DNA of 43,617 nt from Minisyncoccota bacterium. Its GTDB lineage: Bacteria; Patescibacteriota; Minisyncoccia; Phycocordibacterales; UBA6065. The stretch spans positions 1 through 43,617 of the forward strand of contig JBAZUA010000001.1 in assembly GCA_041661645.1 (NCBI GenBank), read 5' to 3'. This document shows positions 1 to 43,617 of this stretch, one piece after another (positions within the stretch are counted from its first letter, which is position 1; each line of letters starts with the position of its first letter). Made by a program: the position numbers and the translations under genes. The notes under the pieces were generated by a model. That model had not been told where the DNA came from. It saw only the letters and a list, made by a program, of their open reading frames with translations, and ran no database searches.

Positions 1-2
1 AC

Positions 3-299
3 ACCGGTGCATCGTATAGTCAGAACAGGTTTAACATGATTAACGAGCAAGGTTATTTCAATTTAGGCTTTGATGCAGACGGTCGTGGTACTGGTGGACT
101 CAATATTAAGGCGGGGGGAAACGTAGGTATAGGGACAACTACCCCTGCGGTGAAGTTAGACGTGTACGGCCAGATTCGCCCGACAAATCCCACGAAACCC
201 ACTTGTACGGCCGCGATTCGAGGCGCGATCCAATATGACGTGTCCGACGACCATTTTTACGGTTGCCGCGTCTCGGGCTGGGTTCAGCTCGACAACTAA
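3..299 (+). CDS. C-terminal part (5'-partial) of a GIGTTTP-repeat adhesin or tail-fibre-like protein
   Basis: The frame is open from the window edge. It contains a GNVGIGTTTP motif and a C-terminal C-x-A-x-x-R-G-A-I-x-Y...F-Y-G-C...W cap typical of large CPR/phage surface proteins. Confidence 0.65.
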   Translation, partial: TGASYSQNRFNMINEQGYFNLGFDADGRGTGGLNIKAGGNVGIGTTTPAVKLDVYGQIRPTNPTKPTCTAAIRGAIQYDVSDDHFYGCRVSGWVQLDN

Positions 300-391
300 G
301 GGATAGGTGAAGATCGGCTGCAATGCCGTTAAAAGCAAGTCCGAGTTCATCGACAAACACAATAGAATCGGTATAAGATGTCCAGTGCGGA

Positions 392-469
392 GTCTCCTGC
401 AGGAGACACAAGGAAAGGCTTCGGCCTTTCACCAAACCGGGCGATGGGGGCTAGTCCCCCCATCGCCCG
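392..469. repeat. Cluster of palindromes: perfect 16-bp GTCTCCTGCAGGAGAC (392-407), GAAAGGC-TTCG-GCCTTTC hairpin, and a 13-bp-arm GC hairpin (438-469)
   Basis: Inverted repeats read directly from the sequence. Confidence 0.85.
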
Positions 470-507
470 TCCGCGCATTATAAAAGTAATTTCGACTAGG
501 AAATTAT

Positions 508-1326
508 ATGGATATAAAACCATTTAGGCAGTTTTTAGTTGCGCGTAAGGGGCTCATGCCGGTGACGGTGAAAGGGTATGCGGAGGCGGTCAAGAGAATT
601 ACCAGGGTCATCGGCGAGCACCCGTCGGATGAGACGATCGAATCGTTCGTCAACGTCCTCTATACGTCGGAGAAGTCGTATCACCACAAATTAAACACGG
701 TCCTCGCCCTCGAGAAGTATCTCGAGTTCATCGGGCGATCGACCAGGTTCGGCCGACAGCGAAAGCCGAAGCCGATTATCAAGAACACCCTCACGGAAGC
801 AGAGGTAACGAAGCTAATTTTTAACTGCAAGAACGAGCGAGAGAGGGCAATCGTCGCGCTCTTCGCCTACTCGGGCATCAGAAACCAGGAGCTCTGCAAT
901 CTCAGAGTGCGTGATTTCCTATGGTCGCAAAACGCGATCAGGGTCATTCAGGGAAAGTTCGCGAAGGACGGCATCTCGGAGATACCGCCAGAGTGCTCGA
1001 AGATCGTCCTGGACTATCTGAACCTATACCCGAGGACGGCCGATGACCACCTGTTCACAACGCTCAGGCGAAAGGCACAGATGGACACCAGGGACATGAG
1101 GAAGATCATCAAGGTCGTCGCCAAGAGGGCGAAGATGACCAAGCGCGTCTTTCCCCACCTCCTGCGCCACTCTCTCGCCGCTAACATGATCCTGCGCGGA
1201 GTCGACGTGATCTCCCTGAAGAATCAGCTCCGTCACGCATGGCTCGAGACAACGCTGCATTACGCCAATTCTATTGTGTTCGTCGAACGAAACCGTTATC
1301 AGAAGTTCGCGCCTAGCTACGTATAA
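508..1326 (+). CDS. Tyrosine recombinase (XerC/D-like, 272 aa)
   Basis: Catalytic motifs SGIRNQEL (R), GKFAK (K), HLLRH (H-x-x-R) and LRHAWLETTLHY (H...Y). Confidence 0.93.
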   Translation: MDIKPFRQFLVARKGLMPVTVKGYAEAVKRITRVIGEHPSDETIESFVNVLYTSEKSYHHKLNTVLALEKYLEFIGRSTRFGRQRKPKPIIKNTLTEAEVTKLIFNCKNERERAIVALFAYSGIRNQELCNLRVRDFLWSQNAIRVIQGKFAKDGISEIPPECSKIVLDYLNLYPRTADDHLFTTLRRKAQMDTRDMRKIIKVVAKRAKMTKRVFPHLLRHSLAANMILRGVDVISLKNQLRHAWLETTLHYANSIVFVERNRYQKFAPSYV

Positions 1327-1331
1327 AACAA

Positions 1332-1730
1332 ATGAACAAAACAGCAGGATACATAATCGCGGCGGGAGGCCTCTTATCGGCGAGCCTTTTCATGTTCGAC
1401 TTCTCCGGCGTCTCAGATGCCGAGCTGAAGCAGTACATCCAGGACTCGCTCGCCCGGGGGTGCCGGCCGATCATCGACGTCTGCACGTCTGACTGCGGCT
1501 CGGCCGAGCCTCAGCAGAACGTCACCGAGGAGTGCATCATCCCGAGCGGAGACATCATCAAGGTCTCATACACCAGGGCCCAGAACGGGTACGTGAAGCT
1601 CGCGCAGGACCTTGGCATCAGCGCCACGAACACGTCACCGCTCGAGCTCCCCGACAGGATCAGGGAGAAGCTCGAGGATAGCGGAGTCTCTGTCGAGCCT
1701 CAAAAGGAGTCTTTCGTCATCACGGACTAG
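1332..1730 (+). CDS. Hypothetical secreted or membrane-anchored protein
   Basis: Hydrophobic N-terminal segment and four Cys. It starts 5 nt after the integrase stop. Confidence 0.7.
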   Translation: MNKTAGYIIAAGGLLSASLFMFDFSGVSDAELKQYIQDSLARGCRPIIDVCTSDCGSAEPQQNVTEECIIPSGDIIKVSYTRAQNGYVKLAQDLGISATNTSPLELPDRIREKLEDSGVSVEPQKESFVITD

Positions 1731-1741
1731 CTCGTTGCGGT

Positions 1742-1769
1742 TCCCGGCCGATCGACAGATCGGCCGGGA
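1742..1769 (+). terminator. Strong 12-bp hairpin after ORF 1332-1730 (terminator-like, U-tract weak)
   Basis: TCCCGGCCGATC-GACA-GATCGGCCGGGA. Confidence 0.5.
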
Positions 1770-1794
1770 GACGGAACCAGTTATTTGAAAAACA

Positions 1795-1926
1795 GCGGTA
1801 GGGAGAGGGCCGGGGAAGTTCTTCGTCTGAGGATTCCATAGCTCGTATTCGTTCCAAACTCAATGCGTTGCAGGCCAGGCGCGACCACCCAATCCCCGGT
1901 GTCGCCCTCGGCCCTGTCCCTGTCGT
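1795..1926 (+). ncRNA. Candidate structured RNA (long closing stem with G-U pairs enclosing smaller hairpins)
   Basis: 1795-1814 GCGGTAGGGAGAGGGCCGGG pairs with 1906-1926 CCTCGGCCCTGTCCCTGTCGT, including several G-U wobbles. Confidence 0.4.
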
Positions 1927-1952
1927 TCATAAACCATCAATCCACATGATCC

Positions 1953-2183
1953 ATGTGCAAAGTCACGTGTCGGGCATGCGGCCGGCCCTTTGCGGTCGTC
2001 GGAATAGTTCGTCGCGGCGAAAGCTGCTTCTGTTCGGTAAAGTGTTTAAGAGACAACCTCGATGTCAGAGAGGAAACCCAAAACGCCGTGGCGATTGAGT
2101 TTCATCCGAAGGCTCCCGATGTCGTCCCGTTCCACCATCAAGCGTTCCACGCGCCGGGCTTGCTCGGCCTCGTGGGGCAATGA
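1953..2183 (+). CDS. Small zinc-finger protein (CxxC...CxCSxxC, TRASH/MYM-like)
   Basis: CRACG and CFCSVKC motifs. Confidence 0.6.
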   Translation: MCKVTCRACGRPFAVVGIVRRGESCFCSVKCLRDNLDVREETQNAVAIEFHPKAPDVVPFHHQAFHAPGLLGLVGQ

Positions 2184-2243
2184 AAGGAGGTGATCTTTCT
2201 CACCCGAGCCTAACCCGCTCGGTGATGGCGGTAAGTCCGCTTC

Positions 2244-2267
2244 AAGGAGACTACGGTCTCCTTTTTT
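2244..2267 (+). terminator. Intrinsic terminator
   Basis: AAGGAGAC-TACG-GTCTCCTT followed by a T-run. Confidence 0.8.
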
Positions 2268-2328
2268 GTCGGTAAAGTTTTGATAAATAAAAAGTAAAGA
2301 AAATATAAAGGCGATGTTGACTTTTTTC

Positions 2329-2356
2329 TTGACGTCGGCTCAATGCGGAGTAGTAT
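2329..2356 (+). promoter_or_regulatory. Sigma70-type promoter for the second integrase
   Basis: TTGACG-N16-TAGTAT. Confidence 0.6.
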
Positions 2357-2376
2357 CGGAGCCATTACAAGTTAAT

Positions 2377-2582
2377 AGTCCCGGAGCCCGAAAGGGCCCT
2401 GCCGCGAGGCATATTTCACCCCTGGGCCTATCTTGTGAGCATCGTACGCCTTCTGACGATTTTACTTTTAGTTTAATCTCACAGGCGTATAATGCCATTA
2501 GTAACTCCCTGAAAAGGGTTGTCTGCGAGCGATCGCCGGCGTTCAAAGTTACGGCACGGGCCCGGGGGTGAAATACCGGGCT
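2377..2582 (+). ncRNA. Candidate ~205-nt multibranched structured 5' leader or RNA upstream of integrase 2
   Basis: Nested stems 2377-2384/2576-2582, GCCC-GAAA-GGGC, 2411-2428/2559-2575 (~17 bp), 2432-2439/2478-2485, and a possible pseudoknot 2445-2451/2483-2489. Confidence 0.5.
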
Positions 2583-2591
2583 TTGTGTTAT

Positions 2592-3764
2592 ATGTTCATA
2601 AAGTTTCAAGAAAAGTACGAGGAATATTTCGAGTATCTGAGGAAGAGCGGAAAGACAGACAAGACGATCAGCGAGCACAGGAGGATGCTATGCGACCATT
2701 TCCCGGAGCGCATCAAGACGATGCGCCTTGCCAAGATGTCTAAATCAGACATCGCAGATCTGCTCGAGGCGGGAAGGCAGCATGGCGCCCATGGGCCGAC
2801 GCGACTCATCGTCGTGCTGAGGCGGTATTTCAACTTCATGCAGTCCGAGCTCGGCATGGAGATGCCCTTCGACTGGCGGGATGTCAGAGTCCCGATGTCG
2901 AAGCACAAGGAGCAGCCGGTATTCGAGGACCAGGAGATAGCCCTGCTCTTCAAGACCATGGAGGACCTCGAGCCCGGGAGCGTTCATGGCAAGCGGATGA
3001 ACTGGACGATGAGCACTCTCTTCGAGACGCTGTTCGCCACCGGCATGCGTATCCACGAGCCGCTCATGCTGAAGAGGTCGCAATTCCCGCAGATCAAGGC
3101 ATCGAAGGAGCTAGTGATCCTGGGCAAGGGAAGCAAGGAGCGAAAGATATTCTTCACCGATCGGGCGATTGAGAAGCTCGAGGAATACCTCGGCCGGAGG
3201 AATGACACGAGCGACTCCCTCTTCGTAAACTCCTGCGGGGAGCCCTTAATAATGGCGACGGCCCGAAGCTATTTCGAGCGCTTCAAGCGAAAGCTCCGCG
3301 AGCTCGGGCACGAGGAGATAGCACGGAAGCTGAAGAGCCATACGTTCAGGCGCACGCTATCGACGCACCTCTTCGAGAACGGTGCCGACATCAAGACCGT
3401 GCAGAAGATCCTCGGTCATGAGTCCGAGCGCACGACGATCAAGTGCTATATCCGGGCGAACGAGAAGAGGGCGAAGGTGATCCATACCGCCATCCTATCT
3501 AAGATACCTTTCGAGAAGCTCGCTACTCGGTACAAGGAAGTCCCCGACGGATCGGTTCACGTCCGCATCACGGAGAATGGCGGCCGGTGGATGCCGATGG
3601 ACGAGCAGGCATCAGAGGAGCTCAAGGGAATGGTGTCGATGATGAGGGATCAGTTCGCATCGCCGGACGAGAAGCGAATCCTGCAGAAGCTATTTAGCTC
3701 TCTCGGTCAGATATTGGAGCCAGTGACGCCTGTGAATCTCGAGCTTGAGAATGTTGGCGGGTAA
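2592..3764 (+). CDS. Tyrosine recombinase/integrase with a C-terminal extension
   Basis: Motifs TGMRIHE, GKGSKER, HTFRR and LGHESERTTIKCY. ATG 2592 is preferred over GTG 2568, which lies inside the RNA stem. Confidence 0.93.
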   Translation: MFIKFQEKYEEYFEYLRKSGKTDKTISEHRRMLCDHFPERIKTMRLAKMSKSDIADLLEAGRQHGAHGPTRLIVVLRRYFNFMQSELGMEMPFDWRDVRVPMSKHKEQPVFEDQEIALLFKTMEDLEPGSVHGKRMNWTMSTLFETLFATGMRIHEPLMLKRSQFPQIKASKELVILGKGSKERKIFFTDRAIEKLEEYLGRRNDTSDSLFVNSCGEPLIMATARSYFERFKRKLRELGHEEIARKLKSHTFRRTLSTHLFENGADIKTVQKILGHESERTTIKCYIRANEKRAKVIHTAILSKIPFEKLATRYKEVPDGSVHVRITENGGRWMPMDEQASEELKGMVSMMRDQFASPDEKRILQKLFSSLGQILEPVTPVNLELENVGG

Positions 3765-3984
3765 TGATAAAATCTATGCATGAAAGGGCCGAAGCCAAAC
3801 ATAAAAAAAGACCTCGAGATCCTCGCGCTCAAAGCGCAGGGCCTTAGCTTTAGAGCCATCGCTAAGAAGAAAAATCGCGACGTGAAGCGCGTGTATGTGG
3901 CGTACCAGAGGGCAAGGACGCTAGTGGGTGTTGGCGGGTTATCCACAGTTAAGTAACAAGTGGGGCTTTGACGTGTTGGCGGGT
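3752..3984 (+). repeat. Three exact copies of TGTTGGCGGGT (3752-3762, 3929-3939, 3974-3984); DnaA-box TTATCCACA at 3939-3947
   Basis: Read directly from the sequence. Confidence 0.9.
3780..3956 (+). CDS. Small basic HTH DNA-binding protein (58 aa; candidate excisionase or regulator), absent from the supplied ORF track
   Basis: MKGPKPNIKKDLEILALKAQGLSFRAIAKKKNRDVKRVYVAYQRARTLVGVGGLSTVK. The GLSFRAIA...VKRVY segment fits an HTH pattern. Confidence 0.7.
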   Translation: MKGPKPNIKKDLEILALKAQGLSFRAIAKKKNRDVKRVYVAYQRARTLVGVGGLSTVK

Positions 3985-3995
3985 AGAGATATACT
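3968..3995 (+). promoter_or_regulatory. Sigma70-type promoter with a TGTTGGCGGGT repeat in its spacer
   Basis: TTGACG-N16-TATACT. Confidence 0.7.
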
Positions 3996-4001
3996 TATAA
4001 C

Positions 4002-4158
4002 GTTCCTCGAAAATATCATACAGATCGTGGACGAGTTCCGAGATGATTTTGTGTGATGTTTCGATTTTTATGCAGTACTATTTCGGATCAAAGAAGGGCG
4101 GAGACGCACTTCAGTGGTCTAAGAGATAGTTTCAAAAGAGCCCGAAAGGGCTCTTTTG
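4002..4158 (+). ncRNA. Candidate ~155-nt ncRNA of unknown family
   Basis: Promoter upstream, hairpin 4007-4064 and hairpin 4077-4130 (GAGA tetraloop, G-U pairs), then a terminator. No convincing ORF inside. Confidence 0.6.
4133..4158. terminator. Bidirectional intrinsic terminator
   Basis: CAAAAGAGCCC-GAAA-GGGCTCTTTTG. Confidence 0.85.
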
Positions 4159-4236
4159 TTATGGGACCACCGTTTATTTTTATTTACTTCAGGAACAGCT
4201 TTTTGTCGGTGTAAATCGCTTGGCAAACAAAAGCCC

Positions 4237-4452
4237 CTAATTTGGGGCCTGGGGACCTGATTCACCTAGCAGGGAGTGGCTAATCGCCAGTGCGGACAGT
4301 GCAAGAAAAAAAGACATGAAGTGCACATGAGGGTTGATGGACTGAATGAGGGTGCGATATTTTTCGATGAGCAGGAGAGGGTTCAGGTCTGTGCTTATGA
4401 ATAGTATGGCAAGGCCATACGCCGCAAGATAGTAGGCAATTCTCGTTTTCAT
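4237..4452 (-). CDS. Small two-TM membrane protein
   Basis: Two hydrophobic stretches. Start taken at MKTRIAYY. Confidence 0.5.
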   Translation of the reverse strand: MKTRIAYYLAAYGLAILFISTDLNPLLLIEKYRTLIQSINPHVHFMSFFLALSALAISHSLLGESGPQAPN

Positions 4453-4547
4453 AGTGGAAGGGTGCCGATTCATTTGATATAGTGCTCTTCTGCATTCAAG
4501 ATGTCAAACGCCAAATCGTACTTTGAATGGTAAGATAACATACACAT

Positions 4548-5072
4548 ATGAACGAAAACGAAATAAAAGATACCGAAAAAACCGAGGTGGCGGCACCTAT
4601 CGCCCCTGAAATTTCAGAATTGGACAAGGTTAGGGCCGAGCGCGACGAATACCTCGCTGGCTGGCAACGCGCCAAGGCTGATTTTGCCAATGCCAAGAAG
4701 CGCGCCGACGAGTCTCTCGTCGAATACCGCAAGCTCGCCACCGAGGGGGTCATCGAGGAGATCATACCTGTGCTCCAGAGCTTCGAGATGGCATTCGCCA
4801 ACAAGGAGTCGTGGGAAAAGGCAGACAAGAACTGGAGGGCCGGCGTCGAATACATACATGGCCAGCTTAAATCGGTTCTCGAGCAGAATGGCCTCAAGGA
4901 GGTGAACCCGCTTGGCGAGGAGTTCAACCCAAATCGCGACGAGGCCATCGAGTTCGTGCCGGTCACGGACGTCTCTCAGGGCAATAAAATCGTGGGCGTG
5001 GTCTCAAAGGGATATAGCCTCAACGGCAAAGACATCCGTGCCGCAAAGGTGAAGGTGGGGGAGGTGAAGTAA
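4548..5072 (+). CDS. grpE: Nucleotide exchange factor GrpE
   Basis: RAKADFANAKKR, FNPNRDEAI and KGYSLNGKDIRAAKVKV motifs; lies upstream of dnaK. Confidence 0.96.
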   Translation: MNENEIKDTEKTEVAAPIAPEISELDKVRAERDEYLAGWQRAKADFANAKKRADESLVEYRKLATEGVIEEIIPVLQSFEMAFANKESWEKADKNWRAGVEYIHGQLKSVLEQNGLKEVNPLGEEFNPNRDEAIEFVPVTDVSQGNKIVGVVSKGYSLNGKDIRAAKVKVGEVK

Positions 5073-5134
5073 AGATAAAAATGGGGACAGCGAGCGTCTT
5101 GTCTCTGCTCGCGGGATGATCGTATACTGGGGAC

Positions 5135-5386
5135 ATGAAGAAGAAAGAATATCTAACAATGGACCGCTTTGATAAATTCTCTGATCTCATGATGGAGAGC
5201 TTCGCACATCTCAATGTGAAAATTGATGAGAGCATAAAGGCTTCCGAAGAGAGGCTTGGCAAGAGAATTGACTCTCTCGAGTTTAAAGTCGACACAGGTT
5301 TCAGAGAGGTGAATAATCGTATTGACGATCTCGCCGAAACCAAGGTTTCGAGGCATGAGCAGAAGCCGTGGAACTTCGGGTGGTAG
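5135..5386 (+). CDS. Small coiled-coil hypothetical protein
   Basis: Heptad-like pattern (RLGKRIDSLEFKVDTGFREVNNRID). A -10 TATACT lies 6 nt before the ATG. Confidence 0.7.
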   Translation: MKKKEYLTMDRFDKFSDLMMESFAHLNVKIDESIKASEERLGKRIDSLEFKVDTGFREVNNRIDDLAETKVSRHEQKPWNFGW

Positions 5387-5443
5387 CACTTGAAAATGCC
5401 CCCGCGACTGGGTAATATAGGGTATACTAAAGGGAATAAAACG

Positions 5444-5749
5444 ATGGCAAACCTCATTAAACGACCTGAAATAAGGATAATTTCCAAGGATATCACCCTG
5501 GCAACAGGCGAACTCGTGCGCGCCTTCTTTGCCGTGATGAATATCGAGGGTCGGACCGAGATCAGGTTCCTCGGAACCAAGCCTCTCGAGGCCGAGATGG
5601 CCCAGGCAGACGCGACGCCTCTTCTTGCCGCGCCCATCTGCCATGTCTGCGTCGAGCAGGAGGCCGTCATGTTCCGATCGGTCTTCTTGCCGTTCTTCTC
5701 GCTTGACCTCTTCGCAAATCAGCTTGCCCGTGCCCCGAGCCTAGCCTAG
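5444..5749 (+). CDS. Hypothetical protein ending in ...LARAPSLA (candidate RAPP-like arrest peptide)
   Basis: ORF downstream of a TTGAAA-N17-TAATAT promoter (5390-5418) and directly upstream of dnaK. Confidence 0.65.
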   Translation: MANLIKRPEIRIISKDITLATGELVRAFFAVMNIEGRTEIRFLGTKPLEAEMAQADATPLLAAPICHVCVEQEAVMFRSVFLPFFSLDLFANQLARAPSLA

Positions 5750-5815
5750 ATTCCAGGCGCCCCTCAAGCGCGATTTTCGCGTGGCGCATTATCATCTAGC
5801 TAACTCAATTCACAC

Positions 5816-7723
5816 ATGTCAAAAATCATAGGCATCGACCTCGGTACCACGAACTCAGCTGTGGCCGTCATGGAAGGCGGCGAGGCAAAGATCCTCGAGA
5901 ATGCCGAGGGAATGCGAACGACCCCGTCCATCGTCGCCCAGTCAAAGACCGGCGAGCGATTGGTGGGCGTCGTCGCCAAGCGACAGTCGGTCACCAACCC
6001 AAAGAACACCATCTACCAGATGAAGCGATTCATCGGCCACAACTGGGACGAGTCCCTCGTGCAGAAGGACATCGCCTCGGTTCCGTTCCAGACCCGCAAA
6101 TCAGACAATGGCGGCATCGAGATACAGATGGGCGACAAATGGTATAGGCCAGAGGAGCTCTCGGCCATGGTCCTCTCCAAGATAAAGGCCGACGCAGAGG
6201 CGCGCCTGGGCGAGCCTGTAACCGAGGCCGTCATCACCGTCCCGGCATACTTCAACGACTCGCAGCGACAGGCAACCAAGGATGCCGGAAAGATCGCGGG
6301 ACTCGACGTGAAGCGAATCATAAACGAGCCTACGGCCGCGGCCCTCGCCTACGGATTCAACAAGAAGAAGGACGAGAAGATCGTCGTCTTCGACTTCGGA
6401 GGCGGAACCTTCGACATCTCGGTTCTCGAGGTGGGCGATGACGTCATCGAGGTCAAGTCGACCGATGGAGACGCCCATCTCGGTGGAAAGGACATCGATC
6501 AGAAGATCATGGGGTACCTCGCCGACGAGTTCCAGAAGGAGAACGGCATAGACCTCCGCAAGGACGTCCTTGCCCGACAGCGACTCGATGACGGCGCCGA
6601 GAAGGCAAAGATCGAGCTCTCGACCGCGGTAGAGACCGAGGTCAATATCCCATTTGTCTCAGTCGGATCCGACGGCCCTCTTCACCTCGTGAAGAAGATC
6701 ACTCGCGCAAAGCTCGAGGAGCTCACGTCGGAATTCGTCACCCGCGCCATGGAGATCACCCGACGCGCCATGGAGGCGTCGCCGTTCAAGGTTGACCAGA
6801 TAAACGAGGTGGTTCTCGTCGGAGGCCAGACCCGCATGCCCGCCATGCAGAAGGCCGTGGAGGACTACTTCAAGAAGAAGCCGCACATGGGCGTCAATCC
6901 TGACGAGGTGGTCGCCATCGGCGCCGCCATCCAGGGAGGCGTGCTCAAGGGCGACGTCAAGGACATTCTCCTGCTCGACGTCATCCCTCTGTCATTCGGC
7001 ATCGAGACAATGGGAGGAATATCAACCAAGCTCATCGAGAAGAACACCACCATTCCGGCTTCCAAGTCGCAGGTATTTTCGACCGCGGCCGACAATCAGT
7101 CGTCCGTCGAGATCAACGTGGTACAGGGAGACCGAGCCATGGCTCATGACAACAAGTCCCTCGGACGATTCATCCTCGACGGCATTCCGCCGGCACCGCG
7201 AGGCATCCCTCAGGTAGAGGTGACCTTCGACATCGACGCTAACGGAATACTCAACGTCAAGGCCAAGGAGAAGTCGACGGGCAAGGAGCAGTCGATCAAG
7301 ATACAGGGATCTTCGGGACTCTCGAAGGACGAGATAGAGAAGATGAAGCAGGACGCCGAGACCCATGCCGCCGATGACGAGAAGAAGAAGGCTGAGGTCG
7401 AGGTCCGAAACATCGCCGAGCAGACCATTTATGCGGCCGAGAAGGCAGTAAAGGAAAACGGCGACAAGGTGACCCCCGAGATCAAGTCAGACGTCGAGGC
7501 CAAGATCGTCGACCTCAAGAAAGCCAAGGAAGGCACGGACATCGAGGCGGTCAAGAAGGCGACGGACTTCCTCAACGTCTCCATGGGCAAGATAGGCGAG
7601 GCCATGATGAAGGCGCAGCAGGCTGCCGGTGCGAATGCCGGAGCCGGTGGTGCCGCAGAGGGAGCGGCGGGCGCGGAGCCAAAGGATAACGTAAAGGACG
7701 CTGAATTCACCGAGAACAAGTAA
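5816..7723 (+). CDS. dnaK: Chaperone DnaK (Hsp70)
   Basis: [29 protein letters not shown] and [11 protein letters not shown] motifs. Confidence 0.99.
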
Positions 7724-8036
7724 CACCGCCACGGCCTCACGGTTGCGCGCACCGGGGCGCGCTGGTTGCGGGAGCTGTATCGGTAGCACGTCGAAACCTG
7801 ACTAAACAAAAAGCAGACACTCATCCCTCATGACCGATGGTCGTGGGGGAGATATAGTGTCTGCTTAAAATAAAAAGGAGGGAATCACGTGGCGTGAGAC
7901 CCTCCGGGAATGCGGGAGTTTAATCCGTCATTCGGGAACTCTGGAGCGTCGGTTAAAGGGCGAGGTTCTTCATAGGCGTGTGTCCGAGTGTCTGCAGTTG
8001 ATGGATCCAAGGTTACTCCAAAAGCATATCATATAC
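7724..8036 (+). other. Unusually long, hairpin-rich dnaK-dnaJ intergenic region
   Basis: Stems 7811-7821/7856-7866 with inner 7824-7835/7839-7850, GGAGGG/CCCTCC (7877-7905), and further stems to ~7950. Confidence 0.6.
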
Positions 8037-9167
8037 ATGAAAAAAGACTATTACGACATACTCGGCATAAAAAAGGACGCGTCGCAGGACGAGATAAAGA
8101 AGGCGTTTCGAAAGGCCGCGCACGCGCATCATCCCGACAAGCAGGGCGGCAACGCCGACAAGTTCAAGGAGGCGAACGAGGCCTATGGAGTGCTTTCCGA
8201 TGACAAGAAACGCCAGCAGTACGACCAGTTCGGCCATGCGGGCGCCAACATGGGTGGTCCGGGCGGACAAGGCGGAGCGGGCTTCAACCCGAACGACTTC
8301 GGATTCGACTTCTCAGGCTTCCAGCAGGGCGGAGGGTTCCAGGGCGGCTTCGGCCAGAACGGCGGTGTTGAGTTCGACCTCGGAGACATATTCGGGGACG
8401 TCTTCGGCGGGGGCAGGCGCTCCCAGCCCAAGCGCGGGCATGACATATCCGTGGACGTCGACCTTTCCTTTGAAGAGGCAGTATTCGGCGTGGAGAAGTC
8501 ATTTCGCATACACAAGACGTCGACCTGCCCCGACTGTTCGGGCAGTGGTGCCAAAGCAGGATCAAAGATGAAGACCTGTGACGTCTGCAAGGGAGCGGGC
8601 AAGGTGAAGGAGATGAAGCGATCGATATTGGGCACCTTTGCCACCACCAAGACCTGTGAGAATTGTCACGGGGCCGGCAAGGTTCCCGAGGAGAAGTGTC
8701 ACACCTGCCACGGCTCGGGCGTGCTCGAGCGCGATCAGGAGATAAAGGTGAAGATCCCGGCAGGACTCGAGAATGGCGAGACCGTGCGATTGGCCGGCGG
8801 CGGCGAGGCTGTTACCCATGGCCAGTCAGGCGATCTCTATATCAAAGTCCATGTCGATGAGCATTCGATATGGCGCAAGGAGGGACATAACCTCGTCACC
8901 GAGCTCGATGTAAAGCTCTCTGACGCGCTCCTTGGCGCGGCGTATCCGCTCAAGACCCTCGACGGCGACATCAGTCTCAAGATCCCCGAGGGCATAGCCT
9001 TCGGCGAGGTCCTGCGCGTGAAGGGCAAGGGCGTTCCGATAAACGGCACAGGCCCGACGGCAAAACACCGCGGAGACATATTGGTAAAGGTGAACATCGT
9101 CATGCCAAGGCGTCTCTCGAAGGATGCGAAGAGGGTGGTGGAGGGGCTCAAAAACGAGGGGGTCTAG
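8037..9167 (+). CDS. dnaJ: Chaperone DnaJ
   Basis: J-domain HPD, G/F-rich linker and four CxxCxGxG repeats. Start taken at MKKDYY. Confidence 0.98.
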   Translation: MKKDYYDILGIKKDASQDEIKKAFRKAAHAHHPDKQGGNADKFKEANEAYGVLSDDKKRQQYDQFGHAGANMGGPGGQGGAGFNPNDFGFDFSGFQQGGGFQGGFGQNGGVEFDLGDIFGDVFGGGRRSQPKRGHDISVDVDLSFEEAVFGVEKSFRIHKTSTCPDCSGSGAKAGSKMKTCDVCKGAGKVKEMKRSILGTFATTKTCENCHGAGKVPEEKCHTCHGSGVLERDQEIKVKIPAGLENGETVRLAGGGEAVTHGQSGDLYIKVHVDEHSIWRKEGHNLVTELDVKLSDALLGAAYPLKTLDGDISLKIPEGIAFGEVLRVKGKGVPINGTGPTAKHRGDILVKVNIVMPRRLSKDAKRVVEGLKNEGV

Positions 9168-9297
9168 GCAGGCTAAGGTGGCCTCATTATATTTGCGTTT
9201 TATGTAAAATGTGCTATAATTATTAGGTAGTACCGCGCCATCATGGTGCGGTTTCGGTCTTTTACAGCAACAAACAACACAACCAAGGAGAAATCAC

Positions 9298-11103
9298 GTG
9301 AACACACGCGAACGTATCGGTCAGCTCCGAAAGGCGTGCGGACCCTTCATCAGGCCATTCGCACAGCTTTCGATTATCGTCATCTGTATCCAGGCTGTGG
9401 CCCTCGCGGTCGCATTCTGGACGGGAAAGTTCGTCGAGGGAGTATCTCGGCACGATCAGCATCAACTGCTGTGGAGTCTCGGGGGCATCGCTTTCGCCCT
9501 CTGCATAGGACAAGTCTTTCAATGGCTTATGGCGAGGTGCCATATCAGGCAGATAGTCTTTGACTTGGAGGCTCACACGTCAGAGCTCACGCTCTCGCGC
9601 ATCTCGAAGTTCTCTATAGGGCAAGTAGTCAATCAGAATTCGGGATTCAAGCAGGATACCCTTAAAAAGGGCGAGGCCGCAATCTCGGAGCTGATACAGA
9701 CTCTGTTCATAGACGGCATTCCCGCCATGGTGAAAATCGTGACCACGGTGGTTGCGCTGTTCTTCATCGGATACCAGATAGGCCTGATCGTAATGATTAG
9801 CATTGCGCTGTTCTTGATGGTCAGTTTCTTGATGAACAAGAGGATGATGCCTCTCATCAGGAGTAATCGCAAGAAAGAGTCCAAGATCGGCACCGCATAC
9901 TGGGAGGTGATAAAACACCTGAGGCTCGTCATATCGAGCGCCCAGGAAAAGAGGGCCGTGAGCGAGTTCGATGAGAGGTTCGGAGAATACAGCGCCGAGG
10001 GCAAGAGCATCTGGACGGCTTATATCAGGAAATCGCTCTGCTTTCGGGAGCCATATTCCGTCATAGGACAGCTTTTGGCCTATGGTGTATCGGCATGGCT
10101 CGTGTGGCAGGGGAAGATCACGCTCGGTGAGCTTGTCATAGTCATCGGATGGTCGTCCATTGCCTTTGCCTCGCTGAATTACATCGGCAACATGCAAAGG
10201 CGACTCACGAGAAACTTCATACTTGTCGGGCGGTATTTCGATCTTTTGGATATACCCCCGGCGATCGTGGAGGTTCCTAATCCTGTTCGCATTGAGTCCT
10301 TCAGGGACAAGATCCAGTTCGTCAACGTTTCCTTCGCGTACCCAGAGTTTCTGGGAGAGGCTGATGGTGAAGAGGATTCGAAACCTCTGACCCAGGACGA
10401 GAAGCCTGTGGCGCTTCAGGGAATAACGCTCACCATCGAGCGCGGTTCCATCGTGGCGCTTGTGGGCCCTTCGGGTTCGGGCAAGTCTACGTTCGTCAAT
10501 CTTCTTCAGCGAGGATACGATCCAGACGGCGGAAGCATATTCGTGGACGGCCATGATTTGCGGCAGCTCAACCTTAGGCGTTGGCGAGAGCTTATGGGAA
10601 TAGTCGATCAGGAGCCGAAACTCTGGGATGGCACCCTTCGTTATAACATCCTCTATGGGCTTAACGGCTCCGGGGACAAGGTAACCGAGGGTGAACTCGA
10701 GGATATTGCCCGCAAGGCGAAAATAGACGAGTTCTACACCCGATTGGGGCCGAAGAGGTTTGATACCCTCATCGGCGAGAACGGCATACAGCTGTCAGGA
10801 GGCCAGCGTCAGAGGGTTGCGATCGCGCGGGCGATCATAAAGAACCCCGATCTGCTGATACTCGACGAGGCGACCAATGCGCTCGACCCCCTCAACGAGA
10901 AGCTCGTTCACGAGGCGATTCGCGAGGCGTTGAAGGGAAGGACGGGCATCATCATCGCCCATCGACTCTCGACCATTCGCAACGCCGACAAGATAGTGGT
11001 ATTCGACAAGGGACGAATCATCGCCGTCGGAAAGCATACTGAGTTGTTGGAAAGCTGTAGTCAGTACAGGGAACTCGTCTCATACGAGACAGCTCTCTGC
11101 TGA
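9298..11103 (+). CDS. ABC transporter, fused TMD-NBD exporter
   Basis: TM helices, Walker A GPSGSGKST, signature LSGGQRQR and Walker B LILDEAT. Confidence 0.95.
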   Translation: MNTRERIGQLRKACGPFIRPFAQLSIIVICIQAVALAVAFWTGKFVEGVSRHDQHQLLWSLGGIAFALCIGQVFQWLMARCHIRQIVFDLEAHTSELTLSRISKFSIGQVVNQNSGFKQDTLKKGEAAISELIQTLFIDGIPAMVKIVTTVVALFFIGYQIGLIVMISIALFLMVSFLMNKRMMPLIRSNRKKESKIGTAYWEVIKHLRLVISSAQEKRAVSEFDERFGEYSAEGKSIWTAYIRKSLCFREPYSVIGQLLAYGVSAWLVWQGKITLGELVIVIGWSSIAFASLNYIGNMQRRLTRNFILVGRYFDLLDIPPAIVEVPNPVRIESFRDKIQFVNVSFAYPEFLGEADGEEDSKPLTQDEKPVALQGITLTIERGSIVALVGPSGSGKSTFVNLLQRGYDPDGGSIFVDGHDLRQLNLRRWRELMGIVDQEPKLWDGTLRYNILYGLNGSGDKVTEGELEDIARKAKIDEFYTRLGPKRFDTLIGENGIQLSGGQRQRVAIARAIIKNPDLLILDEATNALDPLNEKLVHEAIREALKGRTGIIIAHRLSTIRNADKIVVFDKGRIIAVGKHTELLESCSQYRELVSYETALC

Positions 11104-11119
11104 GGTCAATAAACATTCC

Positions 11120-11146
11120 AAGGAGCCCTGACCAGGCTCCTTTTTC
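11120..11146 (+). terminator. Intrinsic terminator
   Basis: AAGGAGCC-N7-GGCTCCTT plus a T-run. Confidence 0.75.
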
Positions 11147-11155
11147 TTTGGTTAT

Positions 11156-12526
11156 TTAGGCCCCAATCGCAATCACCCTATTCGCCCTCAGACGCTCGAG
11201 GAAGTATCGGTCATGAGAAACCACGATGGTGGTACCTTCGAAGCTCTGGATGGCCTTTTCGAGGGCCTCAAGGGCCTCGGTATCGAGGTGATTCGATGGC
11301 TCGTCGAGGATGATGCAGTTGGGTTGGGTGACGACGAGCAGGGCGAGTATCAGGCGTGAGCGTTCGCCCGGCGACAAGAGTCGTATCTGCTTGTTCACAC
11401 TGGTGTCCGTAAAGCCAAAGCGAGCCAACATGTGTCTCGATTTGGTGATTTCCTCGCGGGTCGACGAGGGCATTGATTCGAGAGGGGTCTTCTCGTCAAC
11501 CAAGGGCTTCTGCCTCAGGTATCCGATGGAGAGATTCGCCGTCCTCGATATGGATCCGCCGTCGGACGGCATGCCGCCCGCGAGCATCTCGAGGAAGGTC
11601 GTCTTGCCCGAGCCGTTTGGTCCCGTGATGGCGACGCGGTCGCCCCATTCGATGTGGGCGCTCACCGGACCTATGGTTTTCGTTGAGAATTTCTTTATCA
11701 CGTCCGTCGCCTCGAACACCACCGTACCTGACCTCTCGGCAGGCAGAAACTCGAAGTCGAGGGTCTGTTCGGTTCGGCGCTTCAGCGGTGCCTCATCCCT
11801 CTCTTTCTCGAGCTGCTTCTCAAGCTTTTTCGCTGTCCTGAATATGCGAGTGGAACGGTCAACCATGACACCTCGCAGAAACTTGTCGTTGTCGGTTGTG
11901 TTCGGGTTCTTGAGGCCCGTCATGACCCAGCCCTTCTTCTCCTTTATGGAATCGGTCAGCCCCGCGACCCTCTCCTCGTGATCCTTGCGCGTCCCGCGCT
12001 CGCGGTCGAGGGCCTTTTCCTTCTCCTCGCGGAAATACGAGTAGTTGCCACCGTATACGACCAGACTCTGGGTGAAAGGGTCTATCTCGACTATCTTGGT
12101 CACGGTATTGTCGAGGAACTTTCGGTCATGCGAGACGATGAGGAAGGCAGCAGGGGAGTCAGAGATCTTTTTCTCGAGCCAGGCCAGGGCCTCGAGGTCG
12201 AGGTTATTGGTCGGCTCGTCGAGCAGATACACGTCGGCCTTCTCGGAAAACACGTTATCGAGGGCCAGACGGCTTTTCTCGCCGCCCGACAGATGCGAGG
12301 AAACGTCGTCGACGGGCTCCTGTGCCAGGTATGACACCGTGCCCGGACGTTCGATGGTGCCTGACTCTGGCTCGAGCAGGCCTGCTAGGGCCTTGAGGAG
12401 CGTCGACTTGCCCGAGCCATTCTCGCCGACGAGTCCGATGCGCTCGCCTGGGGCGATCTTGAGCGAGGCCTCTTTCAGAAGCTCCTGATTATGGAAGGCG
12501 AGGGAGATGTTGTTGAGGCTGAGCAT
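11156..12526 (-). CDS. ABC-F family ATPase (ribosome-associated)
   Basis: Two NBDs (GENGSGKST/LSGGE/LLDEPTNNLD and GPNGSGKT/LSPGE/ILDEPSNHLD) and no TM domain. Confidence 0.93.
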   Translation of the reverse strand: MLSLNNISLAFHNQELLKEASLKIAPGERIGLVGENGSGKSTLLKALAGLLEPESGTIERPGTVSYLAQEPVDDVSSHLSGGEKSRLALDNVFSEKADVYLLDEPTNNLDLEALAWLEKKISDSPAAFLIVSHDRKFLDNTVTKIVEIDPFTQSLVVYGGNYSYFREEKEKALDRERGTRKDHEERVAGLTDSIKEKKGWVMTGLKNPNTTDNDKFLRGVMVDRSTRIFRTAKKLEKQLEKERDEAPLKRRTEQTLDFEFLPAERSGTVVFEATDVIKKFSTKTIGPVSAHIEWGDRVAITGPNGSGKTTFLEMLAGGMPSDGGSISRTANLSIGYLRQKPLVDEKTPLESMPSSTREEITKSRHMLARFGFTDTSVNKQIRLLSPGERSRLILALLVVTQPNCIILDEPSNHLDTEALEALEKAIQSFEGTTIVVSHDRYFLERLRANRVIAIGA

Positions 12527-12628
12527 GGGGATATTATACATCCTTATCATTAAGGCGAGTTTTTATAATTATTTTATCTTCGTCTGGTCTGGCTCGCTAT
12601 ATAATTCACCGTAAGAACATTAGCCACG

Positions 12629-13156
12629 ATGCCTCAAAAAAATAAAAACATCGCCTTTGTGGACGGGCAAAACCTCTACATGGGCACGGCTAAAAGAGAG
12701 GTGGATCCCTGGAAGATCGATCTTGCCCGTTTTCGCGTGTATCTCGAAGAGAAATATCACGTGACCGAAGCATATTATTTCCTAGGTTTCGTCCAGAACG
12801 AGCATGATGATCTGTATGACGAGATACAGCATGCCGGCTTCATCCTGAAATTCAGAGAACACAATCCGGCAATGCTGGGAAAGAAAAAGGGCAATGTCGA
12901 TTCAGACATCATCTTTTACATTATGAAAAAGATGTATAAAAGGGAGGATTTTGAAAGGGTTGTCATGGTGTCTGGCGACGGTGACTACAAGCTGGTCGTG
13001 GATTTTCTGATAGAGGAAGGGAGGTTTGAGAAGATTCTGTTTCCCGATAGACGCAGGGCTTCCTCTTTGTATAAAAAAATAGGCGCCTGTTATTTTGACG
13101 CCTTGGATTCGCCTGGCATACGAAACAAAATTGAGCAAAAGAAAAAGGTTCCTTAG
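12629..13156 (+). CDS. NYN domain (LabA/DUF88, PIN-like) protein
   Basis: FVDGQNL, KGNVDSDI and VSGDGDY motifs. Confidence 0.92.
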   Translation: MPQKNKNIAFVDGQNLYMGTAKREVDPWKIDLARFRVYLEEKYHVTEAYYFLGFVQNEHDDLYDEIQHAGFILKFREHNPAMLGKKKGNVDSDIIFYIMKKMYKREDFERVVMVSGDGDYKLVVDFLIEEGRFEKILFPDRRRASSLYKKIGACYFDALDSPGIRNKIEQKKKVP

Positions 13157-13239
13157 GCACTGAGCCGTTTGGAACCTTTTCCGTCGTAATGGGTATATGT
13201 TATCAAACCAATCGAGGATGTCAAATTCATGACGTGTCT

Positions 13240-13268
13240 TTGACAACGATTGATTAATCATGTATAAA
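13240..13268 (+). promoter_or_regulatory. Sigma70 promoter of the MFS leader
   Basis: TTGACA-N17-TATAAA. Confidence 0.8.
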
Positions 13269-13274
13269 TGACTC

Positions 13275-13427
13275 ATGTCCACAAGGCATTCACAGCTTAA
13301 TAAGTTCGTATGGGCGATCTCACATCGCCCTCTTTGCGTTGCGCGCACCATCGGAGTCATGTTCGATCACGCCCACGCCACAACAACTTTTTTCAGCCGA
13401 GATGCTTTTACTCTTCGCACCAGTTAA
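13275..13427 (+). CDS. Leaderless leader peptide L1 (50 aa; contains PLCVA)
   Basis: MSTRHSQLNKFVWAISHRPLCVARTIGVMFDHAHATTTFFSRDAFTLRTS. The ATG is 6 nt after the -10 and a terminator follows. Confidence 0.65.
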   Translation: MSTRHSQLNKFVWAISHRPLCVARTIGVMFDHAHATTTFFSRDAFTLRTS

Positions 13428-13456
13428 AATCCCACTCTCAATTTCATTGTAGAAAT

Positions 13457-13488
13457 ATCCCGGCTGAATGAAGTCGGGATTTTCTTTT
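13457..13488 (+). terminator. Attenuator terminator upstream of the MFS gene
   Basis: ATCCCGGCT-GAATGA-AGTCGGGAT-TTTCTTTT. Confidence 0.8.
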
Positions 13489-13554
13489 GGATCTCTCGCC
13501 CTCATTCGGCACCGGAACAGTTCTTTACAACATCAAACACAACAAGGATTAGCA

Positions 13555-14742
13555 ATGATCAACAAAATCATCCGTCAGTATCTCGTTCTCACGGGCATGT
13601 TCAACCTGGCCGTATCCCTCAGTCTTGGCACCTATGTCAGCTTCCTTATCAGCAGGGGACTTAACCTGTTCGAGGTGAATCTCGTGAATGTCGCGTATTT
13701 CGTGGCGATGTTCTTCTTCGAGATTCCCACGGGGGCATTCGCGGACACGTTCGGGAGGAAGAATTCGTATGTCATATCATGCGTGCTTTTCTCCCTCGGC
13801 ATGATCGTCTATTCGCAGTCTTACACCATGGCGGGCTTCATCGGTGCCGAGATTCTTGCCGGCATCGGCAGGACCTTCGGCAACGGCGCCTATCACGCCT
13901 GGTTCGTGGACATGCTCAAGCACCATGGGTACAAGGGGACCACCGCCCCGGTCTTTCGGAAGGAACAGATGGTCAGGCAGTTCGTCAGTATCCCTGGCGC
14001 CATAGCCGGCGGATACATCGGATCGCTCGACCTCTCGTACCCTTGGCTTGTCGGCGGGTGCATGGGCATTGTCGTGGCGCTGCTCGCATGGTTCATCATG
14101 AAGGAGGACTATTTCGTCAGGCCTCCCCGGATGAGTCTGTCTGCATCGGTACGCGAGATGTTCAGGATGGCGGGTCAGGGCATGCGATTCGCCCGAAAGA
14201 GCAAGGTCGTGCGCCTCGTCGTCGTGATGAACGCCCTCCTTGCCTTCGCCGTCCAGTCCCCAAACATGCAATGGCAGCCCTTCTTCAGGTCGGCCGTTGG
14301 GAACGTGGCCTGGTTCGGATATATATGGGCTGGGATAGCCACCTGCATCTTCATCGGCATTCATGCGTCAGCGTGGGTGAGGACAAGGATCAGGGACGAG
14401 CCTCTTGCCATGGCCGTATCCATGGTCGCGGCAGGAATCATGCTCGTCTGCGCCGTGTTGAGCAGGGAATATGTGATCATGGCGATCGCCCTATTCCTGG
14501 CACATGAGATACCGAGAGGTGCGTATGCGCCCATAAAGGACGCATATCTGAACGATCACACCGATCAGAGGGAGCGCGCCACGGTGATATCCTGCCAGTC
14601 CGTGTTTGGTCATTTGGCCTGCCTGTCAGGGCTCCTGCTTGGCGGACTGGCTGCCGAGATGGTATCGATATCTGCCGCATGGCTCATATCGGGGGCGATT
14701 CTCGTGGCGGCACCCTTCATTATCATCAGGGTGATGAGGTGA
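13555..14742 (+). CDS. MFS transporter
   Basis: About 12 hydrophobic helices and FEIPTGAFADTFGRK (motif A). Start taken at MINKII. Confidence 0.93.
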   Translation: MINKIIRQYLVLTGMFNLAVSLSLGTYVSFLISRGLNLFEVNLVNVAYFVAMFFFEIPTGAFADTFGRKNSYVISCVLFSLGMIVYSQSYTMAGFIGAEILAGIGRTFGNGAYHAWFVDMLKHHGYKGTTAPVFRKEQMVRQFVSIPGAIAGGYIGSLDLSYPWLVGGCMGIVVALLAWFIMKEDYFVRPPRMSLSASVREMFRMAGQGMRFARKSKVVRLVVVMNALLAFAVQSPNMQWQPFFRSAVGNVAWFGYIWAGIATCIFIGIHASAWVRTRIRDEPLAMAVSMVAAGIMLVCAVLSREYVIMAIALFLAHEIPRGAYAPIKDAYLNDHTDQRERATVISCQSVFGHLACLSGLLLGGLAAEMVSISAAWLISGAILVAAPFIIIRVMR

Positions 14743-14751
14743 GGTTTATTC

Positions 14752-14787
14752 AAGGCGCTTTCTGATCGTATCCGGAGGCGCCTTTTT
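14752..14787 (+). terminator. Intrinsic terminator
   Basis: AAGGCGC...GCGCCTT plus a T-run. Confidence 0.65.
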
Positions 14788-14894
14788 GTTTGGCTGAATA
14801 TGATATCCTTTAAAGCAGAGCAGAACCTTGAGCGCAACACGTGAGCCCTCATTGATCCGTCTGTTCGTAAACCCAATGAAAGGAGGTGGTTGAG

Positions 14895-15071
14895 ATGGGT
14901 AAGAAGCATGTCAATGCGGGCAAGGGCGCCAGCTTCCAGAGCTCTCAGGGCCGAAGGAATTCCGGCTCACCGAGCTCGAATGGCGGCGGACGCGAGCGCA
15001 ACGTCGGACACACAAAATCCTCCGAACACTCACGCGTCGCCAAGGGCCTCAGAAGCTTCTTCAAGCGATAA
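14895..15071 (+). CDS. Small basic, Gly/Ser-rich protein (58 aa)
   Basis: Strong SD GAAAGGAGGTG upstream of the ATG; K/R-rich. Confidence 0.7.
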   Translation: MGKKHVNAGKGASFQSSQGRRNSGSPSSNGGGRERNVGHTKSSEHSRVAKGLRSFFKR

Positions 15072-15143
15072 CGCTTACCGCGATGGCCTCGTCTCATAAG
15101 GACTTGGCCATTTTTATATTAAAAATGTTGTAGACTTATAGAT

Positions 15144-16271
15144 ATGCAAGGGAACCCAATCAAAATACACTTGCCAGACTCGAAAAGTGAGGTAATCGTT
15201 ACCGTGGCTTTCGCCTACGGCTTCCTGAGCGAACCGACGACATCGTTTGGCATGGGGCACCTGGCAGAGCACTGTCTCTGCGCCCAGATAAAAGAGAATC
15301 TCGGACTCAAGGACGCCTGGGGCCACATAGACGATAAAAGCCTCGTCATCAACATGCTTCTTGATAAGGTGGCTTACGCAAAACTCCTCGAGGACGGCAT
15401 CGTGAAGACCTTGTCCGAAATCGCCCAATCCGTGAGCGCGAAGATCTTTGACGTTGAAAAGCTCAGGATTCGCTCGGAGGTCGAGGAAAGATACAATTCG
15501 ACCTTTTCGCTTTTCTCAGAATATGTCAAAGGTAGACTCATCAAAAGCCCACGAAGGCTCGCGAGGGCGAGAGTGTGGCAGCTTAAAACCTTTCGTAAGG
15601 CAAGCCTGAGTGGTCTCAAAAAGACCTTCGACTTTATATTTTCTGCGGAACACCTTCTGTTCGTCGGCAGTTCAGGGACCGGCAAGTCTTCCTGCAATCC
15701 AGACTTAACGCCTTTTAGCCGTCTAGAAATCGCCTTCTCTAAGAAAAAACTTTTCAGGCTCCCGGCGCAAAAAGACAAGGGTGCGTTCATCATCGCCTTT
15801 CACACGCCCGGCCTCGAAGCGTCGCTCGAAAGGGGCCTCGTGACAGGATTCGTCTCGGGCGAGATATACGAGGCGTTCAGGGAGGTGGCAAGGTCTTATG
15901 GCGCGTATGATCCGTCGTATGAAATTCGCATGGAGAGAGAATATGGGATAGTGTGGTTCGGTCTTTACTCGCACGCGAAAATCCCTCGCGACATTGAGGT
16001 GTCTTTTTTCAGGGTTGTGAATTCTATTATCGGTGGAAATGATCTGGGCTCAAAGCTTAAAAAGTATAAGAGGGAAAAGTCGGCGGAGATGAAGTCCGAT
16101 TGGGTAGGTAGGGAAGAGCGGCAGGATTGGATCGTGGAGGACTACCTGGAGGGTCGGGACGCTTCTAGCCTGAAGACGGCTCTTGCGGCAATCGATGGCA
16201 TTACGGCCACAAAGGCGAGAAAGGCGGCGAGGGAGATTTTTACGCCAAAGGCTGCTTATATCTTTAGATAA
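15144..16271 (+). CDS. M16 (insulinase)-family peptidase-like protein
   Basis: Inverted zinc motif GMGHLAEH (HxxEH). Confidence 0.75.
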   Translation: MQGNPIKIHLPDSKSEVIVTVAFAYGFLSEPTTSFGMGHLAEHCLCAQIKENLGLKDAWGHIDDKSLVINMLLDKVAYAKLLEDGIVKTLSEIAQSVSAKIFDVEKLRIRSEVEERYNSTFSLFSEYVKGRLIKSPRRLARARVWQLKTFRKASLSGLKKTFDFIFSAEHLLFVGSSGTGKSSCNPDLTPFSRLEIAFSKKKLFRLPAQKDKGAFIIAFHTPGLEASLERGLVTGFVSGEIYEAFREVARSYGAYDPSYEIRMEREYGIVWFGLYSHAKIPRDIEVSFFRVVNSIIGGNDLGSKLKKYKREKSAEMKSDWVGREERQDWIVEDYLEGRDASSLKTALAAIDGITATKARKAAREIFTPKAAYIFR

Positions 16272-16327
16272 CCTTCAGCGAACGTGGTCGACGACGGGTC
16301 GATAAGGTCTGTGTCAGCCTTATCTGC

Positions 16328-17626
16328 TTACAGATAACCCCACTTTTTCAACTTCGCCTCACCCTCGTTCACGAAGTGGCTGCCGATGTCGTTGCGATAC
16401 ATCTTTTTTGGGATCACCACCTTCTCGACGATGGCATAGGCCTTCTGCTGGGCTTCCTTGACCGATGCGGCATGCGAGGTCACGTACATGACGTATCCCT
16501 GCCTGTCAGATATGTAGTATTGGTTTTCCTCGAACGATGAGAGCGAGACCTCCTCGAGATGAACATGCTCGAACTCCTCTGGGGTGAAATCCTTGAAATG
16601 TATCCTTATTCCGTAATTGTCGTGCTCCTTTGATTTTTTGGAGAACGGGAACGGGGGCACCGCAAGGAGGACGACGATACCGTAGCCCTTCTTCCACTTG
16701 ATATCGTACTGCTTGCCGGAAGCCACGGCATACAGGAACTCGCCCCAGGGCGACTGATGCAGCTCGGTCTGAAGGTGTATTATCGGCGTGCCGAAGCGGG
16801 CCGTTGCCTCGAGCGGATAGGCGCCCGTCTCGTTGACGATACAGTTAATCTCGAAATCGCCTCTAAAATCTGCCTTGATAAGCGCCGGCTTCATCTTTTC
16901 AAGGGTTTCTAGGTAGAGTTTGTTTTTCTCGTCGGTGCTGTACCAGGCGAGCGTGCCCATCTCGCTTGTCGTTGGACCGATATCGCCCGAAAGAAACCTG
17001 ACATGCTCGATGTTAAATTCGAGCGGCCCAACCCACTCTTTTCCGTTGAAATACCTGCCGACACCTATCTCGACCCCGTGCACGCGTTTGTGGAGGGTGA
17101 CGGGCTTCCTGTTCATCGGGCTGTGAAGCAGGTAGTTTCGGAGAAGCGACAAGACATCCTCGCCGTTTTTCATCTCGCCGACGTAGCTGTAGAACTTGCC
17201 GTTGCCGTTGTCGGTTTTTATGACCCACTCATCAGGATTCTCTTTGACGAACATGGCCGCATCGTCGATGTTCTCGAAGTCCCTGAGCTCAACGGTTTTC
17301 ATCCCGCATTCCTTGAACATTTTTTGACCATACTCCCGATCAATCTCGAGCTTCTCGCCCATTTCAGATCCGCCGAAAACCGTGTAGCCCTGCTTTCTCA
17401 TTCGATCCTGTATCGCGCCGTACCCAGTGTCGTCAAAGATGATGAGGCCGCTTTTGCCCACCCAGGAGAGCTCGGCTCGCCAATTCGTGACTTGGGGGAC
17501 CATGTTATCGAGATTGCACCGACTTTTCTTGTTCTCGACGAATAGTTTGACAGAGTGACCCTCTTTTATGAGGAGACGCGCGAGATTGCCCGCGTTCAAA
17601 TCTTTTGATATAAATAGGATGTTCAC
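16328..17626 (-). CDS. Stand-alone PurD-like (phosphoribosylamine-glycine ligase fold) ATP-grasp protein
   Basis: VFGGSE...LEIDREYG, VIKTD, GPTTSEMG and EATARFG motifs. It is divergent from canonical PurD and no pur genes lie nearby. Confidence 0.8.
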   Translation of the reverse strand: MNILFISKDLNAGNLARLLIKEGHSVKLFVENKKSRCNLDNMVPQVTNWRAELSWVGKSGLIIFDDTGYGAIQDRMRKQGYTVFGGSEMGEKLEIDREYGQKMFKECGMKTVELRDFENIDDAAMFVKENPDEWVIKTDNGNGKFYSYVGEMKNGEDVLSLLRNYLLHSPMNRKPVTLHKRVHGVEIGVGRYFNGKEWVGPLEFNIEHVRFLSGDIGPTTSEMGTLAWYSTDEKNKLYLETLEKMKPALIKADFRGDFEINCIVNETGAYPLEATARFGTPIIHLQTELHQSPWGEFLYAVASGKQYDIKWKKGYGIVVLLAVPPFPFSKKSKEHDNYGIRIHFKDFTPEEFEHVHLEEVSLSSFEENQYYISDRQGYVMYVTSHAASVKEAQQKAYAIVEKVVIPKKMYRNDIGSHFVNEGEAKLKKWGYL

Positions 17627-17680
17627 GGAGTATGCGGTGGTTACGCTGGTCGGTATTAAGTACTCACATTCTAAGCATTT

Positions 17681-17872
17681 ATGGACAAAAAATCAAAGGC
17701 CCTGTCTTGGGTAATCGCTCTCGCGGTCATCTCCTCGATCGGCATCACATTCTACAAGACGGTCGTCGTGAAGGACTTCGTGATGGTGGGTGCCGATGAG
17801 GGAGGGGAATCCCTGCCTGACAATGCCTCGGTGGAATTTTCCAGCACGACCGAAGAGGTCCCCGCGGAATAA
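17681..17872 (+). CDS. Small single-TM protein with an acidic tail
   Basis: Hydrophobic residues 8-25 followed by an acidic C-terminus. Confidence 0.65.
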   Translation: MDKKSKALSWVIALAVISSIGITFYKTVVVKDFVMVGADEGGESLPDNASVEFSSTTEEVPAE

Positions 17873-17878
17873 CCAGCC

Positions 17879-18265
17879 ATGCTCAACATACACATACGCA
17901 CCATTCCCGATTCCGCCCAGCGCTACAATACCGTCGCCGATTATTATAAAGAAGGCGAGCGTGAAGTTATATCCGTATCGGAGATGGGCGACTGGAGGCA
18001 CGAGATGCTGACTGCCATCCACGAGCTCGTCGAGCTGTCTCTGTGCAGGCATCGGGGCATAACAGACGAGGCCATAGACGCCTATGATCTCGAATTCAAT
18101 AAGGGCAGGGGAGAGGGCGACGCAAGCGAGCCTGGGGATAGGGAGGATGCGCCATATCACAAGGAGCACGCATTCGCCTCGTTTATCGAGAAAGAGCTGG
18201 CGCGGGAGCTTGGCGTCGAATGGGATTCCTATTCTAGGGCTTCCGACAGGCTCAATCTCAGATAA
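17879..18265 (+). CDS. Hypothetical protein with a HELVE (HExxE) motif, putatively metal-binding
   Basis: AIHELVE and EPGD...APYHKEH motifs. Confidence 0.75.
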   Translation: MLNIHIRTIPDSAQRYNTVADYYKEGEREVISVSEMGDWRHEMLTAIHELVELSLCRHRGITDEAIDAYDLEFNKGRGEGDASEPGDREDAPYHKEHAFASFIEKELARELGVEWDSYSRASDRLNLR

Positions 18266-18267
18266 AC

Positions 18268-18297
18268 TTGACTTTTATATACATATCGTGCTATAAT
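18268..18297 (+). promoter_or_regulatory. Sigma70 promoter with extended -10
   Basis: TTGACT-N18-TATAAT preceded by TGn. Confidence 0.8.
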
Positions 18298-18330
18298 ATA
18301 ACAGTACGAGTTCATTGAAAGTAGTTACCC

Positions 18331-18442
18331 GTTGCGACGTTTTAGAGGGACTTGGCCAGGCCGAGCGTCTCTAAAACGTCGCAACATCCAAAAGCATCGA
18401 CGTGTGGCTCGTTCGTACTTGGTTAACGCCAAGGCGAGTCAC
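18331..18442 (+). promoter_or_regulatory. Structured 5' leader of the EamA gene
   Basis: 17-bp perfect inverted repeat 18331-18347/18369-18385 and a second hairpin 18404-18442. Confidence 0.65.
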
Positions 18443-18462
18443 GAAGAAACAGAAAGGTCCAT

Positions 18463-19350
18463 GTGGAATTCTTCCTGAATCTCCTCCCGCCGATGCTCTG
18501 GGCAGCGTCGGTTCTCACAGACAAGATACTGGTGAAAGGGGAAGGCAAGGACTCGAAGCCGGCGGCGCTCATGGCGATCTCCGGACTCTTCAATCTCGTC
18601 TTCGGCATCGTGGTCCTCGGGCCGATGATGCTGTGGCATGGTCGGGGCGTGGAGCTGTCGGTTATGCTTCCGCTCATGGCGAACGGCATCACCTACATCA
18701 CGGCAATGATCCTGTTCCTCACGGCCTTAAACCTCGAGGAAGCGTCTCGCGTCGACCCCTGGTTCCAGACCATACCGGCATTCGGCATCATCCTGGCCTT
18801 CTCCTTCATCGGAGAAAGTCTCGAATGGTATCACGTGACGGCGATAGCGGTTCTGATGGTTGGCGGCTGGGTTCTCAAGTCGAGTGGCAAGGCGAAGGGT
18901 CAGGTGATCGTGCTCATGCTCATCGCCTCGCTCCTCCTCGCCGTCAACGACGTCGTGTTCGCAAAGTTCGGTCGCGAGCTCGATACCGTCCCGGCCATCA
19001 CCTGCGACGTCGCGGGAAAGGCGTTCTGGGGGCTTGTCCTCCTCGTCGGTCCCAAGACCCGTCAGGGCTTCGTCATCGGCATGCGGACCAAGCTCGGCCT
19101 TCAGTCGCTCTCGGAGATGTTCGCGATCGTCGCGGACTTCCTGTTCGACAGGGCAAAGCTGTTCGCGCCCGTGGCGATCGTCCAGGGACTGGCCTGCAGT
19201 CAGCCGATATTCGTCCTCGTCGGGGCGGCGCTTCTCACGAAGTTCCTCCCTCACCTGGTCTCGGAAGAGCAGGGGTCTGCCTTCTGGAAAAAACTGGCCG
19301 GCATCGCCCTCATCGTCATCGGTGGGGCGGCGCTCGGGGTAACTACGTAA
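18463..19350 (+). CDS. EamA/DMT family transporter
   Basis: About 10 TM helices in two repeats; EEASRV...GESL pattern. Confidence 0.85.
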   Translation: MEFFLNLLPPMLWAASVLTDKILVKGEGKDSKPAALMAISGLFNLVFGIVVLGPMMLWHGRGVELSVMLPLMANGITYITAMILFLTALNLEEASRVDPWFQTIPAFGIILAFSFIGESLEWYHVTAIAVLMVGGWVLKSSGKAKGQVIVLMLIASLLLAVNDVVFAKFGRELDTVPAITCDVAGKAFWGLVLLVGPKTRQGFVIGMRTKLGLQSLSEMFAIVADFLFDRAKLFAPVAIVQGLACSQPIFVLVGAALLTKFLPHLVSEEQGSAFWKKLAGIALIVIGGAALGVTT

Positions 19351-19360
19351 ATAAAATCAG

Positions 19361-19395
19361 ACCGCGCACCTGGAAACAGTGTGCGCGGTTTTTCT
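19361..19395 (+). terminator. Intrinsic terminator
   Basis: ACCGCGCAC-CTGGAAACAGT-GTGCGCGGT plus a T-run. Confidence 0.75.
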
Positions 19396-19408
19396 TTTCA
19401 TAAAGCCC

Positions 19409-19948
19409 CTATTGGTTGTTGAGCTTTTTTATTTTCTCCTCCAGATACCACTGGAAATAGCCTTTGTATTTTTCCTGAAGCTTTGGGTTTTTCCAAGCAT
19501 CCTCATCAACAATGCCACGACAATCTTTTGATCCGCAAAGGCATTTCATTGTGAAATACTCTGTGCTTTTTGGGTTTGAGGCGATGATCATCGCATAGTC
19601 ATAGAGAATCTCCTCGCCAGCCTCTATGTCTCGCATGGCTACCATGAAGTTGGATCCCTTAAATCCTGTGTTAGGCTCGCAGCTGTGATTTACATAATGC
19701 TGGGGCATCAAATCCATATCGTTCTCGTTGATAGGGCAGATAGAGAAATTCTCGGATATCTCTATCGGCTTGTCGCAATTGAAGTCATTCAAGTGGTTTT
19801 CATCATCTATATCAAAGATATAGCCACCCATGACGATGAGCGTGTCATCCTTCTTGATCGGCTTCAGCGAGAAGATCCCCTTGCCGTATCTACCCGTGTC
19901 CCTCACCTCGAGAGATGGGTTCATCCACGAATACATTCTATTTTTCAT
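19409..19948 (-). CDS. SET-domain protein-lysine methyltransferase with post-SET
   Basis: GKGIF, NHSCEPN, GEEILYDY and CLCGSKDCRG motifs. Start taken at MKNRMY. Confidence 0.92.
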   Translation of the reverse strand: MKNRMYSWMNPSLEVRDTGRYGKGIFSLKPIKKDDTLIVMGGYIFDIDDENHLNDFNCDKPIEISENFSICPINENDMDLMPQHYVNHSCEPNTGFKGSNFMVAMRDIEAGEEILYDYAMIIASNPKSTEYFTMKCLCGSKDCRGIVDEDAWKNPKLQEKYKGYFQWYLEEKIKKLNNQ

Positions 19949-20009
19949 ATGTATAAAGTCTATCACATATTCTTTGCGAACCTGCAATTGCTCTTGTATA
20001 CTTATATTC

Positions 20010-21674
20010 ATGGATCCATACCTTTGTCTGAATGCTATACCGAATGTTTTTGGAATTTTCGATACGTCAGTCGCCCCGACGCTTCTCTACTATTCATACA
20101 TACCGATAGTCTTTCTCTCGCTCTTCTTTTCAATTTTCCTCTTCGTAAAGAATAGGTCAATACAGACAGGGTCTCTACTTGCCATCGCTGTATCCTTCTC
20201 CCTTTGGATAGTCAATGAGTTAGTCCAGTGGATTGCCGTCGATGCCTGGCTCGTGCATTTCGGCTGGCAGATGTCGGCCTTGTCTCAATTAAGCCTAGTG
20301 TTCTCTATTACCTATTTCGTATACACCTTCCTTTATAACAAGGCGCCAGAATTTTCCCTCAAATTTGTCGGTTTTATAGTCCTGCTTCCTGTCCTCATCC
20401 TGCTTCCTACGGATTTCAATATGACATCCTTTGATTTAATCGAATGTCAGAGTCTGTTTGCTACGAACTTATGGCTATATATATACTATCTTCAGGTTGC
20501 CCTGACTGCCGTCTCAATATTTTTCTGTGTTAAAAAATATCGAGAACCATCAAATCCCGAGGACAAGAAGAAGGCCTTGTATATCCTTATCGGGACTTTT
20601 ATTCTTCTAGGGCTCTTCGTGACGACCAACATCCTGGGCGACGCGACCCTCGTGTACGAGTTCAACCTGGTCGGACCCCTCGGAATGGCGCTCTTTATCG
20701 CCTTCATCTCGTACATGATCGTGAGGTTCAAGGCCTTCGACGTGAAGCTCTTCAGCGCACAGATTCTCGTTGCAACCCTATTTTTCCTCGTATTTGCCAT
20801 TCTCTTCATCAGAAAGATCGAAAACATCAGAATCATCACGATCATCACCCTTGTCCTTACCGCGATATTGGGCACGGTGCTCGTGAGGAGCGTCAGGAAG
20901 GAGGTCGAGGCCCGTGAGCTCATCGAAAAGCAGCGAAACGAGCTCGAAAAGGCGAACGTTCGTCTCAAGGAGCTCGACGTCCAGAAGTCCGAGTTCGTTT
21001 CCTTCGCCACGCATCAGATTCGCAGCCCTCTGGCATCCATGCGCGGATACGCCTCCCTCATACTCGAGGGCGACACCGGTCCCGTGAACGATGCCCTCAG
21101 GAAGGTCGTCGAGACCATACTGACCTCCACCAAGACCCTCTCGTCCGTCGTCGAGGACTACCTCAACATCTCGCGCATCGAGCTCGGCACCATGAAGTAC
21201 GACCTCAGGGAGATCGATTTCAAGGACCTGGTGACGGAGGTCGTGAACGAGCAGAAGCCGAACATCGACGCCAAGGGTCTGACCTTCAGGGTGTCCGTGG
21301 ACGAGCTGGAGAAGTATCCGATCAAGGCCGACCTCGACAAGTTCAAGCAGGTGATCATGAACATCGTCGACAACTCGGTCAAGTACACGCCGAAGGGATC
21401 GCTCGAGGTGTCGCTGTCAAAGGACGCCGTCAAGGGAACCGTCACCTTCAAGGTCTCGGACACCGGCGTGGGCATAGCGCCCGACGTCATGCCAAAGCTC
21501 TTCCGCAAGTTCTCGCGCGCGAACAACGCGAGCGAGGCGAACATTCACGGCACCGGCCTCGGCCTCTACATCGCCAAGGAGATCGTCACCGCCCACGGCG
21601 GCAGGATGTGGGCCGAATCAGCAGGCGAGGGCAAGGGAAGCCAGTTCTATGTGGAGATGAGGGAGGGGAGATAA
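20010..21674 (+). CDS. Membrane sensor histidine kinase (multi-TM sensor + HisKA + HATPase)
   Basis: H-box FATHQIRSPL, N-box NIVDNSVKY and G-boxes DTGVG and GTGLGL. True start taken at MDPYL. Confidence 0.93.
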   Translation: MDPYLCLNAIPNVFGIFDTSVAPTLLYYSYIPIVFLSLFFSIFLFVKNRSIQTGSLLAIAVSFSLWIVNELVQWIAVDAWLVHFGWQMSALSQLSLVFSITYFVYTFLYNKAPEFSLKFVGFIVLLPVLILLPTDFNMTSFDLIECQSLFATNLWLYIYYLQVALTAVSIFFCVKKYREPSNPEDKKKALYILIGTFILLGLFVTTNILGDATLVYEFNLVGPLGMALFIAFISYMIVRFKAFDVKLFSAQILVATLFFLVFAILFIRKIENIRIITIITLVLTAILGTVLVRSVRKEVEARELIEKQRNELEKANVRLKELDVQKSEFVSFATHQIRSPLASMRGYASLILEGDTGPVNDALRKVVETILTSTKTLSSVVEDYLNISRIELGTMKYDLREIDFKDLVTEVVNEQKPNIDAKGLTFRVSVDELEKYPIKADLDKFKQVIMNIVDNSVKYTPKGSLEVSLSKDAVKGTVTFKVSDTGVGIAPDVMPKLFRKFSRANNASEANIHGTGLGLYIAKEIVTAHGGRMWAESAGEGKGSQFYVEMREGR

Positions 21675-21703
21675 GATAACTCAAAGTCTTCAATTACTCG
21701 AAC

Positions 21704-22528
21704 GTGATTAAACCAACTAGAGCTTTTATATCAATCTTAATCACGGAAGATTATCTACCCGGTCTTTTAGTCTTGAATGCTTCATTAAGGTCCGTAGAGA
21801 GTAAGTACTTACTGCACGTTTTATTGACTCAAAATATTTCTGAAGAAGCGATTAGTATACTGGACAAAAACTCAATTTTACACTCAATACTGCCCCAAGA
21901 GATTACCAACCCAACCAATGTAAATGTTCACCACAGGTGGTTTCCAACTTACTCCAAGTTGGCAATGTTTGGTCAAACACAGTATGAAAAAATAGTTTAT
22001 GTGGATGTCGATGTACTGGTACTTCGCAACATAGACGAGTTATTCGAATGTGCGCATATGAGTGCCACAAATGCCGGTAGCATGCTTCCGCGAAAAAAGA
22101 ATCTCAGACATTTAAATCTAAATAGCGGACTCATTGTAATCGAACCATCCGGTCTCTTGTTTAGTGACATGATTAATAAAGTAGGAAAAATAGAAAACCT
22201 AGAATCAGGCAGTGGGGACAAGCCAGTATATGGAAGCGATCAGGATTTTATAAACGCCTATTTTCCAGAATGGCCTAATCAAGAAGAGCTACATCTTGAT
22301 CATAAATATAATATGTTTCATTACCACCTTGATGAGTACAACAGGCTCTTTGGATATACGATTGAGGACGGTCTAAAACCGATAAGTGTTCTCCATTATG
22401 CAAGCCATCTTAAGCCCTGGAATATGAAAATAGACGATTTAGATAAAATCGCAAATGATCCAGATAGACACCTAGAATTAAGAGCGATCCAATTATGGAC
22501 AGAGCGATTTAATAGCATAAAGCCATGA
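21704..22528 (+). CDS. GT8 glycosyltransferase (glycogenin/galactinol-synthase-like)
   Basis: YSKL, IVYVDVD (DxD), NSGLIV, SDQDFIN and HY...KPW motifs. Confidence 0.9.
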   Translation: MIKPTRAFISILITEDYLPGLLVLNASLRSVESKYLLHVLLTQNISEEAISILDKNSILHSILPQEITNPTNVNVHHRWFPTYSKLAMFGQTQYEKIVYVDVDVLVLRNIDELFECAHMSATNAGSMLPRKKNLRHLNLNSGLIVIEPSGLLFSDMINKVGKIENLESGSGDKPVYGSDQDFINAYFPEWPNQEELHLDHKYNMFHYHLDEYNRLFGYTIEDGLKPISVLHYASHLKPWNMKIDDLDKIANDPDRHLELRAIQLWTERFNSIKP

Positions 22529-23994
22529 TTAATATACTGCTTATCGGCTGTGGATATCATGCCCGCAGAATATACGTTCCGCATCTCATGGAACAGAAGA
22601 ACGCAAGGCTCTCAGCCGTAGTCGACCTTGTTTCCCAAAGGCGAAAAATAGAGGGTTTTCTAAACGAAAAAGCAATTGTGGATATTGATTTTTATTACAC
22701 TGACAACAATCAGATATCTGACGATCTAAATCCTGAAGAAATCAAGAATTTAAATGATTTGGTAACAAAACAAAAGATAGATGCCGTTATTATTTCAACC
22801 GAACCTTTGGCACACTTCAAATATGCAAAATGGGCACTTGGGCACAATCTACACGTCCTCATGGACAAGCCAATCACCACGGAGCGTGACGTATCGACCA
22901 ACAAGGAGAAGGCGAGGAAACTGTACTCAGACTACACTAGTCTAAAAGAGCTCTATCAATCGAAATTAAAGAACAAAAGATTGGCTTTTATTCTTCAAGC
23001 ACAACGGAGACACCATGGTGGATTCTTGAAGACTAGGGATTTAATCCTTGAGGTCGCCAAAAAAACGAATTGTCCGATAACCTCCATTGAGTCATTCCAT
23101 AGTGATGGTCAGTGGAGATTTCCGAAAGAAATAATCGAGCAGACTTATCATCCGTACAATCAAGGATATGGAAAAATGTCCCATTCGGGCTACCACAGTC
23201 TCGATACGGCAGTATGGCTCGCCCAATCATCCATACTCGATCAAAGAAAGGAGTACGACAACTTCGAGCTCTATGCACAAGTCATGCGTCCAATAGATTT
23301 CTTTTCCCAACTAACACCAGAAGACTACGCAAAATTATTTCCTGGGATAGATAAAGGTGATCTGTTTTCAAGCAACCAATTAAAGGAGATGTTGGACGTG
23401 AAGGACACACATGGTGTGACCGGTGAGCTAGATGCCCATGCGCTCATCGCCCTTCGGCACGGAGAACGTACAATTACTAACATAGGCTCTCATGCTGTAC
23501 ACAACGGTTTCAGTCAGAGAAGTTGGATATCGGCAATCGGTCGTGACCTATACAAGGGCAATGGGCGTGTTCGACACGAGTCCTACATAATCGAGCAGGG
23601 TCCGTTTCAGTGTGTAATCGTTAACTCGTTCCAATCTCATGAGATATTCAAAAGCGACATCTCTCCGAATCTGGTGGGCGGGGAGTATCACTATGACATC
23701 CATGTTTTTAGAAACAGTACCCTGTTTCCAGAATATAAGGCTTACGAGCTCATTACGATGAGCGAGATAAATCAGTTGGTTGATCTTAAGTATTCTCGAG
23801 GACACCAAGAAGATGCACGTAGGAACTGTGTCGAGGAATTCATCTTGGCAATCAAGAATCAGACGCCTCCGCACCAACAAACCTCAAACTTTCTCGACCA
23901 TGAATTATCAACACACCTCCTCAGTGCCATATACGAGTCTATCGCTGACAGTGGTCAGTCTAGAGTAGTAAGAAGGAGCATCATAAATACATGA
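22525..23994 (+). CDS. Gfo/Idh/MocA family oxidoreductase
   Basis: IGCGYHA Rossmann motif, IISTEP..H, HVLMDKP and HSGYHSLD. Confidence 0.88.
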   Translation: MINILLIGCGYHARRIYVPHLMEQKNARLSAVVDLVSQRRKIEGFLNEKAIVDIDFYYTDNNQISDDLNPEEIKNLNDLVTKQKIDAVIISTEPLAHFKYAKWALGHNLHVLMDKPITTERDVSTNKEKARKLYSDYTSLKELYQSKLKNKRLAFILQAQRRHHGGFLKTRDLILEVAKKTNCPITSIESFHSDGQWRFPKEIIEQTYHPYNQGYGKMSHSGYHSLDTAVWLAQSSILDQRKEYDNFELYAQVMRPIDFFSQLTPEDYAKLFPGIDKGDLFSSNQLKEMLDVKDTHGVTGELDAHALIALRHGERTITNIGSHAVHNGFSQRSWISAIGRDLYKGNGRVRHESYIIEQGPFQCVIVNSFQSHEIFKSDISPNLVGGEYHYDIHVFRNSTLFPEYKAYELITMSEINQLVDLKYSRGHQEDARRNCVEEFILAIKNQTPPHQQTSNFLDHELSTHLLSAIYESIADSGQSRVVRRSIINT

Positions 23995-24971
23995 AAGAGA
24001 ACTATAAATCAAAGACTAATATTGTTATGACATGTTGGAACGCCCTCGATCACACTAAACTTACGTTACGGAGCATGTTCGATACTGTGCATCATCCGTT
24101 TTTTTTGACAATAGTAGATAACGGTTCCCGTGATGGAACCCAAGAATTCTTAAAAAATCTGGAGATTTCGTCGTGGTGTGAGAAAGTGGTAATGATTACC
24201 AATGAAATAAATAGGGGGATAATTGATGCAAACAACCAGGGTCAAGTGGTATCAAAGCAATATAGTTTAAAATATACATGCATCTGCAACAATGATTTAT
24301 ATTTTCAGGATAACTGGCTTTCGATTCTTGAAAATCACATGGAAAACGATCTCGACCTTGGGATCATTGGTACGCTTCGACCTGCTATTGACGTGGCTCA
24401 TCACATTCGTCATGAATCAAGCAAGGTTGTCGTGGATGGCACACCGAAAGGATATTCCATCACTGAGGAGTTGGAATATTTTCAAGGTCCGCACACTTTT
24501 ACCGAGGCGGCAAAAATGCTAATAGCCAAGAATAAGGGTGGGATCGCCATCTTGAGATGTCCACCAAACGCGGTAGTCACATGCTGCGCATTAGTCCGAA
24601 ATTCGGTATCTGATAAGATCGGCCTTTTCTCAGACACTCTCTTTGAGATGTATGGGAGCGAAGATATAGACTTCTCGTGGAGACTTCAAAAAGCTGGATA
24701 TCACTGTGGTGTTGCTAAAGATGTATACGTTCATCATTTCAGACATCGATCCATCAGCGCCTCAAACCTAGACAGAGAGAAATACCTTAGAGAAAATAAT
24801 ATAAAATTATTCAATAAATGGAAGTGTGACATATTTACTTTTTTGAAAAATGAAGAAAAGAAAGGCGTGGATATACGAAAAAATCTATCCTCAGAAGAGA
24901 ATCACGAATATTTTTTTCTGCGAAGAATACGGGAGAAGATAGATTTTATGATAGAATATCAAAATGAATAA
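23991..24971 (+). CDS. GT2 glycosyltransferase
   Basis: IVDNGSRDGT, CNND and SEDIDFSWR motifs. Confidence 0.9.
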   Translation: MKENYKSKTNIVMTCWNALDHTKLTLRSMFDTVHHPFFLTIVDNGSRDGTQEFLKNLEISSWCEKVVMITNEINRGIIDANNQGQVVSKQYSLKYTCICNNDLYFQDNWLSILENHMENDLDLGIIGTLRPAIDVAHHIRHESSKVVVDGTPKGYSITEELEYFQGPHTFTEAAKMLIAKNKGGIAILRCPPNAVVTCCALVRNSVSDKIGLFSDTLFEMYGSEDIDFSWRLQKAGYHCGVAKDVYVHHFRHRSISASNLDREKYLRENNIKLFNKWKCDIFTFLKNEEKKGVDIRKNLSSEENHEYFFLRRIREKIDFMIEYQNE

Positions 24972-25506
24972 TCTGATCACAGAAAAGGTGGTAATTAATA
25001 ATCCCATCGGTAATTTATACAGGAAAAGGCACGTACTGGTTTTGGTTATCGACAAAAACTCAAACTTTATTCTCGGAAAAAAGAAAGACTTTTACCCGGA
25101 CCACGTCGCCCGTATGTTGGGTGGCGGCATTAAAGAGAATGAGGACCCGAAGATTGCTGCAAAAAGAGAGATTGAGGAGGAACTCCTTGCTAGTATTCCA
25201 ATTGAATCTTTTAGAGAGCTTTGCTCAGTTATAACAAGCGCGGCCACAAGCGAGGGTGATATGGAGATGCAGACTTGGATTTATTCAGTTCGATTACCCG
25301 ATTCGGCAGACATAAAGCCAAGCGACGATATTACTGGGATCCAGATATTTACTCAAAAACAGTACGAAAGCCTCATAAAAGACATAATGGATCTTTCGGG
25401 AGAATTTGTAACTGATAAGTTTTCATTTCTTTGGGCTGATTGGGGCAAAATATACGGTCCGATCCATAAGTATGCCCTCGATAGTTTCAGGAAGATGGGG
25501 AACTAA
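24964..25506 (+). CDS. NUDIX hydrolase
   Basis: GGGIKENEDPKIAAKREIEEE Nudix box. Confidence 0.9.
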   Translation: MNNLITEKVVINNPIGNLYRKRHVLVLVIDKNSNFILGKKKDFYPDHVARMLGGGIKENEDPKIAAKREIEEELLASIPIESFRELCSVITSAATSEGDMEMQTWIYSVRLPDSADIKPSDDITGIQIFTQKQYESLIKDIMDLSGEFVTDKFSFLWADWGKIYGPIHKYALDSFRKMGN

Positions 25507-25510
25507 CCAC

Positions 25511-26131
25511 ATGGAACACGAGAAAGAGTATTCAAAAATTTGTGATGATCTCAAGGGATTGGTTGAAGAGACGGGGGAACCTTTAGAGGGAAATTGTGTG
25601 TATCGGCACCTATCGTTTGATCAGTGGGATGTTCTGCTGAACAAAAGAGTAAATTATCAGAAAGCGGTCAAGGGAAGAAAATTCATATGCGAAATTGGAT
25701 TCAATGCAGGACACAGTGTTCTTGCTATGATTTTGGCGAATCCCAATGCGCATTATGTTCTATTTGACCTTGGAGCTCACTCTTATGCTCGACCCTGCTT
25801 CGATTACTTAAAAAAAATTTTTCCACAGACGACATTAGAGATAGTCTGGGGAGATTCTCGTGAGACACTACCCGCTTATCGGAAAGAACATCCAAGGGTG
25901 ATGTTCGATTTAGTGCATATAGACGGAGGTCATAGAAGCGAGATTTATGTGGCAGATTGGAAAAACTCGCTCGACATCACTCATCCTGGTAGCTTTATTA
26001 TCTTTGATGACACAGATAGTCTTAAAATAAACACTTTTCTTGATGGGGAGATCAAGAAACAAATCGTGGATGAGGCAGCTGGCTTTCTCAAAACATTCGG
26101 TTACGAACATCGCGTCTTGGAAAAGAAATAA
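25511..26131 (+). CDS. Class I SAM-dependent methyltransferase (Methyltransf_24-like)
   Basis: EIGFNAGHS, GDS, DLVHIDGGH and IIFDD motifs. Confidence 0.88.
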   Translation: MEHEKEYSKICDDLKGLVEETGEPLEGNCVYRHLSFDQWDVLLNKRVNYQKAVKGRKFICEIGFNAGHSVLAMILANPNAHYVLFDLGAHSYARPCFDYLKKIFPQTTLEIVWGDSRETLPAYRKEHPRVMFDLVHIDGGHRSEIYVADWKNSLDITHPGSFIIFDDTDSLKINTFLDGEIKKQIVDEAAGFLKTFGYEHRVLEKK

Positions 26132-26141
26132 ATCCCTAAAA

Positions 26142-26972
26142 TTACATAACGTCTCCAATCCCTTCTTCTAGAGCCACTTTTGTTTTCCAATTAAGAAGAT
26201 TTTCACTTTCGGCATTTTTTTGAATGATATGCTTTATGTCCCCCCTCCTCTCGGACACATATTTGATGGGCGCCTTGAATAGGCTGGCGACATAATTCAG
26301 GCTGACATTCCTTCCGGTGCAGAGATCAATGTTTCCCACGACATCGCTATCCATGGCCAGGATGTTTGCTCGCACAATGTCTGAGACGTGCGTGAAATCC
26401 CTGGTTTGCTCTCCGTCTCCTGTTATTTCAATATACCCATTTTCTTTAATAGATTTCTTAATTGAAGCAAAACAATTGGGACCAATACCGTCTTCTCTTT
26501 GTCTCGACCCATAAACATTAGAGTTCCTCAAGCAGATGGTCGAGATACCGTAAAGACTTGTATACACTTTTGAGATTTCTTCCATGGCTATTTTGCTTGC
26601 TTTATACGGAGTGTCAGCCGCATACACGATATTGCTTGAGGTTAAAATCACACGCTTGACGTTATTTTTAAAGGCGGCCTCTAGAACATTTAGAGAACCC
26701 AAAACATTTGTCTCGTAACAAAGAACGGGGTCATCGATGCACCAGACTGTTCGGGGTATAGCAGCCATATGAAAGACGTAGTCAATATCTTTAAAGTGAC
26801 CAAATATACTTTTTAGAGACCTTATATCAGCATCGTAATATGTGGCATCCGGATTCACGTTATTTCCAGAAAGCCCATTGTCTATTACGAATACTTCGAA
26901 ATTTTCTACCAAACTGTCGACGAGATGAGAACCGATAAACCCCTTACCGCCAGTTACTAATACTTTTTTCAT
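26142..26972 (-). CDS. NAD-dependent epimerase/dehydratase (extended SDR)
   Basis: VTGGKGFIGSHL, YKASK (YxxxK), NVYG and GDGEQTRDFTHVSD motifs. Confidence 0.93.
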   Translation of the reverse strand: MKKVLVTGGKGFIGSHLVDSLVENFEVFVIDNGLSGNNVNPDATYYDADIRSLKSIFGHFKDIDYVFHMAAIPRTVWCIDDPVLCYETNVLGSLNVLEAAFKNNVKRVILTSSNIVYAADTPYKASKIAMEEISKVYTSLYGISTICLRNSNVYGSRQREDGIGPNCFASIKKSIKENGYIEITGDGEQTRDFTHVSDIVRANILAMDSDVVGNIDLCTGRNVSLNYVASLFKAPIKYVSERRGDIKHIIQKNAESENLLNWKTKVALEEGIGDVM

Positions 26973-27078
26973 ATGGATATGACTATAACATTTTTTAGAA
27001 AATACCATTATTTGACAAAATATGTATTTAATGATATTACTGTTTTAGAATTTAACCCAAACCAAAAAGGAGTTATCT

Positions 27079-27624
27079 ATGTTCATAGTATTAGAAGGTA
27101 TAGACGGTAGTGGTAAATCTAGCCTGGCCCCGATGATTGCGGCAAAATGTAACGGCACCACTTATGCTACACCTCCTGAGAAATACAGAAGGTTACGTAA
27201 GCAAATAGATACGGATTCGAGTCCTCAAAAGCATTACGAATTTTATCGTGACGCGGTGACAGAGGCATCTTCGGAGATTAGCAAACTGCTATCTTCGGGC
27301 GAAACGGTGGTATGTGATAGATACTGGTTTAGCACACTAGTCTACCACAGGGCAGGGAAGATGGTCCTAGATGGATCAGACTTTTCTCACCTTACTCAGC
27401 CTGATTTAACAGTTCTGCTTTTAGTGGGGCCGGAGGAGCAGGTCCGCCGTTATCGGAAGCGTGGAGTGGAAGGCGGCAACAATGTCGACGGTTTCCAGGT
27501 AGAGATTAACAATCTGTACCGGACAGCTCTCATTGAATCAAAATTGCCATTCATTGTCATAGACACAGATCATTATTCCCTAGAACAAATTACAGACATG
27601 ATTGTTGCCGCTCTGCCGAAATAA
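27079..27624 (+). CDS. Thymidylate-kinase-fold nucleotide kinase, CMPK2-like
   Basis: EGIDGSGKS P-loop, TPP..Y..LRK, DRYWFST and PDLTVLL. Confidence 0.85.
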   Translation: MFIVLEGIDGSGKSSLAPMIAAKCNGTTYATPPEKYRRLRKQIDTDSSPQKHYEFYRDAVTEASSEISKLLSSGETVVCDRYWFSTLVYHRAGKMVLDGSDFSHLTQPDLTVLLLVGPEEQVRRYRKRGVEGGNNVDGFQVEINNLYRTALIESKLPFIVIDTDHYSLEQITDMIVAALPK

Positions 27625-27626
27625 TC

Positions 27627-27656
27627 ACAGTCCGATTCCCGAATCGGACTGTTTTT
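27627..27656 (+). terminator. Intrinsic terminator
   Basis: ACAGTCCGATTC-CC-GAATCGGACTGT plus a T-run. Confidence 0.75.
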
Positions 27657-27706
27657 AATTAGCAGAAATATCATTTGCTAACAAGATTGGATGACGGTAC
27701 CATAAC

Positions 27707-28270
27707 ATGAACAAGATGAAAATCATCCTCGGCTCTACAAACAATCGAAAGATTGAGGTCGTCAAAAAGGCCCTCAAGACCGTCACGGGCAATTTTCCGG
27801 AAGTATTCGGCTTCAAGGCCGATTCCAAGGTGCCAGAAACCCCGTACGATAAACAGACCTTCGATGGGGCTCGAAATCGGGCGGTGCAGGCTCGCGACGA
27901 GGCTGGTGATGCTGATATGTATATTGGCCTCGAAAGCGGCCTGATCGAGCGATACGGTAATGTATACGAAGAGGCCTGGTGCTATATTCTGACAAAGGAC
28001 GGCAGAGAGTATTCTGGCTATTCGAGCGGCCTGCGCCTGCCAGACTATGTCCTGAGCGAGATGAAGCGCCTCAACAAGGAGCACTGCGATGTCATGACCA
28101 TACTCGAGGAAAGACACGGCAATCTGCCGAACGACACTTGGGGAAGTTATTCGTCTGGTATGATAACCCGCGAGAATAGCCTCGAGGAGGCCCTTCGCAA
28201 CGTCCTGATCCAGATATACGCGCCGGAGCAAAGCTTTTACAAGCAGAAACAAACTTCACATGAACTATAA
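27707..28270 (+). CDS. yjjX: Inosine/xanthosine triphosphatase (DUF84/YjjX-like)
   Basis: GSTNNRK, SKVPETP, GARNRA and IGLESGL motifs. Confidence 0.85.
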   Translation: MNKMKIILGSTNNRKIEVVKKALKTVTGNFPEVFGFKADSKVPETPYDKQTFDGARNRAVQARDEAGDADMYIGLESGLIERYGNVYEEAWCYILTKDGREYSGYSSGLRLPDYVLSEMKRLNKEHCDVMTILEERHGNLPNDTWGSYSSGMITRENSLEEALRNVLIQIYAPEQSFYKQKQTSHEL

Positions 28271-28613
28271 TCTTGATTTAAACGACAGGCCTTTCAGGGC
28301 GATAAAAGAAGGGACGAAAAAGATCGAAGGGAGAACCCGTACGAGCCAGAATACCTTCTCCTACGATGCATTAAAGGTAGGGGATACTTTGACGTTTTTA
28401 AACAACGTGACGGGGGAGATATTGGTTGTGGACATTCTAGGAGTTCGCCACTATCTAGACACTCGGTCCATGCTTGAAGCAGAGGGCACGCGAAACGTCC
28501 TCTCAAGCGGCGGAACCATCGAGCAGGGTATAGAAAGCTATAATTCTTTCTTTGAATACAAAGAGGGCATTGTTCGATACGGCATATATGCAATTGAGAT
28601 AAGGGTGAAATAA
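28260..28613 (+). CDS. ASCH domain protein
   Basis: FRAIKEGTKKIEGR and VGDTLTF motifs. Confidence 0.88.
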   Translation: MNYNLDLNDRPFRAIKEGTKKIEGRTRTSQNTFSYDALKVGDTLTFLNNVTGEILVVDILGVRHYLDTRSMLEAEGTRNVLSSGGTIEQGIESYNSFFEYKEGIVRYGIYAIEIRVK

Positions 28614-28623
28614 AGAGCAAAAC

Positions 28624-28650
28624 AAAAAGCCCGACCATTCCTGGTCGGGC
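28624..28650 (-). terminator. Terminator between the convergent ASCH and GNAT genes
   Basis: A-run followed by GCCCGACCA-TTCC-TGGTCGGGC. Confidence 0.7.
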
Positions 28651-28658
28651 CTTGTCCA

Positions 28659-29264
28659 TCACTTTGCCTTCCGCCTCTTCTTGCCCTTGGCGAGATAAGC
28701 CTTCCATATCGGGGGCCAATCTTCCTTGAACAGGGCGAGGTTAACGACATCAGGATACCCGCCGTCCCGAAGGACGTGTTTTGCGAGCACACCCTCGACC
28801 TTGTATCCGCATTTCTTGCTGTAGGCAAGGCTGCGGGCGTTAAAGGCGATGACCTGGGAACAGAGCTTTCGGAGACCGAGGTTGCTGAAGGCCCAGTTCA
28901 CGAGCTGCATCTTGGCATCGGTTCCGTAACCCTTGTCCCAATACCTCTTGTCGCCGATCATTGCACCGGACACGGCCACACCATCCGTCCATTTGATGTT
29001 GTGGAAGCCGATGTTTCCGATGTGGACCCCATCCTTGGTCTCTATGGCCAAGACGACGTCGCTCTTTGACCCGGTCGAATGCGACTCGAGCCACTTCCTC
29101 TCGGCTTGCATGGTCAAAGGCCACAGTCCGGATAGATATCGCGACACCTCTGGATCATTGATCCATCGCGTGCAGCGTTCCAGGTCTGACTCCTCCAAAG
29201 GGCGGAGATTCACCATGTTTCCACGGAGAAAGACCACCCGATTACCGTCGTTTGTGTTTTTCAT
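28659..29264 (-). CDS. GNAT N-acetyltransferase, RimJ/RimL family
   Basis: LRPLEESDL, HIGNIGF, YWDKGYGT and N.RSLAYSKKCGYKVEG motifs. Confidence 0.92.
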   Translation of the reverse strand: MKNTNDGNRVVFLRGNMVNLRPLEESDLERCTRWINDPEVSRYLSGLWPLTMQAERKWLESHSTGSKSDVVLAIETKDGVHIGNIGFHNIKWTDGVAVSGAMIGDKRYWDKGYGTDAKMQLVNWAFSNLGLRKLCSQVIAFNARSLAYSKKCGYKVEGVLAKHVLRDGGYPDVVNLALFKEDWPPIWKAYLAKGKKRRKAK

Positions 29265-29361
29265 ATACGTTATGCGTTAGCTGTTAATGAACATGCTCTG
29301 CGGGCAAGGAACCTATACGATAGATAATATGAATATAGTCGCTCACGCTCCTTATTCATAT

Positions 29362-29389
29362 AAAATCCCGGCTTGCGCAGAGCCGGGAT
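29362..29389 (-). terminator. Attenuator terminator upstream of the GNAT gene
   Basis: Minus strand ATCCCGGCT-CTGCGCA-AGCCGGGAT-TTT. Confidence 0.75.
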
Positions 29390-29416
29390 GGGTCCATATC
29401 TATCGGGAGGAGAAGA

Positions 29417-29533
29417 TTATGCACTCATGTCGGCCACACACAAAGGGAGGGAATATCCGCGAACGGCAAAATGGCCGTTTGGCGCGGTGATATTCATAAC
29501 CTTCGTATATGACTGGCAGTTGTTGTGCTTCAT
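29417..29533 (-). CDS. Leader peptide L3 (38 aa; contains PLCVA)
   Basis: MKHNNCQSYTKVMNITAPNGHFAVRGYSLPLCVADMSA, lying between a promoter and a terminator. Confidence 0.65.
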   Translation of the reverse strand: MKHNNCQSYTKVMNITAPNGHFAVRGYSLPLCVADMSA

Positions 29534-29543
29534 AGCGCTATTA

Positions 29544-29571
29544 ACCATATAGCAAAAACGGGTTTTGTCAA
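29544..29571 (-). promoter_or_regulatory. Sigma70 promoter of the GNAT leader
   Basis: TTGACA-N16-TATGGT on the minus strand. Confidence 0.65.
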
Positions 29572-30239
29572 TGTCTGTCGAAATGAGAACGGTGGTCCAA
29601 ATCCTCTATGTGCGCCCTGTCGTTCCACGTCAGGATAATCCATGGGTGGTCGAATTTCGAACTATCCAGCTTTTCGAAGACGGAGATGCCAGTATTGTCT
29701 GTGGTCAGGGTGAAATACAAATTATGGTATTCATGCGAGGTGAGACCTTCTCCCATGATGATGCAGGCGGCAATCATCTTGAGGAATATGCCATGTGTCA
29801 CAATGAGAATATGGCCCTCTTTTCGTGACTCGATATATTTTATGGCATCAAGGGCGCGCGTTTTCATGTCCTCGAAATTCTCCTCATCGGAACGTCTCCA
29901 ATCCTTCTCATGGAAGTTGTTCTGGATGAGCTTTTCAATGGCGATTACCCCGGGATCGTCGTTTCTTTTGCCGGAGATGACAGACGGTCGTCGTCGCTCG
30001 ACCAGAAGGTCAGAGCGTTCTATTGGTTTTCCTAGTGTCTCATTGATTATGTCCGCGGTTTCCATGGCGCGGGAGTAGGTGCTCGATATGACTACTTCAA
30101 TGGGAAGACGGGTCAACCGTTCGGATACGGCCCTGGCCTGTTCTCTGCCTTTATCCGAAAGAACGGTATCGGACCCCTGTCGAAACGCCCCGGCATTCCC
30201 CTCGCTCTCGCCATGACGGACAAAGTAGATTCTTTTCAT
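29568..30239 (-). CDS. Histidine phosphatase (phosphoglycerate mutase family)
   Basis: RHGES, LSDKGREQA, SSTYSRAMET and IVTHG motifs. Confidence 0.92.
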   Translation of the reverse strand: MKRIYFVRHGESEGNAGAFRQGSDTVLSDKGREQARAVSERLTRLPIEVVISSTYSRAMETADIINETLGKPIERSDLLVERRRPSVISGKRNDDPGVIAIEKLIQNNFHEKDWRRSDEENFEDMKTRALDAIKYIESRKEGHILIVTHGIFLKMIAACIIMGEGLTSHEYHNLYFTLTTDNTGISVFEKLDSSKFDHPWIILTWNDRAHIEDLDHRSHFDRH

Positions 30240-30336
30240 ATACCATTTATATCCCGTTTTTCATTATCCGTAAACATGTAAAATCTTCATATAAATTTCA
30301 TTTGAAATAAACCCCCATTTTTGCTAACATGAGCCT

Positions 30337-30582
30337 ATGTTAAAAGCCTTCTTCAACTCAAAGCTCAAAAGGGCGGAATACAAGATCCTTGAAGACGGGT
30401 CTTACTTTGGCGAGATAAAGGACCTCAAGGGCGTATGGGCCCAGGCCAAGGACCTCGAGGCCTGCCGCGAGGAGCTTCTATCGGTCCTCGAGGACTGGAC
30501 CTTGGTGAAGATAAAGTTCGGGGAGAAAATCCCGGGATTTTCGTTTGGATTCGATAAGCGCAAGGAGTTCTCGCATGCCTAA
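30337..30582 (+). CDS. hicB: HicB-like antitoxin
   Basis: EDGSYFGEIKDLKGVWAQAKDLEACREEL; overlaps hicA. Confidence 0.85.
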   Translation: MLKAFFNSKLKRAEYKILEDGSYFGEIKDLKGVWAQAKDLEACREELLSVLEDWTLVKIKFGEKIPGFSFGFDKRKEFSHA

Positions 30583-30781
30583 GAGCATCTCTCTCAAAAG
30601 GCTCATATTGAAATTCAGGGAACTTGGTTTCGACGGCCCATATTCCGGAGGCCGTCACCTGTTCATGTCCAAGGGAACCCTCAAGGTTCGAGTGCCGAAC
30701 CCTCACAAGGGAGATATCTCCGCCGGACTCGTAACCGAGATTTTAAGACAGGCCGGTATATCAAAAACTGAATGGAAATAA
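30575..30781 (+). CDS. hicA: HicA-like mRNA interferase toxin
   Basis: LGF...GGRH, VPNPHKGDI and ILRQAGI motifs. Confidence 0.88.
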   Translation: MPKSISLKRLILKFRELGFDGPYSGGRHLFMSKGTLKVRVPNPHKGDISAGLVTEILRQAGISKTEWK

Positions 30782-31275
30782 AAACCATCATCCAATCCCG
30801 CCTTTCCGGCCCTTGCCCAACGACATACAGAGACGTCGCTAACTTTTCAGACCTGAAGGACGTGGACATGCACCACGTCTGCGCATACGCCTTTTGTGAC
30901 GGAAAACTCGTGCTCGTATTCGATAAGGATAAAAAGCGTTGGACTCCTCCCGGCGGACACCTTGAAGGTGACGAATCCCTGGAAGAGGGGACGTCCCGCG
31001 AGATTAAAGAGGAAACAAACATGCGTGTGGTTTATCATCAGATGATCGGCCACCAGGCCATCACCGAGCCTCATCGGGTGACGAATCAGACGAGATCATT
31101 CTGTATCGTCGAGCCTTATGGGCCTTTTCTCGCGGATCCTGACGGCGACATAACCGAGATAAAGCTCATCGAACCAAAGGACGCCAAGCAGTATTTCGAT
31201 TGGGGAGTGGTGGGCGAGCATGTGCTGAAAAGGGCGGTGGAGATGCTTGAGGCGTATAATCGGGGTGAGAGATAA
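30772..31275 (+). CDS. NUDIX hydrolase
   Basis: PGGHLEGDESLEEGTSREIKEET Nudix box. Confidence 0.92.
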   Translation: MEIKTIIQSRLSGPCPTTYRDVANFSDLKDVDMHHVCAYAFCDGKLVLVFDKDKKRWTPPGGHLEGDESLEEGTSREIKEETNMRVVYHQMIGHQAITEPHRVTNQTRSFCIVEPYGPFLADPDGDITEIKLIEPKDAKQYFDWGVVGEHVLKRAVEMLEAYNRGER

Positions 31276-31283
31276 TCCAACTA

Positions 31284-31396
31284 GTTCCATTTTGGGACCA
31301 ACTGAACTCAGTGTGTGCAAAATCTACACACACTGACCAAATAAGCTTGGTACATAAGGGTAAATAGCAATGTGCATTTTTTGCACTTTGCTATTT
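31284..31396. repeat. Three tandem imperfect palindromes with A/T cores; the third matches a palindrome inside the downstream gene
   Basis: 31284-31298, 31308-31336 and 31362-31396. Segment 31369-31389 matches the reverse complement of 31681-31701 at 20/21 positions. Confidence 0.8.
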
Positions 31397-31473
31397 TCTT
31401 TTACGGATTGCCCGCTATCGTTTTTTATAAATATCTTATGAGATAAAACACCTCCCATTGCTAGGCTTAGGGG

Positions 31474-32475
31474 ATGAATACTATAAAAATCGAAGAAGAT
31501 AGCGGCGGCATCGTCGTATACGAGGATGAGCGAATGAACTTAGAATTAAAGACCGACATCGAAAAGGAGACGATTTGGGCTACCCAAAGCCAGATTTCTG
31601 ATCTTTTTGGGATAGACAGAACCGTAGTCTCGAAACACATCCAAAACATCATTATTACACAAGAAATAAGCAGAATTAACAATGTGCAAAAAATGCACAT
31701 TGTTAATTCCTTGAGGCCTGTAGCCTTTTATTCGCTTGATATGATCCTCTCTATCGGCTACCGCGTGAACTCAAAAAAGGCCACGAAATTCAGAATCTGG
31801 GCGAACAAGGTCCTCCGCGACTATATTCTCAAAGGCATAGCCGTGAACGACGACCGAATCGAGAAGCTCCACGAAAAGGGCATCACCGACCTCAAGGAAA
31901 AATTGGCCTTCATACAAAATACAGTGAAAAGACGGGAGTTGGATCGCGGGGAAGTGGATAGTCTCCTCTCCGTAATCAACGACTACGCCAATTCCTGGCT
32001 CCTCCTCAAGAAATATGATGATGGGGAAGTGACCATCAGAAAAACAAAATCAAAGGAAACGGTCTCGATTGGGTATCTGTCCGCACGCGCATCATTGGAC
32101 GCGCTCAGGGCGTCGCTCGTCGAAAAGGGCGAGGCGGGAGACCTCTTCGCAAAAGAAAGGGACGAATCATTTCAAGGAATACTCAAAACCATCTATCAAA
32201 CATATGGTGGCGAGGAACTGTATCCAAGCATTGAGGAAAAGGCCTCGCATCTCCTCTACTTCATTATCAAGGACCACCCGTTCTTTGATGGCAACAAGCG
32301 CAGCGGTGCCCTGCTCTTCATCTTCTTCCTCGAGCAAAATGGGATTTTAAGAGGCTTCGACGGCCAGAGAAAGATAAGCGACAATGCCCTGGTTGCCATA
32401 GCCCTCTTGGTGGCTGAAAGCAACCCAAAGGAGAAGGATGTCATGGTTGCGCTGGTGACCCATCTGATTTCCTAG
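31474..32475 (+). CDS. RhuM-family (virulence RhuM-like) protein fused to a Fic/Doc domain
   Basis: ETIWATQSQISDLFG, YSLDMILSIGYRVNS, FRIWA and Fic motif HPFFDGNKRSG. Confidence 0.9.
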   Translation: MNTIKIEEDSGGIVVYEDERMNLELKTDIEKETIWATQSQISDLFGIDRTVVSKHIQNIIITQEISRINNVQKMHIVNSLRPVAFYSLDMILSIGYRVNSKKATKFRIWANKVLRDYILKGIAVNDDRIEKLHEKGITDLKEKLAFIQNTVKRRELDRGEVDSLLSVINDYANSWLLLKKYDDGEVTIRKTKSKETVSIGYLSARASLDALRASLVEKGEAGDLFAKERDESFQGILKTIYQTYGGEELYPSIEEKASHLLYFIIKDHPFFDGNKRSGALLFIFFLEQNGILRGFDGQRKISDNALVAIALLVAESNPKEKDVMVALVTHLIS

Positions 32476-33482
32476 TTCTCCAAACTTCTCATCACCTCCA
32501 CATACAGATCCTCCACGATTTTCTCCTGCGCCTTTCCTGACTTGGCATAATGATCAAGTCCGGGTGCCGCGTTTATCTCGAGTATCCAGTGTTTCCTCGC
32601 CTTCGGTGCCTCGGTGATGTCACCGTCGATCATCAGGTCAACGCCGCAGATACGCAGACCCATGTCCCTGGTGAGGGTAATGGACAATTCGGCGAATTTT
32701 GGGTGAACCGCATCGGTCACGTCTATCGAATCTCCTCCTGTCGACAAGTTGGCATTGTCGAGGAGGAACACGCGTTCCCCCTTGAGGACCACCGACCTCA
32801 ACGAAAGCCCCGAACGGGCGAGCTTTGCGGCAATGCGCGGGTCTGACATCCTGATATGCGTGTCGCGGCCCTCCTCGATGAAATCCCTCTGCTTTTTTCT
32901 CAGAAGTCCCAGAAGGTTCGTCTTCCCGTCGCCGACAACGCTCAAAGGCACGCGCTCATATGCCGATATGATGCGACCGTCGAGCACCACGACGCGATAG
33001 TCCTTGCCCCTGACCAGCTTCTGCACCAGGGCAATGCGATCCCTTTTGAATATGTGTCTGAGTGCCGCCCGAAGCTCTGCCTCGCCATGCACCACGGTGA
33101 CGCCGGAGCCCTGGCTGCCGCTGTTCGGCTTCGCCACGAGAGGGAAGCCGAGTTTGTGGGCATAGGCCACGGCAGCCTCGATCGATGCCTTCGAGCCGAT
33201 CGCCTTGGCCCATGACGGGGAACAGAACGCCTTGCCCGTGATGGTCGGATAGCCCATCCTCTTCATGAAGAAGTTGGCATAGTCCTTGTCCTTGGCGATG
33301 TCGGACGCGCCGACGGGATTGAGGTCGAGGGTGGAGCCCCTGAAATACCTCTTGCGCCCGTTCTTGTACGATATCTGCCCCACATATCCCCAGACTGGCT
33401 CGACGGACACCTTCGCACCTATTCGAGGGGCGATCTTTTTGAGTAAGGCCCCGAGGAACGGGGTTGATTTCGTACGCTTCAT
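32472..33482 (-). CDS. ATP-grasp ligase, cyanophycin-synthetase/GshF-C-terminal-like
   Basis: FPLVAKP.SGSQGSGV, GKDYRVVV, NANLSTGG, CGVDL and LEINAAPGL motifs. Confidence 0.85.
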   Translation of the reverse strand: MKRTKSTPFLGALLKKIAPRIGAKVSVEPVWGYVGQISYKNGRKRYFRGSTLDLNPVGASDIAKDKDYANFFMKRMGYPTITGKAFCSPSWAKAIGSKASIEAAVAYAHKLGFPLVAKPNSGSQGSGVTVVHGEAELRAALRHIFKRDRIALVQKLVRGKDYRVVVLDGRIISAYERVPLSVVGDGKTNLLGLLRKKQRDFIEEGRDTHIRMSDPRIAAKLARSGLSLRSVVLKGERVFLLDNANLSTGGDSIDVTDAVHPKFAELSITLTRDMGLRICGVDLMIDGDITEAPKARKHWILEINAAPGLDHYAKSGKAQEKIVEDLYVEVMRSLEN

Positions 33483-33504
33483 AATTTGGCAATTAAAGCA
33501 TTAA

Positions 33505-33532
33505 TTGACAGAAACACCAAGTATGGTATTTT
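33505..33532 (+). promoter_or_regulatory. Sigma70 promoter with extended -10
   Basis: TTGACA-N16-(TGn)TATTTT. Confidence 0.7.
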
Positions 33533-33538
33533 AAATAC

Positions 33539-33637
33539 ATGAATCGCGAGATTTCAAAAGCAATAAACACCAGCGCCGTGTGGCATTGGGCACATATCCC
33601 AGAAGGGCTTGTGTCTGCTTTTGTGTCGCGCGCGTAA
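33539..33637 (+). CDS. Leaderless leader peptide L2 (32 aa, WHWAH)
   Basis: MNREISKAINTSAVWHWAHIPEGLVSAFVSRA. The ATG is 6 nt after the -10. Confidence 0.6.
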   Translation: MNREISKAINTSAVWHWAHIPEGLVSAFVSRA

Positions 33638-33664
33638 ACATCTCCGCCGTCGTATGAAATCAGG

Positions 33665-33689
33665 AACCAGCCCTTGTGGGCTGGTTTTT
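33665..33689 (+). terminator. Attenuator terminator upstream of the GCS2 gene
   Basis: AACCAGCCC-TTGT-GGGCTGGTT-TTT. Confidence 0.8.
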
Positions 33690-33739
33690 GTTTCCCCTGG
33701 AGACAGAAATGTTCATCGAAAATCCAAATACCACGTATT

Positions 33740-34531
33740 ATGAAAAACTTCAGACGCCTTTTCAGGTTCGATCCTGAAAAGTCCCTGTGTGTCGGCGTCG
33801 AGAGGGAATGCTTCCTCCTCGACGCCTCGGGGCGCATCGCGCCCCTCGCAAAGCAAGCGCTCGGATTATTGAGCGACCCTCGCTTCGATTACGAGCTGTC
33901 AGCGTGTCAGCTCGAGGAGCGAATCGGTCCGTGCCATGTCGATTCAGTCGAGAAGCTCTTCCTTGAAAATGACAGGATTGTTTCCACGGCCCTCAGGGGA
34001 AGCGGTATTCAGCGGAGCTTCCTTGAGGTCGGCCTGACAGACATGCCTCTCGACGTCTATCCCGATCCATCTGGGCGATATGCCGAGATTGCGGGAAATA
34101 TGCCGAGGGAGAAGCTCCTGGCGGCCTGTAGGGTAATCGGAACGCATGTGCATGTCGGCATGCCCAACCATGCTATGGCCCTCAAGGTCTACAATAGCGC
34201 CATCCATCACGTGGATGAGCTCATCCAGATGGGCAACGGATCGTTCGGCGAGAGGCTGTCCATATACAGGACAGTTGCGCCCGCCTGCGATCCGCAACCA
34301 TACGCATCCTGGGAATCCTTCCACGAGGCCGCCGTCAGAGAGGGCTTCAGTGAAGACCCGCGCAGGTGCTGGAGCCTCATCCGTATGTCGAGACACGGGA
34401 CAATCGAGTTCCGCATCTTCGGCTCGACGGATTGTCCCGAGAGAATCGGGCGTTGGGCAAAGCGTTGTCACGAGATCTGCAGGGAGGCCATATCACCGTC
34501 TCCTGTATGTTTCGAGGCACATGCGTGGTAA
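33740..34531 (+). CDS. Glutamate-cysteine ligase family 2 (YbdK-like carboxylate-amine ligase)
   Basis: VGVERECFL, ELSACQLE, GTHVHVG and GTIEFRIFG motifs. Confidence 0.85.
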   Translation: MKNFRRLFRFDPEKSLCVGVERECFLLDASGRIAPLAKQALGLLSDPRFDYELSACQLEERIGPCHVDSVEKLFLENDRIVSTALRGSGIQRSFLEVGLTDMPLDVYPDPSGRYAEIAGNMPREKLLAACRVIGTHVHVGMPNHAMALKVYNSAIHHVDELIQMGNGSFGERLSIYRTVAPACDPQPYASWESFHEAAVREGFSEDPRRCWSLIRMSRHGTIEFRIFGSTDCPERIGRWAKRCHEICREAISPSPVCFEAHAW

Positions 34532-34600
34532 TCGGATTGAGATAGACGCGAGGGCGTCTCTAAATTGACGCCCTCTTTTATAAGGATTAGCATTACCACA

Positions 34601-35086
34601 ATGATTTTTTACTTTGCCTACGGCTCAAACATGGACGAGAAACAGATGAGGGAAAGATGCCCCGACGCACGATTCGTTTCGGTTGCGAGGCTTGATGATT
34701 TCAAGCTCGATTTCACCATCCACTCTCCAAAGAGACAGTGTGGATGCGCGGATGTCGTGTTCGCTCGGGGTGAGAAGACATACGGAATACTGTACGAGAT
34801 GTCTGCCGCCGACATCTTGAGACTCGACGGTTTCGAATCAGTCCCGACCGCATATATTAGAAACACGAAAGGGGTCAAAAGTGCGGACGGAAAGATGCAT
34901 AAAGCATTCGTCTATGAGGTGGCGGATAAAAAAGAATTCATCGCCCCTTCAGCAGATTACCTCAACCTTATCCTGAACGCCGCCCAAAAGCATTCCTTTC
35001 CGAAAGATTACACACAAGGACTCGTCACATTAATTCCTCAAATTAACAATGAAATACCAAATAGGGGTCATGGGATCCGCGGCTGA
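34601..35086 (+). CDS. Gamma-glutamylcyclotransferase (AIG2/ChaC-like fold)
   Basis: YFAYGSNM, GILYEM and LDGFE motifs. Confidence 0.9.
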   Translation: MIFYFAYGSNMDEKQMRERCPDARFVSVARLDDFKLDFTIHSPKRQCGCADVVFARGEKTYGILYEMSAADILRLDGFESVPTAYIRNTKGVKSADGKMHKAFVYEVADKKEFIAPSADYLNLILNAAQKHSFPKDYTQGLVTLIPQINNEIPNRGHGIRG

Positions 35087-35591
35087 CCTGAAATATTCAG
35101 GCGATCTCGAAAAGATGGCAATAGAGATAGGTAGATTGATAGGCCTTTCCGGCAACGTGACCGTATACGGTGCAGAAAAGGATTCAGACTCACTCTCGAC
35201 GGCAGCAGCCCGAGGGGCCCGCTCGGTCGGAGGTCTGACAATTGGCGTCACCTACGGAAAATCGAAGGACGTCTGGGGCGGACGAGATAACACAGACATG
35301 ATTGTTGCCACGGGAATGGAACGTGGTGGTGGAAGGGAATTTGTCCTGGTTAATTCCTGTGACGCAATCATAGCGATATCGGGAGGATCGGGCACCCTTA
35401 CTGAAATCGCCATCGCCTATCAGGCAAACATACCGGTGGTGGTCATGAAGGGAAGTGGCGGATGGGCAGACAGGGTGGGAAGTTCGTATCTCGACGAAAG
35501 AAACAGAATCCTCTGCGTACAATGTGTCAGCGCCCGAGAAGCGGTAGAGAAGGCCTTGTCTCTTATACCTAATTCAAATGAGATTAATTAA
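35049..35591 (+). CDS. SLOG/LOG-family protein (TIGR00725-like)
   Basis: IGVMGSA, ATGMERG and ISGGSGTLTEIAIAY motifs. Confidence 0.88.
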   Translation: MKYQIGVMGSAADLKYSGDLEKMAIEIGRLIGLSGNVTVYGAEKDSDSLSTAAARGARSVGGLTIGVTYGKSKDVWGGRDNTDMIVATGMERGGGREFVLVNSCDAIIAISGGSGTLTEIAIAYQANIPVVVMKGSGGWADRVGSSYLDERNRILCVQCVSAREAVEKALSLIPNSNEIN

Positions 35592-35617
35592 TATGCTACT
35601 ATAATCACAACAAAACC

Positions 35618-36931
35618 ATGCCAAAAATCGAACCACGCACGCTCAAGGGCTTTCGGGACTTCCTCCCGGAGCAGCAGATAACCCGACAGAAGTTCATGGG
35701 CATAATTCGCGCGTCATACGAGACCTTCGGCTTCGAGCCCCTCGAGACCCCGGCCCTCGAATACGCCGAGATCCTCACGGGCAAGTACGGCGACGAGGGC
35801 GACAAGCTCATGTATCGATTCAAAGACAACGGCGATCGAGACGTCGCCTTGCGCTATGACCTGACGATTCCGCTCGCCCGCGTCGCCGCCCAGTACGAGA
35901 ACGACCTCAGGAAGCCGTGGAAGAGGTATCAGATCTCGCCCGTATGGCGTGCCGAGAACAGCCAGAAGGGTAGGTATCGCGAGTTCTACCAGTGCGACGC
36001 CGACATCGTGGGCAGCACGAGCCCGCTTGCCGACGCCGAGATCCTCGCCCTGAGCGCAGGAACCCTGGTCAGGCTCGGCATACCCGCGAGCAACTTCGTG
36101 GTACGCGTCAATTCCCGCGAGATCATTACCGCCTTCTACGAGACCCTCGGCTTCACGGCCGAACAGCAGGTCTCGGCCATGCGCGCCGTCGACAAGATAG
36201 ACAAGATCGGCCCCGAGGGAGTGACCGAGGAGCTGGTCAGATTCGGCTTCCTCGCCGACGACGTCATGGCCATCATCAACTTTGCCTCGATCAGGATCGC
36301 CAAACTCGACGATGTGCCGGGTGCCATCGCCACGTTCCCCGAAGTGGCGGGAGCGCTCGGAAAGCTGTCCGACATCATCCGCTCGGCGCTTCTTCTCGCA
36401 CCGACGACGTCATTCATCATCGACTTCTCCATCGCCCGAGGCCTCGACTACTACACCGGCATCATTTTCGAGACCAATCTCCTGAAGGCTCCTCAATTTG
36501 GCGCGATCTGCGCGGGCGGACGATATGACAATCTCATCGGCACGTTCTCGAACAGGCCGATTCCCGCCGTGGGCGCATCGATAGGTCTCGACCGCCTCCT
36601 GGCGGCCCTCGAGGAGCTCGGCATAACAAAGGCCGAGAAGACCACGGCACAGGCCCTCATCGTCAATTTTGACGAGTCCCTGGCCCCTGAATACCTCAAG
36701 ATGGCTTCCGAGCTCAGGAATGCCGGCGTGAACACCATCCTGTATTTCGACACCGCGGATCTGAAGAAGCAACTTTCGTACGCGAGCGACAAGGGCATCA
36801 AGTTCGCCCTCATGTATGGCACGAACGAGGCAAAGGAGGGCATCGTGGTGATAAAGGATCTGGAGAAGGGAACGCAGGAGAAGGTTAAGATCGACGAGGT
36901 CGTTAAAACCCTGTGCCAACCCAGAAACTAG
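35618..36931 (+). CDS. hisS: Histidine--tRNA ligase
   Basis: LKGFRDFLP, LRYDLT, GRYREFYQCDADI, RGLDYYTG and GGRYD motifs. Confidence 0.98.
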   Translation: MPKIEPRTLKGFRDFLPEQQITRQKFMGIIRASYETFGFEPLETPALEYAEILTGKYGDEGDKLMYRFKDNGDRDVALRYDLTIPLARVAAQYENDLRKPWKRYQISPVWRAENSQKGRYREFYQCDADIVGSTSPLADAEILALSAGTLVRLGIPASNFVVRVNSREIITAFYETLGFTAEQQVSAMRAVDKIDKIGPEGVTEELVRFGFLADDVMAIINFASIRIAKLDDVPGAIATFPEVAGALGKLSDIIRSALLLAPTTSFIIDFSIARGLDYYTGIIFETNLLKAPQFGAICAGGRYDNLIGTFSNRPIPAVGASIGLDRLLAALEELGITKAEKTTAQALIVNFDESLAPEYLKMASELRNAGVNTILYFDTADLKKQLSYASDKGIKFALMYGTNEAKEGIVVIKDLEKGTQEKVKIDEVVKTLCQPRN

Positions 36932-37974
36932 AAATCAAGCTCTCGTTCATCGAGGGTCTGAGGGACATTGTGCTGCGGGAGACCCGAAGATCTCTAGGCG
37001 TCACGGCCAGGGAGGGTGGCGAGGATTCGCTCTACATCGACTGTCCCGACATCCTCGCACCAGTCAAAGGGCTCGGGAGCGTGGCGCGGGCATATCTCGT
37101 GGCCCGAGATCGAAGGTATAACCCGCTCTACGTCTCCAATCACAAGTCGATCATCGGGCAGACGATCGAGACAATCCTCTCGGCCGAGCCGTCAGAATCC
37201 TTCAAGACGTTCAAGGTGACGTGCGCGGGGTCAGGCTCTTCGGAGGCCCGAGGCATCGCCGCCTATATAGAAGAAACCTATCGCCTCGTCGAGGCCGAGG
37301 AGGCTGATCTCAAGGTTCACATTATCAAGCTCGGGGAGTGCTGGGAGGTCGGGGCGCAGATCACCCCGAGACCCCTCTCCCTCAGGGCATACAAGGTGCG
37401 GAACATGAGCGGGGCGATGGACCCGACCATAGCATATGCCATGAACTCGCTTTGCGGGCTCGAGCGGGTCGATTCATACCTCAACGTCTTTTCCGGGAGC
37501 GGGACACTGCTCGTAGAGGCAGGGCTTCGCTACCCGAACATAGGGCGCCTGGTCGGCTTTGACAATGACAAGAAGCACGTCTCCCTCGCTATCCAGAACG
37601 TAAAGGAGGCGGGGCTCATCAAGAGGGTGTCGCTCAGGGAGGCCGACATCCTCGAAGAGCCTGACCTCGGGACATTTGACGTAATCGCCTCCGACCTGCC
37701 CTTCGGCATGTCCATATCCAAAGGAGAGGATCTCGGGGCGCTCTATCGATGTTTCGTCGAATACTGCGAAGGGGCGCTTGGCGCGGGCGGGGTGCTGGCG
37801 GTCTACACGAGCGAACACCATATCTTGGAGGAGTTGCTCAAAAAATCTAATTTCCAAATCCTGAAGACGATCGACCTGAGATTCGTCACCTCGGTTGACG
37901 CGTATCTGCGACCGAGAATATTTTTGTGCGGGCTTAGGAATGGTCTTGGCAGGGAGGGAGTGTATACTAAGTGA
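36913..37974 (+). CDS. RNA methyltransferase (UPF0020/Trm14-like)
   Basis: PLSLRAYK, NVFSGSGTLLVE and SDLPFG motifs. Confidence 0.8.
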   Translation: MPTQKLEIKLSFIEGLRDIVLRETRRSLGVTAREGGEDSLYIDCPDILAPVKGLGSVARAYLVARDRRYNPLYVSNHKSIIGQTIETILSAEPSESFKTFKVTCAGSGSSEARGIAAYIEETYRLVEAEEADLKVHIIKLGECWEVGAQITPRPLSLRAYKVRNMSGAMDPTIAYAMNSLCGLERVDSYLNVFSGSGTLLVEAGLRYPNIGRLVGFDNDKKHVSLAIQNVKEAGLIKRVSLREADILEEPDLGTFDVIASDLPFGMSISKGEDLGALYRCFVEYCEGALGAGGVLAVYTSEHHILEELLKKSNFQILKTIDLRFVTSVDAYLRPRIFLCGLRNGLGREGVYTK

Positions 37975-37983
37975 CACCCAATC

Positions 37984-38172
37984 ATGGCACACGCAAAGAC
38001 AGTGCATCCAAACGTGGGCGCGCTCCTGCCGTTCAATCGCATCGTGACCTATTACGGAAACTTCTATTCGAAGTCGATGAGCGCCCTCGGAGAGTGTCCC
38101 CCGACGTCATGGCACAGGGATCGGCGGGGGAGGAGGGCCTCTATCGACCGCGAATGCCCGACGACCAGATAA
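37984..38172 (+). pseudogene. Internally deleted remnant of a paralogue of gene 39637-40764
   Basis: Three homologous blocks (start, HPNVGALLPFNRIV.YYGNFYSKSM, QGSAGEEGLYR.RMPDDQI) are joined across two deletions with frameshifts. Confidence 0.85.
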
Positions 38173-38179
38173 GCGCCTA

Positions 38180-38938
38180 GCAAGTGAGATCTACGGGGTA
38201 GAAGCACCGGTCTCGGTGCCCTATTCTTGGATCCATTTGAAGTCGGGCGGTGCCATGCATTCATCAGCAGGTAATGCCGTGCCGATAATCGAACTCGCTG
38301 AGGCTTATCCTCCAGAGATTATCTGCTGGATGATTGCGCGACGCGACCCCATGACGGTTATCCCATTCGACCCAGCATCAAGCCTGTTCGAAGAAGCCCG
38401 CCTCCTACGTGATGCTTGCGGGGGTAAGCCTGAATATGCCGAAAGTCTCGCTGTCGTGAGATCGACCATTGGGATAAGTCCTGCCCTTGAGGCTTACCCC
38501 CTTGACCATCTCGTCTTGGTGGCTCAACTGTCGGGATTCGATCCCACAGTTACGTTTCAAATTCTGAGAAGGGCGACAGCATACGCGAATGCGATAACAC
38601 CAATAAGCTGCAGGGACCTTGGGTATATTAAGCGTTGGCTGGAACTCTATGGGGCCAAGCACCGCATCAAGATACGTGAGGCCGGTGAAACTTATACGCT
38701 TGGCCCCGGGCCACTTGATGAACTCGTGACCGCCCTACGCATGACGTTAATCAAGACAGAGTGGGAAGCACAGGCCATACACAACGCTGTGCACAACACG
38801 GCAAAAGAGCATGGTAAGAAAGCATCAGACCTTTTCAGTGAACTCTACAAGAGAGTTATCGGTCAGGAGCGCGGGCCAAAAATCGGTTGGTTACTCGAAA
38901 CACTCGGCAGGGAAAGAGTGGTTCAACTCCTGAATTAA
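38180..38938 (+). pseudogene. lysK: 5'-truncated class I lysyl-tRNA synthetase fragment (KMSKS-type loop and anticodon-binding domain only)
   Basis: EIYGVEAPVSVPYSWIHLKSGGAMHSSAGN and LYKRVIGQERGPKIGWLL. The HIGH half is absent. Confidence 0.75.
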
Positions 38939-38954
38939 AAACTTCAGGAGGGCG

Positions 38955-38983
38955 AGGTGGGCCTTTATTGGCCCACCTTTTTT
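38955..38983 (+). terminator. Intrinsic terminator overlapping the pepE stop codon
   Basis: AGGTGGGCC-TTTATT-GGCCCACCT plus a T-run. Confidence 0.7.
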
Positions 38984-39558
38984 ATTTCGCCATCCAAGAG
39001 ACGTATGACGGGGTAGCCTTTCCCTGATTCATAACGTTTAATCTCTACCTCATGTCCAGGTTCATAATGAGGGCTTACGTCAGCATTTATGATATCCATG
39101 CCCCGATAGTCAGACAAGCCTATTTCGTTTGGATCAGGATCGACGGCTGATGCGATCTCGATGGATTTTCCAAGAATAATACTACCGGCACTTACACCAA
39201 TATAGATAAAATCACTGTTCTGCAAAAGGGCCCTGATTCCAATGTCGGCACCGCTTTTTCTGACGTAATACATTAGATGGAAAGTATTACCGCCACACAC
39301 GTACAAAATATCACAGTGCATAAGAGATGCTGCGGACTGAATTTCAAGATCGATAAAGGACACATGGACGAATCCCATTTCAACAAACTGTTGACGGGCG
39401 AGTATGGAGTATTTGTTCGCCTCCTTGCCCTTTGCGGCGGTAGTTAAAATAAACACCCTCTTATCTTGAGGGTTAGCAACCAATTTGAGAATTTCAGCTT
39501 TAGCATAGTCAGACCCGATGCCTGTGGATGTGAGTATTATGTGACTCATGTCATCCAT
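38965..39558 (-). CDS. pepE: Peptidase E (S51) family
   Basis: LYVCGGNTFHL, YIGVSAGS and SPHY motifs. Exact start uncertain (39558 or 39549). Confidence 0.85.
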   Translation of the reverse strand: MDDMSHIILTSTGIGSDYAKAEILKLVANPQDKRVFILTTAAKGKEANKYSILARQQFVEMGFVHVSFIDLEIQSAASLMHCDILYVCGGNTFHLMYYVRKSGADIGIRALLQNSDFIYIGVSAGSIILGKSIEIASAVDPDPNEIGLSDYRGMDIINADVSPHYEPGHEVEIKRYESGKGYPVIRLLDGEIKKVGQ

Positions 39559-39636
39559 GATAACACCATGCGACAAATTAATAAAAGATATTTTTTATCT
39601 GACAAATGTCTAGTGTATAATACAAACACATTACGC

Positions 39637-40764
39637 ATGGCGCACACAAAGAAAGCACCCTCCAGACGCTCCCATCTCATCATACTGGGATTCATATCAA
39701 CCCTCCTCCTGGCAGGCGCCGCCTTTGCCATCGCGGACAAGAGCGGTAAGTTCACCAAGGAATACGAGCAGGTCTTCAAGCCCCCCGTCCTCGACAAGGC
39801 GCTCTACGACCTCAAGCTCAATCAGCTGGCGCACATAATCGTCTCGACCAGCACGGCCTCGACGACAATTCCCGGCATGATTTTGGCCACAAGCAGCGCG
39901 ACGTCGACACCCGCGCAAAAGCCAACGGCATCAACGACGCCTTCGCTCTGGCCCGCAAAGACCGTGTACCCAAACGTTGGGGCCCTCCTGCCGTTCAATC
40001 GCATCGTCGCCTATTACGGAAACTTCTATTCGAAATCGATGGGCGTCCTCGGACAGTATCCCCCCGACGTCATGCTCAAGATGCTCATGGAAGAGGTGTC
40101 CAAGTGGCAGCTCGCTGACCCGACAACCCCTGTCATACCAGCCCTCAATTACATTGCCGTGACGGCGCAGGGATCGGCCGGCGAGGAGGGTCTCTACAGA
40201 CTGCGCATGCCTGATGACCAGATACAGAAGGCGATCGATCTCGCCAATCAGGTGAATGGCATCGTCTTTCTCGAGATACAGGTCGGGCAGAGCACCATCG
40301 AGAAGGAACTACCCGTCTTCGATAAATACCTCGCCCTGCCGAACGTGCATCTGGCCCTCGATCCCGAGTTCTCCATGAAGATGGGCAGGAAACCCGGCAT
40401 ATTCATCGGCACCATGGACGCGACCGAGATAAACTGGGCCATCGCCCATGTCGGCGAGATAGTCCGGGCAAACGGCCTGCCGCCGAAAATAGTCATCATC
40501 CATCGCTTCACCGAGAACATGGTCACTAACTACAAGAGCATACTGCCAACCCCGGACGTACAAGTGGTCATGGACATGGACGGGTGGGGAACCGCCAGGC
40601 TCAAGGCAAAGGTGTATGACATGGTCATCACCGAGGAGCCCGTCCAGTTCACGGGAATCAAGCTTTTCTACAAGAATGACCTTAAGACGCCAAGCACGGG
40701 CCTAATGACGACGAAAGAGGTGCTCGACCTCATGCCGCAGCCGAGCTACATTCAGTATCAATAG
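39637..40764 (+). CDS. Secreted or membrane-anchored hypothetical protein with a Thr/Ser-rich linker
   Basis: N-terminal TM helix, low-complexity linker, then a globular domain (RIVAYYGN, HLALDPEF, MDMDGWG). Confidence 0.85.
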   Translation: MAHTKKAPSRRSHLIILGFISTLLLAGAAFAIADKSGKFTKEYEQVFKPPVLDKALYDLKLNQLAHIIVSTSTASTTIPGMILATSSATSTPAQKPTASTTPSLWPAKTVYPNVGALLPFNRIVAYYGNFYSKSMGVLGQYPPDVMLKMLMEEVSKWQLADPTTPVIPALNYIAVTAQGSAGEEGLYRLRMPDDQIQKAIDLANQVNGIVFLEIQVGQSTIEKELPVFDKYLALPNVHLALDPEFSMKMGRKPGIFIGTMDATEINWAIAHVGEIVRANGLPPKIVIIHRFTENMVTNYKSILPTPDVQVVMDMDGWGTARLKAKVYDMVITEEPVQFTGIKLFYKNDLKTPSTGLMTTKEVLDLMPQPSYIQYQ

Positions 40765-40837
40765 GCGAATTGACGTTTGCCCGAGGGAGATGTAGTGTTT
40801 GGGAAGATTCTCAACCACAACCACACGACACAACGTC

Positions 40838-41599
40838 ATGCACATTCCATACGTCGGCATCACCGACTTCACCAAGTTTGAGCAGGTCGAGCATATGCTC
40901 CGAGTGTTCAAGGCCCACATTCACCCCACATCGACGCGCAAGCTTCATGTCGGGGTGATGATGAGCTACAAGACCCTTCATGGCCTCGAGACCAAATGGT
41001 CAAAGGCCTTCCCGCCCAAGGAGACGGTCGCGAGCATCTTCGCCTCAGGCGAGACCTACAACTGCCTCCACTATGCGGATTACGACAAGGACCCCGACTT
41101 CGACAGGAGTCTGGATCAGGCCGTCTCATACGGTGGATTCAATCTGAACGCGGTTCAGCTCGACATGGTCTGGCCGGAACCGGACGGCATAGCCTATGCC
41201 GTCCCCGGACACATCGAGGTCATCCTCCAGGTGGGCAAGAACGCCATCGAACAGGCCGACAATAGTCCGGACACGGTCGTCACGATGCTCGGGAATTATG
41301 AGGGCCTCATCGACAGGGTCCTTCTCGACAAGAGCATGGGACGGGGACTCGGTATGGATGCCATCGGCCTTCTGCCCTTCGCAAGGGCGATACGGAAGAG
41401 GTTTCCCACCCTCGGGCTGGTAGCGGCAGGAGGCCTCGGCCCCGATACCATGCACCTCGTCGAGCCTCTCGTCAGGGAATTCCCCGACCTGAGCATCGAC
41501 GCCCAGGGAAGGCTTCGCCCCAGCGGCAACGCGCTTGACCCAATCGATTGGGAGATGGCGGGAAGTTATCTCTGCAAGGCATTTAATTTCCTGGAATAA
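40838..41599 (+). CDS. TrpF/PRA-isomerase-like TIM-barrel protein
   Basis: VLLDKSMGRG, AAGGLGP and LSIDAQGRLR phosphate-binding-barrel motifs. It is divergent from canonical TrpF. Confidence 0.65.
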   Translation: MHIPYVGITDFTKFEQVEHMLRVFKAHIHPTSTRKLHVGVMMSYKTLHGLETKWSKAFPPKETVASIFASGETYNCLHYADYDKDPDFDRSLDQAVSYGGFNLNAVQLDMVWPEPDGIAYAVPGHIEVILQVGKNAIEQADNSPDTVVTMLGNYEGLIDRVLLDKSMGRGLGMDAIGLLPFARAIRKRFPTLGLVAAGGLGPDTMHLVEPLVREFPDLSIDAQGRLRPSGNALDPIDWEMAGSYLCKAFNFLE

Positions 41600-41614
41600 A
41601 TGCCAGTCTCGGTC

Positions 41615-41653
41615 AGACCCCTCTGCGACATCAATCGCAGGCGGGTCTTTTTT
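41615..41653 (+). terminator. Intrinsic terminator
   Basis: AGACCC..CTGCGA-CATCAA-TCGCAG..GGGTCT plus a T-run. Confidence 0.7.
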
Positions 41654-41662
41654 ATTGAAAGC

Positions 41663-41691
41663 TTGATTATCTGGCGCATAACAGGTACATT
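41663..41691 (+). promoter_or_regulatory. Sigma70 promoter of the serA leader
   Basis: TTGATT-N17-TACATT. Confidence 0.65.
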
Positions 41692-41698
41692 TAAAGAT

Positions 41699-41761
41699 AT
41701 GAAAGCAGTCGAAAAACGAACGACCTCCTCCTCCAGCTCAAGAATTCACTTCAAGGGCTAG
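41699..41761 (+). CDS. Serine-rich leader peptide L4 (20 aa)
   Basis: MKAVEKRTTSSSSSRIHFKG, with Ser codons TCC TCC TCC AGC TCA. Confidence 0.8.
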   Translation: MKAVEKRTTSSSSSRIHFKG

Positions 41762-41797
41762 TCTTTGCTATCACTTCTCACGACAACGATTGATATC

Positions 41798-41830
41798 AGA
41801 AACGAGCCCTCGAAGGGCTCGTTTCTCTTT
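41798..41830 (+). terminator. Attenuator terminator upstream of serA
   Basis: AGAAACGAGCCC-TCGAA-GGGCTCGTTTCT-CTTT. Confidence 0.85.
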
Positions 41831-41867
41831 GCATGGTGCAAGGCAGAAAAGTTCCTTGTAAAAATAT

Positions 41868-43037
41868 ATGAACCGTATCCTAGTCCTAAACAACGTATCG
41901 AAAAAAGGCCTCGCGCTCTTTGGCGATGCTCATCGGGTGGGTCAAGACACGACCGACCCTGAGGGAATAATAGTGAGAAGCGCCAAGGTGAATACCGACC
42001 AGTATCCACACCTTGTTGCCGTCGCGCGTGCCGGCGCGGGAGTGAACAACGTTAGCGTGGCAAGGGCAACTGAAAAGGGAGTCTGTGTTTTCAACACTCC
42101 GGGGGCGAATGCCAATGCTGTCGCGGAGCTTGTCTTCATCATGTTGGGCAACTTCGCCCGACATGTCGATGAGGCACTCCGCTTCGTGCGAAGCCTTGAT
42201 GGCGACGACCTCTCGATAACAGACAGGGTTGAGGCTGAAAAATCAACCTTCGCGGGCTTTGAGCTCGTCGGAAAAACCCTTGGTGTCATTGGCCTTGGAA
42301 AAATCGGCGTGCTCGTAGCAAACGCCGGCATCAAGCGCAGCATGAGGGTTATTGGCCACGACGCATTTCCGACATTCGGAAACATGCACCAGCTCGACTC
42401 AAGGGTGGAAGTCGTCCGGAAGATGGAAGGATTACTATCCGAAGCGGACGTGCTCAGCGTACATGTCCCGCTTTCCGAAAAGACGAAACACCTCATCGGG
42501 GTAAGTCAGGTCAACTCGATGAAAGACGAGGTCATCCTCATGAACTATGCGAGGGAAGGTATCTATGACGATGCCGCGGTAATTGACGGGCTCCGTGTGG
42601 GCAAGGTCAGGGCATTTATCACGGACTTTCCGACAAGGGCACTGCTCGAAGAGAAGGGAGTTATCTGCACGCCCCATCTGGGGGCAAGCACGGCTGAGTC
42701 TGAGGAAAATTGCGCCGTAATGGCAGCGAAGCAACTCAAAAATTATCTGGAATACGGAGTTGTCACAAACTCAGTCAACTTCCCGACAATCGAGACGTTT
42801 CCAGCCCAAGGAATCCGCGCCCGCCTGGCGATAGTGAACAAGGACATGCCGGGCATGATCGCCGTAATAGCGGGAATGCTTGGCGATGCGGGGATAAATA
42901 TTCAAGCCCTAACCAATGAGAGCGCTGGAGGAATTGGATATAACCTAGTAGACCTCGGGATTGATGTCGGTGACGAGCTGGTTTCAAAAATCAGCGCGGC
43001 CCCGAACATACTCAGGGTGCGCGTGTTGAGGTTCTGA
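41868..43037 (+). CDS. serA: D-3-phosphoglycerate dehydrogenase with C-terminal ACT domain
   Basis: ARAGAGVNN, NTPGANANAVAEL, GVIGLGKIG, MNYAR, TPHLGAST and ACT motif NKDMPGMI. Confidence 0.92.
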   Translation: MNRILVLNNVSKKGLALFGDAHRVGQDTTDPEGIIVRSAKVNTDQYPHLVAVARAGAGVNNVSVARATEKGVCVFNTPGANANAVAELVFIMLGNFARHVDEALRFVRSLDGDDLSITDRVEAEKSTFAGFELVGKTLGVIGLGKIGVLVANAGIKRSMRVIGHDAFPTFGNMHQLDSRVEVVRKMEGLLSEADVLSVHVPLSEKTKHLIGVSQVNSMKDEVILMNYAREGIYDDAAVIDGLRVGKVRAFITDFPTRALLEEKGVICTPHLGASTAESEENCAVMAAKQLKNYLEYGVVTNSVNFPTIETFPAQGIRARLAIVNKDMPGMIAVIAGMLGDAGINIQALTNESAGGIGYNLVDLGIDVGDELVSKISAAPNILRVRVLRF

Positions 43038-43049
43038 CGGTCAAAGTTC

Positions 43050-43118
43050 AAGCCGCGGGGGTAAAACCCTGCGGCTTTTTATTGTAATAAAAAGCCCCGC
43101 GATTTTTAATCGCGGGGC
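43050..43118. terminator. Pair of back-to-back terminators for the convergent serA and pheA genes
   Basis: AAGCCGCGGGG...CCCTGCGGCTT-TTT and AAAA-GCCCCGCGAT...ATCGCGGGGC. Confidence 0.8.
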
Positions 43119-43131
43119 CTGAACCCTGTAA

Positions 43132-43617
43132 TCATCTCGAAACAACCTCGAAAGGCCCGAAAACCAAATGCCTCTCGACATGGCCCTCGAACGCTTTCAT
43201 GGCCCTTTCGAATGCGGGAACCTGACTTCCTCCGACATCAATCTCGATGGCGAAGTTGTAGGTGCAGTTGCCGGCATGAACAGAATGGATCTGAATCAGA
43301 TTCAAACCCTCCGCCTCGAACGATTGCAGGGCCCTGACGAGTGCGCCTGGACTATGTGCCACCTTGAAGACGACAAGCGACCTGTTCCTCGCGCCGACCG
43401 ACACCACATGGAATGTCGGCGCGACGAGAAAGAACGTGGTGATCGCCTCGCTGTCCTCAAACGCCTCATCGAGCACGGTCAAACCATACTTTTCAGAGGC
43501 AGATCTCGGGCCGAGTGCGGCTGAGATACGGTGCTCGTCGCTTTGGGCGACAAGCCTCGCACCCTCGCCATTGCTCGAGACGCCGACGTTTAGCACATTC
43601 ATCACGGACAGACGCGC
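43132..43617 (-). CDS. pheA: Prephenate dehydratase, C-terminal part with ACT domain (5'-partial)
   Basis: AALGPRSASEKYGL, ITTFFLV and ACT motif HSPGALVRALQSF...NLIQIHS. Confidence 0.8.
   Translation of the reverse strand, partial: ARLSVMNVLNVGVSSNGEGARLVAQSDEHRISAALGPRSASEKYGLTVLDEAFEDSEAITTFFLVAPTFHVVSVGARNRSLVVFKVAHSPGALVRALQSFEAEGLNLIQIHSVHAGNCTYNFAIEIDVGGSQVPAFERAMKAFEGHVERHLVFGPFEVVSR

Follow-up and report, generated by a model that had tools for sequence, protein, structure and literature searches.

The tyrosine recombinase gene int2 is preceded by a member of an undescribed leader RNA class specific to the Int2 family (~2363-2591 of the window, the whole 43,617-nt stretch of DNA analysed), and this leader most likely attenuates Int2 expression. 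On balance, we read positions 1 to ~4130 as the right end of an integrative element of phage-like character, with the host grpE-dnaK-dnaJ genes just downstream. Judging from relatives, the host genome is probably of Patescibacteria type. We somewhat favour a composition of two independent tyrosine-recombinase modules and four structured spacers of four different kinds (Table 1). Taken as a whole, the element end, the two modules, the Int2 leader as an attenuator and the att end are, by a modest preference, the best explanation of the region.

An earlier sequence-only reading had taken all four spacers to be structured. Their folds are indeed more stable than those of 200 dinucleotide shuffles each, with z scores (+ strand / - strand) of -4.95 / -4.7 for spacer 1 (306-469), -3.6 / -1.3 for spacer 2 (1795-1926), -6.7 / -4.95 for spacer 3 (2377-2582) and -4.8 / -2.1 for spacer 4 (4007-4130). 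The same reading had seen G-U pairs indicative of RNA. The + strand bias that such pairs should produce is seen in spacers 2, 3 and 4 but not in spacer 1. The reading's preference for RNA over DNA stands for the Int2 leader but not for spacer 4, which is not purely RNA and probably serves, in part at least, as a site of DNA recombination.

Table 1 Features at the proposed right-hand end of the element
Feature	Position	Strand	Description
Short hairpin CGGC-TGCAAT-GCCG	315-328	+	3' of tail-fibre-like gene; start of homology with sister contig L005
Int1 promoter-like site TCGACA-18-TAAGAT	350-379	+	Overlaps inverted-repeat left arm (350-376)
Int1 5'-UTR hairpins	392-407, 413-430, 438-469	+	438-469: 13-bp arms, 6-nt loop
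Small hairpin AATTTC-GACTAG-GAAATT	488-505	+	Covers Int1 GGAAA ribosome-binding region; read directly from sequence
Int1	508-1326	+	XerA-like tyrosine recombinase; large phage-context family
Inverted-repeat right arm	1260-1286	+	Within Int1 codons for HYANSIVFVE
orf132	1332-1730	+	Small protein, N-terminal hydrophobic segment
Long G+C-rich hairpin	1734-1777	+	Terminator-like, 3' of orf132
Spacer 2	1795-1926	+	Multi-branched structure, 17-bp closing stem
orf76	1953-2183	+	Possible small zinc-ribbon protein, CxxC...CxxxC
Intrinsic terminator	2244-2263	+	Closes upstream unit
Int2 leader promoter TTGACG-16-TAGTAT	2329-2356	+	sigma70-type
Int2 leader RNA	2363-2591	+	5' three-way junction, variable middle GNRA-loop hairpins, 3' terminator hairpin
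5' three-way-junction domain	2376-2428	+	P1 and two GNRA-capped hairpins
Junction strand b (TATTTCACCCC)	2412-2422	+	Complementary to 2565-2575
Terminator hairpin GGGCCCGG-[GGGTGAAATA]-CCGGGCTT plus TGTGTTAT	2558-2591	+	Ends at Int2 ATG; loop is strand b'
Int2	2592-3764	+	XerD/XerA-like two-domain tyrosine recombinase; ~90-aa conserved C-terminal extension
58-aa helix-turn-helix ORF	3780-3956	+	Weak HTH_38 / sigma-70 region 4 matches, below Pfam cut-offs
Outward-facing promoter TTGACG-16-TATACT	3968-3995	+	
Hairpin A, spacer 4	4007-4064	+	Many G-U pairs
Hairpin B, spacer 4	4077-4130	+	3' strand is the core motif
Core motif ACGCACTT-CAGTGG-TC-TAAGAGATAGT	4104-4130	+	Proposed att core, element right end
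Bidirectional terminator hairpin	4134-4157	.	Flanking host-side DNA; read from sequence

Two tyrosine recombinases from separate families

Both recombinases match PF00589 (Int1, E 5e-23; Int2, E 3e-29). In alignments of Int1 to archaeal XerA (5hxy, E 2e-24) and of Int2 to XerD (1a0p, E 2e-14), the Arg, Lys, His-x-x-Arg, His and Tyr are in register with the catalytic residues, confirming the initial assignment of both as intact enzymes. XerA and XerD are their best structural and sequence matches, and like the simple Xer-type recombinases (XerA, XerD, XerH, XerS), Int1 and Int2 are short, two-domain proteins lacking an arm-binding domain. The palindromic site adjoining the Int1 gene recalls the xerS/difSL arrangement. 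Unlike Xer/dif systems, however, the genes lie in a phage-like context rather than a housekeeping locus, the core motif of Int2 is not a dif-like 11-6-11 palindrome, and Int2 has an extra C-terminal extension. The family alignment places the Int2 start at ATG 2592, not GTG 2568, so that spacer 3 extends to 2591.

Int1 and Int2 belong to separate, unrelated families that usually occur apart. The Int1 family has > 200 members, found in the order tail-fibre-like gene, Int1, small ORF, holin, amidase, with Int2 absent; the Int2 family comprises ~25 members and is found without Int1. Together with the differing nature of the four spacers, this argues against the single two-recombinase module that had been envisaged. 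A related possibility is that Int1 and Int2 cooperate as a Tn554/RIT/BIM-style two-recombinase transposon, bounded by the direct repeat TAAGGGATAGGT (298-309) / TAAGAGATAGTT (4120-4131). The homology between the window and L005 covers exactly 312-4130, the repeat matches at 10/12 positions at both break points, and a third relative, in run X5, has the same gene order. We nevertheless consider this the least probable of the readings weighed here. Besides the separate occurrence of the two families, the tail-fibre-like gene and Int1 stay syntenic in both L026 and L027, and the left-end hairpin recurs in L026, so that the left break is better explained by a variable fibre C-terminus. Such a repeat would arise by chance with a probability of ~0.03 (rough estimate), and no comparable repeat lies at the bounds of L003-type units.

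A leader RNA class specific to the Int2 family

We examined 17 distinct Int2 upstream regions from Paceibacterota-, Bacteroidota- and Verrucomicrobiota-labelled DNA, and 16 of them contain a promoter and a 200-400-nt leader with a three-way junction, several GNRA hairpins and a terminator. An equivalent promoter was present in 20/21 Int2 loci by pattern search (that of L018 was read by eye), and its position in the window places the leader start at 2363. A covariance model of the leader has only one match in the window (2376-2428, 45.3 bits, E 3e-11); each Int2 locus has a single match, and none lies near Int1 homologues. The leader matches no Rfam family, in agreement with the earlier suggestion of an undescribed recombinase-plus-RNA module.

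The structure is well conserved. Folding of the 5' domain alone recovered the three-way junction in 14/15 sequences, 84.5% of cells are paired (67.7% in shuffles), and the covariation score of 0.541 (0.254 in shuffles) was reached by 0/500 shuffles, with every slid register scoring lower. RNAalifold, applied to eight leaders, independently recovered P1, both arms, two further GNRA hairpins and the terminator. The leader carries four GNRA tetraloops, and comparison of the window with a 94%-identical sister revealed four compensatory changes. A terminator hairpin with a U-tract, detected automatically in 15/17 leaders, has covarying stems and ends 2-25 nt 5' of the start codon. Its loop forms 7-11 contiguous Watson-Crick pairs with the junction strand in 12/12 lineages (mean 8.8, as against 5.2 when the two are combined non-cognately), with compensating changes that give ten distinct sequence versions.

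The sequence-only reading had associated both recombinases with structured RNA and proposed covariance models of their flanks. The association is upheld for one of the two, Int2, which has a dedicated, conserved and covarying RNA with its own promoter and terminator. The spacer 2 structure was not found near other Int1 homologues. In three metatranscriptome runs, only a few contigs covered the genes and none covered the leader. The sub-lineage of L004, L009 and L010 has a short, different leader, indicating that the RNA is dispensable to the enzyme.

The leader as a putative attenuator

The leader probably controls the amount of integrase made. Since a fully base-paired loop is incompatible with its own short stem, we propose an attenuator. 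The junction strand, which would be single-stranded in the three-way junction, is complementary to the 8-11-nt loop of the terminator. If this strand captures the loop as it is being made, the terminator/start-site hairpin could not close, and int2 would be transcribed and translated; if the junction strand is withheld, transcription would stop and a leader of ~220 nt alone would be made. The junction contains no conserved unpaired bases, which makes a protein more likely than a metabolite as the withholding factor; Int2 itself or a directionality factor may play this part. The overlap between the terminator and the loop-junction helix is 1-3 nucleotides at most, and we argue on steric grounds that the two are mutually exclusive. 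Bacteroidota-type leaders have 2-4 spare loop nucleotides, so that a simultaneous pseudoknot is conceivable there.

These spare nucleotides would also be compatible with an unlikely alternative, in which the leader is a stand-alone ~220-nt trans-acting small RNA (for example, a protein sponge or a regulator of immunity or lysogeny), the loop-junction helix is a structural pseudoknot holding the RNA in a compact fold, and int2 is expressed by incidental read-through alone. The strong promoter and terminator of its own, and the four GNRA tetraloops, which are typical of compact folded RNAs, are consistent with this role. However, the leader always abuts the Int2 start codon, and int2 appears to depend on read-through because no promoter for it was found inside the leader.

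The attenuator, our preferred reading, resembles known attenuators and riboswitch-type leaders in its succession of promoter, structured 5' domain, variable linker and intrinsic terminator directly 5' of the ORF. As in ZTP-like riboswitches, which have a long-range pseudoknot into the expression platform, a strand lying far from the terminator hairpin is complementary to part of it. The Int2 leader differs from these systems, apart from its lack of an Rfam match, in that it has no conserved unpaired core for a ligand pocket, its competing strand pairs with the terminator loop rather than the stem, and the regulated gene is an integrase. In lambda int tI / sib retroregulation, the integrase output of a temperate element is likewise set by RNA structure beside att, and integration alters what adjoins that structure. 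However, sib lies 3' of int and acts via RNase III, whereas here a 5' leader driven by its own promoter is the main structure, and a separate promoter serves the downstream hairpins.

We regard as very improbable that the RNAs are recombination cofactors of Int2, acting as a scaffold or guide in att recognition or synapsis. As with the bridge and seek RNAs of IS110/IS1111, structured non-coding RNA is found at a mobile-element end beside a recombinase. The association of the two non-coding units with the Int2 family is tight, sister elements occupy different sites sharing only ~10 nt and a nearby terminator, and the junction strand and loop differ between lineages like an address. Yet cognate leader-att pairs are no more complementary than non-cognate ones (duplex energies of -24.8 vs -25.0 for the top strand and -29.1 vs -27.1, sd 4.4, within noise, for the bottom strand), and the att region contains no match to strand b. 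The RNA-assisted targeting on which the first reading had speculated is thus unsupported. In contrast to IS110/IS1111, guide-target and guide-donor complementarity was not found, the variable strands pair with each other, and the chemistry is that of a tyrosine rather than a DEDD/serine enzyme. Moreover, Int2 has an ordinary Xer-like fold in which no RNA-binding domain was recognised, and one sub-lineage lacks the leader.

The proposed right end of the element

Downstream of the Int2 gene lies a second structured stretch, likewise driven by a promoter. Positions 3968-4130, with an outward promoter, hairpins and a conserved core motif, may well be the att end. Promoters scoring at least 10/12 were found within ~110 nt downstream in 13/17 loci. 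The core motif, conserved over 22-24 nt, occurs 3' of Int2 in 1-2 copies in at least 14 loci, and paired copies are always 55 nt apart. The window and L005 are 97-100% identical to ~4120 and unrelated beyond 4130, the break falling within the core motif; for hairpin A, which is identical in L005, this comparison is uninformative. L003, L006 and L007, ~90% identical across a 2.34-kb unit, also lose their similarity at this place in the motif. We infer that strand exchange takes place at this motif. Its right half in L006 is part of a long flanking palindrome and hence host-derived, and every other locus has a different terminator at the position equivalent to 4134-4157. In Bacteroidota-type loci, the genes 3' of the motif are syntenic between relatives, which indicates that the motif is not a host junction there; the element's left end was looked for but not found.

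Could the structures in general act as folded single-stranded DNA rather than RNA, either as signals for replication or, like integron attC and the attP hairpin of CTX phage, as recombination sites? Each Int2 motif unit forms a hairpin, the 3' strand of which is exchanged where homology breaks off, and comparative methods do not separate single-stranded DNA from RNA (PMC5737381). In its geometry, the 13-6-13 palindrome (438-469) corresponds to a recombinase core site. Like attC sites, the repeated hairpin units have a conserved loop and base sequence and variable stems, with the exchange point at the base of the 3' strand. We judge this quite improbable, however, as the leader has GNRA loops, a U-tract terminator and a conserved promoter, which indicate RNA, and as homologues differ in the spacer length of the Int1 palindrome (5 to 7 nt). 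In contrast to integrons, no R''/R' boxes were seen, there is no cassette array, a promoter drives the stretch that contains the units, and Int1 and Int2 are matched best by Xer-type enzymes, not IntI.

Int1 expression signals and the region between the recombinases

Positions 306-469 contain ordinary Int1 expression signals, namely a promoter and 5'-UTR hairpins, one of them over the ribosome-binding site. Equivalent promoters (TTGACA/TTGACT) precede Int1 in L026 and L027. The inverted repeat is complementary at 23/27 positions and is kept in L005 and L026. The hairpin at 315-328 shows one compensatory G-C to C-G change in L005 and is also found 5' of the L026 Int1 homologue. That at 438-469 has compensatory changes in L027 and L028, with one G-U pair in L027, and is missing from L026, while equivalents of the 488-505 hairpin are present in L027 and L028.

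Spacer 2 is a lineage-restricted structured element, found in close relatives only. Of its 9 substitutions relative to L005, 7 fall in unpaired positions (27% of positions) and the 2 in stems keep the pairing; an identical haplotype is present in runs X3 and X5. Family searches with orf132 and orf76 gave no match. orf132 is syntenic with a 126-aa ORF that follows Int1 homologues, orf76 is nearly identical in L005, and the 58-aa helix-turn-helix ORF is 99% identical there.

Two separate recombinases upstream of grpE

The window is a piece of bacterial chromosome, and upstream of grpE it carries, on the + strand throughout, the 3' end of a tail-fibre-like gene, the tyrosine recombinase Int1, orf132, orf76, a second tyrosine recombinase (Int2) and a 58-aa helix-turn-helix (HTH) ORF. 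Both recombinases matched PF00589 (Pfam E 5e-23 for Int1 and 3e-29 for Int2). The best alignments were to archaeal XerA (5hxy, E 2e-24) for Int1 and to XerD (1a0p, E 2e-14) for Int2, in which Arg, Lys, His-x-x-Arg, His and Tyr align with the catalytic residues; the sequence-only reading of both enzymes as catalytically intact is thus borne out. Alignment of 25 Int2 relatives placed the start of Int2 at ATG 2592, not at GTG 2568. An AlphaFold2 model of Int2 (pLDDT 81.6) is predicted to adopt an ordinary two-domain fold of the Xer/lambda type, with helical core-binding and catalytic domains and with XerA, Tn1549 Int, XerD, XerH and lambda Int as top Foldseek matches. The core-binding domain is the first element of the model, which lacks an arm-type DNA-binding N-terminal domain, and a C-terminal extension of ~90 residues, modeled with moderate confidence, found no match when searched alone. 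Int1 is short (272 aa), and its alignment to XerA begins at residue 20, so that a lambda-type arm-binding domain is also absent from this protein. Chain 14 of PDB 9i5v (401 residues), deposited as RaiA, matches both integrases (E ~1e-10), and its name looks wrong.

Coordinates of features in the window, with folding z-scores for the four spacers
Feature	Position	Strand	z, + strand	z, - strand	Remark
Tail-fibre-like gene, 3' end	to 299	+			
Spacer 1	306-469		-4.95	-4.7	
Short hairpin after upstream gene	315-328				One compensatory change in L005
Int1 promoter	350-379				Conserved in L026 and L027
Last 5'-UTR hairpin	438-469				13-6-13
Int1	508-1326	+			
orf132	1332-1730	+			
Spacer 2	1795-1926		-3.6	-1.3	
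orf76	1953-2183	+			
Leader promoter	2329-2356				
Spacer 3	2377-2582		-6.7	-4.95	
Leader strand b	2412-2422				
Terminator-hairpin loop (b')	2565-2575				
Int2	2592-3764	+			
58-aa HTH ORF	3780-3956	+			
Outward promoter	3968-3995				
Spacer 4	4007-4130		-4.8	-2.1	
Terminator hairpin beyond motif	4134-4157				
grpE	4548-5072				
dnaK	5816-7723				
dnaJ	7980-9167				

The two proteins belong to families of very different distribution. The Int1 family comprises 225 proteins at E <=0.001, and each of the best 120 is at least 50% identical. Its gene order (tail-fibre-like, Int1, small ORF, holin, amidase) is kept, without Int2. The Int2 family is rare: 5.8 billion proteins contain ~25 members (55-61% identity, with a further one at 94%), encoded without Int1 on DNA labelled Paceibacterota, Bacteroidota and Verrucomicrobiota and in metagenomes; MAG labels may be wrong. 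No Int2 relative was found among IMG/VR viral contigs, and GenBank phages contained nothing above 33% identity to either recombinase. The two co-occur in three places only: the window, its sister contig L005 and one contig of sequencing run X5. Int1 and Int2 are separate modules, and a multi-recombinase transposon (Tn554, RIT, BIM) was rejected because the genes do not travel together. An integron (IntI plus attC) was rejected as well: there is no cassette array, RYYYAAC/GTTRRRY boxes were not seen in the hairpins, and IntI4 is a distant match only. Xer/dif resolution of chromosome dimers was rejected since Int1 homologues lie between tail-fibre-like and lysis genes, which is not a housekeeping context; the absence of the 13-6-13 palindrome in spacer 1 from the closest Int1 homologue (contig L026) also counts against this role.

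A covarying leader RNA precedes Int2

Each spacer around the recombinases was folded against 200 dinucleotide shuffles on both strands. The + strand z-scores of all four (-3.6 to -6.7) agree with the structure that the sequence-only reading had seen there, and comparison of the two strands confirmed a + strand bias in three of the four. The window has no match in Rfam 15 at the gathering score, and the four spacers gave none below E = 5 except weak matches to tpke11 (420-499, 24 bits against a cut-off of 43) and rimP-leader (4103-4185). The leaders of seven other Int2 loci matched no Rfam family.

Spacer 3 is predicted to hold an undescribed, strongly covarying leader RNA class of the Int2 family, and literature searches found no description of this leader. 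The comparison set consisted of 17 distinct upstream regions, a lower bound, and 16 of these have one architecture in common at low sequence identity. At 200-400 nt 5' of the Int2 start codon there is a promoter of the sigma70 type (TTGACx, 16-18 nt, TAnnnT), which a pattern match detected in 20 of 21 Int2 loci; that of L018 was identified by eye. The leader then contains a UUAAU box rich in A and T, a three-way junction whose stem P1 surrounds a pair of short hairpins (with GNRA loops in most), a single-stranded segment of 8-11 nt (strand b), a variable middle with more GNRA hairpins, and finally a G+C-rich hairpin; the U-rich tract behind this hairpin stops 2-25 nt short of the ATG. The terminal hairpin and U-tract were detected by script in 15 of the 17 leaders. 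Across DNA labelled as three phyla, this rare integrase family is accompanied throughout by a large leader RNA with many helices; the one departure from this family-wide leader is the sub-lineage L004/L009/L010, which has a different, short leader.

The terminator stem covaries among lineages (GCCCGG/CCGGGC, CCCAG/CUGGG, CCCGC/GCGGG, CCGCC/GGCGG, CUCACUG/CAGUGGG, CCCACC/GGUGGG). Strand b is complementary to the terminator loop in every lineage, with 7-11 contiguous Watson-Crick pairs and a mean of 8.8 in cognate versus 5.2 in non-cognate combinations. This loop-junction helix exists in ten distinct sequence versions, including UAUUUCACCCC/GGGGUGAAAUA in the window and UAUAUUAACCC/GGGUUAAUAUA, GAAACGAC/GUCGUUUC, UGAGACAA/UUGUCUCA and AAAAACCAA/UUGGUUUUU elsewhere. 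A MAFFT alignment of the joined 5' and 3' domains was dropped because registers differed among lineages; the loop-junction helix was therefore tested by script, and the nested helices on a model-guided alignment. In this alignment, which is biased towards the structure, 84.5% of cells were paired versus 67.7% in shuffles, and the covariation score was 0.541 versus 0.254. None of 500 shuffles reached the observed pairing or covariation value, all slid registers scored lower, and all five pairs of P1 showed double changes. RNAalifold, run on a plain MAFFT alignment of eight leaders, independently recovered P1, both arms, two GNRA hairpins and the terminator; pairs formed between the U-tract and a GCACAA further upstream lengthen this terminator. 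Comparison of the window with L005 shows four fully compensatory pair changes in the leader.

Folded alone, the 5' domain gave the same three-way junction in 14 of 15 sequences. The sequence-only reading had proposed a covariance model from the flanks of homologues; such a model of the 5' domain matched once per Int2 locus, for the most part in training sequences, with a single match in the window (2376-2428, 45 bits) and none near Int1 homologues. In clarity of covariation the leader equals many accepted riboswitch classes, but it has no ligand-type core.

The only Rfam matches in related loci, both outside the spacers and neither in the window, were a LOOT RNA (RF03000, 78 bits; L006:5409-5526, - strand) within the 2.3-kb Int2 unit of Paceibacterota-type loci, a short distance 5' of the leader promoter, and a DUF805 RNA (RF03081, 80 bits; L022:1353-1421, - strand) within the element of L022.

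Possible action of the leader

As in an attenuator, the leader has a promoter upstream and an intrinsic terminator directly before the ORF. No promoter with legal spacing was found inside the leader, although TTGACG and TATAAT boxes occur there, and since the hairpin abuts the start codon, int2 depends on read-through or on opening of the hairpin. From geometry, a loop of 8-13 nt that is paired over 8-11 nt would be incompatible with a closing stem of 6-9 bp unless linker nucleotides were spare. On this view, the loop-junction helix should compete with the terminator. It could nucleate before the 3' half of the terminator stem is made, and access to strand b would then decide between a short leader RNA and int2 mRNA. 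It is also possible that the leader is a stand-alone RNA in which loop-junction helix and terminator form simultaneously as a pseudoknot, since Bacteroidota-type leaders have 2-4 spare nucleotides in the loop.

The invariant columns of the 5' domain lie in stems only, and the junction strand varies freely, so a metabolite pocket or a ribozyme core is unlikely. Accordingly, a metabolite riboswitch was rejected for the absence of conserved unpaired ligand-pocket nucleotides, and a ribozyme reading of the three-way junction for the absence of conserved junction nucleotides. A protein (Int2, the HTH protein or another factor of the element) or a purely kinetic switch would be the more likely effector, and we regard the leader as a good candidate for a new attenuator, either protein-responsive or kinetic. 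To our knowledge, control of the integrase level in temperate and integrative elements is understood in detail for only a few model phages.

A probable terminator-adjacent att end downstream of Int2

Identity between the window and L005 is 97-100% over 3760 to about 4120, and beyond 4130 the two sequences are unrelated. The homology break lies within the motif ACGCACTT-CAGTGG-TC-TAAGAGATAGT (4104-4130), which is found downstream of Int2 in at least 14 loci with the consensus CAC(Y)TCAGTGG(TC/AG)nAAGMGnTAR. Each copy of this core motif forms the 3' half of a hairpin unit with a covarying stem (AGCGCT/AGCGCT, AACGCT/AGCGTT), and double-copy loci from five independent lineages have their core motifs exactly 55 nt apart. 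The contigs L003, L006, L007 and L013 have only a 2.34-kb unit in common (~90% identity), which contains a reverse-strand 163-aa ORF, the LOOT RNA, the leader, Int2 and two motif units. Directly after GTGGTC(A/T)AAACGATA, the sequences of L003, L006 and L007 diverge; the contig of L013 stops within int2, so the comparison of divergence points covers these three. In L006 the right half of the motif belongs to a long palindrome in the flank, which indicates that this half derives from the target.

Directly beyond the motif there is a different intrinsic-terminator hairpin at every locus, often bidirectional, and 13 of 17 loci have a promoter with a score of at least 10 of 12 in the interval from the int2 (or HTH) stop to the motif. 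From these sequence comparisons we conclude that the spacer 4 stretch is a putative recombination site, probably transcribed as well, and that insertion would favour a short nAAGMGnTAR beside a terminator. Sharp break points at a short motif that always adjoins a terminator hairpin hint at a rule of target choice for an Xer-like enzyme. In Bacteroidota-type loci, synteny between relatives continues past the motif (Rep_O-like, methylases, ERF, second integrase), and the core motif there looks like an unsplit attP-type site. When the left end was sought for the 2.3-kb unit of the L003 type, repeats between the ends, direct or inverted, matched at no more than 8-9 of 11 positions.

Downstream of the Int2 unit, grpE is found in the same orientation at 3 of ~17 loci (the window, L012:3753-4334 and L022:6885-7505), two of which have distant Int2 relatives. 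This suggests that the vicinity of grpE is a preferred insertion region. The motif resembles a heat-shock operator upstream of grpE, but a CIRCE reading was rejected, as the window contains none when up to 3 mismatches are allowed. The window also lacks tRNA genes, which leaves a tRNA target without support. GTGGTC (4114-4119) and GACCAC (4166-4171) form an inverted pair around the terminator hairpin of the window, and a similar AGTGG...CCACT pair surrounds a large hairpin after the motif in L012 (3600-3730); the target may be a larger palindrome around the terminator.

At the ends of the stretch shared with L005, TAAGGGATAGGT (298-309) and TAAGAGATAGTT (4120-4131) are identical at 10 of 12 positions, with a chance of ~0.03 by rough estimate. 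Int1 and the tail-fibre-like gene are syntenic, which speaks for a variable gene end as the explanation of the left break. In L018, a 331-aa ORF (5172-6167) with HTH_38/HTH_32 matches, resembling an IS30-type transposase, has been inserted after Int2 and has pushed the core motif to 6363-6381. The HTH ORF of 58 aa, which occupies the equivalent place in the window, could be the remnant of a similar insertion.

No support for RNA guidance of recombination

The sequence-only reading had speculated on RNA-assisted targeting. RNAduplex was run for each leader against each att site of 12 loci on both strands, and the energies showed no cognate preference (top strand, mean -24.8 cognate versus -25.0 non-cognate; bottom strand, -29.1 versus -27.1, sd 4.4). 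Neither strand b nor its complement has a partner in the att-end region, and the variable strands of the leader, b and b', are complementary to each other. Simple base-pairing of leader and att in the manner of a bridge RNA is therefore unsupported. Recombinases of the IS110 type consist of a DEDD (RuvC-like) and a Tnp domain, whereas Int1 and Int2 are PF00589 tyrosine recombinases; IS110 bridge/seek RNA loops are complementary to target and donor, whereas the leader has no such complementarity to att.

We consider it very improbable that the Int2 family requires flanking RNA, be it the pseudoknotted leader, a promoter-driven att-end RNA with the core motif, or both, to work. Such RNAs could be an assembly scaffold or a recogniser of terminator-adjacent targets, and if this were true, Int2 would be the first RNA-dependent tyrosine recombinase. 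The proposal of a recombinase-plus-RNA module is partly supported: the recombinase-linked RNA is real, in the form of the covarying leader of Int2, while a module of two recombinases and RNA has no support, as the families occur apart, and nor does guidance. The novelty is the leader RNA class together with the unusual terminator-adjacent att site of a rare Xer-like integrase family.

Spacers 1 and 2 and other features of the window

Spacer 1 is a composite of the short hairpin after the upstream gene, the Int1 promoter and three 5'-UTR hairpins. The last of these, missing from L026, has compensating changes and one G-U pair in the Int1-type contigs L027 and L028, and a small hairpin 3' of it covers the Int1 ribosome-binding site. 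Conservation of spacer 2 extends to L005 and to runs X3 and X5 only, as one haplotype. Of its 9 substitutions, only 2 are in paired positions (73% of sites), and neither disrupts its pair; by a binomial calculation, such a low number at paired sites has a probability of ~0.002, and spacer 2 is probably a real + strand structure.

A 27-nt inverted repeat (350-376 versus 1260-1286; 23 of 27, with transitions as the only mismatches) has one arm in the spacer of the Int1 promoter and the other in the Int1 codons for HYANSIVFVE. It is present in L005 and L026 and not in L027 and L028, and could be a binding or inversion site of Int1 or the relic of an inverted gene fragment.

Three RNA-seq runs gave few contigs only, all over genes. 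Exact Int1 occurs on a sole other contig (L029, 6834 nt), which starts at window position 98 within the tail-fibre-like gene, and several Int2 contigs stop a few hundred bases beyond the core motif; assemblies seem to be interrupted at both of these variable places. Two direct repeats (111 and 67 nt, 82-88% identity), ~2 kb apart at 37992-38171 and 39954-40224, probably represent neighbouring paralogous genes.

Follow-up and report, generated by a model that had tools for sequence, protein, structure and literature searches.

What lies between a promoter-like site and the start codon of a prophage integrase gene in a Minisyncoccota bacterium, and what might it do for that gene? The locus belongs to a stretch of 43,617 nt (contig JBAZUA010000001.1 of assembly GCA_041661645.1, positions 1–43,617, forward strand), hereafter called the window. 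A preliminary description had proposed that a compact leader with a riboswitch-, ribozyme- or scaffold-like fold and a possible pseudoknot controls or accompanies the integrase. Judged by its sequence, 2377–2591 is a real, conserved and uncatalogued structured RNA. The features of the locus are the following.

2244–2263, + strand: terminator-like hairpin with a T-run, closing the upstream phage genes
2329–2356, + strand: promoter P1, TTGACG-16-TAGTAT, agreeing with the consensus at 9 of 12 positions
2377–2591, + strand: structured RNA (RNA1), about 215 nt, defined by the match to covariance model R1 and a fold z of −5.67
2592–3764, + strand: tyrosine integrase (integrase 2), 390 aa; Pfam PF00589 at 2.6e-29, PHROG integrase, Xer/lambda-Int-like fold
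3780–3956, + strand: 58-aa helix-turn-helix (HTH) ORF after the integrase, with weak HTH matches below the Pfam cut-offs
3968–3995, + strand: second promoter-like site, TTGACG-16-TATACT, between the integrase and the att core and pointing across att
4106–4129, + strand: attR, a copy of the last rpsI codons (ALQWSKR*), with the 12-nt core GCACTTCAGTGG at 4106–4117; the element ends at about 4119

The promoter placed by the preliminary description at 2329–2356 does read as a promoter-like site on the + strand, and its hexamers recur upstream of the RNA in four related loci (L017, L018, L019 and L025). Given that the terminator-like site at 2244–2263 closes the upstream phage genes, the RNA appears to form a transcription unit of its own. 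The start codon had also been placed correctly: ATG 2592 agrees with the aligned N-termini (MF..) of 24 homologues, and an in-frame GTG at 2568 sits inside the 3′ hairpin. As had been supposed, the leader is folded beyond chance. Positions 2357–2600 fold at −102.2 kcal/mol versus −74.4 ± 4.9 kcal/mol for 200 dinucleotide shuffles, none of which folds as well (z = −5.67). The outermost helix of the minimum-free-energy fold stops at 2580, 11 nt before the ATG, and in an alternative fold the 3′ hairpin stops at 2588, 3 nt before it.

The RNA comprises nine helices, which are arranged as a 5′ three-way junction (P1, P1a, P1b), a central part (P3, P4, P4a, P4b) and a 3′ hairpin (P5).

2380–2426, + strand: 5′ three-way junction, from folding and covariation
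2380–2384 (CCCGG) / 2422–2426 (CUGGG), + strand: helix P1, closing the three-way junction
2386–2397, + strand: P1a, with a GAAA loop
2400–2411, + strand: P1b, with a GCGA loop
2412–2422, + strand: junction strand J, pairing with the P5 loop
2412–2428, + strand: 5′ strand of the long-range helix (J plus the 3′ strand of P1)
2435–2498, + strand: P3, a long hairpin that includes the TACGCCT/AGGCGTA stem and a conserved UAUAAU box at 2488–2493
2501–2552, + strand: P4 domain, with the closing stem 2501–2506 / 2547–2552
2507–2518, + strand: P4a, with a GAAA loop
2521–2540, + strand: P4b, with a GCGA loop
2554–2588, + strand: P5 hairpin, with the stem 2554–2565 / 2576–2588
2566–2575, + strand: P5 loop GGGUGAAAUA, pairing with J

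The helix of about 17 bp noted earlier corresponds to 2412–2428/2559–2575, which spans 17 nt at 94% complementarity with one G-U and is part of the minimum-free-energy fold. The proposed pairing of TACGCCT (2445–2451) with AGGCGTA (2483–2489) is correct in position and complementarity; it is not a pseudoknot, the two segments being the strands of one nested stem. The sole pseudoknot candidate predicted in the RNA is the 17-bp helix itself, when the competing P1 and P5 form. GNRA and UNCG tetraloops cap P1a, P1b, P4a and P4b and recur in the homologues. P5 is GC-rich and ends 2–16 nt before the AUG across members; in the window its 3′ strand ends 3 nt before the AUG and continues into the invariant tail CUUUGUGUUAU, which reaches to 2591. 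Its stem amounts to −15.5 to −21.9 kcal/mol and is followed by, or runs into, UUUGUGUUAU. A consensus terminator scan gave no call at P5, because the 10-nt loop exceeds the 8-nt maximum of the scan.

Inside P3, a TATAAT-like box (TATAAT, TATAGT, TAGTAT or TATACT; 2488–2493 in the window) is kept in all nine known RNAs, and is preceded by TG in L018, L020, L032 and L035, as in an extended −10 element. An internal promoter would explain the box, and so would a conserved motif of the RNA itself.

The same architecture stands upstream of homologous tyrosine integrases in nine sequences, which represent three deep clades and about seven lineages. A metagenome scan for the integrase yielded 13 loci, nine of which hold the 5′ end of the gene with its upstream DNA; the element is present in seven of these (L017, L018, L019, L020, L023, L024 and L025) and absent from L021 and L022, the leaders of which are identical. 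Covariance model R1, built from five sequences with the window and L017 left out, finds both full-length, the window at 2376–2591 with 73.4 bits (E 1.6e-21) and L017 with 64.5 bits. In an alignment of seven sequences, standard pairs fill 92.9% of 510 cells versus 35–45% with the partners slid, 35 of 78 pairs show compensatory changes on both sides, and none of 500 shuffles reaches any of five covariation measures; this alignment is model-based, with the long-range pairing added by hand, and is fitted to the structure, so that the counts for nested helices are inflated, the sequences are related, and L017 is misaligned in the centre (29 gap cells). The fold is thus kept upstream of homologous integrases with many compensatory changes, which supports the earlier proposal of a structured RNA controlling or accompanying the integrase; absent conservation was the outcome named in advance as refuting it.

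Two loci from other genomes of the phylum, L032 (genome G249) and L035 (G526), carry a leader of equal size and layout before integrases about 30% identical to that of the window. The order is P1 around two tetraloop hairpins and the junction strand, then a central domain, the 3′ hairpin and UUUGU..AUG. These two were assigned by folding and reading, rather than by a model: an R1 search of L032 gave no match, a MAFFT alignment of all nine sequences misaligned the 5′ domain of both, and R1 is the only model. In L024 (1–1459) and L023 (492–2168, − strand), the usual context upstream of the RNA has given way to a large adjoining ORF with a higher G+C content, and we read this ORF as possibly transposase-like.

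In each of the nine members the integrase follows the RNA directly. An R1 search finds one copy of the RNA in its genome, and among 150 other genomes of the order R1 gave only two weak matches, of 22.2 bits (G661) and 16.3 bits (G035). The G661 match was judged to be chance, having no adjoining integrase and a promoter-like box inside it. L021 and L022 show a clean absence of about 230 nt; their integrase of 362 aa is intact, and the promoter, the 5′ hairpin and an att motif of the rpsI type are all kept. L021 branches within the clade that bears the RNA (96/98 support), and the comparison indicates that the RNA was lost cleanly in these two loci. L031 also lacks it, having just a plain hairpin and a U-run before the AUG of an intact integrase, as does the decayed L036.

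The pairing of J with the P5 loop amounts to 8–14 Watson–Crick base pairs in all nine sequences. Its letters differ by lineage and occur in six versions (UAUUUCACCCC, UAUAUUAACCC, UAUCUUAACCC, UGUCUUAC, UGACGCGAA and UGACGCUAA), the J sequence varying freely between clades. This helix lies outside the R1 model, yet 98.4% of its cells are paired in the seven-sequence alignment and four of its nine pairs change on both sides. The observed length was reached by 0 of 500 shuffles in six sequences, and by 8, 1 and 3 of 500 in L023, L032 and L035, respectively. No conserved single-stranded "pocket" was identified in the RNA.

Two folds compete for these strands. In state B, P1 and P5 are formed; in state A, J and the 3′ strand of P1 pair with the 5′ strand and loop of P5, and the 5′ strand of P1 pairs with the 3′ strand of P5. 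The calculated energies of states A and B are −98.8 and −81.4 kcal/mol for the window and −90.6 and −74.3 kcal/mol for L017, respectively, and in the five L018-type sequences state B is favoured by 0.9–8.0 kcal/mol. The two folds therefore lie within 1–17 kcal/mol of each other in all seven sequences tested, and P1, P5 and the J:loop helix all covary; a static pseudoknot fits the same pairs. The minimum-energy fold of L032 is A-like. In the predicted folds, CUUUGUGUUAU-AUG is single-stranded in state A, and in state B it is buried, the pairing stopping 3 nt short of the AUG. Only the window and L017 have a strong outer helix of state A, between the 5′ strand of P1 and the 3′ strand of P5; in the L018 type this helix is rich in wobble pairs, and in L035 it is imperfect. 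Given this weakness outside the clade of the window, the support for a switch is weaker than that for the pseudoknot pairing. Another possibility is that P1 and P5 coexist with part of the J:loop helix as a pseudoknot. In such a pseudoknot, a fully paired P5 loop without a linker seems sterically unlikely; a linker of 3–4 nt is present in L032 and L035.

The gene behind the leader encodes a member of a rare family, with 50 proteins at E ≤ 1e-3 among 5.8 billion, 24 of them 55–94% identical. Six residues, R153, K179, H250, R253, H276 and Y286, are invariant in 25 integrase sequences, and we read them as the putative catalytic R..K..H-x-x-R..H..Y set. A structural search returned Xer and lambda Int folds as the top matches, as for an ordinary two-domain enzyme, and a C-terminal extension of about 80 aa gave no separate match in the fold search. 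Among viral contigs and deposited phages no closer relatives were found: two scans gave one distant locus and none, and a further comparison gave identities of at most 33%. An ORF occupies the position of the 58-aa HTH ORF in L032 and L035 as well; its product may be an excision or regulatory factor.

The second promoter-like site is kept as TTGACG/TTGACA-N16-17-TATACT in L018, L019, L021, L024 and L032. In the circular phage it would read the genes of the left arm (the RecT side), and in the prophage it faces host grpE. Direct repeats with TGTTGGCGGGT occur at 3743–3765, 3920–3942 and 3965–3987, two of them overlapping the promoter-like sites 3745–3773 and 3968–3995; the 58-aa HTH protein or the integrase may use them as operator or arm-type sites.

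The integrase gene adjoins a phage attachment site in the host. The 12-nt core GCACTTCAGTGG is common to 4106–4117 in the window and to attL on contig C5 of the same genome, within L057 1054–1520, where rpsI (PF00380) ends in ..PQWSKR* and is followed by a second copy, ..ALQWSKR*, and by phage genes that include a RecT-like one (2.3e-32). The window itself opens with the end of a tail-fibre-like gene (3–299). In six of the seven same-genus loci fetched, rpsI is directly upstream of grpE, and the window and L017 are identical at 59 of 60 positions up to CAGTGGTC and diverge after it. Given the shared core, the phage genes between its two copies and the empty-site order rpsI–grpE in relatives, positions 1 to about 4119 of the window are, by these signs, the right arm of a prophage that has integrated into the last codons of rpsI, between this gene and grpE-dnaK. 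On the same grounds integrase 2, adjoining attR, is taken as the integrase of this prophage, and the RNA as the leader of its gene. Motifs of the S9 end also lie downstream of related integrases in L018, L019, L021, L024, L027, L032 and L035. An att site at the 3′ end of the S9 gene seems unusual, and the last codons of this ribosomal protein are hereby defined as a phage attachment site.

Several candidates near the att site were rejected. A supposed "RNA2" downstream of the integrase (YCAGUGGNNNAAGMGNUAA with a promoter and a terminator) proved to be the coding end of rpsI (QW[S/A]KR stop), that is, the att site itself; a duplex prediction between RNA1 and this "RNA2" gave unrestricted duplexes that carry no information. 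The exact 11-mer TTTTTGTCGGT, which has only two copies in the window (2263–2273 and 4200–4210), was considered as marking the element ends; its right copy is host DNA beyond attR, and the two copies are probably due to chance. Tandem S9 C-terminal coding ends (QWSKR stop) were observed in L057 (contig C5) at 1447 and 1502, L018 at 4234–4330, L021 at 1891–1970 and L024 at 3546–3625, and look as if they were stacked remnants of repeated integrations.

What the RNA does is suggested by its place in the transcript. No promoter-like site was found between P5 and the AUG, and the only one found for the integrase lies upstream of the RNA; the integrase must therefore be read through the RNA. The one sequencing run compared with the locus (contigs, probably of DNA) covered only 1863–2134 of the compared stretch, which counts neither for nor against a transcript. 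In a crude scan, 20 of the 29 ORF starts in the window lack a Shine–Dalgarno-like 4-mer, and the match of the integrase, GGTG, lies inside the P5 loop. As the organism mostly does without Shine–Dalgarno sequences, structure at the start should decide translation. From the fold, its covariation, its strand, its fixed position and the prophage context, we infer that the RNA is most likely a cis-acting leader gating integrase expression, a reading to which we assign a probability of roughly 60%.

In the putative model, the promoter of the RNA would drive an operon of the integrase and the small HTH gene, with the RNA as its 5′ leader. P5, being GC-rich and followed by CUUUGUGUUAU, could act as an intrinsic terminator; it could also bury the unstructured A/U-rich stretch that ribosomes would need where most genes lack Shine–Dalgarno sequences. 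The long-range pairing, together with that between the P1 5′ and P5 3′ strands, might then replace P1 and P5 and free the start, yielding a bistable ON/OFF switch. Otherwise, the J:loop pairing might lock P5 into a pseudoknot. The signal could be a ligand, a protein, temperature or the kinetics of transcription.

Known RNA families did not account for the element. Rfam 15 (4227 families) gave no match in the whole window at gathering thresholds, none overlapping 2377–2591 at E ≤ 10 in a search of 1700–4300, and, at E ≤ 0.1, none to the counterparts of the RNA in nine related loci; a search for tRNA and tmRNA was negative as well. The ribozyme mentioned in the preliminary description has nothing in its favour, no Rfam ribozyme family being matched. 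One Rfam family was met nearby: in L018, a LOOT RNA (RF03000) matches 2379–2496 on the − strand with 78.1 bits, relative to a gathering score of 46.4, about 260 nt upstream of the integrase leader. The literature consulted, taken apart from the supplementary motif lists of the surveys, links no structured RNA to a tyrosine recombinase. In the portions covered, the motif surveys name just integron attC-like motifs (PMC5737381) and STAXI (PMC2864571) near integrases.

Among known systems, nine covarying helices before one gene family recall the conserved aptamer-like 5′ leader domain of a riboswitch. Riboswitch and attenuator leaders such as T-box and SAM-I carry terminator/antiterminator expression platforms. 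The present leader resembles them in having its own promoter, a multi-helix domain followed by a hairpin and a U-rich tract near the start codon, and, by prediction, mutually exclusive helices of similar energy. It differs in that it has no Rfam match, the gene that it would control is a prophage integrase, and the strand that would compete with the putative terminator varies freely in sequence. Pseudoknots in mRNA are known to trap or occlude translation starts in T4 gene 32, rpsO/S15, SAM-II and preQ1-II. Like them, the leader has a hairpin near the AUG, the loop of which pairs with a distant covarying strand; unlike them, it has a conserved domain of 130 nt separating the two strands, which are about 140 nt apart, and the 8–14 bp fill the whole loop, which would be sterically hard with an intact P5 stem. 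"Fold-back" inhibition limits the transposases of IS10, IS50 and IS200, and sib retroregulates lambda int. The likeness to these 5′-UTRs and to sib is that RNA structure would keep the recombinase of a mobile element limited; those structures consist of one short hairpin or of an RNase III site at the 3′ end, whereas here a 5′ RNA of 215 nt has nine helices. The bridge RNA of IS110 is reported as a structured non-coding RNA directly 5′ of the recombinase gene (PMC11208160, PMC11208158). It shares with our RNA this position immediately before a mobile-element recombinase; the recombinase here is of the tyrosine class, and the RNA has no loops complementary to target or donor and is lost where the integrase is intact. 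STAXI is described as a short, tandem, pseudoknotted motif near XerDC-type integrase genes, maybe acting as single-stranded DNA (PMC2864571). The present element is likewise near an Xer-type integrase gene, but it differs in architecture and has no Rfam match.

Other readings of the element have to be weighed against a cis-acting leader. It might be an independent phage non-coding RNA, the transcript ending at P5 to give a stable product of about 225 nt that would act in trans on host or phage, with the proximity of the integrase reflecting gene order. Its own promoter with a terminator before it, the resemblance of P5 and the U-rich tail to a 3′ end, and a set of nine helices and tetraloops larger than occlusion of a start codon requires are consistent with this reading. 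It is nevertheless unlikely, given that the RNA lies 2–16 nt from the integrase AUG in all nine members, with integrases only about 30% identical, that it is single-copy and not seen elsewhere in the order bar the two weak matches, the inspected one of which adjoins no integrase, and that the integrase has no promoter-like site between P5 and the AUG. By analogy with the bridge RNA of IS110, the tyrosine integrase might bind the RNA as a cofactor or guide that aids att recognition or assembly. The position of the RNA would match that of the bridge RNA, immediately 5′ of the recombinase in a mobile element (PMC11208160), and its conservation across deep integrase clades would fit as well; the omega RNA of IscB has a position of this kind too. 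On the other side, the loci without the RNA (L021/L022 and L031) have intact integrases, and L021 keeps the same rpsI 3′-end att motif. No RNA match of at least 10 nt to the att core or its flanks recurs at a consistent position among nine loci, and J shows only scattered 7–8-nt matches to att and flanks, as expected by chance. The integrase has an ordinary two-domain Xer/lambda-type fold, and att recognition by enzymes of this type needs no RNA. Within the literature covered, no RNA-dependent tyrosine recombinase was found, and we hold such a guide to be very improbable. Given that the RNA is lost in L021/L022 with integrase and att intact, a dispensable cis-regulator fits better than an obligatory cofactor.

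The element might also act as DNA, either as a folded single strand or cruciform like integron attC and CTX attP, or as protein-binding sites of an attP. It does stand in a mobile element beside a tyrosine recombinase, the opposite strand of the leader also folds better than its shuffles (z = −4.27), and covariation alone is reported not to separate single-stranded DNA from RNA (PMC5737381). However, the att core at 4106–4117 is about 1.5 kb away, which puts the crossover outside 2377–2591. The fold is multi-branched, its GNRA and UNCG tetraloops are RNA motifs on the + strand only, and G-U occupies 36 of the 474 paired cells of the alignment; each of these would turn into an A-C mismatch on the opposite strand. 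As the promoter in addition points into the element, we take it to be an RNA of the + strand and give hardly any credence to folded DNA.

As a cis-acting leader, a large covarying RNA before an integrase would be a novel means of regulating the gene of a recombinase, and the RNA, with its pseudoknot or switch, would represent a new orphan class. We know of no described control of integration or excision in temperate phages of bacteria with very small (CPR-like) genomes. A further proposal, that the RNA is a scaffold or cofactor bound by the integrase, which would couple recombination to its own synthesis or set its directionality, is improbable. Were an RNA partner real, this would be the first RNA-assisted tyrosine recombinase, and binding of the RNA by the integrase would extend RNA-assisted recombination to the tyrosine class. 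A less extreme reading would be a new riboswitch class, by which the prophage might sense a host metabolite or signal for integration or excision; sensing of this kind would tie host physiology to lysogeny.

Two further observations concern other integrase genes. In 11 of 18 upstream regions from the order of G249 (L038, L039, L041–L044, L046–L048, L051 and L052), the 3′ end of the 16S rRNA gene is followed within about 300 nt by an integrase paralogue 31–38% identical to that of L032, and most of these paralogues have a hairpin and UUUU directly before the AUG. In the window, inverted repeats of 27 nt at 350–376 and 1260–1286, 85% complementary, flank the first integrase gene (508–1326) after the tail-fibre-like end, and the segment between them may be invertible, for tail-fibre variation.

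Follow-up and report, generated by a model that had tools for sequence, protein, structure and literature searches.

A putative RNA gene beside a tyrosine integrase is very probably the attR junction of a prophage-like element inserted in the 3' end of rpsI

The integrase and the region downstream of it

The window analysed here, the whole of a 43,617-nt stretch of DNA that is found in groundwater metagenomes, encodes a tyrosine integrase of 398 amino acids (2568-3764, plus strand; PF00589, E = 2.7e-29; PHROG integrase, E = 2e-40). Its gene is transcribed towards a short region in which an initial annotation had seen a stand-alone RNA gene of about 155 nt with its own promoter and terminator. 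Beyond that region lie a 78-aa minus-strand ORF and then host grpE (4548-5072, plus strand; Pfam GrpE), with which grpE-dnaK-dnaJ begins. Upstream of the integrase, at 508-1326, another and unrelated tyrosine recombinase of 272 aa is encoded; it is bracketed by 27-nt inverted repeats (350-376 and 1260-1286, 85% complementary) and comes right after a tail-fibre-like C-terminal ORF (36-299; PHROG tail fiber, E = 1.2e-5). The region from 350 to 1286 could be an invertible segment that switches tail-fibre ends, or a separate small element.

The integrase gene is followed by one for a small helix-turn-helix (HTH) protein of 58 aa (3780-3956, plus strand), which has weak matches to HTH_38 and Sigma70_r4_2 that are below the Pfam cut-offs. 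A comparable small HTH ORF occupies the same place in locus L045, and a larger one is found in L022; the 58-aa protein is a candidate regulator or excision factor. We considered TTATCCACA, which follows the integrase, as a DnaA box and rejected it, as it codes for G-L-S-T, a conserved ending of the small HTH protein. A repeat search found three exact direct copies of TGTTGGCGGGT (repeat family D3) on the plus strand, at 3752-3762, 3929-3939 and 3974-3984. These are the only exact copies in the 43.6 kb and all lie within 233 nt; when one mismatch is allowed there are 4 matches in the 43.6 kb against 0.53 expected. The first copy overlaps codons for the integrase's C-terminus and the second those for the C-terminus of the HTH protein; two copies sit in promoter-like spacers, one before the HTH gene (3745-3773) and one at 3968-3995. 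The repeats may serve the integrase or the HTH protein as arm-type or operator sites.

The second of these spacers belongs to a sigma-70-like promoter that was detected by a promoter scan on the plus strand at 3968-3995 (TTGACG-16-TATACT, 10 of 12 positions matched). When the plus strand of 4000-4165 is folded it forms two hairpins and a terminator hairpin with an energy of -64.2 kcal/mol (z = -7.08), a value equalled by 0 of 200 dinucleotide shuffles; the minus strand folds more weakly (-42.5 kcal/mol, z = -4.6). Hairpin 1 (about 4005-4064, plus strand; z = -3.26) would form the 5' end of the predicted transcript. Hairpin 2 (4077-4130, plus strand) has a GAGA loop and reaches z = -6.15 when folded alone. 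The third hairpin, with its stem at 4133-4158 followed by UUGUU, is not in the list produced by the terminator scan; we call it a terminator because of its fold and its identity with the terminator of a homologous rpsI gene that is described below. The promoter, the two hairpins, the terminator and the internal ORF of the initial annotation are therefore all present where it placed them.

It was right, too, in seeing no tRNA or tmRNA signature here: ARAGORN returned 0 tRNA and 0 tmRNA genes for the whole window. The region matched no known family among the Rfam covariance models at gathering score, and in a permissive Rfam scan the best match was a rimP leader (E = 0.18) that covered the terminator only. 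A search of phage DNA with the region gave chance stretches of 24-29 nt only. The nearby grpE gene prompted a search for a CIRCE operator, and no match was found even with up to 3 mismatches.

The conserved motif and the codons of rpsI

We retrieved the loci of integrase homologues with 57-60% identity and compared them downstream of the integrase. On the same strand and 3' of nearly all of these genes there is a promoter, one or two copies of CARTGGNNNAARNGNTAR with a period of 55 nt, and a terminator. The motif resembles the end of rpsI and follows homologous integrases in nine or more lineages. Read in frame, it gives Gln-Trp-Ser-Lys-Arg-stop (QWSKR-stop) at every integrase-linked locus, and its variation is entirely synonymous: Ser AGU/UCN, Arg AGA/CGN, Lys AAG/AAA, Gln CAG/CAA and stop UAA/UAG. 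In the window the motif ends a block at 4082-4129 (plus strand) that makes up most of hairpin 2 and duplicates, in degenerate form, the final 15 codons of rpsI, the gene for ribosomal protein uS9. It reads FGSKKGGDALQWSKR-stop and aligns codon for codon with uS9 ends, of which a genuine example is ...KFGLKKARKSPQWSKR-stop; its last 6 codons are conserved across all loci. The block has thus been kept as codons because it derives from rpsI. Two RNA motif types, GGAGU and GGUCN, that appeared to covary with their partner strands have a simpler explanation in the two serine codon families, and we discarded them.

The promoter has the form TTGAC[AG]-N16-18-TANNNT and lies 100-165 nt (given also as about 120-165 nt) 5' of the first unit in 12 of the 14 integrase-linked loci, which represent about nine independent lineages; the same pattern is absent before genuine rpsI ends. 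Tandem pseudo-units of the rpsI end are spaced exactly 55 nt apart in L005 (6274/6329), L008 (1901/1956), L010 (6262/6317), L022 (7309/7364) and L025 (314/369). An in-frame UGA is seen at the same pseudo-unit position in two AT-rich loci (the sites listed are L013 ~2042, L021 ~6979 and L010 ~6238), and could mean either that untranslated copies are decaying or that the hosts use UGA as a sense codon. Very long inverted repeats, with stems of ~30 bp and loops of 45-65 nt, follow the last unit in L005 (6341-6470) and L010 (6325-6425); their left arm starts inside the last codons of the pseudo-unit and they are far longer than an ordinary terminator. In L021-L024 and the P0003 contig a minus-strand RadC-family gene lies immediately 5' of the homologous integrase, and genes for a RepO-like protein and a DNA methyltransferase come after the att region.

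Scanning IMG/VR with a degenerate pattern, we found L025, in which the motif is joined to a real rpsI gene. Positions 2-331 of L025 encode uS9 (Ribosomal_S9, PF00380, E = 1.3e-30), matched to the last position of the profile, and the protein ends in ...RKFGLKKARKSPQWSKR-stop, given also as ...ERRKFGLKKARKSPQWSKR-stop. Only 4 nt after rpsI there is a second 55-nt unit (KLGLKKARRALQWSKR-stop), and then a terminator. An IMG/VR scan for A-x3-PQWSKR-stop gave 39 loci, among which only L025, L045, L053, L056, L059 and L063, and possibly L039, are relevant. Dozens of others, within L026-L063, belong to marine groups in which ...DPQWSKR-stop is found antisense inside a conserved 543-aa ORF (for example at 6680-6712 in L028) and has nothing to do with rpsI or integration. 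These antisense matches in marine contigs are a caution for searches that are based on patterns.

The element arm, the host flank and the empty site

Relatives of the window's GrpE with 79-87% identity, the named ones of which are labelled Paceibacterota or Taylorbacteria, reveal the order of genes before insertion. On the contigs that encode them, rpsM-rpsK-rpsD-rpoA-rplQ-rplM-rpsI stands immediately before grpE, which is followed by two small ORFs, dnaK and dnaJ, and the uninserted order rplQ-rplM-rpsI-grpE-dnaK-dnaJ is seen in L064-L067. The rpsI gene of L064 ends in CAGTGGTCAAAGCGATAG followed by TTTCAAAAGAGCCCGAAAGGGCTCTTTTGTT, and from the stop codon on it is identical to window positions 4127-4160 (plus strand; TAGTTTCAAAAGAGCCCGAAAGGGCTCTTTTGTT). 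The stop codon and intrinsic terminator in the window therefore belong to host rpsI. The claim of a stand-alone RNA gene with its own promoter and terminator fails on this point: the promoter is the element's and the terminator is the host's. The grpE gene is also found 3' of the motif in L010/L011 and in L021, as is expected if those hosts share the rpsI-grpE order. The contig of an independent assembly (L002) starts at window position 4173, 13 nt past the rpsI terminator. The gap between rpsI and grpE (4161-4547 in the window, 5213-6000 in L064) holds the 78-aa minus-strand ORF in the window, a 201-aa plus-strand ORF in L064 and nothing in L065 and L067; this intergenic spot is variable for reasons that are separate from the element.

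The other side of the junction belongs to the element. L004 carries the same element (integrase 94% identical, DNA 97.7% identical) with a different flank; its element copy is matched by the window on the left of CAGTGGTC, and the two diverge after CAGTGGTC. A variant in run X3 diverges from the window right after GAGATAA, and L005, L006 and L019 share their sequence up to the stop codon of the second unit and then differ. Window positions 4112-4128 (plus strand) hold CAGTGGTCTAAGAGATA, a block of identity shared with the rpsI end in L025, which is CAGTGGTCTAAGAGATAA. Crossover probably takes place within this block or just 5' of it. The integrase gene ends 350 nt from this att core.

We looked for rpsI in the window and in the integrase loci and it is absent from both; attL and the left end of the element lie outside the window. 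Contigs from the window's own sample, X1, were compared with L025 in a search for an attL-type junction. One of them ends inside rpsI and holds its 5' part (depth 9.8); another runs from the rpsI end through a second unit like that of L025 into small ORFs and element genes, with 95% identity to L025 (depth 11.8). The window's contig has a depth of 10.5 in X1, and run X3, which has the diverged attR variant, holds L025 exactly. With attL outside the window, the pair of direct repeats is drawn from other contigs of the same sample and not from one molecule. In sequence and in depth, the L025-like junction in X1 would fit an attL of this element. TGTTGGCGGGT was looked for on the attL side in L025 and was not found. 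There is one unit at attR in the window and there are two at attL in L025, which fits an attP with two units, one of them recombining.

With an element arm, a shared core and a host flank, the region reads as an attR. The homology to rpsI, the empty site that relatives show, a terminator of host origin and the repeated occurrence with this integrase family all emerge directly from these comparisons. We consider it very probable that at 3968-4160 a prophage-like integrative element, inserted in the 3' end of rpsI, has its attR, and that what looked like an RNA gene is a chimera made up of element and host DNA. Two features, a tail-fibre-like ORF at 36-299 and the membership of L025 in IMG/VR, suggest that the element is a prophage. 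The initial annotation had assigned the region either to the integrase module or to the host RNA used as the insertion target; it was right to link it to that module and to the insertion target, as it is the attachment junction, but the target is the 3' end of rpsI and not an RNA gene.

According to the mechanism that we propose, the integrase would recombine the element into the last codons of host rpsI. The element would carry, beside the integrase, an outward promoter, a 5' stem-loop and the degenerate copy of the rpsI 3' end, and recombination within or next to CAGTGGTC (TAAGAGATA) would join this arm to the last rpsI codons of the host, with their stop codon and terminator. On this reading the element supplied the promoter and hairpin 1 together with the 5' half of hairpin 2, and the host supplied the last codons and the terminator. 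An intact rpsI that ends in sequence supplied by the element and is followed by the second pseudo-unit is expected beyond the window, where the element has its other end. The attL would thus consist of rpsI, unit 2, the element's terminator and its left end, the attR would be window 3968-4160, and the circular attP would be the window up to ...CTTCAGTGG joined to a unit 2 of the L025 type.

The att-spanning transcript and comparison with known systems

The element-borne promoter at 3968-3995 faces outwards across the att core. Its firing would produce a transcript of ~155 nt that spans att, and the TGTTGGCGGGT repeats and the HTH protein may control it. A junction and nothing more gives no account of a promoter that is conserved before the att core in nine or more lineages, and the two tandem 55-nt units of some elements also count against it. 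Moreover, the contrast between hairpin 2 (z = -6.15) and genuine rpsI ends (z about 0) raises the possibility that the element's copy is shaped for structure. According to a rival proposal the region is, besides being attR, a functional small RNA of the element. Such an RNA spans the att core, so its 3' part would differ with the state of integration, which it could report or control along the lines of lambda sib retroregulation or of circularisation-dependent expression. We regard this as unlikely, and give slightly less weight still to its more specific form, in which promoter, 5' stem-loop, rpsI-end mimic and terminator make up a small RNA that is a read-out of the integrated versus the excised state or a mimic of the 3' end of rpsI mRNA.

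The case for the small RNA begins with the outward promoter, conserved in 12 of the 14 integrase-linked loci, and with a terminator that always follows the unit or units, including in attP-like loci before RepO-like and methyltransferase genes; together they make a short att-spanning transcript plausible. G-U-rich stems favour the plus strand as RNA, the X3 variant has one compensatory change from A-U to G-C in hairpin 1 (4031/4037), and hairpin 2 in the window and unit 2 of L025 (z = -3.98) are unusually stable. Against it stands the comparison among homologues. When the pairing scheme of hairpin 2 was imposed on 15 further units from elements and on 6 genuine rpsI ends, 24-71% of positions could pair, as against 14-57% in slid controls. 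Most element units fold like shuffles, with only the window's unit and L025 unit 2 standing out, and genuine rpsI ends are not more stable than their shuffles (z from -0.8 to +0.5). Many of the 5' regions also fold like shuffles: of 10 loci, 4 have a significant 5' hairpin (the window, L005, L014 and L021) and six do not. The structure of hairpin 2 is therefore lineage-specific and is not conserved across the family, and structure that is kept across homologues, the mark of a new structured non-coding RNA, was not found. The conservation of sequence is fully explained by its origin in rpsI, and the region is contained in no RNA-seq run.

Translation of the internal ORF is a much less probable source of function. 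It would start at ATG 4043 (28 codons, 4043-4129, plus strand) or at ATG 4070 (19 codons) and yield a peptide ending in QWSKR, such as a leader or arrest peptide. Both ATGs are in frame in the window and the frame ends in a motif that is conserved at the level of amino acids. However, the X3 variant turns ATG 4070 into ATA and has a 1-nt insertion after 4076 that puts ATG 4043 out of frame with QWSKR-stop, so start and frame are not conserved; most homologous units are without a canonical start codon, and in several of them a stop lies in frame only a few codons further upstream. A Shine-Dalgarno sequence cannot be seen, and the peptide is simply the tail of uS9. The initial annotation had named translation of this ORF, should it explain the conservation, as grounds for giving up the RNA. 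This applies in modified form: the block is conserved as codons, with QWSKR-stop subject only to synonymous variation, but the local ORF is probably not expressed.

That the target was a host non-coding RNA gene, tmRNA-like or other, is scarcely credible: integrases often lie beside tRNA and tmRNA genes and the start-less frame looks superficially like a tmRNA tag, but ARAGORN and Rfam find no such gene, the empty site in relatives is rpsI with no RNA gene, and in unrelated hosts the integrase is likewise accompanied by the promoter and hairpin 1. The tmRNA-like reading of the start-less frame was dropped once that frame was recognised as the uS9 tail.

An attR in the 3' end of rpsI has precedents. 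ICEs (integrative and conjugative elements) and IMEs (integrative mobilisable elements) with tyrosine integrases are documented in the rpsI 3' end in Streptococcus, for example IMESag-rpsI (PMC4701971; PMC5704250). They share with the present element a site-specific tyrosine integrase, the rpsI 3' end as target and an element-borne copy of the gene end, through which the essential gene stays intact; here, in contrast, the host is a groundwater CPR bacterium that resembles Paceibacterota and the element is prophage-like. Islands and prophages at the 3' ends of tRNA and tmRNA genes likewise have an attP that carries a replacement copy of the gene's 3' end, an integrase at one junction and the host terminator beyond the duplicate. 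The target of the present element differs from theirs in being protein-coding, and as a result the repeat evolves like codons and not like an RNA stem. The three TGTTGGCGGGT copies recall a lambda-type attP with arm-type sites, as they are short repeats on the integrase side within 360 nt of the core, although their arm-type role is only a candidate one. As in lambda sib retroregulation, a hairpin straddles the presumed crossover point, so that its make-up would depend on the state of integration; unlike lambda, there is a separate promoter between the integrase gene and the core. Insertion of this kind is known; the present case adds another host group and a prophage-like element, and the region belongs to no Rfam family.

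The identification of the junction removes a false positive: the region would otherwise have been catalogued as a novel non-coding RNA, and its striking fold score is misleading. It also provides a diagnostic that can be applied elsewhere, in that a conserved 'RNA motif' beside an integrase that varies only at synonymous positions is probably a second copy of the end of a protein-coding target gene. The targeting of the rpsI 3' end, described before in streptococcal ICEs and IMEs, is now seen in prophage-like elements of CPR bacteria, on contigs from several metagenomes. That these elements keep a promoter pointing across their own attachment site is a point worth an experiment.

What the first reader, a model, noticed from the sequence alone, without database searches (positions are those of the whole stretch)
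13240..13555. Leaderless uORF attenuator (L1) in front of the MFS transporter
Seen in sequence: promoter, 50-codon uORF starting at the predicted TSS, then a terminator at 13457-13488. AAAATCCC (13426-13433), overlapping the uORF stop, can pair with the terminator 3' strand GGGATTTT (13476-13483) as an antiterminator. Established: this is the geometry of ribosome-mediated transcription attenuation. Inference: ribosome position on L1 controls MFS expression.
Basis: partly seen in the sequence, partly recalled or inferred. Interest (0 to 1): 0.65.

Follow-up and report, generated by a model that had tools for sequence, protein, structure and literature searches.

The report
Leaderless leader-peptide attenuator of Patescibacteria
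The 300 bases before this transporter gene form a previously undescribed, widely conserved switch of ultrasmall (CPR) bacteria, in which translation of a tiny upstream reading frame probably decides whether transcription stops before the gene.

Summary

The element is not chance. The organism is a groundwater Patescibacterium. The same architecture precedes homologues of this MFS gene in 44 other Patescibacteria loci.

- **uORF:** the ATG is invariant. The frame holds no stop codon, against 111 and 139 in the other two frames. The peptide itself drifts almost neutrally.
- **Antiterminator:** The conserved one is 13392-13403, inside the uORF, with the terminator 5' arm and loop 13457-13468. It pairs in 88% of cells, and 9 of 11 pairs show double changes.
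- **Anti-antiterminator:** the 5' part of the uORF pairs with the same block.
- **Unexplained parts:** a fifth segment (13502-13515) co-varies with the terminator loop, and a conserved GTTCTTTACAAC box follows.
- **Other genes:** the same leader family precedes RimL-like GNAT acetyltransferases, including a second copy in this window.

Best reading: ribosome-mediated transcription attenuation. Efficient uORF translation gives termination; impaired translation gives readthrough. The signal is unknown and there are no RNA data. I found it in neither Rfam nor the literature searched.

The parts
13240..13268 (+). Sigma-70-type promoter: -35 TTGACA (13240-45), 17-nt spacer, -10 TATAAA (13263-68)
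   Evidence: Read. The tool's scan missed it only because it demands a T at the last -10 position. A -35/17/-10 promoter whose -10 box ends 6-9 nt before the uORF ATG is found in 39 of 44 homologous loci.
13275..13277 (+). uORF start codon at the predicted transcription start (leaderless; no SD)
   Evidence: The ATG is one of only four invariant columns in the 45-sequence alignment A2, whose mean column identity is 35%. No SD-like motif lies upstream in any locus. The start site is predicted, not measured.
13275..13427 (+). Leader ORF (uORF), 50 codons, MSTRHSQLNKFVWAISHRPLCVARTIGVMFDHAHATTTFFSRDAFTLRTS*
   Evidence: Across 45 loci frame 0 holds no stops, against 111 and 139 in the other two frames. 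Block B sits in the same frame in 31 of 37 dereplicated loci (p=3.6e-10), and the exceptions stay open in another frame. Substitutions by codon position are 63/43/62, with 30 synonymous and 95 non-synonymous changed codons. A 94%-identical variant in run X3 has 11 substitutions and still an open frame. No Pfam or NCBIfam match.
13282..13316 (+). Region 1 (block A): 5' part of the uORF, pairs with region 2 (anti-antiterminator). The core AAGGCATT 13283-13290 pairs with GATGCTTT 13401-13408
   Evidence: RNAduplex in the window gives -19.7 kcal/mol, z -2.7. Over 38 loci the median z is -2.2 and 66% reach p<=0.05. The region-2 side always overlaps the antiterminator strand. The same pairs appear in the MFE fold.
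13312..13340 (+). Inner hairpin GGGCGAT-CTCAC-ATCGCCC followed by TCTTTGCGTT (candidate pause or weak terminator inside the uORF)
   Evidence: -11.5 kcal/mol. In about 27 of 45 loci a hairpin starts at uORF nt 37-44; 19 of 45 have a T-rich tail of at least 5 T in 9 nt. The stem sequences differ between loci (GGGCGA/TTGCCC, CACCC/GGGTG, CTCCACG/TGTGGGG). The signal is weak per locus. The function is inferred.
13392..13403 (+). Region 2 core (block B, TTCAGCCGAGAT): the conserved antiterminator strand, codons F-S-R-D of the uORF. The whole of region 2 spans about 13377-13409
   Evidence: It pairs with 13457-13468, with one mismatch at 13400/13460. On the MAFFT alignment A2, 88% of cells pair against 26-46% when the partner is slid. 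Nine of 11 pairs show changes on both sides. The covariation score is 0.435 against 0.273 in shuffles, with 0 of 500 reaching it. The best partner of region 3 within the uORF falls on block B in about 37 of 45 loci. Duplex energy is -17.1 kcal/mol.
13426..13433 (+).
   Evidence: It pairs with 13476-13483 in the window only. There is no signal across the homologues.
13457..13488 (+). Intrinsic terminator. Region 3 is the 5' arm plus loop (13457-13471), region 4 is the 3' arm (13472-13480), and the U tract is 13481-13488
   Evidence: -14.7 kcal/mol. A G+C-rich hairpin with a T run lies 16-36 nt after the uORF stop in all 45 loci, with different stem sequences (ATCCCGGCT, CGCCTCGG, ATCTCGACT, ACCGGCT, CACCCCGCC).
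13502..13515 (+). Region 5 (TCATTCGGCACCGG): post-terminator segment complementary to the terminator loop and distal 5' arm (CCGGCTGAATGA, 13460-13471)
   Evidence: Present in the MFE fold. In the window the energy is -15.3 kcal/mol, z -3.7. Cognate downstream segments pair better with their own loop than non-cognate ones do: median percentile 0.087, Wilcoxon p=3.8e-7, 39 loci. Matched variants include TTAGATAG/CTATCTAA, TTAGACAG/CTGTCTAA, TAGGTAAAC/GTTTACCTA and GCTGAAC/GTTCAGC. The function is unexplained.
13520..13531 (+). Conserved box GTTCTTTACAAC between region 5 and the SD
   Evidence: GTTCWTTnACA-like sequence lies 10-30 nt before the SD in most MFS leaders and in the GNAT leaders. It is not a promoter, because there is no room for, or match to, a -10 box. 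It can pair with the A-rich flank 5' of the terminator. The function is unexplained.
13544..14742 (+). SD AAGGA (13544-48) and the regulated gene: a 395-aa MFS transporter (ATG 13555)
   Evidence: Pfam MFS_1 at 1.2e-21 and MFS_3. There is weak full-length similarity to TetA(P)/Tet(40) and to the TIGR00900 H+ antiporter (DHA3) models, far below their cut-offs. No sequence relative in the PDB. About 40% identical homologues occur across Patescibacteria.

Best explanation
This is a ribosome-mediated transcription attenuator of a family that I did not find described.

Transcription starts at or next to the AUG at 13275, so the leader ORF is leaderless. Four RNA segments compete:
- region 1 (13282-13316, uORF codons 3-14);
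- region 2 (about 13377-13409, core 13392-13403, uORF codons 40-43);
- region 3 (terminator 5' arm and loop, 13457-13471);
- region 4 (terminator 3' arm, 13472-13480, then the U tract).

The 2:3 pairing is the antiterminator, 3:4 is the terminator, and 1:2 withholds region 2.

A ribosome that translates the uORF smoothly occupies region 2, and then sits at the stop codon between regions 2 and 3, while RNA polymerase makes regions 3 and 4. The terminator then forms and the MFS gene stays off. If translation of the early uORF is slowed or blocked, region 1 is covered by the ribosome, or region 2 is simply left free. Region 2 then pairs with region 3 and polymerase reads through into the MFS gene.

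Shown here by comparative analysis:
- the uORF is kept open while its peptide is not conserved;
- the 2:3, 1:2 and 3:4 pairings are kept through sequence change.

Inferred:
- the start site, the direction of the switch and its timing;
- a synchronising role for the inner hairpin with its U-rich tail (13312-13340).

The signal is not identified. The most likely candidate (about 40%) is general impairment of translation, such as ribosome-targeting compounds. The reason is that the same leader family controls a Tet/DHA3-like MFS pump and RimL-like GNAT acetyltransferases, and precedes a third, truncated hydrophobic ORF in one locus.
For: **Conservation.** 45 leaders share the architecture across Taylorbacteria-, Paceibacterota-, Berkelbacteria-, Nealsonbacteria- and Jorgensenbacteria-labelled MAGs.

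**Start.** The ATG is invariant in an alignment with 35% mean column identity. The -10 box ends 6-9 nt before the ATG in 39 of 44 loci, and none has an SD.

**Translation is selected, the peptide is not.**
- Stops per frame are 0, 111 and 139.
- The frame of block B is kept in 31 of 37 dereplicated loci (p=3.6e-10). The exceptions remain open through block B in another frame.
- Substitutions are flat across codon positions (63/43/62), with 30 synonymous and 95 non-synonymous changed codons.
- Arg/Cys swaps (CGC/TGC) at codon 6 keep the RNA pair.

**Antiterminator 2:3.** 88% of cells pair against 26-46% when slid. Nine of 11 pairs have double changes, and 0 of 500 shuffles reach the covariation score. 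The site is located consistently.

**1:2 pairing.** Median z -2.2, always overlapping the 2:3 strand.

**Terminator.** Present in 45 of 45 loci, 16-36 nt after the stop.

**Folding.**
- Before region 4 exists, 2:3 forms in 91-100% of loci.
- In the complete leader the terminator is in the MFE in 76% of loci.
- That falls to 42% when nt 1-42 are masked, as by a ribosome stalled near codon 9.

**Cis-regulatory family.** The same leader family precedes GNAT genes (L057, L140, L156, L177-L180 and this window's second copy) and a third ORF (L146).

**Not a known RNA family.** No Rfam family matches.
Against: - No transcript data exist. No RNA run holds the stretch, so the start site, the 3' end at about 13488 and any regulation are predictions.
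- In this window the stop codon lies 22 nt after the 2:3 strand. A ribosome waiting at the stop does not cover that strand. Occlusion must come from transit, from trailing ribosomes, or from steric hindrance of a helix that would have to enclose the ribosome.
- In the window's own MFE the antiterminator beats the terminator even without a ribosome. This fits the rule that translation is needed for termination, but it differs from the classical trp logic.
- 1:2 and 2:3 are only partly exclusive in predicted folds.
- The conserved region 5 and the GTTCTTTACAAC box have no role in the model.
- The signal is unknown and there is no run of regulatory codons.
- Coupling of transcription and translation has not been studied in these bacteria.
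Confidence: 0.75

Rival explanations
1. It has the same attenuator architecture, but the signal is the supply of particular charged or modified tRNAs, as in the amino-acid operon attenuators. Slow decoding of Asn, His or Tyr (NAY) codons early in the uORF would stall the ribosome on region 1.
For: Asn makes up 17% of the first 12 residues against 5% in the rest. Codon 9 is Asn in 28 of 45 leaders. Codons 4, 5 and 9 are NAY in 47%, 62% and 71% of leaders, against a 13-27% background. These bacteria depend on imported amino acids (general knowledge).
Against: No locus has a tandem run of one codon. The NAY positions lie inside the RNA pairing blocks, so pairing with R-U can explain the conserved A-Y. 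The regulated genes (efflux-like MFS, GNAT) are not amino-acid biosynthesis or obvious uptake genes.
Confidence: 0.13
2. It is an RNA-only sensor, either a riboswitch or a leader bound by a protein or tRNA. The domain closed by 1:2 would bind a ligand that decides between 2:3 and 3:4, and the ORF would be incidental or secondary.
For: It has a long-range closing helix, an internal hairpin and an expression platform of the riboswitch type. One RNA family stands before an exporter, an acetyltransferase and a third ORF, as with riboswitches for toxic metabolites.
Against: The interior of the domain varies in sequence and length. Only 9 columns are at least 90% conserved, three of which are the ATG. 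The ORF is kept open with p far below 1e-10 and the frame is kept, which an RNA-only element does not require. No Rfam family matches, even at E up to 10.
Confidence: 0.07
3. AAAATCCC at the uORF stop (13426-13433) pairs with the terminator 3' arm (13476-13483), and a ribosome at the stop codon masks this antiterminator.
For: The pairing exists in this window at -10.6 kcal/mol, with 2% of shuffles as good.
Against: It is absent from the closest relatives L001 and L004 and is at chance level over 45 loci: median z +0.23, with 7% at p<=0.05. The conserved, co-varying partner of the terminator is 13392-13403.
Confidence: 0.04
4. It is a free-standing small gene: a 50-aa microprotein or a roughly 215-nt small RNA with its own promoter and terminator, which merely sits upstream of an independently transcribed MFS gene.
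For: It is a complete unit of promoter, ORF and terminator, and the terminated leader would be a discrete RNA.
Against: The peptide is not under purifying selection and has no family match. No promoter-like site lies between the terminator and the MFS start. The unit is always co-oriented and 40-100 nt upstream of its gene, in front of at least two unrelated gene families. The terminator competes with a conserved antiterminator.
Confidence: 0.04

Closest known systems
Ribosome-mediated transcription attenuators of drug-response genes in Firmicutes: bmrB-bmrCD of Bacillus subtilis (PMC4191407), the mef(E)/mel leader of Streptococcus (PMC4335068) and the vmlR leader (PMC9226507)
   Same: A short leader ORF lies ahead of an intrinsic terminator. 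Ribosome stalling in the leader favours an antiterminator. The regulated genes are efflux pumps or resistance factors. The leader peptide has no function in trans.
   Different: There is no sequence or structural homology. Here the uORF is leaderless and long (29-53 codons), and it runs through both region 1 and the antiterminator strand. Termination seems to need translation through region 2. A fifth co-varying segment and a conserved box follow the terminator. The inducing signal is untested.
Amino-acid operon attenuators (trpL, hisL, pheL and leuL of Enterobacteria; ilvB and trp leaders of Corynebacterium, PMC11857589)
   Same: It uses the four-segment logic 1:2 / 2:3 / 3:4, with the uORF covering region 1. 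It may have a pause hairpin that synchronises ribosome and polymerase. In Corynebacterium the leader ORFs are also leaderless.
   Different: There is no run of regulatory codons. The stop codon lies after region 2, not between regions 1 and 2. The regulated genes are a transporter and an acetyltransferase rather than biosynthetic operons. In several loci, this window included, the RNA alone favours the antiterminator.
Leaderless polycysteine uORFs of mycobacteria (bioRxiv 10.1101/834739)
   Same: A leaderless short ORF at the 5' end of an operon mRNA acts as a sensor through its own translation.
   Different: Those ORFs sense cysteine through Cys codons and act mainly on downstream translation and operon expression. 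Here there is an intrinsic terminator/antiterminator switch and no Cys run.
toiL, the multipurpose sensory uORF of E. coli topAI (PMC12121999)
   Same: It is a uORF that could report many kinds of translation stress, because stalling at different codons remodels the downstream RNA structure.
   Different: toiL has an SD, controls RBS occlusion and Rho-dependent termination, and is confined to Enterobacteria. This element uses an intrinsic terminator.

Membership tests
Leader-peptide (ribosome-mediated) transcription attenuator | A short ORF is translated at the 5' end of the leader transcript | tested here: met
   The evidence is evolutionary only: an invariant ATG, 0 stops against 111 and 139 in the other frames, and frame retention at p=3.6e-10. 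Translation itself was not observed.
Leader-peptide (ribosome-mediated) transcription attenuator | An intrinsic terminator lies between the leader ORF and the structural gene | tested here: met
   Hairpin 13457-13480 with a U tract; present in 45 of 45 loci.
Leader-peptide (ribosome-mediated) transcription attenuator | An alternative antiterminator has one strand that a translating ribosome can occupy | tested here: met
   13392-13403 (uORF codons 40-43) pairs with 13457-13468. Covariation is and site consistency.
Leader-peptide (ribosome-mediated) transcription attenuator | Readthrough depends on ribosome position, shown by start or stop mutants or by stalling | not testable with these tools
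   No RNA runs exist. The only support is in silico masking of nt 1-42, which lowers terminator formation from 76% to 42% of loci.
Amino-acid-type attenuator (trpL-like) | A cluster of codons for the regulating amino acid lies in region 1 | tested here: not met
   No tandem runs were found. There is only Asn/His/Tyr enrichment at codons 4, 5 and 9, which RNA pairing can also explain.
Drug-inducible arrest-peptide leaders (erm, msrD, cat type) | A conserved arrest motif in the nascent peptide and drug-dependent stalling | tested here: inconclusive
   The N-terminal pattern x6-[LM]-N9 is frequent. However, radical swaps such as R/C, together with near-neutral evolution, argue that the RNA rather than the peptide is conserved. 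Stalling cannot be tested here.
Riboswitch | A conserved ligand-binding core with many invariant unpaired nucleotides, working independently of translation | tested here: not met
   Few conserved columns lie outside the pairing blocks. The ORF is under selection. There is no Rfam match at the gathering score or at E up to 10.
Leaderless mRNA | Transcription starts at the A of the start codon, or within a few nt of it | not testable with these tools
   This is predicted from the promoter geometry: the -10 box ends 6 nt before the ATG here, and 6-9 nt before it in 39 of 44 loci. One clade (L032, L039, L041, L042, L053) more likely has an SD-less leader of about 11 nt.

The most novel reading that the evidence does not exclude
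The leader is the cis element of a translation-stress regulon spread across the phylum Patescibacteria. One leaderless uORF switch, duplicated before a Tet/DHA3-like MFS pump, a RimL-like GNAT acetyltransferase and probably an ABC exporter, would report ribosome slowdown. The slowdown could come from ribosome-targeting or synthetase-targeting compounds of hosts and competitors. Alternatively it could come from poor decoding of the NAY codons fixed at positions 5 and 9. Either way the switch would turn on export and detoxification. The co-varying post-terminator segment and the GTTCTTTACAAC box would add a second layer of control, over translation or stability, on the readthrough mRNA.
Probability: 0.35. 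Interest if true: 0.75.

Novelty: new variant of a known kind. Interest (0 to 1): 0.62.

Why it matters
Almost nothing is known about gene regulation in Patescibacteria (CPR). They make up a large share of bacterial diversity and have very few transcription factors.

This would be, to my knowledge, a first candidate regulatory leader family shared by many Patescibacteria lineages; no report turned up in Rfam or in the literature searched. It would suggest that they use translation-coupled attenuation with leaderless uORFs.

It points to a small set of co-regulated genes (pump, acetyltransferase) whose inducer could reveal what chemical stress these episymbionts face. It also offers a natural inducible expression element, something explicitly wanted for the emerging genetics of these organisms (PMC11665869).

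Mechanistically it extends the attenuator repertoire in three ways: termination depends on translation through the antiterminator strand, a fifth segment co-varies with the terminator loop, and a conserved box follows.

Tried and rejected
- **Rfam.** There is nothing at the gathering score in the whole window, and only sub-threshold noise at E up to 10 in 13100-13650.
- **Plasmid collection.** blastn found no match.
- **Metagenome scan.** The scan with TTTARCCAAGGCGRTTTT returned about 110 chance hits among 120.
Tested and rejected as a conserved feature.
- **Column-wise counts for 3:4 and 1:2 on A2.** I abandoned these. MAFFT shifts the 3' arm between clades, and the 1:2 register differs between clades. 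Both were assessed per locus instead.
- **Tryptophan attenuator.** The single Trp codons mostly sit in the GGGG arm of the inner hairpin, so this idea was dropped.
- **Link to HisRS.** HisRS and NUDIX neighbours occur only in L004, L177 and L178, which are not shown to be independent lineages. In the window HisRS lies 20 kb away.
- **Conserved cluster with the ABC-F, ABC exporter and NYN genes.** These neighbours are not conserved next to the MFS gene elsewhere.
- **Shared PLCVA arrest peptide in the two leaders of this window.** The homologues read PLCVW, PLCAA and PLFAM. The shared letters come from the RNA motif CCYUUUGYG after the inner hairpin.
- **Region 3:5 by energy alone.** This was weak, with 20% of loci at p<=0.05. 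The cognate against non-cognate test was needed.
Full report
**1. What is in the window**

Reading 12900-13900 confirms each item of the finding.
- The -35 box TTGACA is at 13240-13245, followed by a 17-nt spacer.
- The -10 box TATAAA is at 13263-13268.
- The ATG is at 13275, 6 nt after the -10 box. No Shine-Dalgarno sequence precedes it.
- The 50-codon ORF ends with TAA at 13425-13427.
- The hairpin 13457-13480 has 9 pairs and is followed by TTTCTTTT. Its predicted energy is -14.7 kcal/mol.

The MFS gene starts at 13555, behind the SD AAGGA at 13544-13548. The upstream NYN-domain gene ends at 13156.

The tool's promoter scan missed the promoter only because it requires a T at the last -10 position. 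A contig of run X1 is identical over 13200-13600.

The MFS homologues and the run metadata place the window in a groundwater Patescibacterium of the Parcubacteria/Taylorbacteria type.

**2. The element is conserved far beyond chance**

I collected homologous loci in three ways.
- Contigs encoding the closest MFS homologues (78%, 75% and 59% identity) all carry a long upstream spacer with the same blocks.
- A scan of one genome per species with an MFS alignment returned 50 Patescibacteria loci.
- Inspecting 330-420 nt upstream of each gave 44 further leaders with the same order of parts.

That order is promoter, ATG, open frame of 29-53 codons, inner hairpin, conserved block B, stop, terminator, a short spacer with a conserved box, SD and MFS.

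In the 45-sequence MAFFT alignment A2 the mean column identity is 35%. Even so, the ATG is three of only four invariant columns. A -35/17/-10 promoter whose -10 box ends 6-9 nt before the ATG is found in 39 of 44 loci. None has an SD-like motif. One clade (L032, L039, L041, L042, L053) more likely has an SD-less leader of about 11 nt.

**3. The ORF is selected, its product is not**

- Over the 45 uORF spans, frame 0 has no stop codon, while the other two frames have 111 and 139. The ORFs were chosen by their ATG next to the promoter. Even allowing a free choice of frame, this cannot be chance.
- Block B lies in the same frame relative to the ATG in 38 of 45 loci, or 31 of 37 after removing near-duplicates (binomial p=3.6e-10).
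- In the exceptions (L009/L018, L027, L045, L047, L024, L008) the frame differs, yet it stays open through block B and closes before the terminator.
- Among close pairs, substitutions fall evenly on codon positions (63/43/62). Changed codons are 30 synonymous against 95 non-synonymous.
- A 94%-identical natural variant in a landfill metagenome has 11 substitutions and 7 amino-acid changes in the uORF and keeps it open. Blocks A and B, the terminator and region 5 are untouched.
- Radical swaps such as Arg/Cys at codon 6 (CGC/TGC) preserve an RNA pair.

This is the signature of a regulatory uORF: ribosome passage matters and the peptide does not. The peptide matches no Pfam or NCBIfam model.

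**4. The RNA switch**

*Antiterminator (2:3).* Block B, TTCAGCCGAGAT (13392-13403), is the reverse complement of the terminator 5' arm and loop, ATCCCGGCTGAA (13457-13468), apart from one mismatch at 13400/13460. In the largest clade the two strands read AACCAAGGCG and CGCCTCGGTT, so both sides have changed together.

On the structure-blind alignment A2 the 11 pairs behave as follows.
- Cells paired: 88%, against 26-46% when the partner is slid by 1-3 columns.
- Pairs with changes on both sides: 9 of 11.
- Covariation score: 0.435, against 0.273 in shuffles. None of 500 shuffles reaches it.

Independently, the best RNAduplex partner of region 3 within each uORF falls on block B, 23-47 nt before the ORF end, in about 37 of 45 loci, with a median z of -2.6.

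*Anti-antiterminator (1:2).* The first 7-42 nt of the uORF pair with block B and its flanks. In the window the energy is -19.7 kcal/mol. Over 38 loci the median z is -2.2 and 66% reach p<=0.05. The region-2 side always overlaps the antiterminator strand.

*Terminator (3:4).* It is present in all 45 loci, with several different stem sequences, 16-36 nt after the uORF stop.

It is at chance level across the family: median z +0.23, with 7% of loci at p<=0.05.

*Folding with a mimicked stalled ribosome.*

| Transcript folded | Free | nt 1-42 masked |
|---|---|---|
| Before region 4 exists: loci where 2:3 forms | 91% | 100% |
| Complete leader: loci where the terminator is in the MFE | 76% | 42% |

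Masking nt 1-42 mimics a ribosome stalled near codon 9. For this window the antiterminator (-17.1 kcal/mol as a duplex) outcompetes the terminator (-14.7) even without masking. Termination here should therefore need a ribosome on, or just past, region 2.

**5. Mechanism proposed**

When uORF translation is efficient, the ribosome occupies region 2 and then the stop codon while polymerase makes regions 3 and 4. The terminator forms and the gene is off.

When early uORF translation is slow, blocked or absent, region 2 is free and region 1 is covered. The 2:3 helix forms and polymerase reads through.

The inner hairpin begins at uORF nt 37-44 in about 27 of 45 loci, and 19 of 45 have a T-rich tail. 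It would be a pause or weak terminator that a following ribosome melts, synchronising the two machines. This is inference; per locus the signal is weak.

A ribosome with codon 9 in its P site would cover region 1 and reach the 5' arm of this hairpin. That matches the fixed position of a conserved codon: Asn at codon 9 in 28 of 45 leaders. The same nucleotides lie in RNA pairs, so this does not prove a peptide or codon effect.

**6. What signal?**

It is not identified. The regulated MFS protein is distantly related, over its full length, to the TetA(P)/Tet(40) and DHA3 antiporter models, far below their cut-offs.

A metagenome scan with a block-B pattern gave mostly chance hits, but it also gave 10 true leaders.
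- Six stand before MFS genes.
- Three (L057, L140, L156) stand before a GNAT acetyltransferase of the RimJ/RimL type (Pfam Acetyltransf_3).
- One (L146) stands before a hydrophobic ORF that is cut off by the contig end.

An nhmmer profile of A2 recognises all of them.

That GNAT is 48% identical to the GNAT at 28659-29264 (minus strand) of this window. The window's GNAT has its own leaderless uORF, terminator and box on the minus strand, at about 29571-29360. There, block B (GGCCGACATG, pairing with CATCCCGGCT) is read in a different frame.

Four further GNAT homologues from other MAGs (L177-L180) all carry such leaders. In L175 and L176 the GNAT directly follows an ABC transporter gene.

One leader family thus stands before a pump-like MFS and an acetyltransferase. 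This argues for a common, translation-related signal rather than a substrate-specific one, and it resembles the antibiotic-responsive attenuators of Firmicutes (PMC4191407, PMC4335068, PMC9226507) and the multipurpose uORF toiL (PMC12121999). I put about 40% on general translation impairment and about 13% on a tRNA-specific signal (Asn/His/Tyr NAY codons).

**7. Parts the model does not explain**

A segment 4-20 nt after the U tract (window 13502-13515) is complementary to the terminator loop and distal 5' arm (13460-13471). It changes together with them: TTAGATAG/CTATCTAA, TTAGACAG/CTGTCTAA, TAGGTAAAC/GTTTACCTA and GCTGAAC/GTTCAGC. Cognate pairs beat non-cognate pairs with Wilcoxon p=3.8e-7.

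It is transcribed after the termination point, so it cannot affect the decision of the same polymerase. It may refold the readthrough mRNA.

It is followed by a conserved box, GTTCTTTACAAC (13520-13531), which is present in MFS and GNAT leaders alike. A role in translation or stability of the readthrough mRNA is possible but untested.

**8. Known or new**

No Rfam family matches. Full-text searches found no report of leader peptides, attenuators or leaderless uORFs in Patescibacteria. A recent perspective on their biology mentions riboswitches only as a wished-for tool.

Leader-peptide attenuation and leaderless sensory uORFs are well known elsewhere (PMC11857589; bioRxiv 10.1101/834739). This is therefore a new family and architectural variant of a known kind of system, not a new principle.

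**9. Limits**

All the evidence is comparative and computational.
- No RNA run holds the stretch.
- MAG labels in public records are uneven, so the taxonomic breadth is approximate.

Noticed in passing
window 29571-29360 (- strand) and 29264-28659 (- strand): This is a second leader of the same family. It has TTGACA at 29571-29566, an ATG at 29533, a 38-codon uORF (MKHNNCQSYTKVMNITAPNGHFAVRGYSLPLCVADMSA), a terminator (CCCGGCT/AGCCGGG, about 29387-29360) and a GTTCATTAACA box. It precedes a RimL-like GNAT acetyltransferase that has no obvious SD. Its block B (GGCCGACATG) is read in a different frame from the MFS leader. The nhmmer profile of the MFS leaders did not reach it. The link rests on orthologous GNATs that carry family-type leaders.
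   Followed up: partly
window 13143-13186: The hairpin AAAGGTTCC...GGAACCTTT spans the NYN stop codon and is followed by TTCC. It is most simply the terminator of the NYN gene, which would give the MFS leader its own transcription unit. It is the source of a sub-threshold Rfam hit (ctRNA_p42d, 22.7 bits against a cut-off of 50).
   Followed up: no
uORF codons 4, 5 and 9 (window 13284-13289 and 13299-13301) and the homologues: Codons 4, 5 and 9 are NAY (Asn, His, Tyr or Asp, the set decoded by queuosine-type tRNAs) in 47%, 62% and 71% of 45 leaders, against a 13-27% background. At codon 5 the amino acid varies (N, H or Y) while the A-Y is kept. RNA pairing can explain this, but a decoding effect is not excluded.
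   Followed up: partly
L039 and L042, about 14-30 nt after the terminator: In this clade the post-terminator segment copies the terminator 5' arm (TGCCTCGGG). It would therefore pair with the 3' arm instead of the loop. This is a different way to the same end, disrupting the terminator hairpin in readthrough RNA.
   Followed up: no
L178 (1-3597), L177, L004: In some loci the leader-controlled gene sits among HisRS and NUDIX genes. L178 has two NUDIX genes and two HisRS fragments flanking the GNAT. In L004 the MFS gene lies between NUDIX and HisRS. These neighbours were not seen in the other loci.
   Followed up: partly
L175 and L176, 1-2085: The orthologous GNAT follows an ABC-transporter gene with a 1-nt gap, apparently as an operon. 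The start of that ABC gene, and any leader before it, lies outside the DNA fetched.
   Followed up: no
L009 and L017, just upstream of the leader promoter: The 3' end of what looks like a tRNA gene (GGTTCGATTCC...CCA-like) abuts the leader promoter.
   Followed up: no
L011 2170-2500: This G+C-rich Parcubacteria locus lacks a recognisable uORF leader. It keeps a box-like GAGCTTCACAAAC before the MFS SD and has other strong hairpins, so the leader may have been replaced.
   Followed up: no

Follow-up and report, generated by a model that had tools for sequence, protein, structure and literature searches.

Nascent-peptide arrest leaders such as SecM, TnaC, MifM and SpeFL have a stall-site motif that is conserved at the amino-acid level. 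Ribosome-mediated transcription attenuation of drug transporters is exemplified by bmrB-bmrCD of Bacillus subtilis (PMC4191407) and by the mef(E)/mel leader peptide attenuator (PMC4335068), and in mycobacteria leaderless short ORFs located 5' of several operons produce a collective ribosome-mediated response, the 'ribulon' (bioRxiv 10.1101/834739). The window analyzed here, the whole 43,617-nt stretch of DNA from an uncultured bacterium of the Parcubacteria (CPR), holds two leaders, L1 and L3, which a sequence-only reading had taken for unrelated leader peptides joined by the pentapeptide PLCVA. We put the probability at roughly 60% that the two sites are members of a single Parcubacteria family of transcription attenuators that act in cis and depend on the ribosome. 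The attenuator family itself is real, probably new and apparently undescribed.

Architecture of the two leaders

The L1 unit comprises the following features.

13240..13268, + strand: promoter, TTGACA, 17-nt spacer, TATAAA; ATG 6 nt after the -10
13275..13427, + strand: leader ORF MSTRHSQLNKFVWAISHRPLCVARTIGVMFDHAHATTTFFSRDAFTLRTS, 50 codons plus stop, predicted leaderless
13275..13289, + strand: 5'-terminal hairpin AUGUC-CACAA-GGCAU, including the start codon (RNAalifold, alignment A6)
13283..13309, + strand: region 1, candidate anti-antiterminator that would pair with region 2 ahead of terminator synthesis (pre-terminator minimum-free-energy folds)
13312..13343, + strand: mid-ORF hairpin GGGCGAU-CUCAC-AUCGCCC with U-rich tail UCUUUGCGUU, candidate RNA polymerase pause site
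13392..13410, + strand: region 2, antiterminator strand UUCAGCCGAGAUGCUUUUA (codons FSRDAF), pairing with the terminator 5' arm
13457..13483, + strand: intrinsic terminator ATCCCGGCT-GAATGA-AGTCGGGAT with T-run
13518..13531, + strand: conserved post-terminator motif CAGTTCTTTACAAC, present in MFS and GNAT leaders
13555..14742, + strand: MFS transporter gene, 395 aa, putatively L1-regulated

The L1 ORF is open in every orthologous leader, with indels in frame, and the layout of -35, 17 nt, -10, 6-8 nt and ATG recurs in L003, L004, L020, L006, L016, L018 and L145. Region 2 and the terminator 5' arm pair at -16.4 kcal/mol (RNAduplex, z = -2.5), and this antiterminator is the RNAalifold consensus helix of five L1-clade sequences. 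Pairing between regions 1 and 2 occupies 85-92% of cells in five sequences, where the pairs are almost invariant and covariation is consequently not significant. The full-length minimum-free-energy fold of the L1 clade already favors the antiterminator, which leaves the default state uncertain. The 5' hairpin shows a compensatory UC:GG to CA:UG change in L020 and L006, and the location of the AUG within this conserved 5-bp element could hinder leaderless initiation. The transporter is weakly TetA(P)/Tet(40)-like, of the drug:H+ antiporter type.

The L3 unit lies on the opposite strand.

29544..29571, - strand: promoter, TTGACA, 16-nt spacer, TATGGT; ATG 10 nt after the -10
29417..29533, - strand: leader ORF MKHNNCQSYTKVMNITAPNGHFAVRGYSLPLCVADMSA, 38 codons plus stop, conserved start at 29533, a 38-aa gene to gene callers (reading frame in full 29417..29548)
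29500..29513, - strand: region 1 GUCAUAUACGAAGG, codons 7-12
29451..29495, - strand: mid-ORF nested hairpin
29422..29447, - strand: region 2 CCCUUUGUGUGUGGC, pairing with region 1 and containing the PLCVA codons
29362..29389, - strand: intrinsic terminator ATCCCGGCT-CTGCGCA-AGCCGGGAT with T-run
29280..29294, - strand: post-terminator motif ATGTTCATTAACAGC
28659..29264, - strand: GNAT (Acetyltransf_3) N-acetyltransferase gene, 201 aa, putatively L3-regulated

Leader nucleotides 87-173 of L3 are 100% identical to those of the related leader L146, which has the promoter TTGACA-16-TATCGT-10-ATG, though the gene upstream differs from that of L3. The nested hairpin differs between the two by compensatory changes (CGCG:CGCG to CCUC:GAGG; GAAUAUC:GAUAUUC to GGAG:CUCC) that result in radical amino-acid changes. 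Region 2 of L3 overlaps a weaker predicted antiterminator strand, UGGCCGACAUGAGUG, whose pairing is weak alone (-11.1 kcal/mol, z = -0.2, RNAduplex). The nearest solved relatives of the GNAT protein are SpeG spermidine acetyltransferases, PA1377 and AAC(6'). In L146 the leader is intact and the GNAT gene behind it is degraded, a possible sign that the leader works independently of the gene that follows.

The features that the sequence-only reading described at the two sites were borne out, namely the TTGACA promoters ahead of both ORFs, the internal hairpins (that of L1, 13312-13330, abuts PLCVA; that of L3 is long and has PLCVA as its 3' arm), the MFS pump and acetyltransferase genes and the terminators of shared form ATCCCGGCT..AGYCGGGATTTT. 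The pattern ATCCCGGCT-loop-AGYCGGGAT plus T-run has only these two sites in the window. The stem is not distinctive alone: its exact matches in public metagenomes exceed 120, nearly all of them unrelated to the leader.

A leader family in Parcubacteria

The window contains only these two copies, and in other Parcubacteria the leader unit recurs 5' of MFS-transporter and GNAT-acetyltransferase orthologues in unrelated gene neighborhoods. We found 17 members as DNA or peptide (14 loci and 3 peptides, a small sample), including, besides L1, the MFS leaders L003, L004, L020, L006, L016, L018 and L145 and, besides L3, the GNAT leaders L021, L022, L144 and L146; statements on architecture cover the 12 leaders analyzed in full. 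All 12 have a -35/-10 promoter with a 16-17 nt spacer and an ATG 6-10 nt 3' of the -10, a consensus spacing from which the ORF would be leaderless or nearly so. In each the ATG frame is open for 38-53 codons, and the stop codon lies 28-40 nt 5' of the terminator core CCGGCU. Composition shuffling gives a probability of 0.05-0.22 per sequence for an open frame, with a product of ~1e-4 across the four most divergent groups. Length differences separating conserved leader blocks are multiples of three, and gene callers have called leader ORFs independently in other assemblies. In 12/12 leaders the 3' part of the ORF can pair, at the same place, with the 5' arm of the terminator to form the antiterminator helix; the pairing energy is -13 to -18 kcal/mol in 11 leaders (RNAduplex, z as low as -3.6). 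The unit, the ORF, the terminator and the antiterminator pairing are conserved. Codons ~4-12 pair with region 2 in the pre-terminator folds of 11/12 leaders, a helix whose RNAduplex z-scores are not significant. The geometry of promoter, ORF and stop codon, together with the antiterminator strand in the 3' part of the ORF, fits ribosome-dependent transcription attenuation.

L1 and L3 have the whole architecture, the terminator and the post-terminator motif in common, and the GNAT leader L022 matches, across its full length, an HMM built from MFS leaders only. The two leaders, far from being unrelated, look like diverged homologues and are probably members of one family. As the same leader type precedes orthologues of both genes, a small two-gene regulon under common ribosome-dependent control is plausible; this part of the sequence-only reading is retained, while coordination by stalling at PLCVA is not.

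Alternatively, promoter, ORF and terminator might form an independent small gene, encoding a small protein or sRNA, with the downstream gene driven by its own promoter and the adjacency of no regulatory import. The unit has all its parts, including a promoter of its own and a terminator that looks efficient, it persists beside a degraded GNAT gene in L146/L147, and 60-100 nt with a conserved motif separate terminator and gene. We nevertheless regard this explanation as improbable: the unit is always co-oriented with and directly 5' of an MFS or GNAT orthologue despite varied neighborhoods, the interval between terminator and gene has no consistent promoter, peptide conservation is poor, and a conserved antiterminator is sensible only where read-through matters.

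Leader blocks are much better conserved than the genes: an 87-nt stretch has 0 changes, while flanking genes are 74-88% identical. In the variable leader parts, substitutions are spread evenly over the codon positions (9,6,5; 11,6,11; 15,16,18), and these counts give no sign of peptide-level purifying selection. Even substitution combined with compensatory change is, on our reading of the alignments, the signature of an ORF that would be kept as a track for the ribosome and not for its product. A rival reading is a leader that acts through RNA alone, either a riboswitch or an attenuator bound by a protein or a tRNA. The conserved blocks would then form the site of a ligand or protein, this site would decide between terminator and antiterminator, and the ORF would be incidental. 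Blocks invariant at every codon position beside genes ~77% identical, hairpins with compensatory changes, poor amino-acid conservation, the additional motif 3' of the terminator and the sequestered AUG of the L1 clade all speak for it. Unlike an aptamer core, however, the conserved blocks are wholly different between subfamilies, which have only architecture and ORF in common; the ORF is open in all lineages, with in-frame indels and fixed promoter-ATG and stop-terminator geometry; and the leaders match no Rfam family. We therefore consider control by RNA alone possible but rather unlikely, and favor ribosome-dependent attenuation.

The shared pentapeptide

PLCVA is encoded in L1 as CCT CTT TGC GTT GCG (13329-13343, +) and in L3 as CCT TTG TGT GTG GCC (29446-29432, -), confirming the earlier observation that four of five codons differ synonymously, and in six frames of the whole window it occurs only there. 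According to the earlier proposal, two unrelated leaders carry PLCVA as a ligand- or drug-dependent arrest motif of the nascent peptide, which coordinates a detoxification regulon. Identical pentapeptides from different codons in two leader ORFs, before genes with a plausible detoxifier role, invite this idea. When shuffled, the two leaders had a pentapeptide in common, in any sense frame, in 375 of 20000 shuffles (1.9%) and gave a local peptide alignment of matching quality in 2.6%; at ~2-3%, the match is only weakly unusual, since it was singled out post hoc from a number of leaders and features. A loose P-[LA]-[CFI]-[VA] pattern does extend further (RPLC/FV/A in five L1-clade leaders, LPLCV in W_L3/L146, LPAIV in the L021 clade). 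Conservation does not extend to the pentapeptide itself: orthologous leaders of the L1 clade read PLCAA, PLCVW, PLFVA or PLFAM, those of the GNAT clade LLPAI, and the MFS leaders L016, L018, L145 and P0244 have ILCSR, which lacks the proline; PLCVA is absent from L022 as well. PLCVA is retained only in the near-identical relative L146/L147, inside an 87-nt stretch with zero substitutions, and family-wide alignments never place the L1 and L3 copies in the same columns.

The synonymous differences between the two copies do not speak for selection on the peptide. Within each clade the codons vary by C/F and V/A replacements and not synonymously, and CCCTCTTT(G/T)CG is invariant in its nucleotides across five orthologous L1-clade leaders; this clade-level codon invariance points to constraint on RNA, at the nucleotide level. 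Nor are the two places equivalent. In L1 the codons form the stem end and U-rich tail of the mid-ORF hairpin, whereas in L3 they form a 14-bp helix with region 1, as its 3' arm, and overlap the antiterminator. A ribosome stalled at PLCVA would free the antiterminator strand in L1, a point in favor of the proposal, but would cover it in L3 and favor termination, so that the regulatory effects would be opposite. Given also the variable parts free of peptide-level purifying selection, we consider an arrest motif very improbable and conclude that the identity most likely arose by coincidence, from RNA constraints that differ between the leaders, and does not mark a shared functional peptide.

Proposed mechanism and described attenuators

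For the ribosome-dependent attenuator we infer, as follows, where transcription starts, that the ORF is translated, that a pause occurs, that regions 1 and 2 pair and what the inducing signal may be. A sigma-70-type promoter would start the transcript at the AUG or a few nucleotides earlier, yielding a leaderless or near-leaderless ORF of 38-53 codons that spans region 1 (codons ~4-12), the mid-ORF hairpin with its U-rich tail, a likely polymerase pause synchronizing ribosome and polymerase, and region 2. Region 1 and the 5' arm of the terminator, ~30 nt past the stop codon, would be alternative pairing partners of region 2. When translation runs to the stop codon, or no ribosome loads at all, region 2 would be covered or held by region 1, the terminator would form and the MFS or GNAT gene would be off; a ribosome delayed in the first two thirds of the ORF would let region 2 pair with the terminator 5' arm, allowing read-through into the gene. 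Impaired translation elongation is the probable signal, with a ribosome-targeting antibiotic or a polyamine-type ligand as candidates.

The described attenuators resemble this scheme in different respects. Like bmrB-bmrCD (PMC4191407) and mef(E)/mel (PMC4335068), the Parcubacteria leaders combine a short ORF with an intrinsic terminator 5' of an efflux or resistance gene, have antiterminator and terminator structures as alternatives, and are predicted to be induced by slowed leader translation. There is no sequence relationship to either; the Parcubacteria ORF appears leaderless, lacks a Shine-Dalgarno sequence and covers both region 1 and the antiterminator strand, and the hosts are CPR/Parcubacteria. 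The trp, his, thr and pheL attenuators (PMC1183508, PMC3082878) offer the same four-region logic (1:2, 2:3, 3:4), a pause hairpin and a fixed stop-terminator distance; they control biosynthetic operons, whereas the genes here encode a transporter and an acetyltransferase, and the Parcubacteria ORF also covers region 2. The family leaders have in common neither a run of regulatory codons, as those attenuators do, nor a conserved stall motif, and in L016/L018 the Thr-rich start falls on a pairing strand. Like ErmBL/ErmCL (PMC8274638), these units place a short ORF upstream whose translation state would control the gene, but the stall-site peptide motif of ErmBL/ErmCL is conserved at the amino-acid level and PLCVA is not. 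The mycobacterial leaderless polycysteine short ORF attenuators (bioRxiv 10.1101/834739) are likewise leaderless sensory short ORFs, from which the Parcubacteria leaders differ in having 0-2 Cys codons each and an intrinsic terminator as the output element.

Anatomy and distribution of the leaders

The window (43.6 kb, 51.5% G+C) belongs to a CPR/Parcubacteria genome, and the MFS gene it carries has its best-matching named relatives in Candidatus Taylorbacteria and other Parcubacteria. For this DNA the sequence-only reading had described two leader ORFs, L1 ahead of the MFS gene and L3 ahead of a GNAT gene, that encode the pentapeptide PLCVA by different codons. That literal description is accurate throughout, with coordinates and ORFs confirmed, as were the TTGACA promoters before both ORFs, the hairpins within them, the matching terminators after them and the identities of the downstream genes. 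Six-frame translation of the window places PLCVA at these two sites only, terminators of the form ATCCCGGCT-loop-AGYCGGGAT followed by a T-run occur in the window only after these two ORFs, and a leader-family HMM recovers exactly two copies.

Features of the window and of related loci
13329-13343, +: PLCVA codons of L1 (CCT CTT TGC GTT GCG), inside the 50-aa ORF 13275..13427
29446-29432, -: PLCVA codons of L3 (CCT TTG TGT GTG GCC), inside the ORF 29417..29548
29533, -: ATG, conserved start of the L3 ORF, giving 38 aa
13312-13330, +: mid-ORF hairpin of L1, followed by TCTTTGCGTT, picked up by the terminator scan
13518-13531, +: post-terminator motif of L1, CAGTTCTTTACAAC
29294-29280, -: post-terminator motif of L3, ATGTTCATTAACAGC
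13555-14742, +: MFS transporter gene behind L1
28659-29264, -: GNAT (Acetyltransf_3) gene behind L3
30337-32475: toxin-antitoxin-like and Fic/RhuM cluster (also in the metagenomic locus L146, 1929-2373)
about 35618-36931: histidyl-tRNA synthetase gene (in other loci, L006 4286-5581, L144 1089-2342, L146 1-332)

The full anatomy was analysed in 12 leaders. Every one carries a promoter whose -35 and -10 boxes stand 16-17 nt apart, and an ATG lies 6-10 nt past the -10 box in all 12, so close that the ORF is predicted to be leaderless or nearly so, with no space for a Shine-Dalgarno sequence. The ORF comprises 38-53 codons and lies immediately ahead of the regulated gene in the same orientation; its stop codon precedes the CCGGCU core of the terminator by 28-40 nt (12 of 12), and another 58-101 nt separate the terminator from the start of the gene. 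Between ORF and gene lies an intrinsic terminator, a stem of 7-12 pairs (-12 to -20 kcal/mol) with a T-run behind it. A search of the stretch from terminator to gene gave no consistent candidate for a second promoter.

A recognisably related leader precedes all seven retrieved MFS orthologues (53-78% identity; loci L003, L004, L020, L016 and L145, with L006 from Taylorbacteria GCA_016215405.1 and L018 from GCA_036170235.1) despite differing flanking genes. Such a leader is also found at the GNAT orthologues L021, L022 and L144 (61-67% identity) and in L146/L147, a close relative of the window, and a profile search with the leader peptides added the called small ORFs P0242-P0247. At L146 (2501-2900 of a 276-kb contig, JGI 3300081410) and L147, the L3-type promoter, ORF (with PLCVADMSA) and terminator are all intact. 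The GNAT gene there is degraded: 14 codons are followed by a stop and then by a convergent unknown gene. The His_Phos gene is absent upstream of the leader, which argues that the leader has its own promoter. We reject the reading in which the L3 terminator merely closes the upstream His_Phos gene, because L146 carries this promoter and leader behind a different, divergent gene.

A genome-contig scan with CAGCCGAGATGC..ATCCCGGCTG returned the known Taylorbacteria contig, eight chance matches in high-GC genomes and nothing else, implying a narrow distribution of these exact blocks. The terminator pattern alone, scanned exactly through public metagenomes, gave more than 120 hits among the matches listed, nearly all of them unrelated terminators from unrelated organisms, so the stem by itself is not distinctive and cannot serve as a family marker. 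The sole related-looking match among those listed was L055, at a metagenome contig end, where positions 5-104 hold a family-like antiterminator and terminator fragment (TTCAACCGAGATG...ATCCCGGCTGG..., nhmmer E = 4e-8); behind it, a 213-aa ORF (160-801) without a Pfam or NCBIfam match might be a regulated gene of a third kind. Rfam 15 gave zero matches at gathering thresholds and only terminator-like noise (E at least 0.046) in permissive scans, and a tRNA gene search found none.

Several neighbouring genes were also recorded. A gene for a 464-aa double-ATPase ABC protein (11156-12550, -) lies roughly 1 kb away from L1; the protein scores 398 bits against the NCBIfam cut-off of 380 for 'ribosomal protection-like ABC-F family protein'; a NYN-domain gene (12629-13156) separates the ABC gene from the leader, and its own upstream spacer is only 78 nt, without a leader of the L1/L3 family. 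Toxin-antitoxin-like genes (UPF0150/HicB-like, HicA) and Fic/RhuM genes cluster beside the L3 leader region. In several genomes the histidyl-tRNA synthetase gene adjoins the leaders or lies a few kb away, which may be mere synteny.

PLCVA and the constraint on the leader ORF

The ATG frame is free of stops in 12 of 12 leaders, against 39 stops in total in the remaining two frames. Composition shuffling gives a probability of 0.05-0.22 per sequence that the ORF is open, and a product of about 1e-4 over the four most divergent groups only. Spacing between conserved blocks varies by multiples of three: in the L1 clade (window L1, L003, L004, L020, L006) the distance from ATG to TTCAGCCGAG is 117, 114, 114, 117 and 117 nt, and L016 and L018 show differences of several in-frame indels. 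An alternative-frame ORF at 13310..13471, ending in the terminator loop, was rejected, since it is not conserved and its ATG is missing in L003 and L004.

Substitutions in the L1 clade fall about equally on the three codon positions (9,6,5; 11,6,11; 6,8,9; 15,16,18), L016 versus L018 being the sole comparison with a mild third-position excess (9,7,17). The window L3 leader and that of L146 differ at 18 positions, all within nt 12-82, with zero changes at nt 87-173 and flanking genes 74-88% identical. Many of these differences are compensatory in a nested hairpin (CGCG:CGCG to CCUC:GAGG; GAAUAUC:GAUAUUC to GGAG:CUCC) and alter residues radically (R to E, YS to LP, MN to KE). Together, these results indicate that the reading frame is maintained, yet the conserved entity is the RNA and not the peptide, a combination that is the signature of an ORF serving as a ribosome track.

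PLCVA had been proposed as an arrest motif. Such a motif would be conserved across orthologous leaders as amino acids, with synonymous variation, and the orthologues do not bear this out. A shared pentapeptide in any sense frame arose in 1.9% of trials with shuffled leaders, and shuffled peptides reached a local alignment of the same quality in 2.6%; since the match was noticed after the fact, it is weak evidence. At the L1 position the clade reads PLCAA (L003), PLCVW (L004), PLFVA (L020) and PLFAM (L006), and the remaining MFS leaders have no comparable motif there and read ILCSR at the position matching PLCVA of the window L3. Among GNAT leaders, L021, L144, P0245 and P0246 read LLPAI(VRA), and L022 has nothing similar. 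PLCVA-containing uORFs are thus kept in a related genome only as PLCVADMSA in L146/L147, inside a stretch nucleotide-identical to the window, and the other orthologous leaders read differently. The codons CCCTCTTT(G/T)CG are invariant in five leaders even though identity among their MFS proteins falls to 59%; within clades there are C/F and V/A replacements but no synonymous variation, which points to a constraint on nucleotides.

Nor do the two copies occupy an equivalent place with the same predicted outcome of stalling. The L1 codons (nt 55-69) form the end of the mid-ORF hairpin and the U-rich tail behind it, and precede the antiterminator strand; the L3 codons (nt 88-102) supply the 3' arm of a 14-bp helix, the other arm being codons 7-12, and overlap the predicted antiterminator strand. 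In this model a ribosome stalled on PLCVA would leave that strand free in L1 and cover it in L3, with opposite outcomes. The copies share no columns in family-wide alignments. L-C-V-A-D-M-S of the window L3 likely corresponds to L-C-S-R-G-M-T of L016/L018 and to F-F-S-R-D-A-F of the window L1, whose PLCVA likely corresponds to the G-x-F-A(V/D) segment of other leaders. This mapping follows from the alignment, from an ungapped match of 31 residues between the window L3 and L016 (p = 0.006) and from the near-identity of AACGGCCAUUUUGCCGUU (window L3) and ACCGGCGUUUUUGCCGAU (L018), and it is likely rather than certain because MAFFT places the L3 blocks differently between runs, the two PLCVA aligning only when few sequences are included.

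It would be a different matter if the leader ORFs encoded real sensory peptides that stall in the tunnel with a small molecule, as a new CPR-specific ligand-dependent arrest-peptide regulon with leaderless initiation. The acting element would then be a loose P-[LA]-[CFI]-[VA] pattern or the conserved HSKLNK, FSRDAF or G-x-F-A blocks, and the small molecule could be a ribosome-targeting antibiotic or a polyamine. An exact pentapeptide written in different codons can come from two different RNA-structure constraints and does not count as evidence of peptide selection. We consider sensory peptides of this kind very improbable, and give equally little credence to any involvement of peptide-level, ligand-dependent arrest; the PLCVA identity is most likely a coincidence arising from two different RNA constraints. 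A family of PLCVA arrest motifs does not withstand the comparison of amino acids, and the accompanying proposal that the MFS and GNAT genes are under the same kind of control remains plausible.

Predicted attenuation and its candidate signal

In all 12 leaders region 2, a strand towards the 3' end of the ORF, is predicted to act as an antiterminator by base-pairing with the terminator's 5' arm. This strand is UUCAGCCGAGAU... in most MFS leaders and has an (A/G)GCCGA core in all leaders except the L021 clade (CCGGCC). The pairing amounts to -13 to -18 kcal/mol in 11 of 12 leaders, lies between -42 and -3 nt relative to the stop codon, where a translating ribosome could cover the 5' strand, and appears both as the RNAalifold consensus of the L1 clade and as the minimum-free-energy structure of the window L1 leader. 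In folds that end before the terminator, region 2 is predicted to pair with about codons 4-12 (region 1) in 11 of 12 leaders; covariation in this helix is not significant, its pairs being compatible in five of five L1-clade sequences and almost invariant. Throughout the leaders a mid-ORF hairpin is followed by a U-rich tract, which we infer to be a pause site.

We consider four-region, ribosome-dependent transcription attenuation the best explanation of these predicted structures, with a probability of roughly 0.6. If a ribosome reached the stop codon, or none loaded, region 2 would be covered or captured by region 1 and the terminator would form. A delay of the ribosome within the initial two thirds of the reading frame would instead allow region 2 to pair with the terminator 5' arm, so that polymerase would read into the MFS or GNAT gene. 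The model has weak points: the antiterminator of the window L3 is weaker (-11.1 kcal/mol); the L146 leader is intact before a degraded GNAT gene; and a 5-bp 5'-terminal hairpin (AUGUC-CACAA-GGCAU, 13275-13289, +), conserved in the L1 clade and retained in L020 and L006 by compensatory changes (AUGCA...UGCAU), encloses the predicted start codon, an unexpected arrangement for leaderless initiation.

The inducing signal could be a ribosome-targeting antibiotic. The window MFS protein is weakly TetA(P)/Tet(40)-like. Polyamines are another candidate, by analogy, because the GNAT, whose closest relatives of known structure are SpeG spermidine acetyltransferases, PA1377 and AAC(6'), is SpeG-like and the MFS/acetyltransferase pair recalls Blt/BltD, an efflux and acetyltransferase pair of B. 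subtilis. An amino-acid-specific attenuator, suggested by a Thr run in L016/L018 and by Cys codons, was rejected: there is no family-wide codon bias and no common run of regulatory codons, and the Thr codons coincide with the pairing strand.

To our knowledge, gene regulation is almost unexplored in CPR/Patescibacteria, which cannot be cultivated on their own. A search of the papers available to us found none joining leader-peptide or attenuation control with Patescibacteria in a relevant sense, and in the portion of the literature on the candidate phyla radiation and leaderless translation available to us such an element is apparently not described. If the model is correct, a conserved leader through which ribosome progress governs transcription of a transporter gene and an acetyltransferase gene would rank among the first cis-regulatory mechanisms proposed for these organisms. 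It would also suggest that they have resistance or detoxification genes inducible by translation stress, and that they use leaderless translation.

Relationship of the leaders and known systems

The two leader peptides had been called unrelated; the leaders themselves are probably related. L1 and L3 have the full architecture and the terminator in common; in the MFS clade, base-pairing to the antiterminator strand, itself conserved, keeps the terminator constant. Past the stop codon, MFS and GNAT leaders share a pyrimidine-rich stretch containing CUC; most MFS leaders, like L022, have AUCUCAA or CUCUCAA there, and the rest of the GNAT leaders have CUCCUC. In nearly all members of both kinds, a post-terminator motif, YAGTTCNTTNACA, lies 20-45 nt ahead of the regulated start codon; besides the window it occurs in L003, L004, L020, L006, L016, L018, L145, L021, L144 and L146. 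In some members the motif is partly palindromic (GAACAGTTC, GAGCATGCTC); it may serve as an operator for a protein, as a translation element or as a strand for pairing. An nhmmer model built from MFS leaders only matches the GNAT leader L022 over its full length (E = 0.007) but the window L3 at the terminator only (E = 0.017), so this test alone does not prove DNA-level homology of L3 to the L1 type. From the shared features we regard the two leaders as probably homologous, the alternative being convergence on a common design.

Taken together, the leaders constitute an apparently undescribed family of probable leader-ORF attenuators in Parcubacteria that would place MFS and GNAT genes under the same kind of control. 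They differ from arrest-peptide families, whose defining trait is a motif conserved at the amino-acid level. With the mycobacterial polycysteine 'ribulon' they would share leaderless sensory short ORFs at several loci; the ribulon is reported to act on ribosome-binding-site access and to require Cys tracts (bioRxiv 10.1101/834739). By their proposed function, the Parcubacteria leaders come close to the classical trp and his leaders and to the attenuators of bmrB-bmrCD (PMC4191407) and mef(E)/mel (PMC4335068).

Follow-up and report, generated by a model that had tools for sequence, protein, structure and literature searches.

L2, the leader of a predicted GCS2-like ligase gene in the stretch of DNA analyzed here, is probably a ribosome-mediated transcription attenuator that senses the supply of Trp-tRNA(Trp) and controls the ligase gene, and it most likely turns this gene on when charged Trp-tRNA is short. 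The window, as we call the whole stretch of 43,617 nucleotides, comes from an uncultured Patescibacteria (CPR) MAG, and the host is an ultrasmall, amino-acid-auxotrophic groundwater bacterium. L2 comprises a short ORF with Trp codons, a terminator before the gene and mutually exclusive helices, features by which an attenuator is recognized. Orthologous ligase genes are linked to Trp by T-boxes, by Trp leaders and by adjacency to trpS or tRNA-Trp genes.

The start of the leader consists of the following features:

33505..33532, forward strand: sigma-70-type promoter, with TTGACA at 33505-33510, a 16-nt spacer and TG-TATTTT (TATTTT at 33527-33532); 10 of 12 positions match, plus the TG extension
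33539..33637, forward strand: leader ORF L2, 32 codons, encoding MNREISKAINTSAVWHWAHIPEGLVSAFVSRA, with its stop codon at 33635-37
33581..33589, forward strand: candidate regulatory codons UGG-CAU-UGG (W15, H16, W17), on the 3′ strand of hairpin P2 and immediately 5′ of the protector stem

The ATG at 33539 lies 6 nt past the −10 hexamer, and the ORF is thus leaderless or nearly so. From the position of the promoter we infer that transcription starts at or beside this ATG, giving a leaderless mRNA; no RNA-seq run containing the locus was found. The closest relative, a locus termed L081, has the same promoter geometry (TTGACA-16-TACTTT, 6 nt, GTG). The original prediction of a leaderless small ORF reading W15-H16-W17-A-H19 was thus borne out, each element lying where it had been placed (W15 at 33581-83, H16 at 33584-86, W17 at 33587-89 and H19 at 33593-95).

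The 174-nt leader folds at −64.5 kcal/mol, compared with −49.3 ± 4.1 kcal/mol for 200 shuffled sequences (z = −3.8), none of which was as stable. The helices of the minimum free energy (MFE) fold and the competing structures are as follows:

33545..33632, forward strand: 5′ domain (anti-antiterminator), a three-way junction in the MFE fold, with closing helix 33545-52 paired with 33625-32
33555-62 with 33616-23, forward strand: helix P1 of the 5′ domain, MFE fold
33570-77 with 33582-89, forward strand: helix P2 of the 5′ domain, MFE fold
33590-94 with 33610-14 and 33598-600 with 33605-07, forward strand: P3, the protector, in the 5′ domain, MFE fold
33598..33680, forward strand: predicted antiterminator, a long imperfect helix between 33598-33637 (the 3′ half of the ORF, including CCCAGAAGGGCU) and 33640-33680 (including AGCCCUUGUGGG)
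33661..33693, forward strand: intrinsic terminator, a 13-bp G+C-rich stem with core AACCAGCCC / GGGCUGGUU and loop UUGU, followed by UUUUUGUUU

The MFE fold of the 5′ domain sequesters the 5′ strand of the antiterminator, whose 3′ strand is made up of the spacer and of the 5′ arm and loop of the terminator. The terminator, which reads AACCAGCCC-TTGT-GGGCTGGTT-TTTGTTT as DNA at 33665-33693, has a stability of about −25 kcal/mol alone and sits 47 nt upstream of the ligase ATG. The consensus fold of the window and L081 retains P1, P2, P3 and the terminator. A protector hairpin beginning at the W17 codon had been predicted and is present, with GGCACA (33589-94) paired to TGTGTC (33610-15) and CCC-AGAA-GGG inside. 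The complementarity between AAGGGCT (33603-09) and AGCCCTT of the terminator (33669-75), first read as a 7-bp antiterminator, is real, but the antiterminator found here is far longer. Both UGG codons are part of helix P2, and their conservation therefore owes something to structure.

We modeled a stalled ribosome as a mask extending as far as 13 nt beyond W15 or W17. Under either mask, co-transcriptional folding of the window leader leads to the antiterminator, at −31 to −37 kcal/mol, and this helix, seen in the partial transcripts of both the window and L081, persists in the window after the 3′ arm of the terminator has been made. Without a mask, or with the mask at the stop codon, the terminator folds. 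L081 gives the same outcome with the W15-equivalent mask, whereas with the W17-equivalent mask its full-length fold flips to the terminator (−32.8 vs −32.3 kcal/mol). For the full-length window leader with a stalled ribosome, the terminator is likewise about 1 kcal/mol better than the antiterminator, so that antitermination would have to be kinetic, as in E. coli trp. These masked folds, together with the consensus structure of the off state, support the classical layout of 1:2, 2:3 and 3:4 helices that had been proposed for this leader.

Comparison with L081 indicates what has been constrained. The ligase genes of the two loci share 67% amino-acid identity and 70% nucleotide identity, with 48% at third codon positions. 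Between the leaders, 50 of 51 nt are identical from W17 to the stop codon, without a single synonymous change in 16 codons, while about 8 would be expected at the rate of the ligase gene, where 49% of the codons for identical residues differ; this argues for a constraint on the RNA rather than on the peptide. The terminator stem is identical at 24 of 24 nt, compared with 67% identity in the 5′ half of the ORF and the spacer, and the U-tract of L081 (UUCUGUCUUUUC) is weaker than that of the window. The ORF of L081 encodes MNHLILKAVNTNGSNGAWRWAHTPEGLVSAFVSRA; a 9-nt indel preserves its frame, and its stop codon is the same. The exact leader type is known from three variants, namely the window, L081 and the Logan contigs X3/X4, of which the freshwater contig X3 differs from the window in the spacer only. 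The original prediction depended on the Trp and His codons being conserved in homologous leaders. This proved right for Trp, both UGG codons being kept in L081 (UGG-CGU-UGG) and in the freshwater variant, and only partly so for His, as L081 keeps H19 but replaces H16 by Arg.

We compared the window with a set of 85 homologous ligase loci. About 55 of them carry, at the position of the leader, a short T-box with a UGG-type specifier, recognized by the motif GGUGG[C/U]ACC[A/G]CG 110-240 nt upstream of the gene and by a terminator. With the Rfam T-box model (RF00230), five loci reach 31-41 bits, which is under the gathering threshold, and the whole regulon is therefore missed by standard annotation. 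These T-boxes have a short Stem I with a covarying lower helix and with R-Y-UGG-G on the 3′ side of the loop. At the N of UGGN, 39 loci have C and 16 have U, which fits the discriminator of the neighboring tRNA-Trp, G73 in 12/12 of the genes with an encoded CCA end (21 tRNA-Trp genes found). A specifier read as YUG (Leu) is formally possible, and was rejected only through this discriminator match and the linkage to trpS and tRNA-Trp: 34 loci have trpS (TIGR00233, 260 bits) within 3.5 kb of the ligase gene, and 21-25 have tRNA-Trp within about 4 kb. The trpS genes of the loci examined lack a T-box. About 15 further loci carry other Trp-codon leaders at the same position.

Since most orthologues use an RNA sensor, the ORF of L2 could be incidental, with the terminator or antiterminator chosen by a ligand of a structured RNA, whether a riboswitch or an element that binds a protein or tRNA. 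The 5′ domain is indeed a stable three-way junction, and the conserved part of L2 has been kept as nucleotides and not as peptide. Nevertheless, we regard this explanation as improbable. The window and L081 have the same distance between −10 hexamer and start codon, the 9-nt indel does not break the reading frame, the stop codon is conserved, and several unrelated leaders at the same position are short ORFs with Trp codons just 5′ of a protector strand. Moreover, the window leader lacks the T-box sequence AGGGUGGNACCGCG, a UGGN bulge in the antiterminator and a Stem I with a specifier loop; in the window and the closest loci no Rfam family, RF00513 (Trp_leader) included, reaches its gathering threshold, and at E ≤ 10 the region 33480-33745 gives only chance-level matches to unrelated families.

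The other Trp-codon leaders bear directly on which amino acid would be sensed. Three of them are of a WW type and are followed by terminators (L031, ...NNFWWTWQNL; L063, ...LAWWAY...; L078, ...FISWWNRS...). Eleven others, of a WHH type (MKKTAIQxNNWHHNH..EGG.W..), precede M20-(GNAT)-GCS2 operons, and their W is invariant in 11/11. The GAAGGG:CCCUUC antiterminator of the WHH leaders is paired at 97.7% with 3 compensatory pairs, a covariation score that 0/500 shuffles reach. Trp makes up 7.0% of leader residues against 1.2% in neighboring ORFs. The single-W leaders were selected for containing W. MAFFT aligns the UGG and GAAGGG elements of L2 with those of the WHH leaders. However, a covariance model trained on these 11 leaders fails to detect L2, and we dropped the assignment of L2 to this family; the link is one of shared design, homology being not proven.

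Histidine is the harder case. If H16 and H19 were also regulatory, shortage of either charged tRNA would relieve termination, a dual attenuation that would resemble the multivalent attenuation of thr or ilvGMEDA. The window leader reads W-H-W-A-H and the 11 WHH leaders W-H-H-(N/D/T/G)-H; among 13 leaders, 11 have His at +1, 11 at +2 and 12 at +4, with CAU/CAC variation present, and it makes up 9.2% of leader residues against a background of 2.2%. A ribosome paused at +1 or +2 would keep the antiterminator strand free, and hisS lies 1.1 kb downstream in the window. Several observations nevertheless make such dual sensing unlikely: H16 is Arg in the closest homologue, the WW-type leaders have no His, the T-boxes of the ligase genes read one tRNA only, and hisS or tRNA-His is found near the ligase gene in 2 of 86 loci, compared with 34 for trpS. 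In addition, the His codons of the WHH leaders form the 5′ strand of the protector hairpin and covary with its 3′ strand (AAC/GAC with UAU/CAU), so structure can explain their conservation. The proposal of amino-acid or stalling control over a non-biosynthetic gene is supported for Trp, given the conserved codons and the Trp-type T-boxes and Trp-rich leaders of the orthologues, and less so for His.

A role of the peptide itself had been suggested as well, given that L2 sits between two amide-bond ligases. L2 would then be a RiPP-like substrate of the ATP-grasp and GCS2 ligases, with the terminator setting the ratio of peptide to enzyme, or a TnaC-like peptide that arrests with free Trp. L081 has the same 12 C-terminal residues, conservation among the WHH peptides is good, and one other contig has a RimK/Ddl-type ATP-grasp gene two genes from a GNAT-GCS2 fusion. 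Against this, a tblastn search for ATP-grasp genes beside the ligase came up empty for L081 and for each of the first 85 loci, and in about 55 orthologous loci this place is taken by a T-box, without a peptide gene. The C-terminal half of L2 is the stretch with 0 synonymous changes where about 8 were expected, and the paired changes of the WHH leaders alter amino acids (N/D with Y/H) while preserving base pairs. A protein search with the 42-aa stop-to-stop frame gave no homologue, no called protein resembles L2, and a metagenome-wide DNA pattern back-translated from PEGLVSAFVS had zero matches. As for TnaC, the logic of the T-boxes is induction on starvation, the opposite of arrest by free Trp. 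We thus consider a functional peptide very improbable, and the substrate role was not supported. A kinship between L2 and the leader L1 through a shared V-W-x3-H-x-P did not hold up either, as the V is A in L081 and neither V nor P is conserved among L2-like leaders; L1 has one Trp codon, another terminator (AUCCCGGCU...) and another downstream gene, and was set aside as another leader family.

The gene that the attenuator would control, and the features next to it, are as follows:

33740..34531, forward strand: minimal GCS2/YbdK-fold carboxylate-amine ligase (predicted), 263 aa, its start set by an alignment of 23 sequences
33709..33777, forward strand: second small ORF of 22 codons, with the Shine-Dalgarno sequence GGAG at 33699-33702, overlapping the ligase start out of frame and opening with the conserved motif ATGTTCATCGA
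34550..34581, forward strand: post-ligase terminator, GAGGGCGUC-N8-GACGCCCUC-UUUUAU

A ligase start at 33709/33710 was rejected, as the alignment fixes the ATG at 33740. NCBIfam gave only weak YbdK/GCL matches (43 bits against a cutoff of 409), and a PDB profile search with the ligase family found no sequence match. The AlphaFold model (pLDDT 92.6) has the YbdK structures 1R8G and 1TT4 as its top Foldseek matches (TM 0.72-0.75, E about 1e-9), the best being 1R8G (TM 0.75, E 1.5e-9). The protein is thus predicted to have the glutamine-synthetase-like/GCL fold of YbdK and to be an ATP-dependent ligase, about 100 residues shorter than YbdK. The claim that the target is a gene of the carboxylate-amine ligase fold and not one of amino-acid biosynthesis is supported. 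The ligase is no known Trp enzyme, yet its orthologues lie behind Trp-type T-boxes and near trpS and tRNA-Trp. The motif ATGTTCATCGA recurs before a GNAT gene (29284-29294, minus strand), and in L081 the ATG equivalent to 33709 is in frame with the ligase. Overlapping the post-ligase terminator is a promoter-like site (TTGACG at 34565, TAGCAT at 34588-93) that leads to a GGACT gene with its ATG at 34601, an arrangement suggesting that the attenuator governs a monocistronic ligase transcript. PADLOC gave no match for L2, the ligase, GGACT, SLOG or the ATP-grasp; its only match was the RhuM-Fic neighbor, a candidate defense family.

Based on these folds, we propose the following model, which assumes transcription-translation coupling and leaderless initiation in Patescibacteria. 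Transcription would begin at or beside the ATG of the leaderless 32-codon ORF. When Trp-tRNA is plentiful, the ribosome would reach the stop codon at 33635-37, leaving 33598-33637 unable to pair with the spacer and the terminator arm; without translation of the leader, the 5′ domain (33545-33632) would remain folded and hide the same 33598-33637. Either way the terminator at 33661-33693 would form, and transcription would end before the ligase gene. When charged tRNA-Trp is scarce, the ribosome would pause with the UGG at 33581-83 or 33587-89 in its A site, melting P1, P2 and the 5′ arm of the protector and leaving free a strand from about 33598/33600 to 33637. This strand could then pair with nascent 33640-33680 and capture the 5′ arm and loop of the terminator, allowing the polymerase to enter the ligase gene.

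That Trp-tRNA sensors were recruited repeatedly and independently argues strongly, on genetic grounds, that this uncharacterized ligase acts when tryptophan is short, and it offers a testable way into the amino-acid shortage responses of ultrasmall symbiotic bacteria. A wider reading is possible, although we rate it somewhat below even: Patescibacteria may share a phylum-wide response to Trp starvation, whose main target would be neither trpS nor Trp synthesis but a minimal ligase of the GCS2 fold whose amide-cleaving partner is interchangeable, and a co-response to His is possible in the W-H leaders. The partners may be AstE/AspA-like, GGACT, EgtC-like or M20 proteins, and at least four unrelated sensors would have come to act on this one gene, namely the short-Stem-I T-box, the WW leaders, the WHH leaders and the leaderless W-x-W leader. 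Such a response would imply an undescribed ATP-dependent route of Trp capture, salvage or sparing, which, if it exists, might run via a gamma-glutamyl- or N-acyl-Trp intermediate. Our literature search turned up no publication on this ligase, on the attenuator of the window, or on CPR T-boxes or Trp attenuators.

Leader-peptide attenuation is a textbook mechanism for biosynthetic operons of Proteobacteria and Actinobacteria, and the window would show its classical logic in an uncultured CPR/Patescibacteria bacterium, on a non-biosynthetic gene. Like L2, the trpL leader of E. coli and other proteobacteria (RF00513) has a short ORF with two Trp codons and mutually exclusive protector (1:2), antiterminator (2:3) and terminator (3:4) helices, and, as we propose for L2, a ribosome stalled at UGG picks the antiterminator by a kinetic choice although the terminator is thermodynamically stronger. 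In contrast with trpL, to which it has no sequence or Rfam match, L2 is leaderless, has a His codon between its Trp codons, places the protector within a three-way junction, forms an imperfect antiterminator of roughly 30 bp and, in a Patescibacteria host, precedes an orphan GCS2-fold ligase gene rather than Trp biosynthesis.

Leaderless small ORFs acting as attenuators are known in Actinobacteria, as in the mycobacterial polycysteine ORFs and the trp, ilv and leu leaders of Corynebacterium. They resemble L2 in being mini-ORFs enriched in the codons of one amino acid that control downstream genes in cis. They differ in having cognate biosynthetic targets and, for some, translational control without an intrinsic terminator; they belong to another phylum and have no sequence similarity to L2.

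Trp-specific T-box leaders (RF00230) are known, for example, at rtpA-ycbK and trpS of B. subtilis. The short-Stem-I T-boxes of the orthologous ligases share with L2 the position, the gene family, the terminator/antiterminator output and a signal that is probably uncharged tRNA-Trp, whereas L2, lacking the T-box sequence, Stem I and tRNA-binding elements, would read charging via the ribosome and not by binding tRNA. Similar in design are the WHH leaders (L003-L091) and the WW leaders L031, L063 and L078. Their spacings are off by one or two codons relative to L2, and the WHH leaders precede an M20 peptidase gene and then GNAT-GCS2. As in L2, they have short, mostly leaderless ORFs with Trp codons just 5′ of the protector strand, their E-G codons (GAAGGG) pair with the terminator arm CCCUU(C), and the same gene family lies downstream.

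The window derives from a groundwater Patescibacteria/Parcubacteria MAG. The leader lies in the intergenic region between a divergent ATP-grasp gene and the ligase gene, whose start was fixed by a 23-sequence alignment in which the ligase N-terminus reads M-x-x-F. The features of the locus are as follows.

32472-33482, minus strand: divergent RimK/cyanophycin-synthetase-like ATP-grasp gene
33483-33739: intergenic region between the two genes, holding the leader
33505-33510 and 33527-33532: near-consensus promoter, TTGACA, 16 nt, TG-TATTTT
33539-33637: L2, leader ORF of 32 codons, encoding MNREISKAINTSAVWHWAHIPEGLVSAFVSRA
3′ of L2: strong intrinsic terminator, AACCAGCCC-UUGU-GGGCUGGUU plus UUUUUGUUU
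33740: true start codon (ATG) of the ligase gene, 263 aa
34550-34581: the ligase gene's own terminator
34601: ATG of GGACT, the gene 3′ of the ligase, placed at the transcription start by its promoter

The promoter ends only 6 nt 5′ of the ATG at 33539, so that, with the start site inferred from sequence, the L2 ORF would be leaderless or nearly so. Given that the ligase has its own terminator and GGACT its own promoter, the attenuator probably controls the ligase alone. The terminator hairpin directly 3′ of the ligase and the promoter that overlaps it occupy 34532-34601; this genome seems to use leaderless starts often, L2 and GGACT being two cases.

Folding gave about -25 kcal/mol for the L2 terminator alone, and a z-score of -3.8 for the whole leader against 200 shuffles, none of which folds as well. 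Without constraint, the 5′ part adopts a three-way junction (33545-33632) made up of the following helices, and the hairpins of the original prediction are present where it had placed them.

P1: 33555-33562 with 33616-33623
P2: 33570-33577 with 33582-33589, both UGG codons inside
P3, the previously proposed protector: 33590-33594 with 33610-33614

We imitated a paused ribosome by a mask reaching 13 nt past W15 or W17 and folded growing transcripts. In these masked folds, a long and imperfect helix (-31 to -37 kcal/mol) joins 33598-33637 to 33640-33680. It includes the CCCAGAAGGGCU : AGCCCUUGUGGG pairing, draws in both the loop and the 5′ arm of the terminator, and is still the best fold once the terminator 3′ arm has been made. 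Folds without the mask give the terminator, as do those with the ribosome placed on the stop codon. The 1:2 / 2:3 / 3:4 layout proposed from the sequence is thus borne out by the masked and unmasked folds, and the 7-bp complementarity on which it was built is contained in the antiterminator, which extends well past 7 bp. At full length the two states lie about 1 kcal/mol apart, so the decision must be kinetic, as it likewise is in E. coli trp attenuation. Ribosome stalling on L2 and the direction of control are predictions of this folding model.

The nearest ligase (67% identity) is encoded on a JGI contig, L081, which has the same leader with the same promoter geometry and a leader ORF reading GTG..MNHLILKAVNTNGSNGAWRWAHTPEGLVSAFVSRA-stop. 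A 9-nt indel between the two ORFs keeps the frame. Of the Trp and His codons, whose conservation the original prediction had put at stake, both UGG codons and H19 are kept, as is the stop codon, and H16 is replaced by Arg. Conservation between the window and L081 is very uneven.

Ligase coding sequence: 70% nucleotide identity, 48% at third codon positions, different codons at 87 of 179 identical residues
Leader from W17 to stop: 50 of 51 nt identical, 16 codons free of synonymous change
Terminator: 24 of 24 nt identical
5′ half of the ORF: 67% identical
Spacer: 67% identical

Such near-total nucleotide identity without synonymous change indicates an RNA-level constraint on the 3′ half of the ORF, in keeping with a role as antiterminator strand; on the 5′ half the constraint is mainly that of a reading frame. 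The two spacers are unlike in sequence, yet in folding both pair with the constant ORF strand, and a freshwater metagenome yielded a 151-nt contig in which the spacer is the sole difference from the window. This exact leader is known in three variants only. That the RNA binds a ligand and the ORF is incidental is unlikely, since start codon, frame and stop codon are preserved and Trp-codon ORFs recur in unrelated leaders.

We fetched 85 loci encoding relatives of the ligase. About 55 of them carry GGUGG[C/U]ACC[A/G]CG 110-240 nt 5′ of the gene, followed by a terminator; a few T-boxes lie further 5′, with a small ORF intervening. With most of Stem I absent, the Rfam T-box model aligns at only 31-41 bits in five such loci (gathering score 93), so that T-boxes of this kind would escape standard annotation. 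Stem I itself consists of a short hairpin on top of a freely covarying lower helix, and its internal loop has R-Y-U-G-G-G on the 3′ side throughout. These T-boxes (e.g., L082:5700-5990, L001:874-1101) are transcriptional and keep a K-turn-like AUGA and a small cap hairpin, without the distal platform. Position N of the UGGN bulge is occupied by C (39 loci) or U (16 loci), and G73 is found in 12/12 of the neighboring tRNA-Trp genes that encode the CCA end (12 of the 21 found). Bacterial tRNA-Leu has A73 as discriminator. The fit of C or U to G73 leads us to prefer the register UGG+G (Trp) over YUG+G (Leu) for the specifier. Moreover, 21-25 loci have a tRNA-Trp gene no more than about 4 kb from the ligase (about 1% per locus would be expected by chance in a 1-Mb genome), and 34 have trpS (TIGR00233, 260 bits) within 3.5 kb. 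A chorismate-mutase/SAM-methyltransferase fusion gene occurs near the ligase, trpS and tRNA-Trp in 17 of the 85 loci (e.g., L038:914-2062), and a PLP-dependent decarboxylase of tyrosine/aromatic type in 6-7, which suggests a wider aromatic-amino-acid neighborhood.

Trp leaders with a terminator and no T-box are found at L031 (MKSIPRNNFWWTWQNL), L063 (...KKLAWWAYRNPLQS) and L078 (MNRLEASLFISWWNRS....). Single-W ORFs at several other loci without a T-box were chosen for containing W and carry little weight. A further type, WHH, comprises 11 distinct leaders, MKKTAIQxNNWHHNH(L/F)xxEGGxWHV-stop plus a terminator, 5′ of M20-peptidase-(GNAT)-GCS2 operons, GCS2 being the YbdK/GCL fold family of the ligase. 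Their first W is invariant. GAAGGG, the sequence of their E-G codons, is complementary to the terminator arm CCCUUC and is 97.7% paired with it, with compensatory changes at three pairs, versus 41-65% pairing in slid controls; 0/500 shuffles reach the antiterminator covariation score. Over all these leaders Trp makes up 7.0% of residues, versus 1.2% in neighboring ORFs. MAFFT aligns the UGG of L2, the next His codons, GAAGGG and the terminator with the WHH leaders. A covariance model built from the WHH leaders alone did not detect L2; we therefore argue for a shared design and not for homology. The kinship of L2 with the leader L1 that had been proposed from V-W-x3-H-x-P does not hold: L2-like leaders do not conserve V and P, and in L1 (13277-13429) there is a single Trp codon and another terminator, which L3 shares.

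WHH leaders are probably leaderless too. Leader ORFs with Phe runs and one Trp occur at two distant loci, in Buchananbacteria and Microgenomates (L075:~30-140, ..GWQFFFFTEE..; L080:~3830-3930, ..GNFFFWLNT..), and are followed by the terminator CUGGCCGCC..GGCCAG; these may be aromatic (Phe/Trp) attenuators. In four M20-GCS2 operons without the GNAT fusion (L004, L008, L012, L058), M20 ends in H-W-stop or S-W-C-K-stop about 150 nt 5′ of the GCS2 start, and directly 3′ of it stand two conserved hairpins, GGCUAUCCCGAC...GUCGGGGAUAGUC and ACUGCCCGCA...UGUGGGCAGU, then the GTTCTTTAA element. This arrangement may be a second, internal control point.

Several unrelated Trp-tRNA sensors thus converge on one gene family, and this convergence is the strongest argument that the UGG codons of L2 are regulatory and that the gene would be induced by Trp shortage. 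A TnaC-like sensing of free Trp by L2 would have a regulatory sign opposite to that of the T-boxes. A genuine His response is suggested by W-H-W-A-H in L2 and by the W-H-H-x-H block of the WHH family, with its CAU/CAC variation; we consider it doubtful, given the loss of H16 in L081, the WW type of leader without His, and the rarity of hisS or tRNA-His as neighbors of the ligase (2 of 86 loci). Moreover, the 5′ strand of the protector hairpin is made up of the His codons, which covary with their partner, AAC/GAC pairing with UAU/CAU and altering the encoded residues. The original prediction also offered L2 as a peptide substrate of the flanking ligases. The gene annotation of one contig does place a similar ATP-grasp two genes from a GNAT-GCS2 fusion, but a tblastn search of L081 and the first 85 loci returned no ATP-grasp, a T-box takes the place of a peptide gene in most orthologues, and synonymous changes are absent from the conserved half of L2, making such a RiPP-like role unlikely.

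The window ligase has no match in Pfam or in a PDB profile search and scores at most 43 bits with the NCBIfam YbdK/GCL models (cutoffs 176-427). Its AlphaFold model is confident (pLDDT 92.6) and best matches E. coli YbdK (1R8G, TM 0.75, E 1.5e-9), then plant glutamate-cysteine ligase and glutamine synthetases; on this model, "carboxylate-amine ligase" is correct as a fold assignment. Downstream partners are an AstE/AspA-like deacylase (~40 loci), GGACT (~10, window included) and an EgtC-like amidohydrolase (4); an M20 peptidase lies upstream in ~9 loci and a GNAT is fused in 5. This pairing of ligase and hydrolase suggests that an amide intermediate may be made and later cleaved.

Between terminator and start codon lies a conserved element (window 33709-33719, plus strand, and 29284-29294, minus strand; L081:788-830), ATGTTCATYRA...ACGTAT..ATGAAAAAC, found in the window 5′ of the ligase and of a separate GNAT gene (28659-29264, minus strand). 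Its core, GTTC[ATC]TT, occurs at 42 of 84 GCS2 loci, 25-80 nt 5′ of where the ligase starts, versus 3-4% of background windows, whichever sensor is present, T-box or leader peptide. As its reading-frame outcome differs by locus (in the window it gives a uORF out of frame, in L081 an extension in frame, and before GNAT a 5-codon ORF), it acts as nucleotides, not peptide; candidate roles are a second layer of regulation, a protein-binding site or a processing site. In L081 a NUDIX gene lies directly 5′ of the leader (L081:1-790 versus window 30772-33482); in the window, the ATP-grasp gene and a RhuM-Fic gene (31474-32475) that matches the PADLOC candidate family PDC-S23 (1.7e-115) intervene, and L081 has NUDIX-RhuM/Fic 3.5 kb downstream instead. 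We read this as local rearrangement around a candidate defence gene.

In a full-text literature search, no paper was found on how this ligase is regulated, nor any that describes Trp attenuators or T-boxes in CPR/Patescibacteria. The L2 leader is neither a T-box nor a member of Rfam Trp_leader or any other Rfam family; its modeled mechanism is of the same type as trp-leader attenuation. Added here to the known systems are a leaderless W-x-W leader type whose antiterminator is long, and the WHH leaders as a family standing 5′ of M20-(GNAT)-GCS2 operons, and the main value lies in what convergent regulation says about an orphan enzyme.
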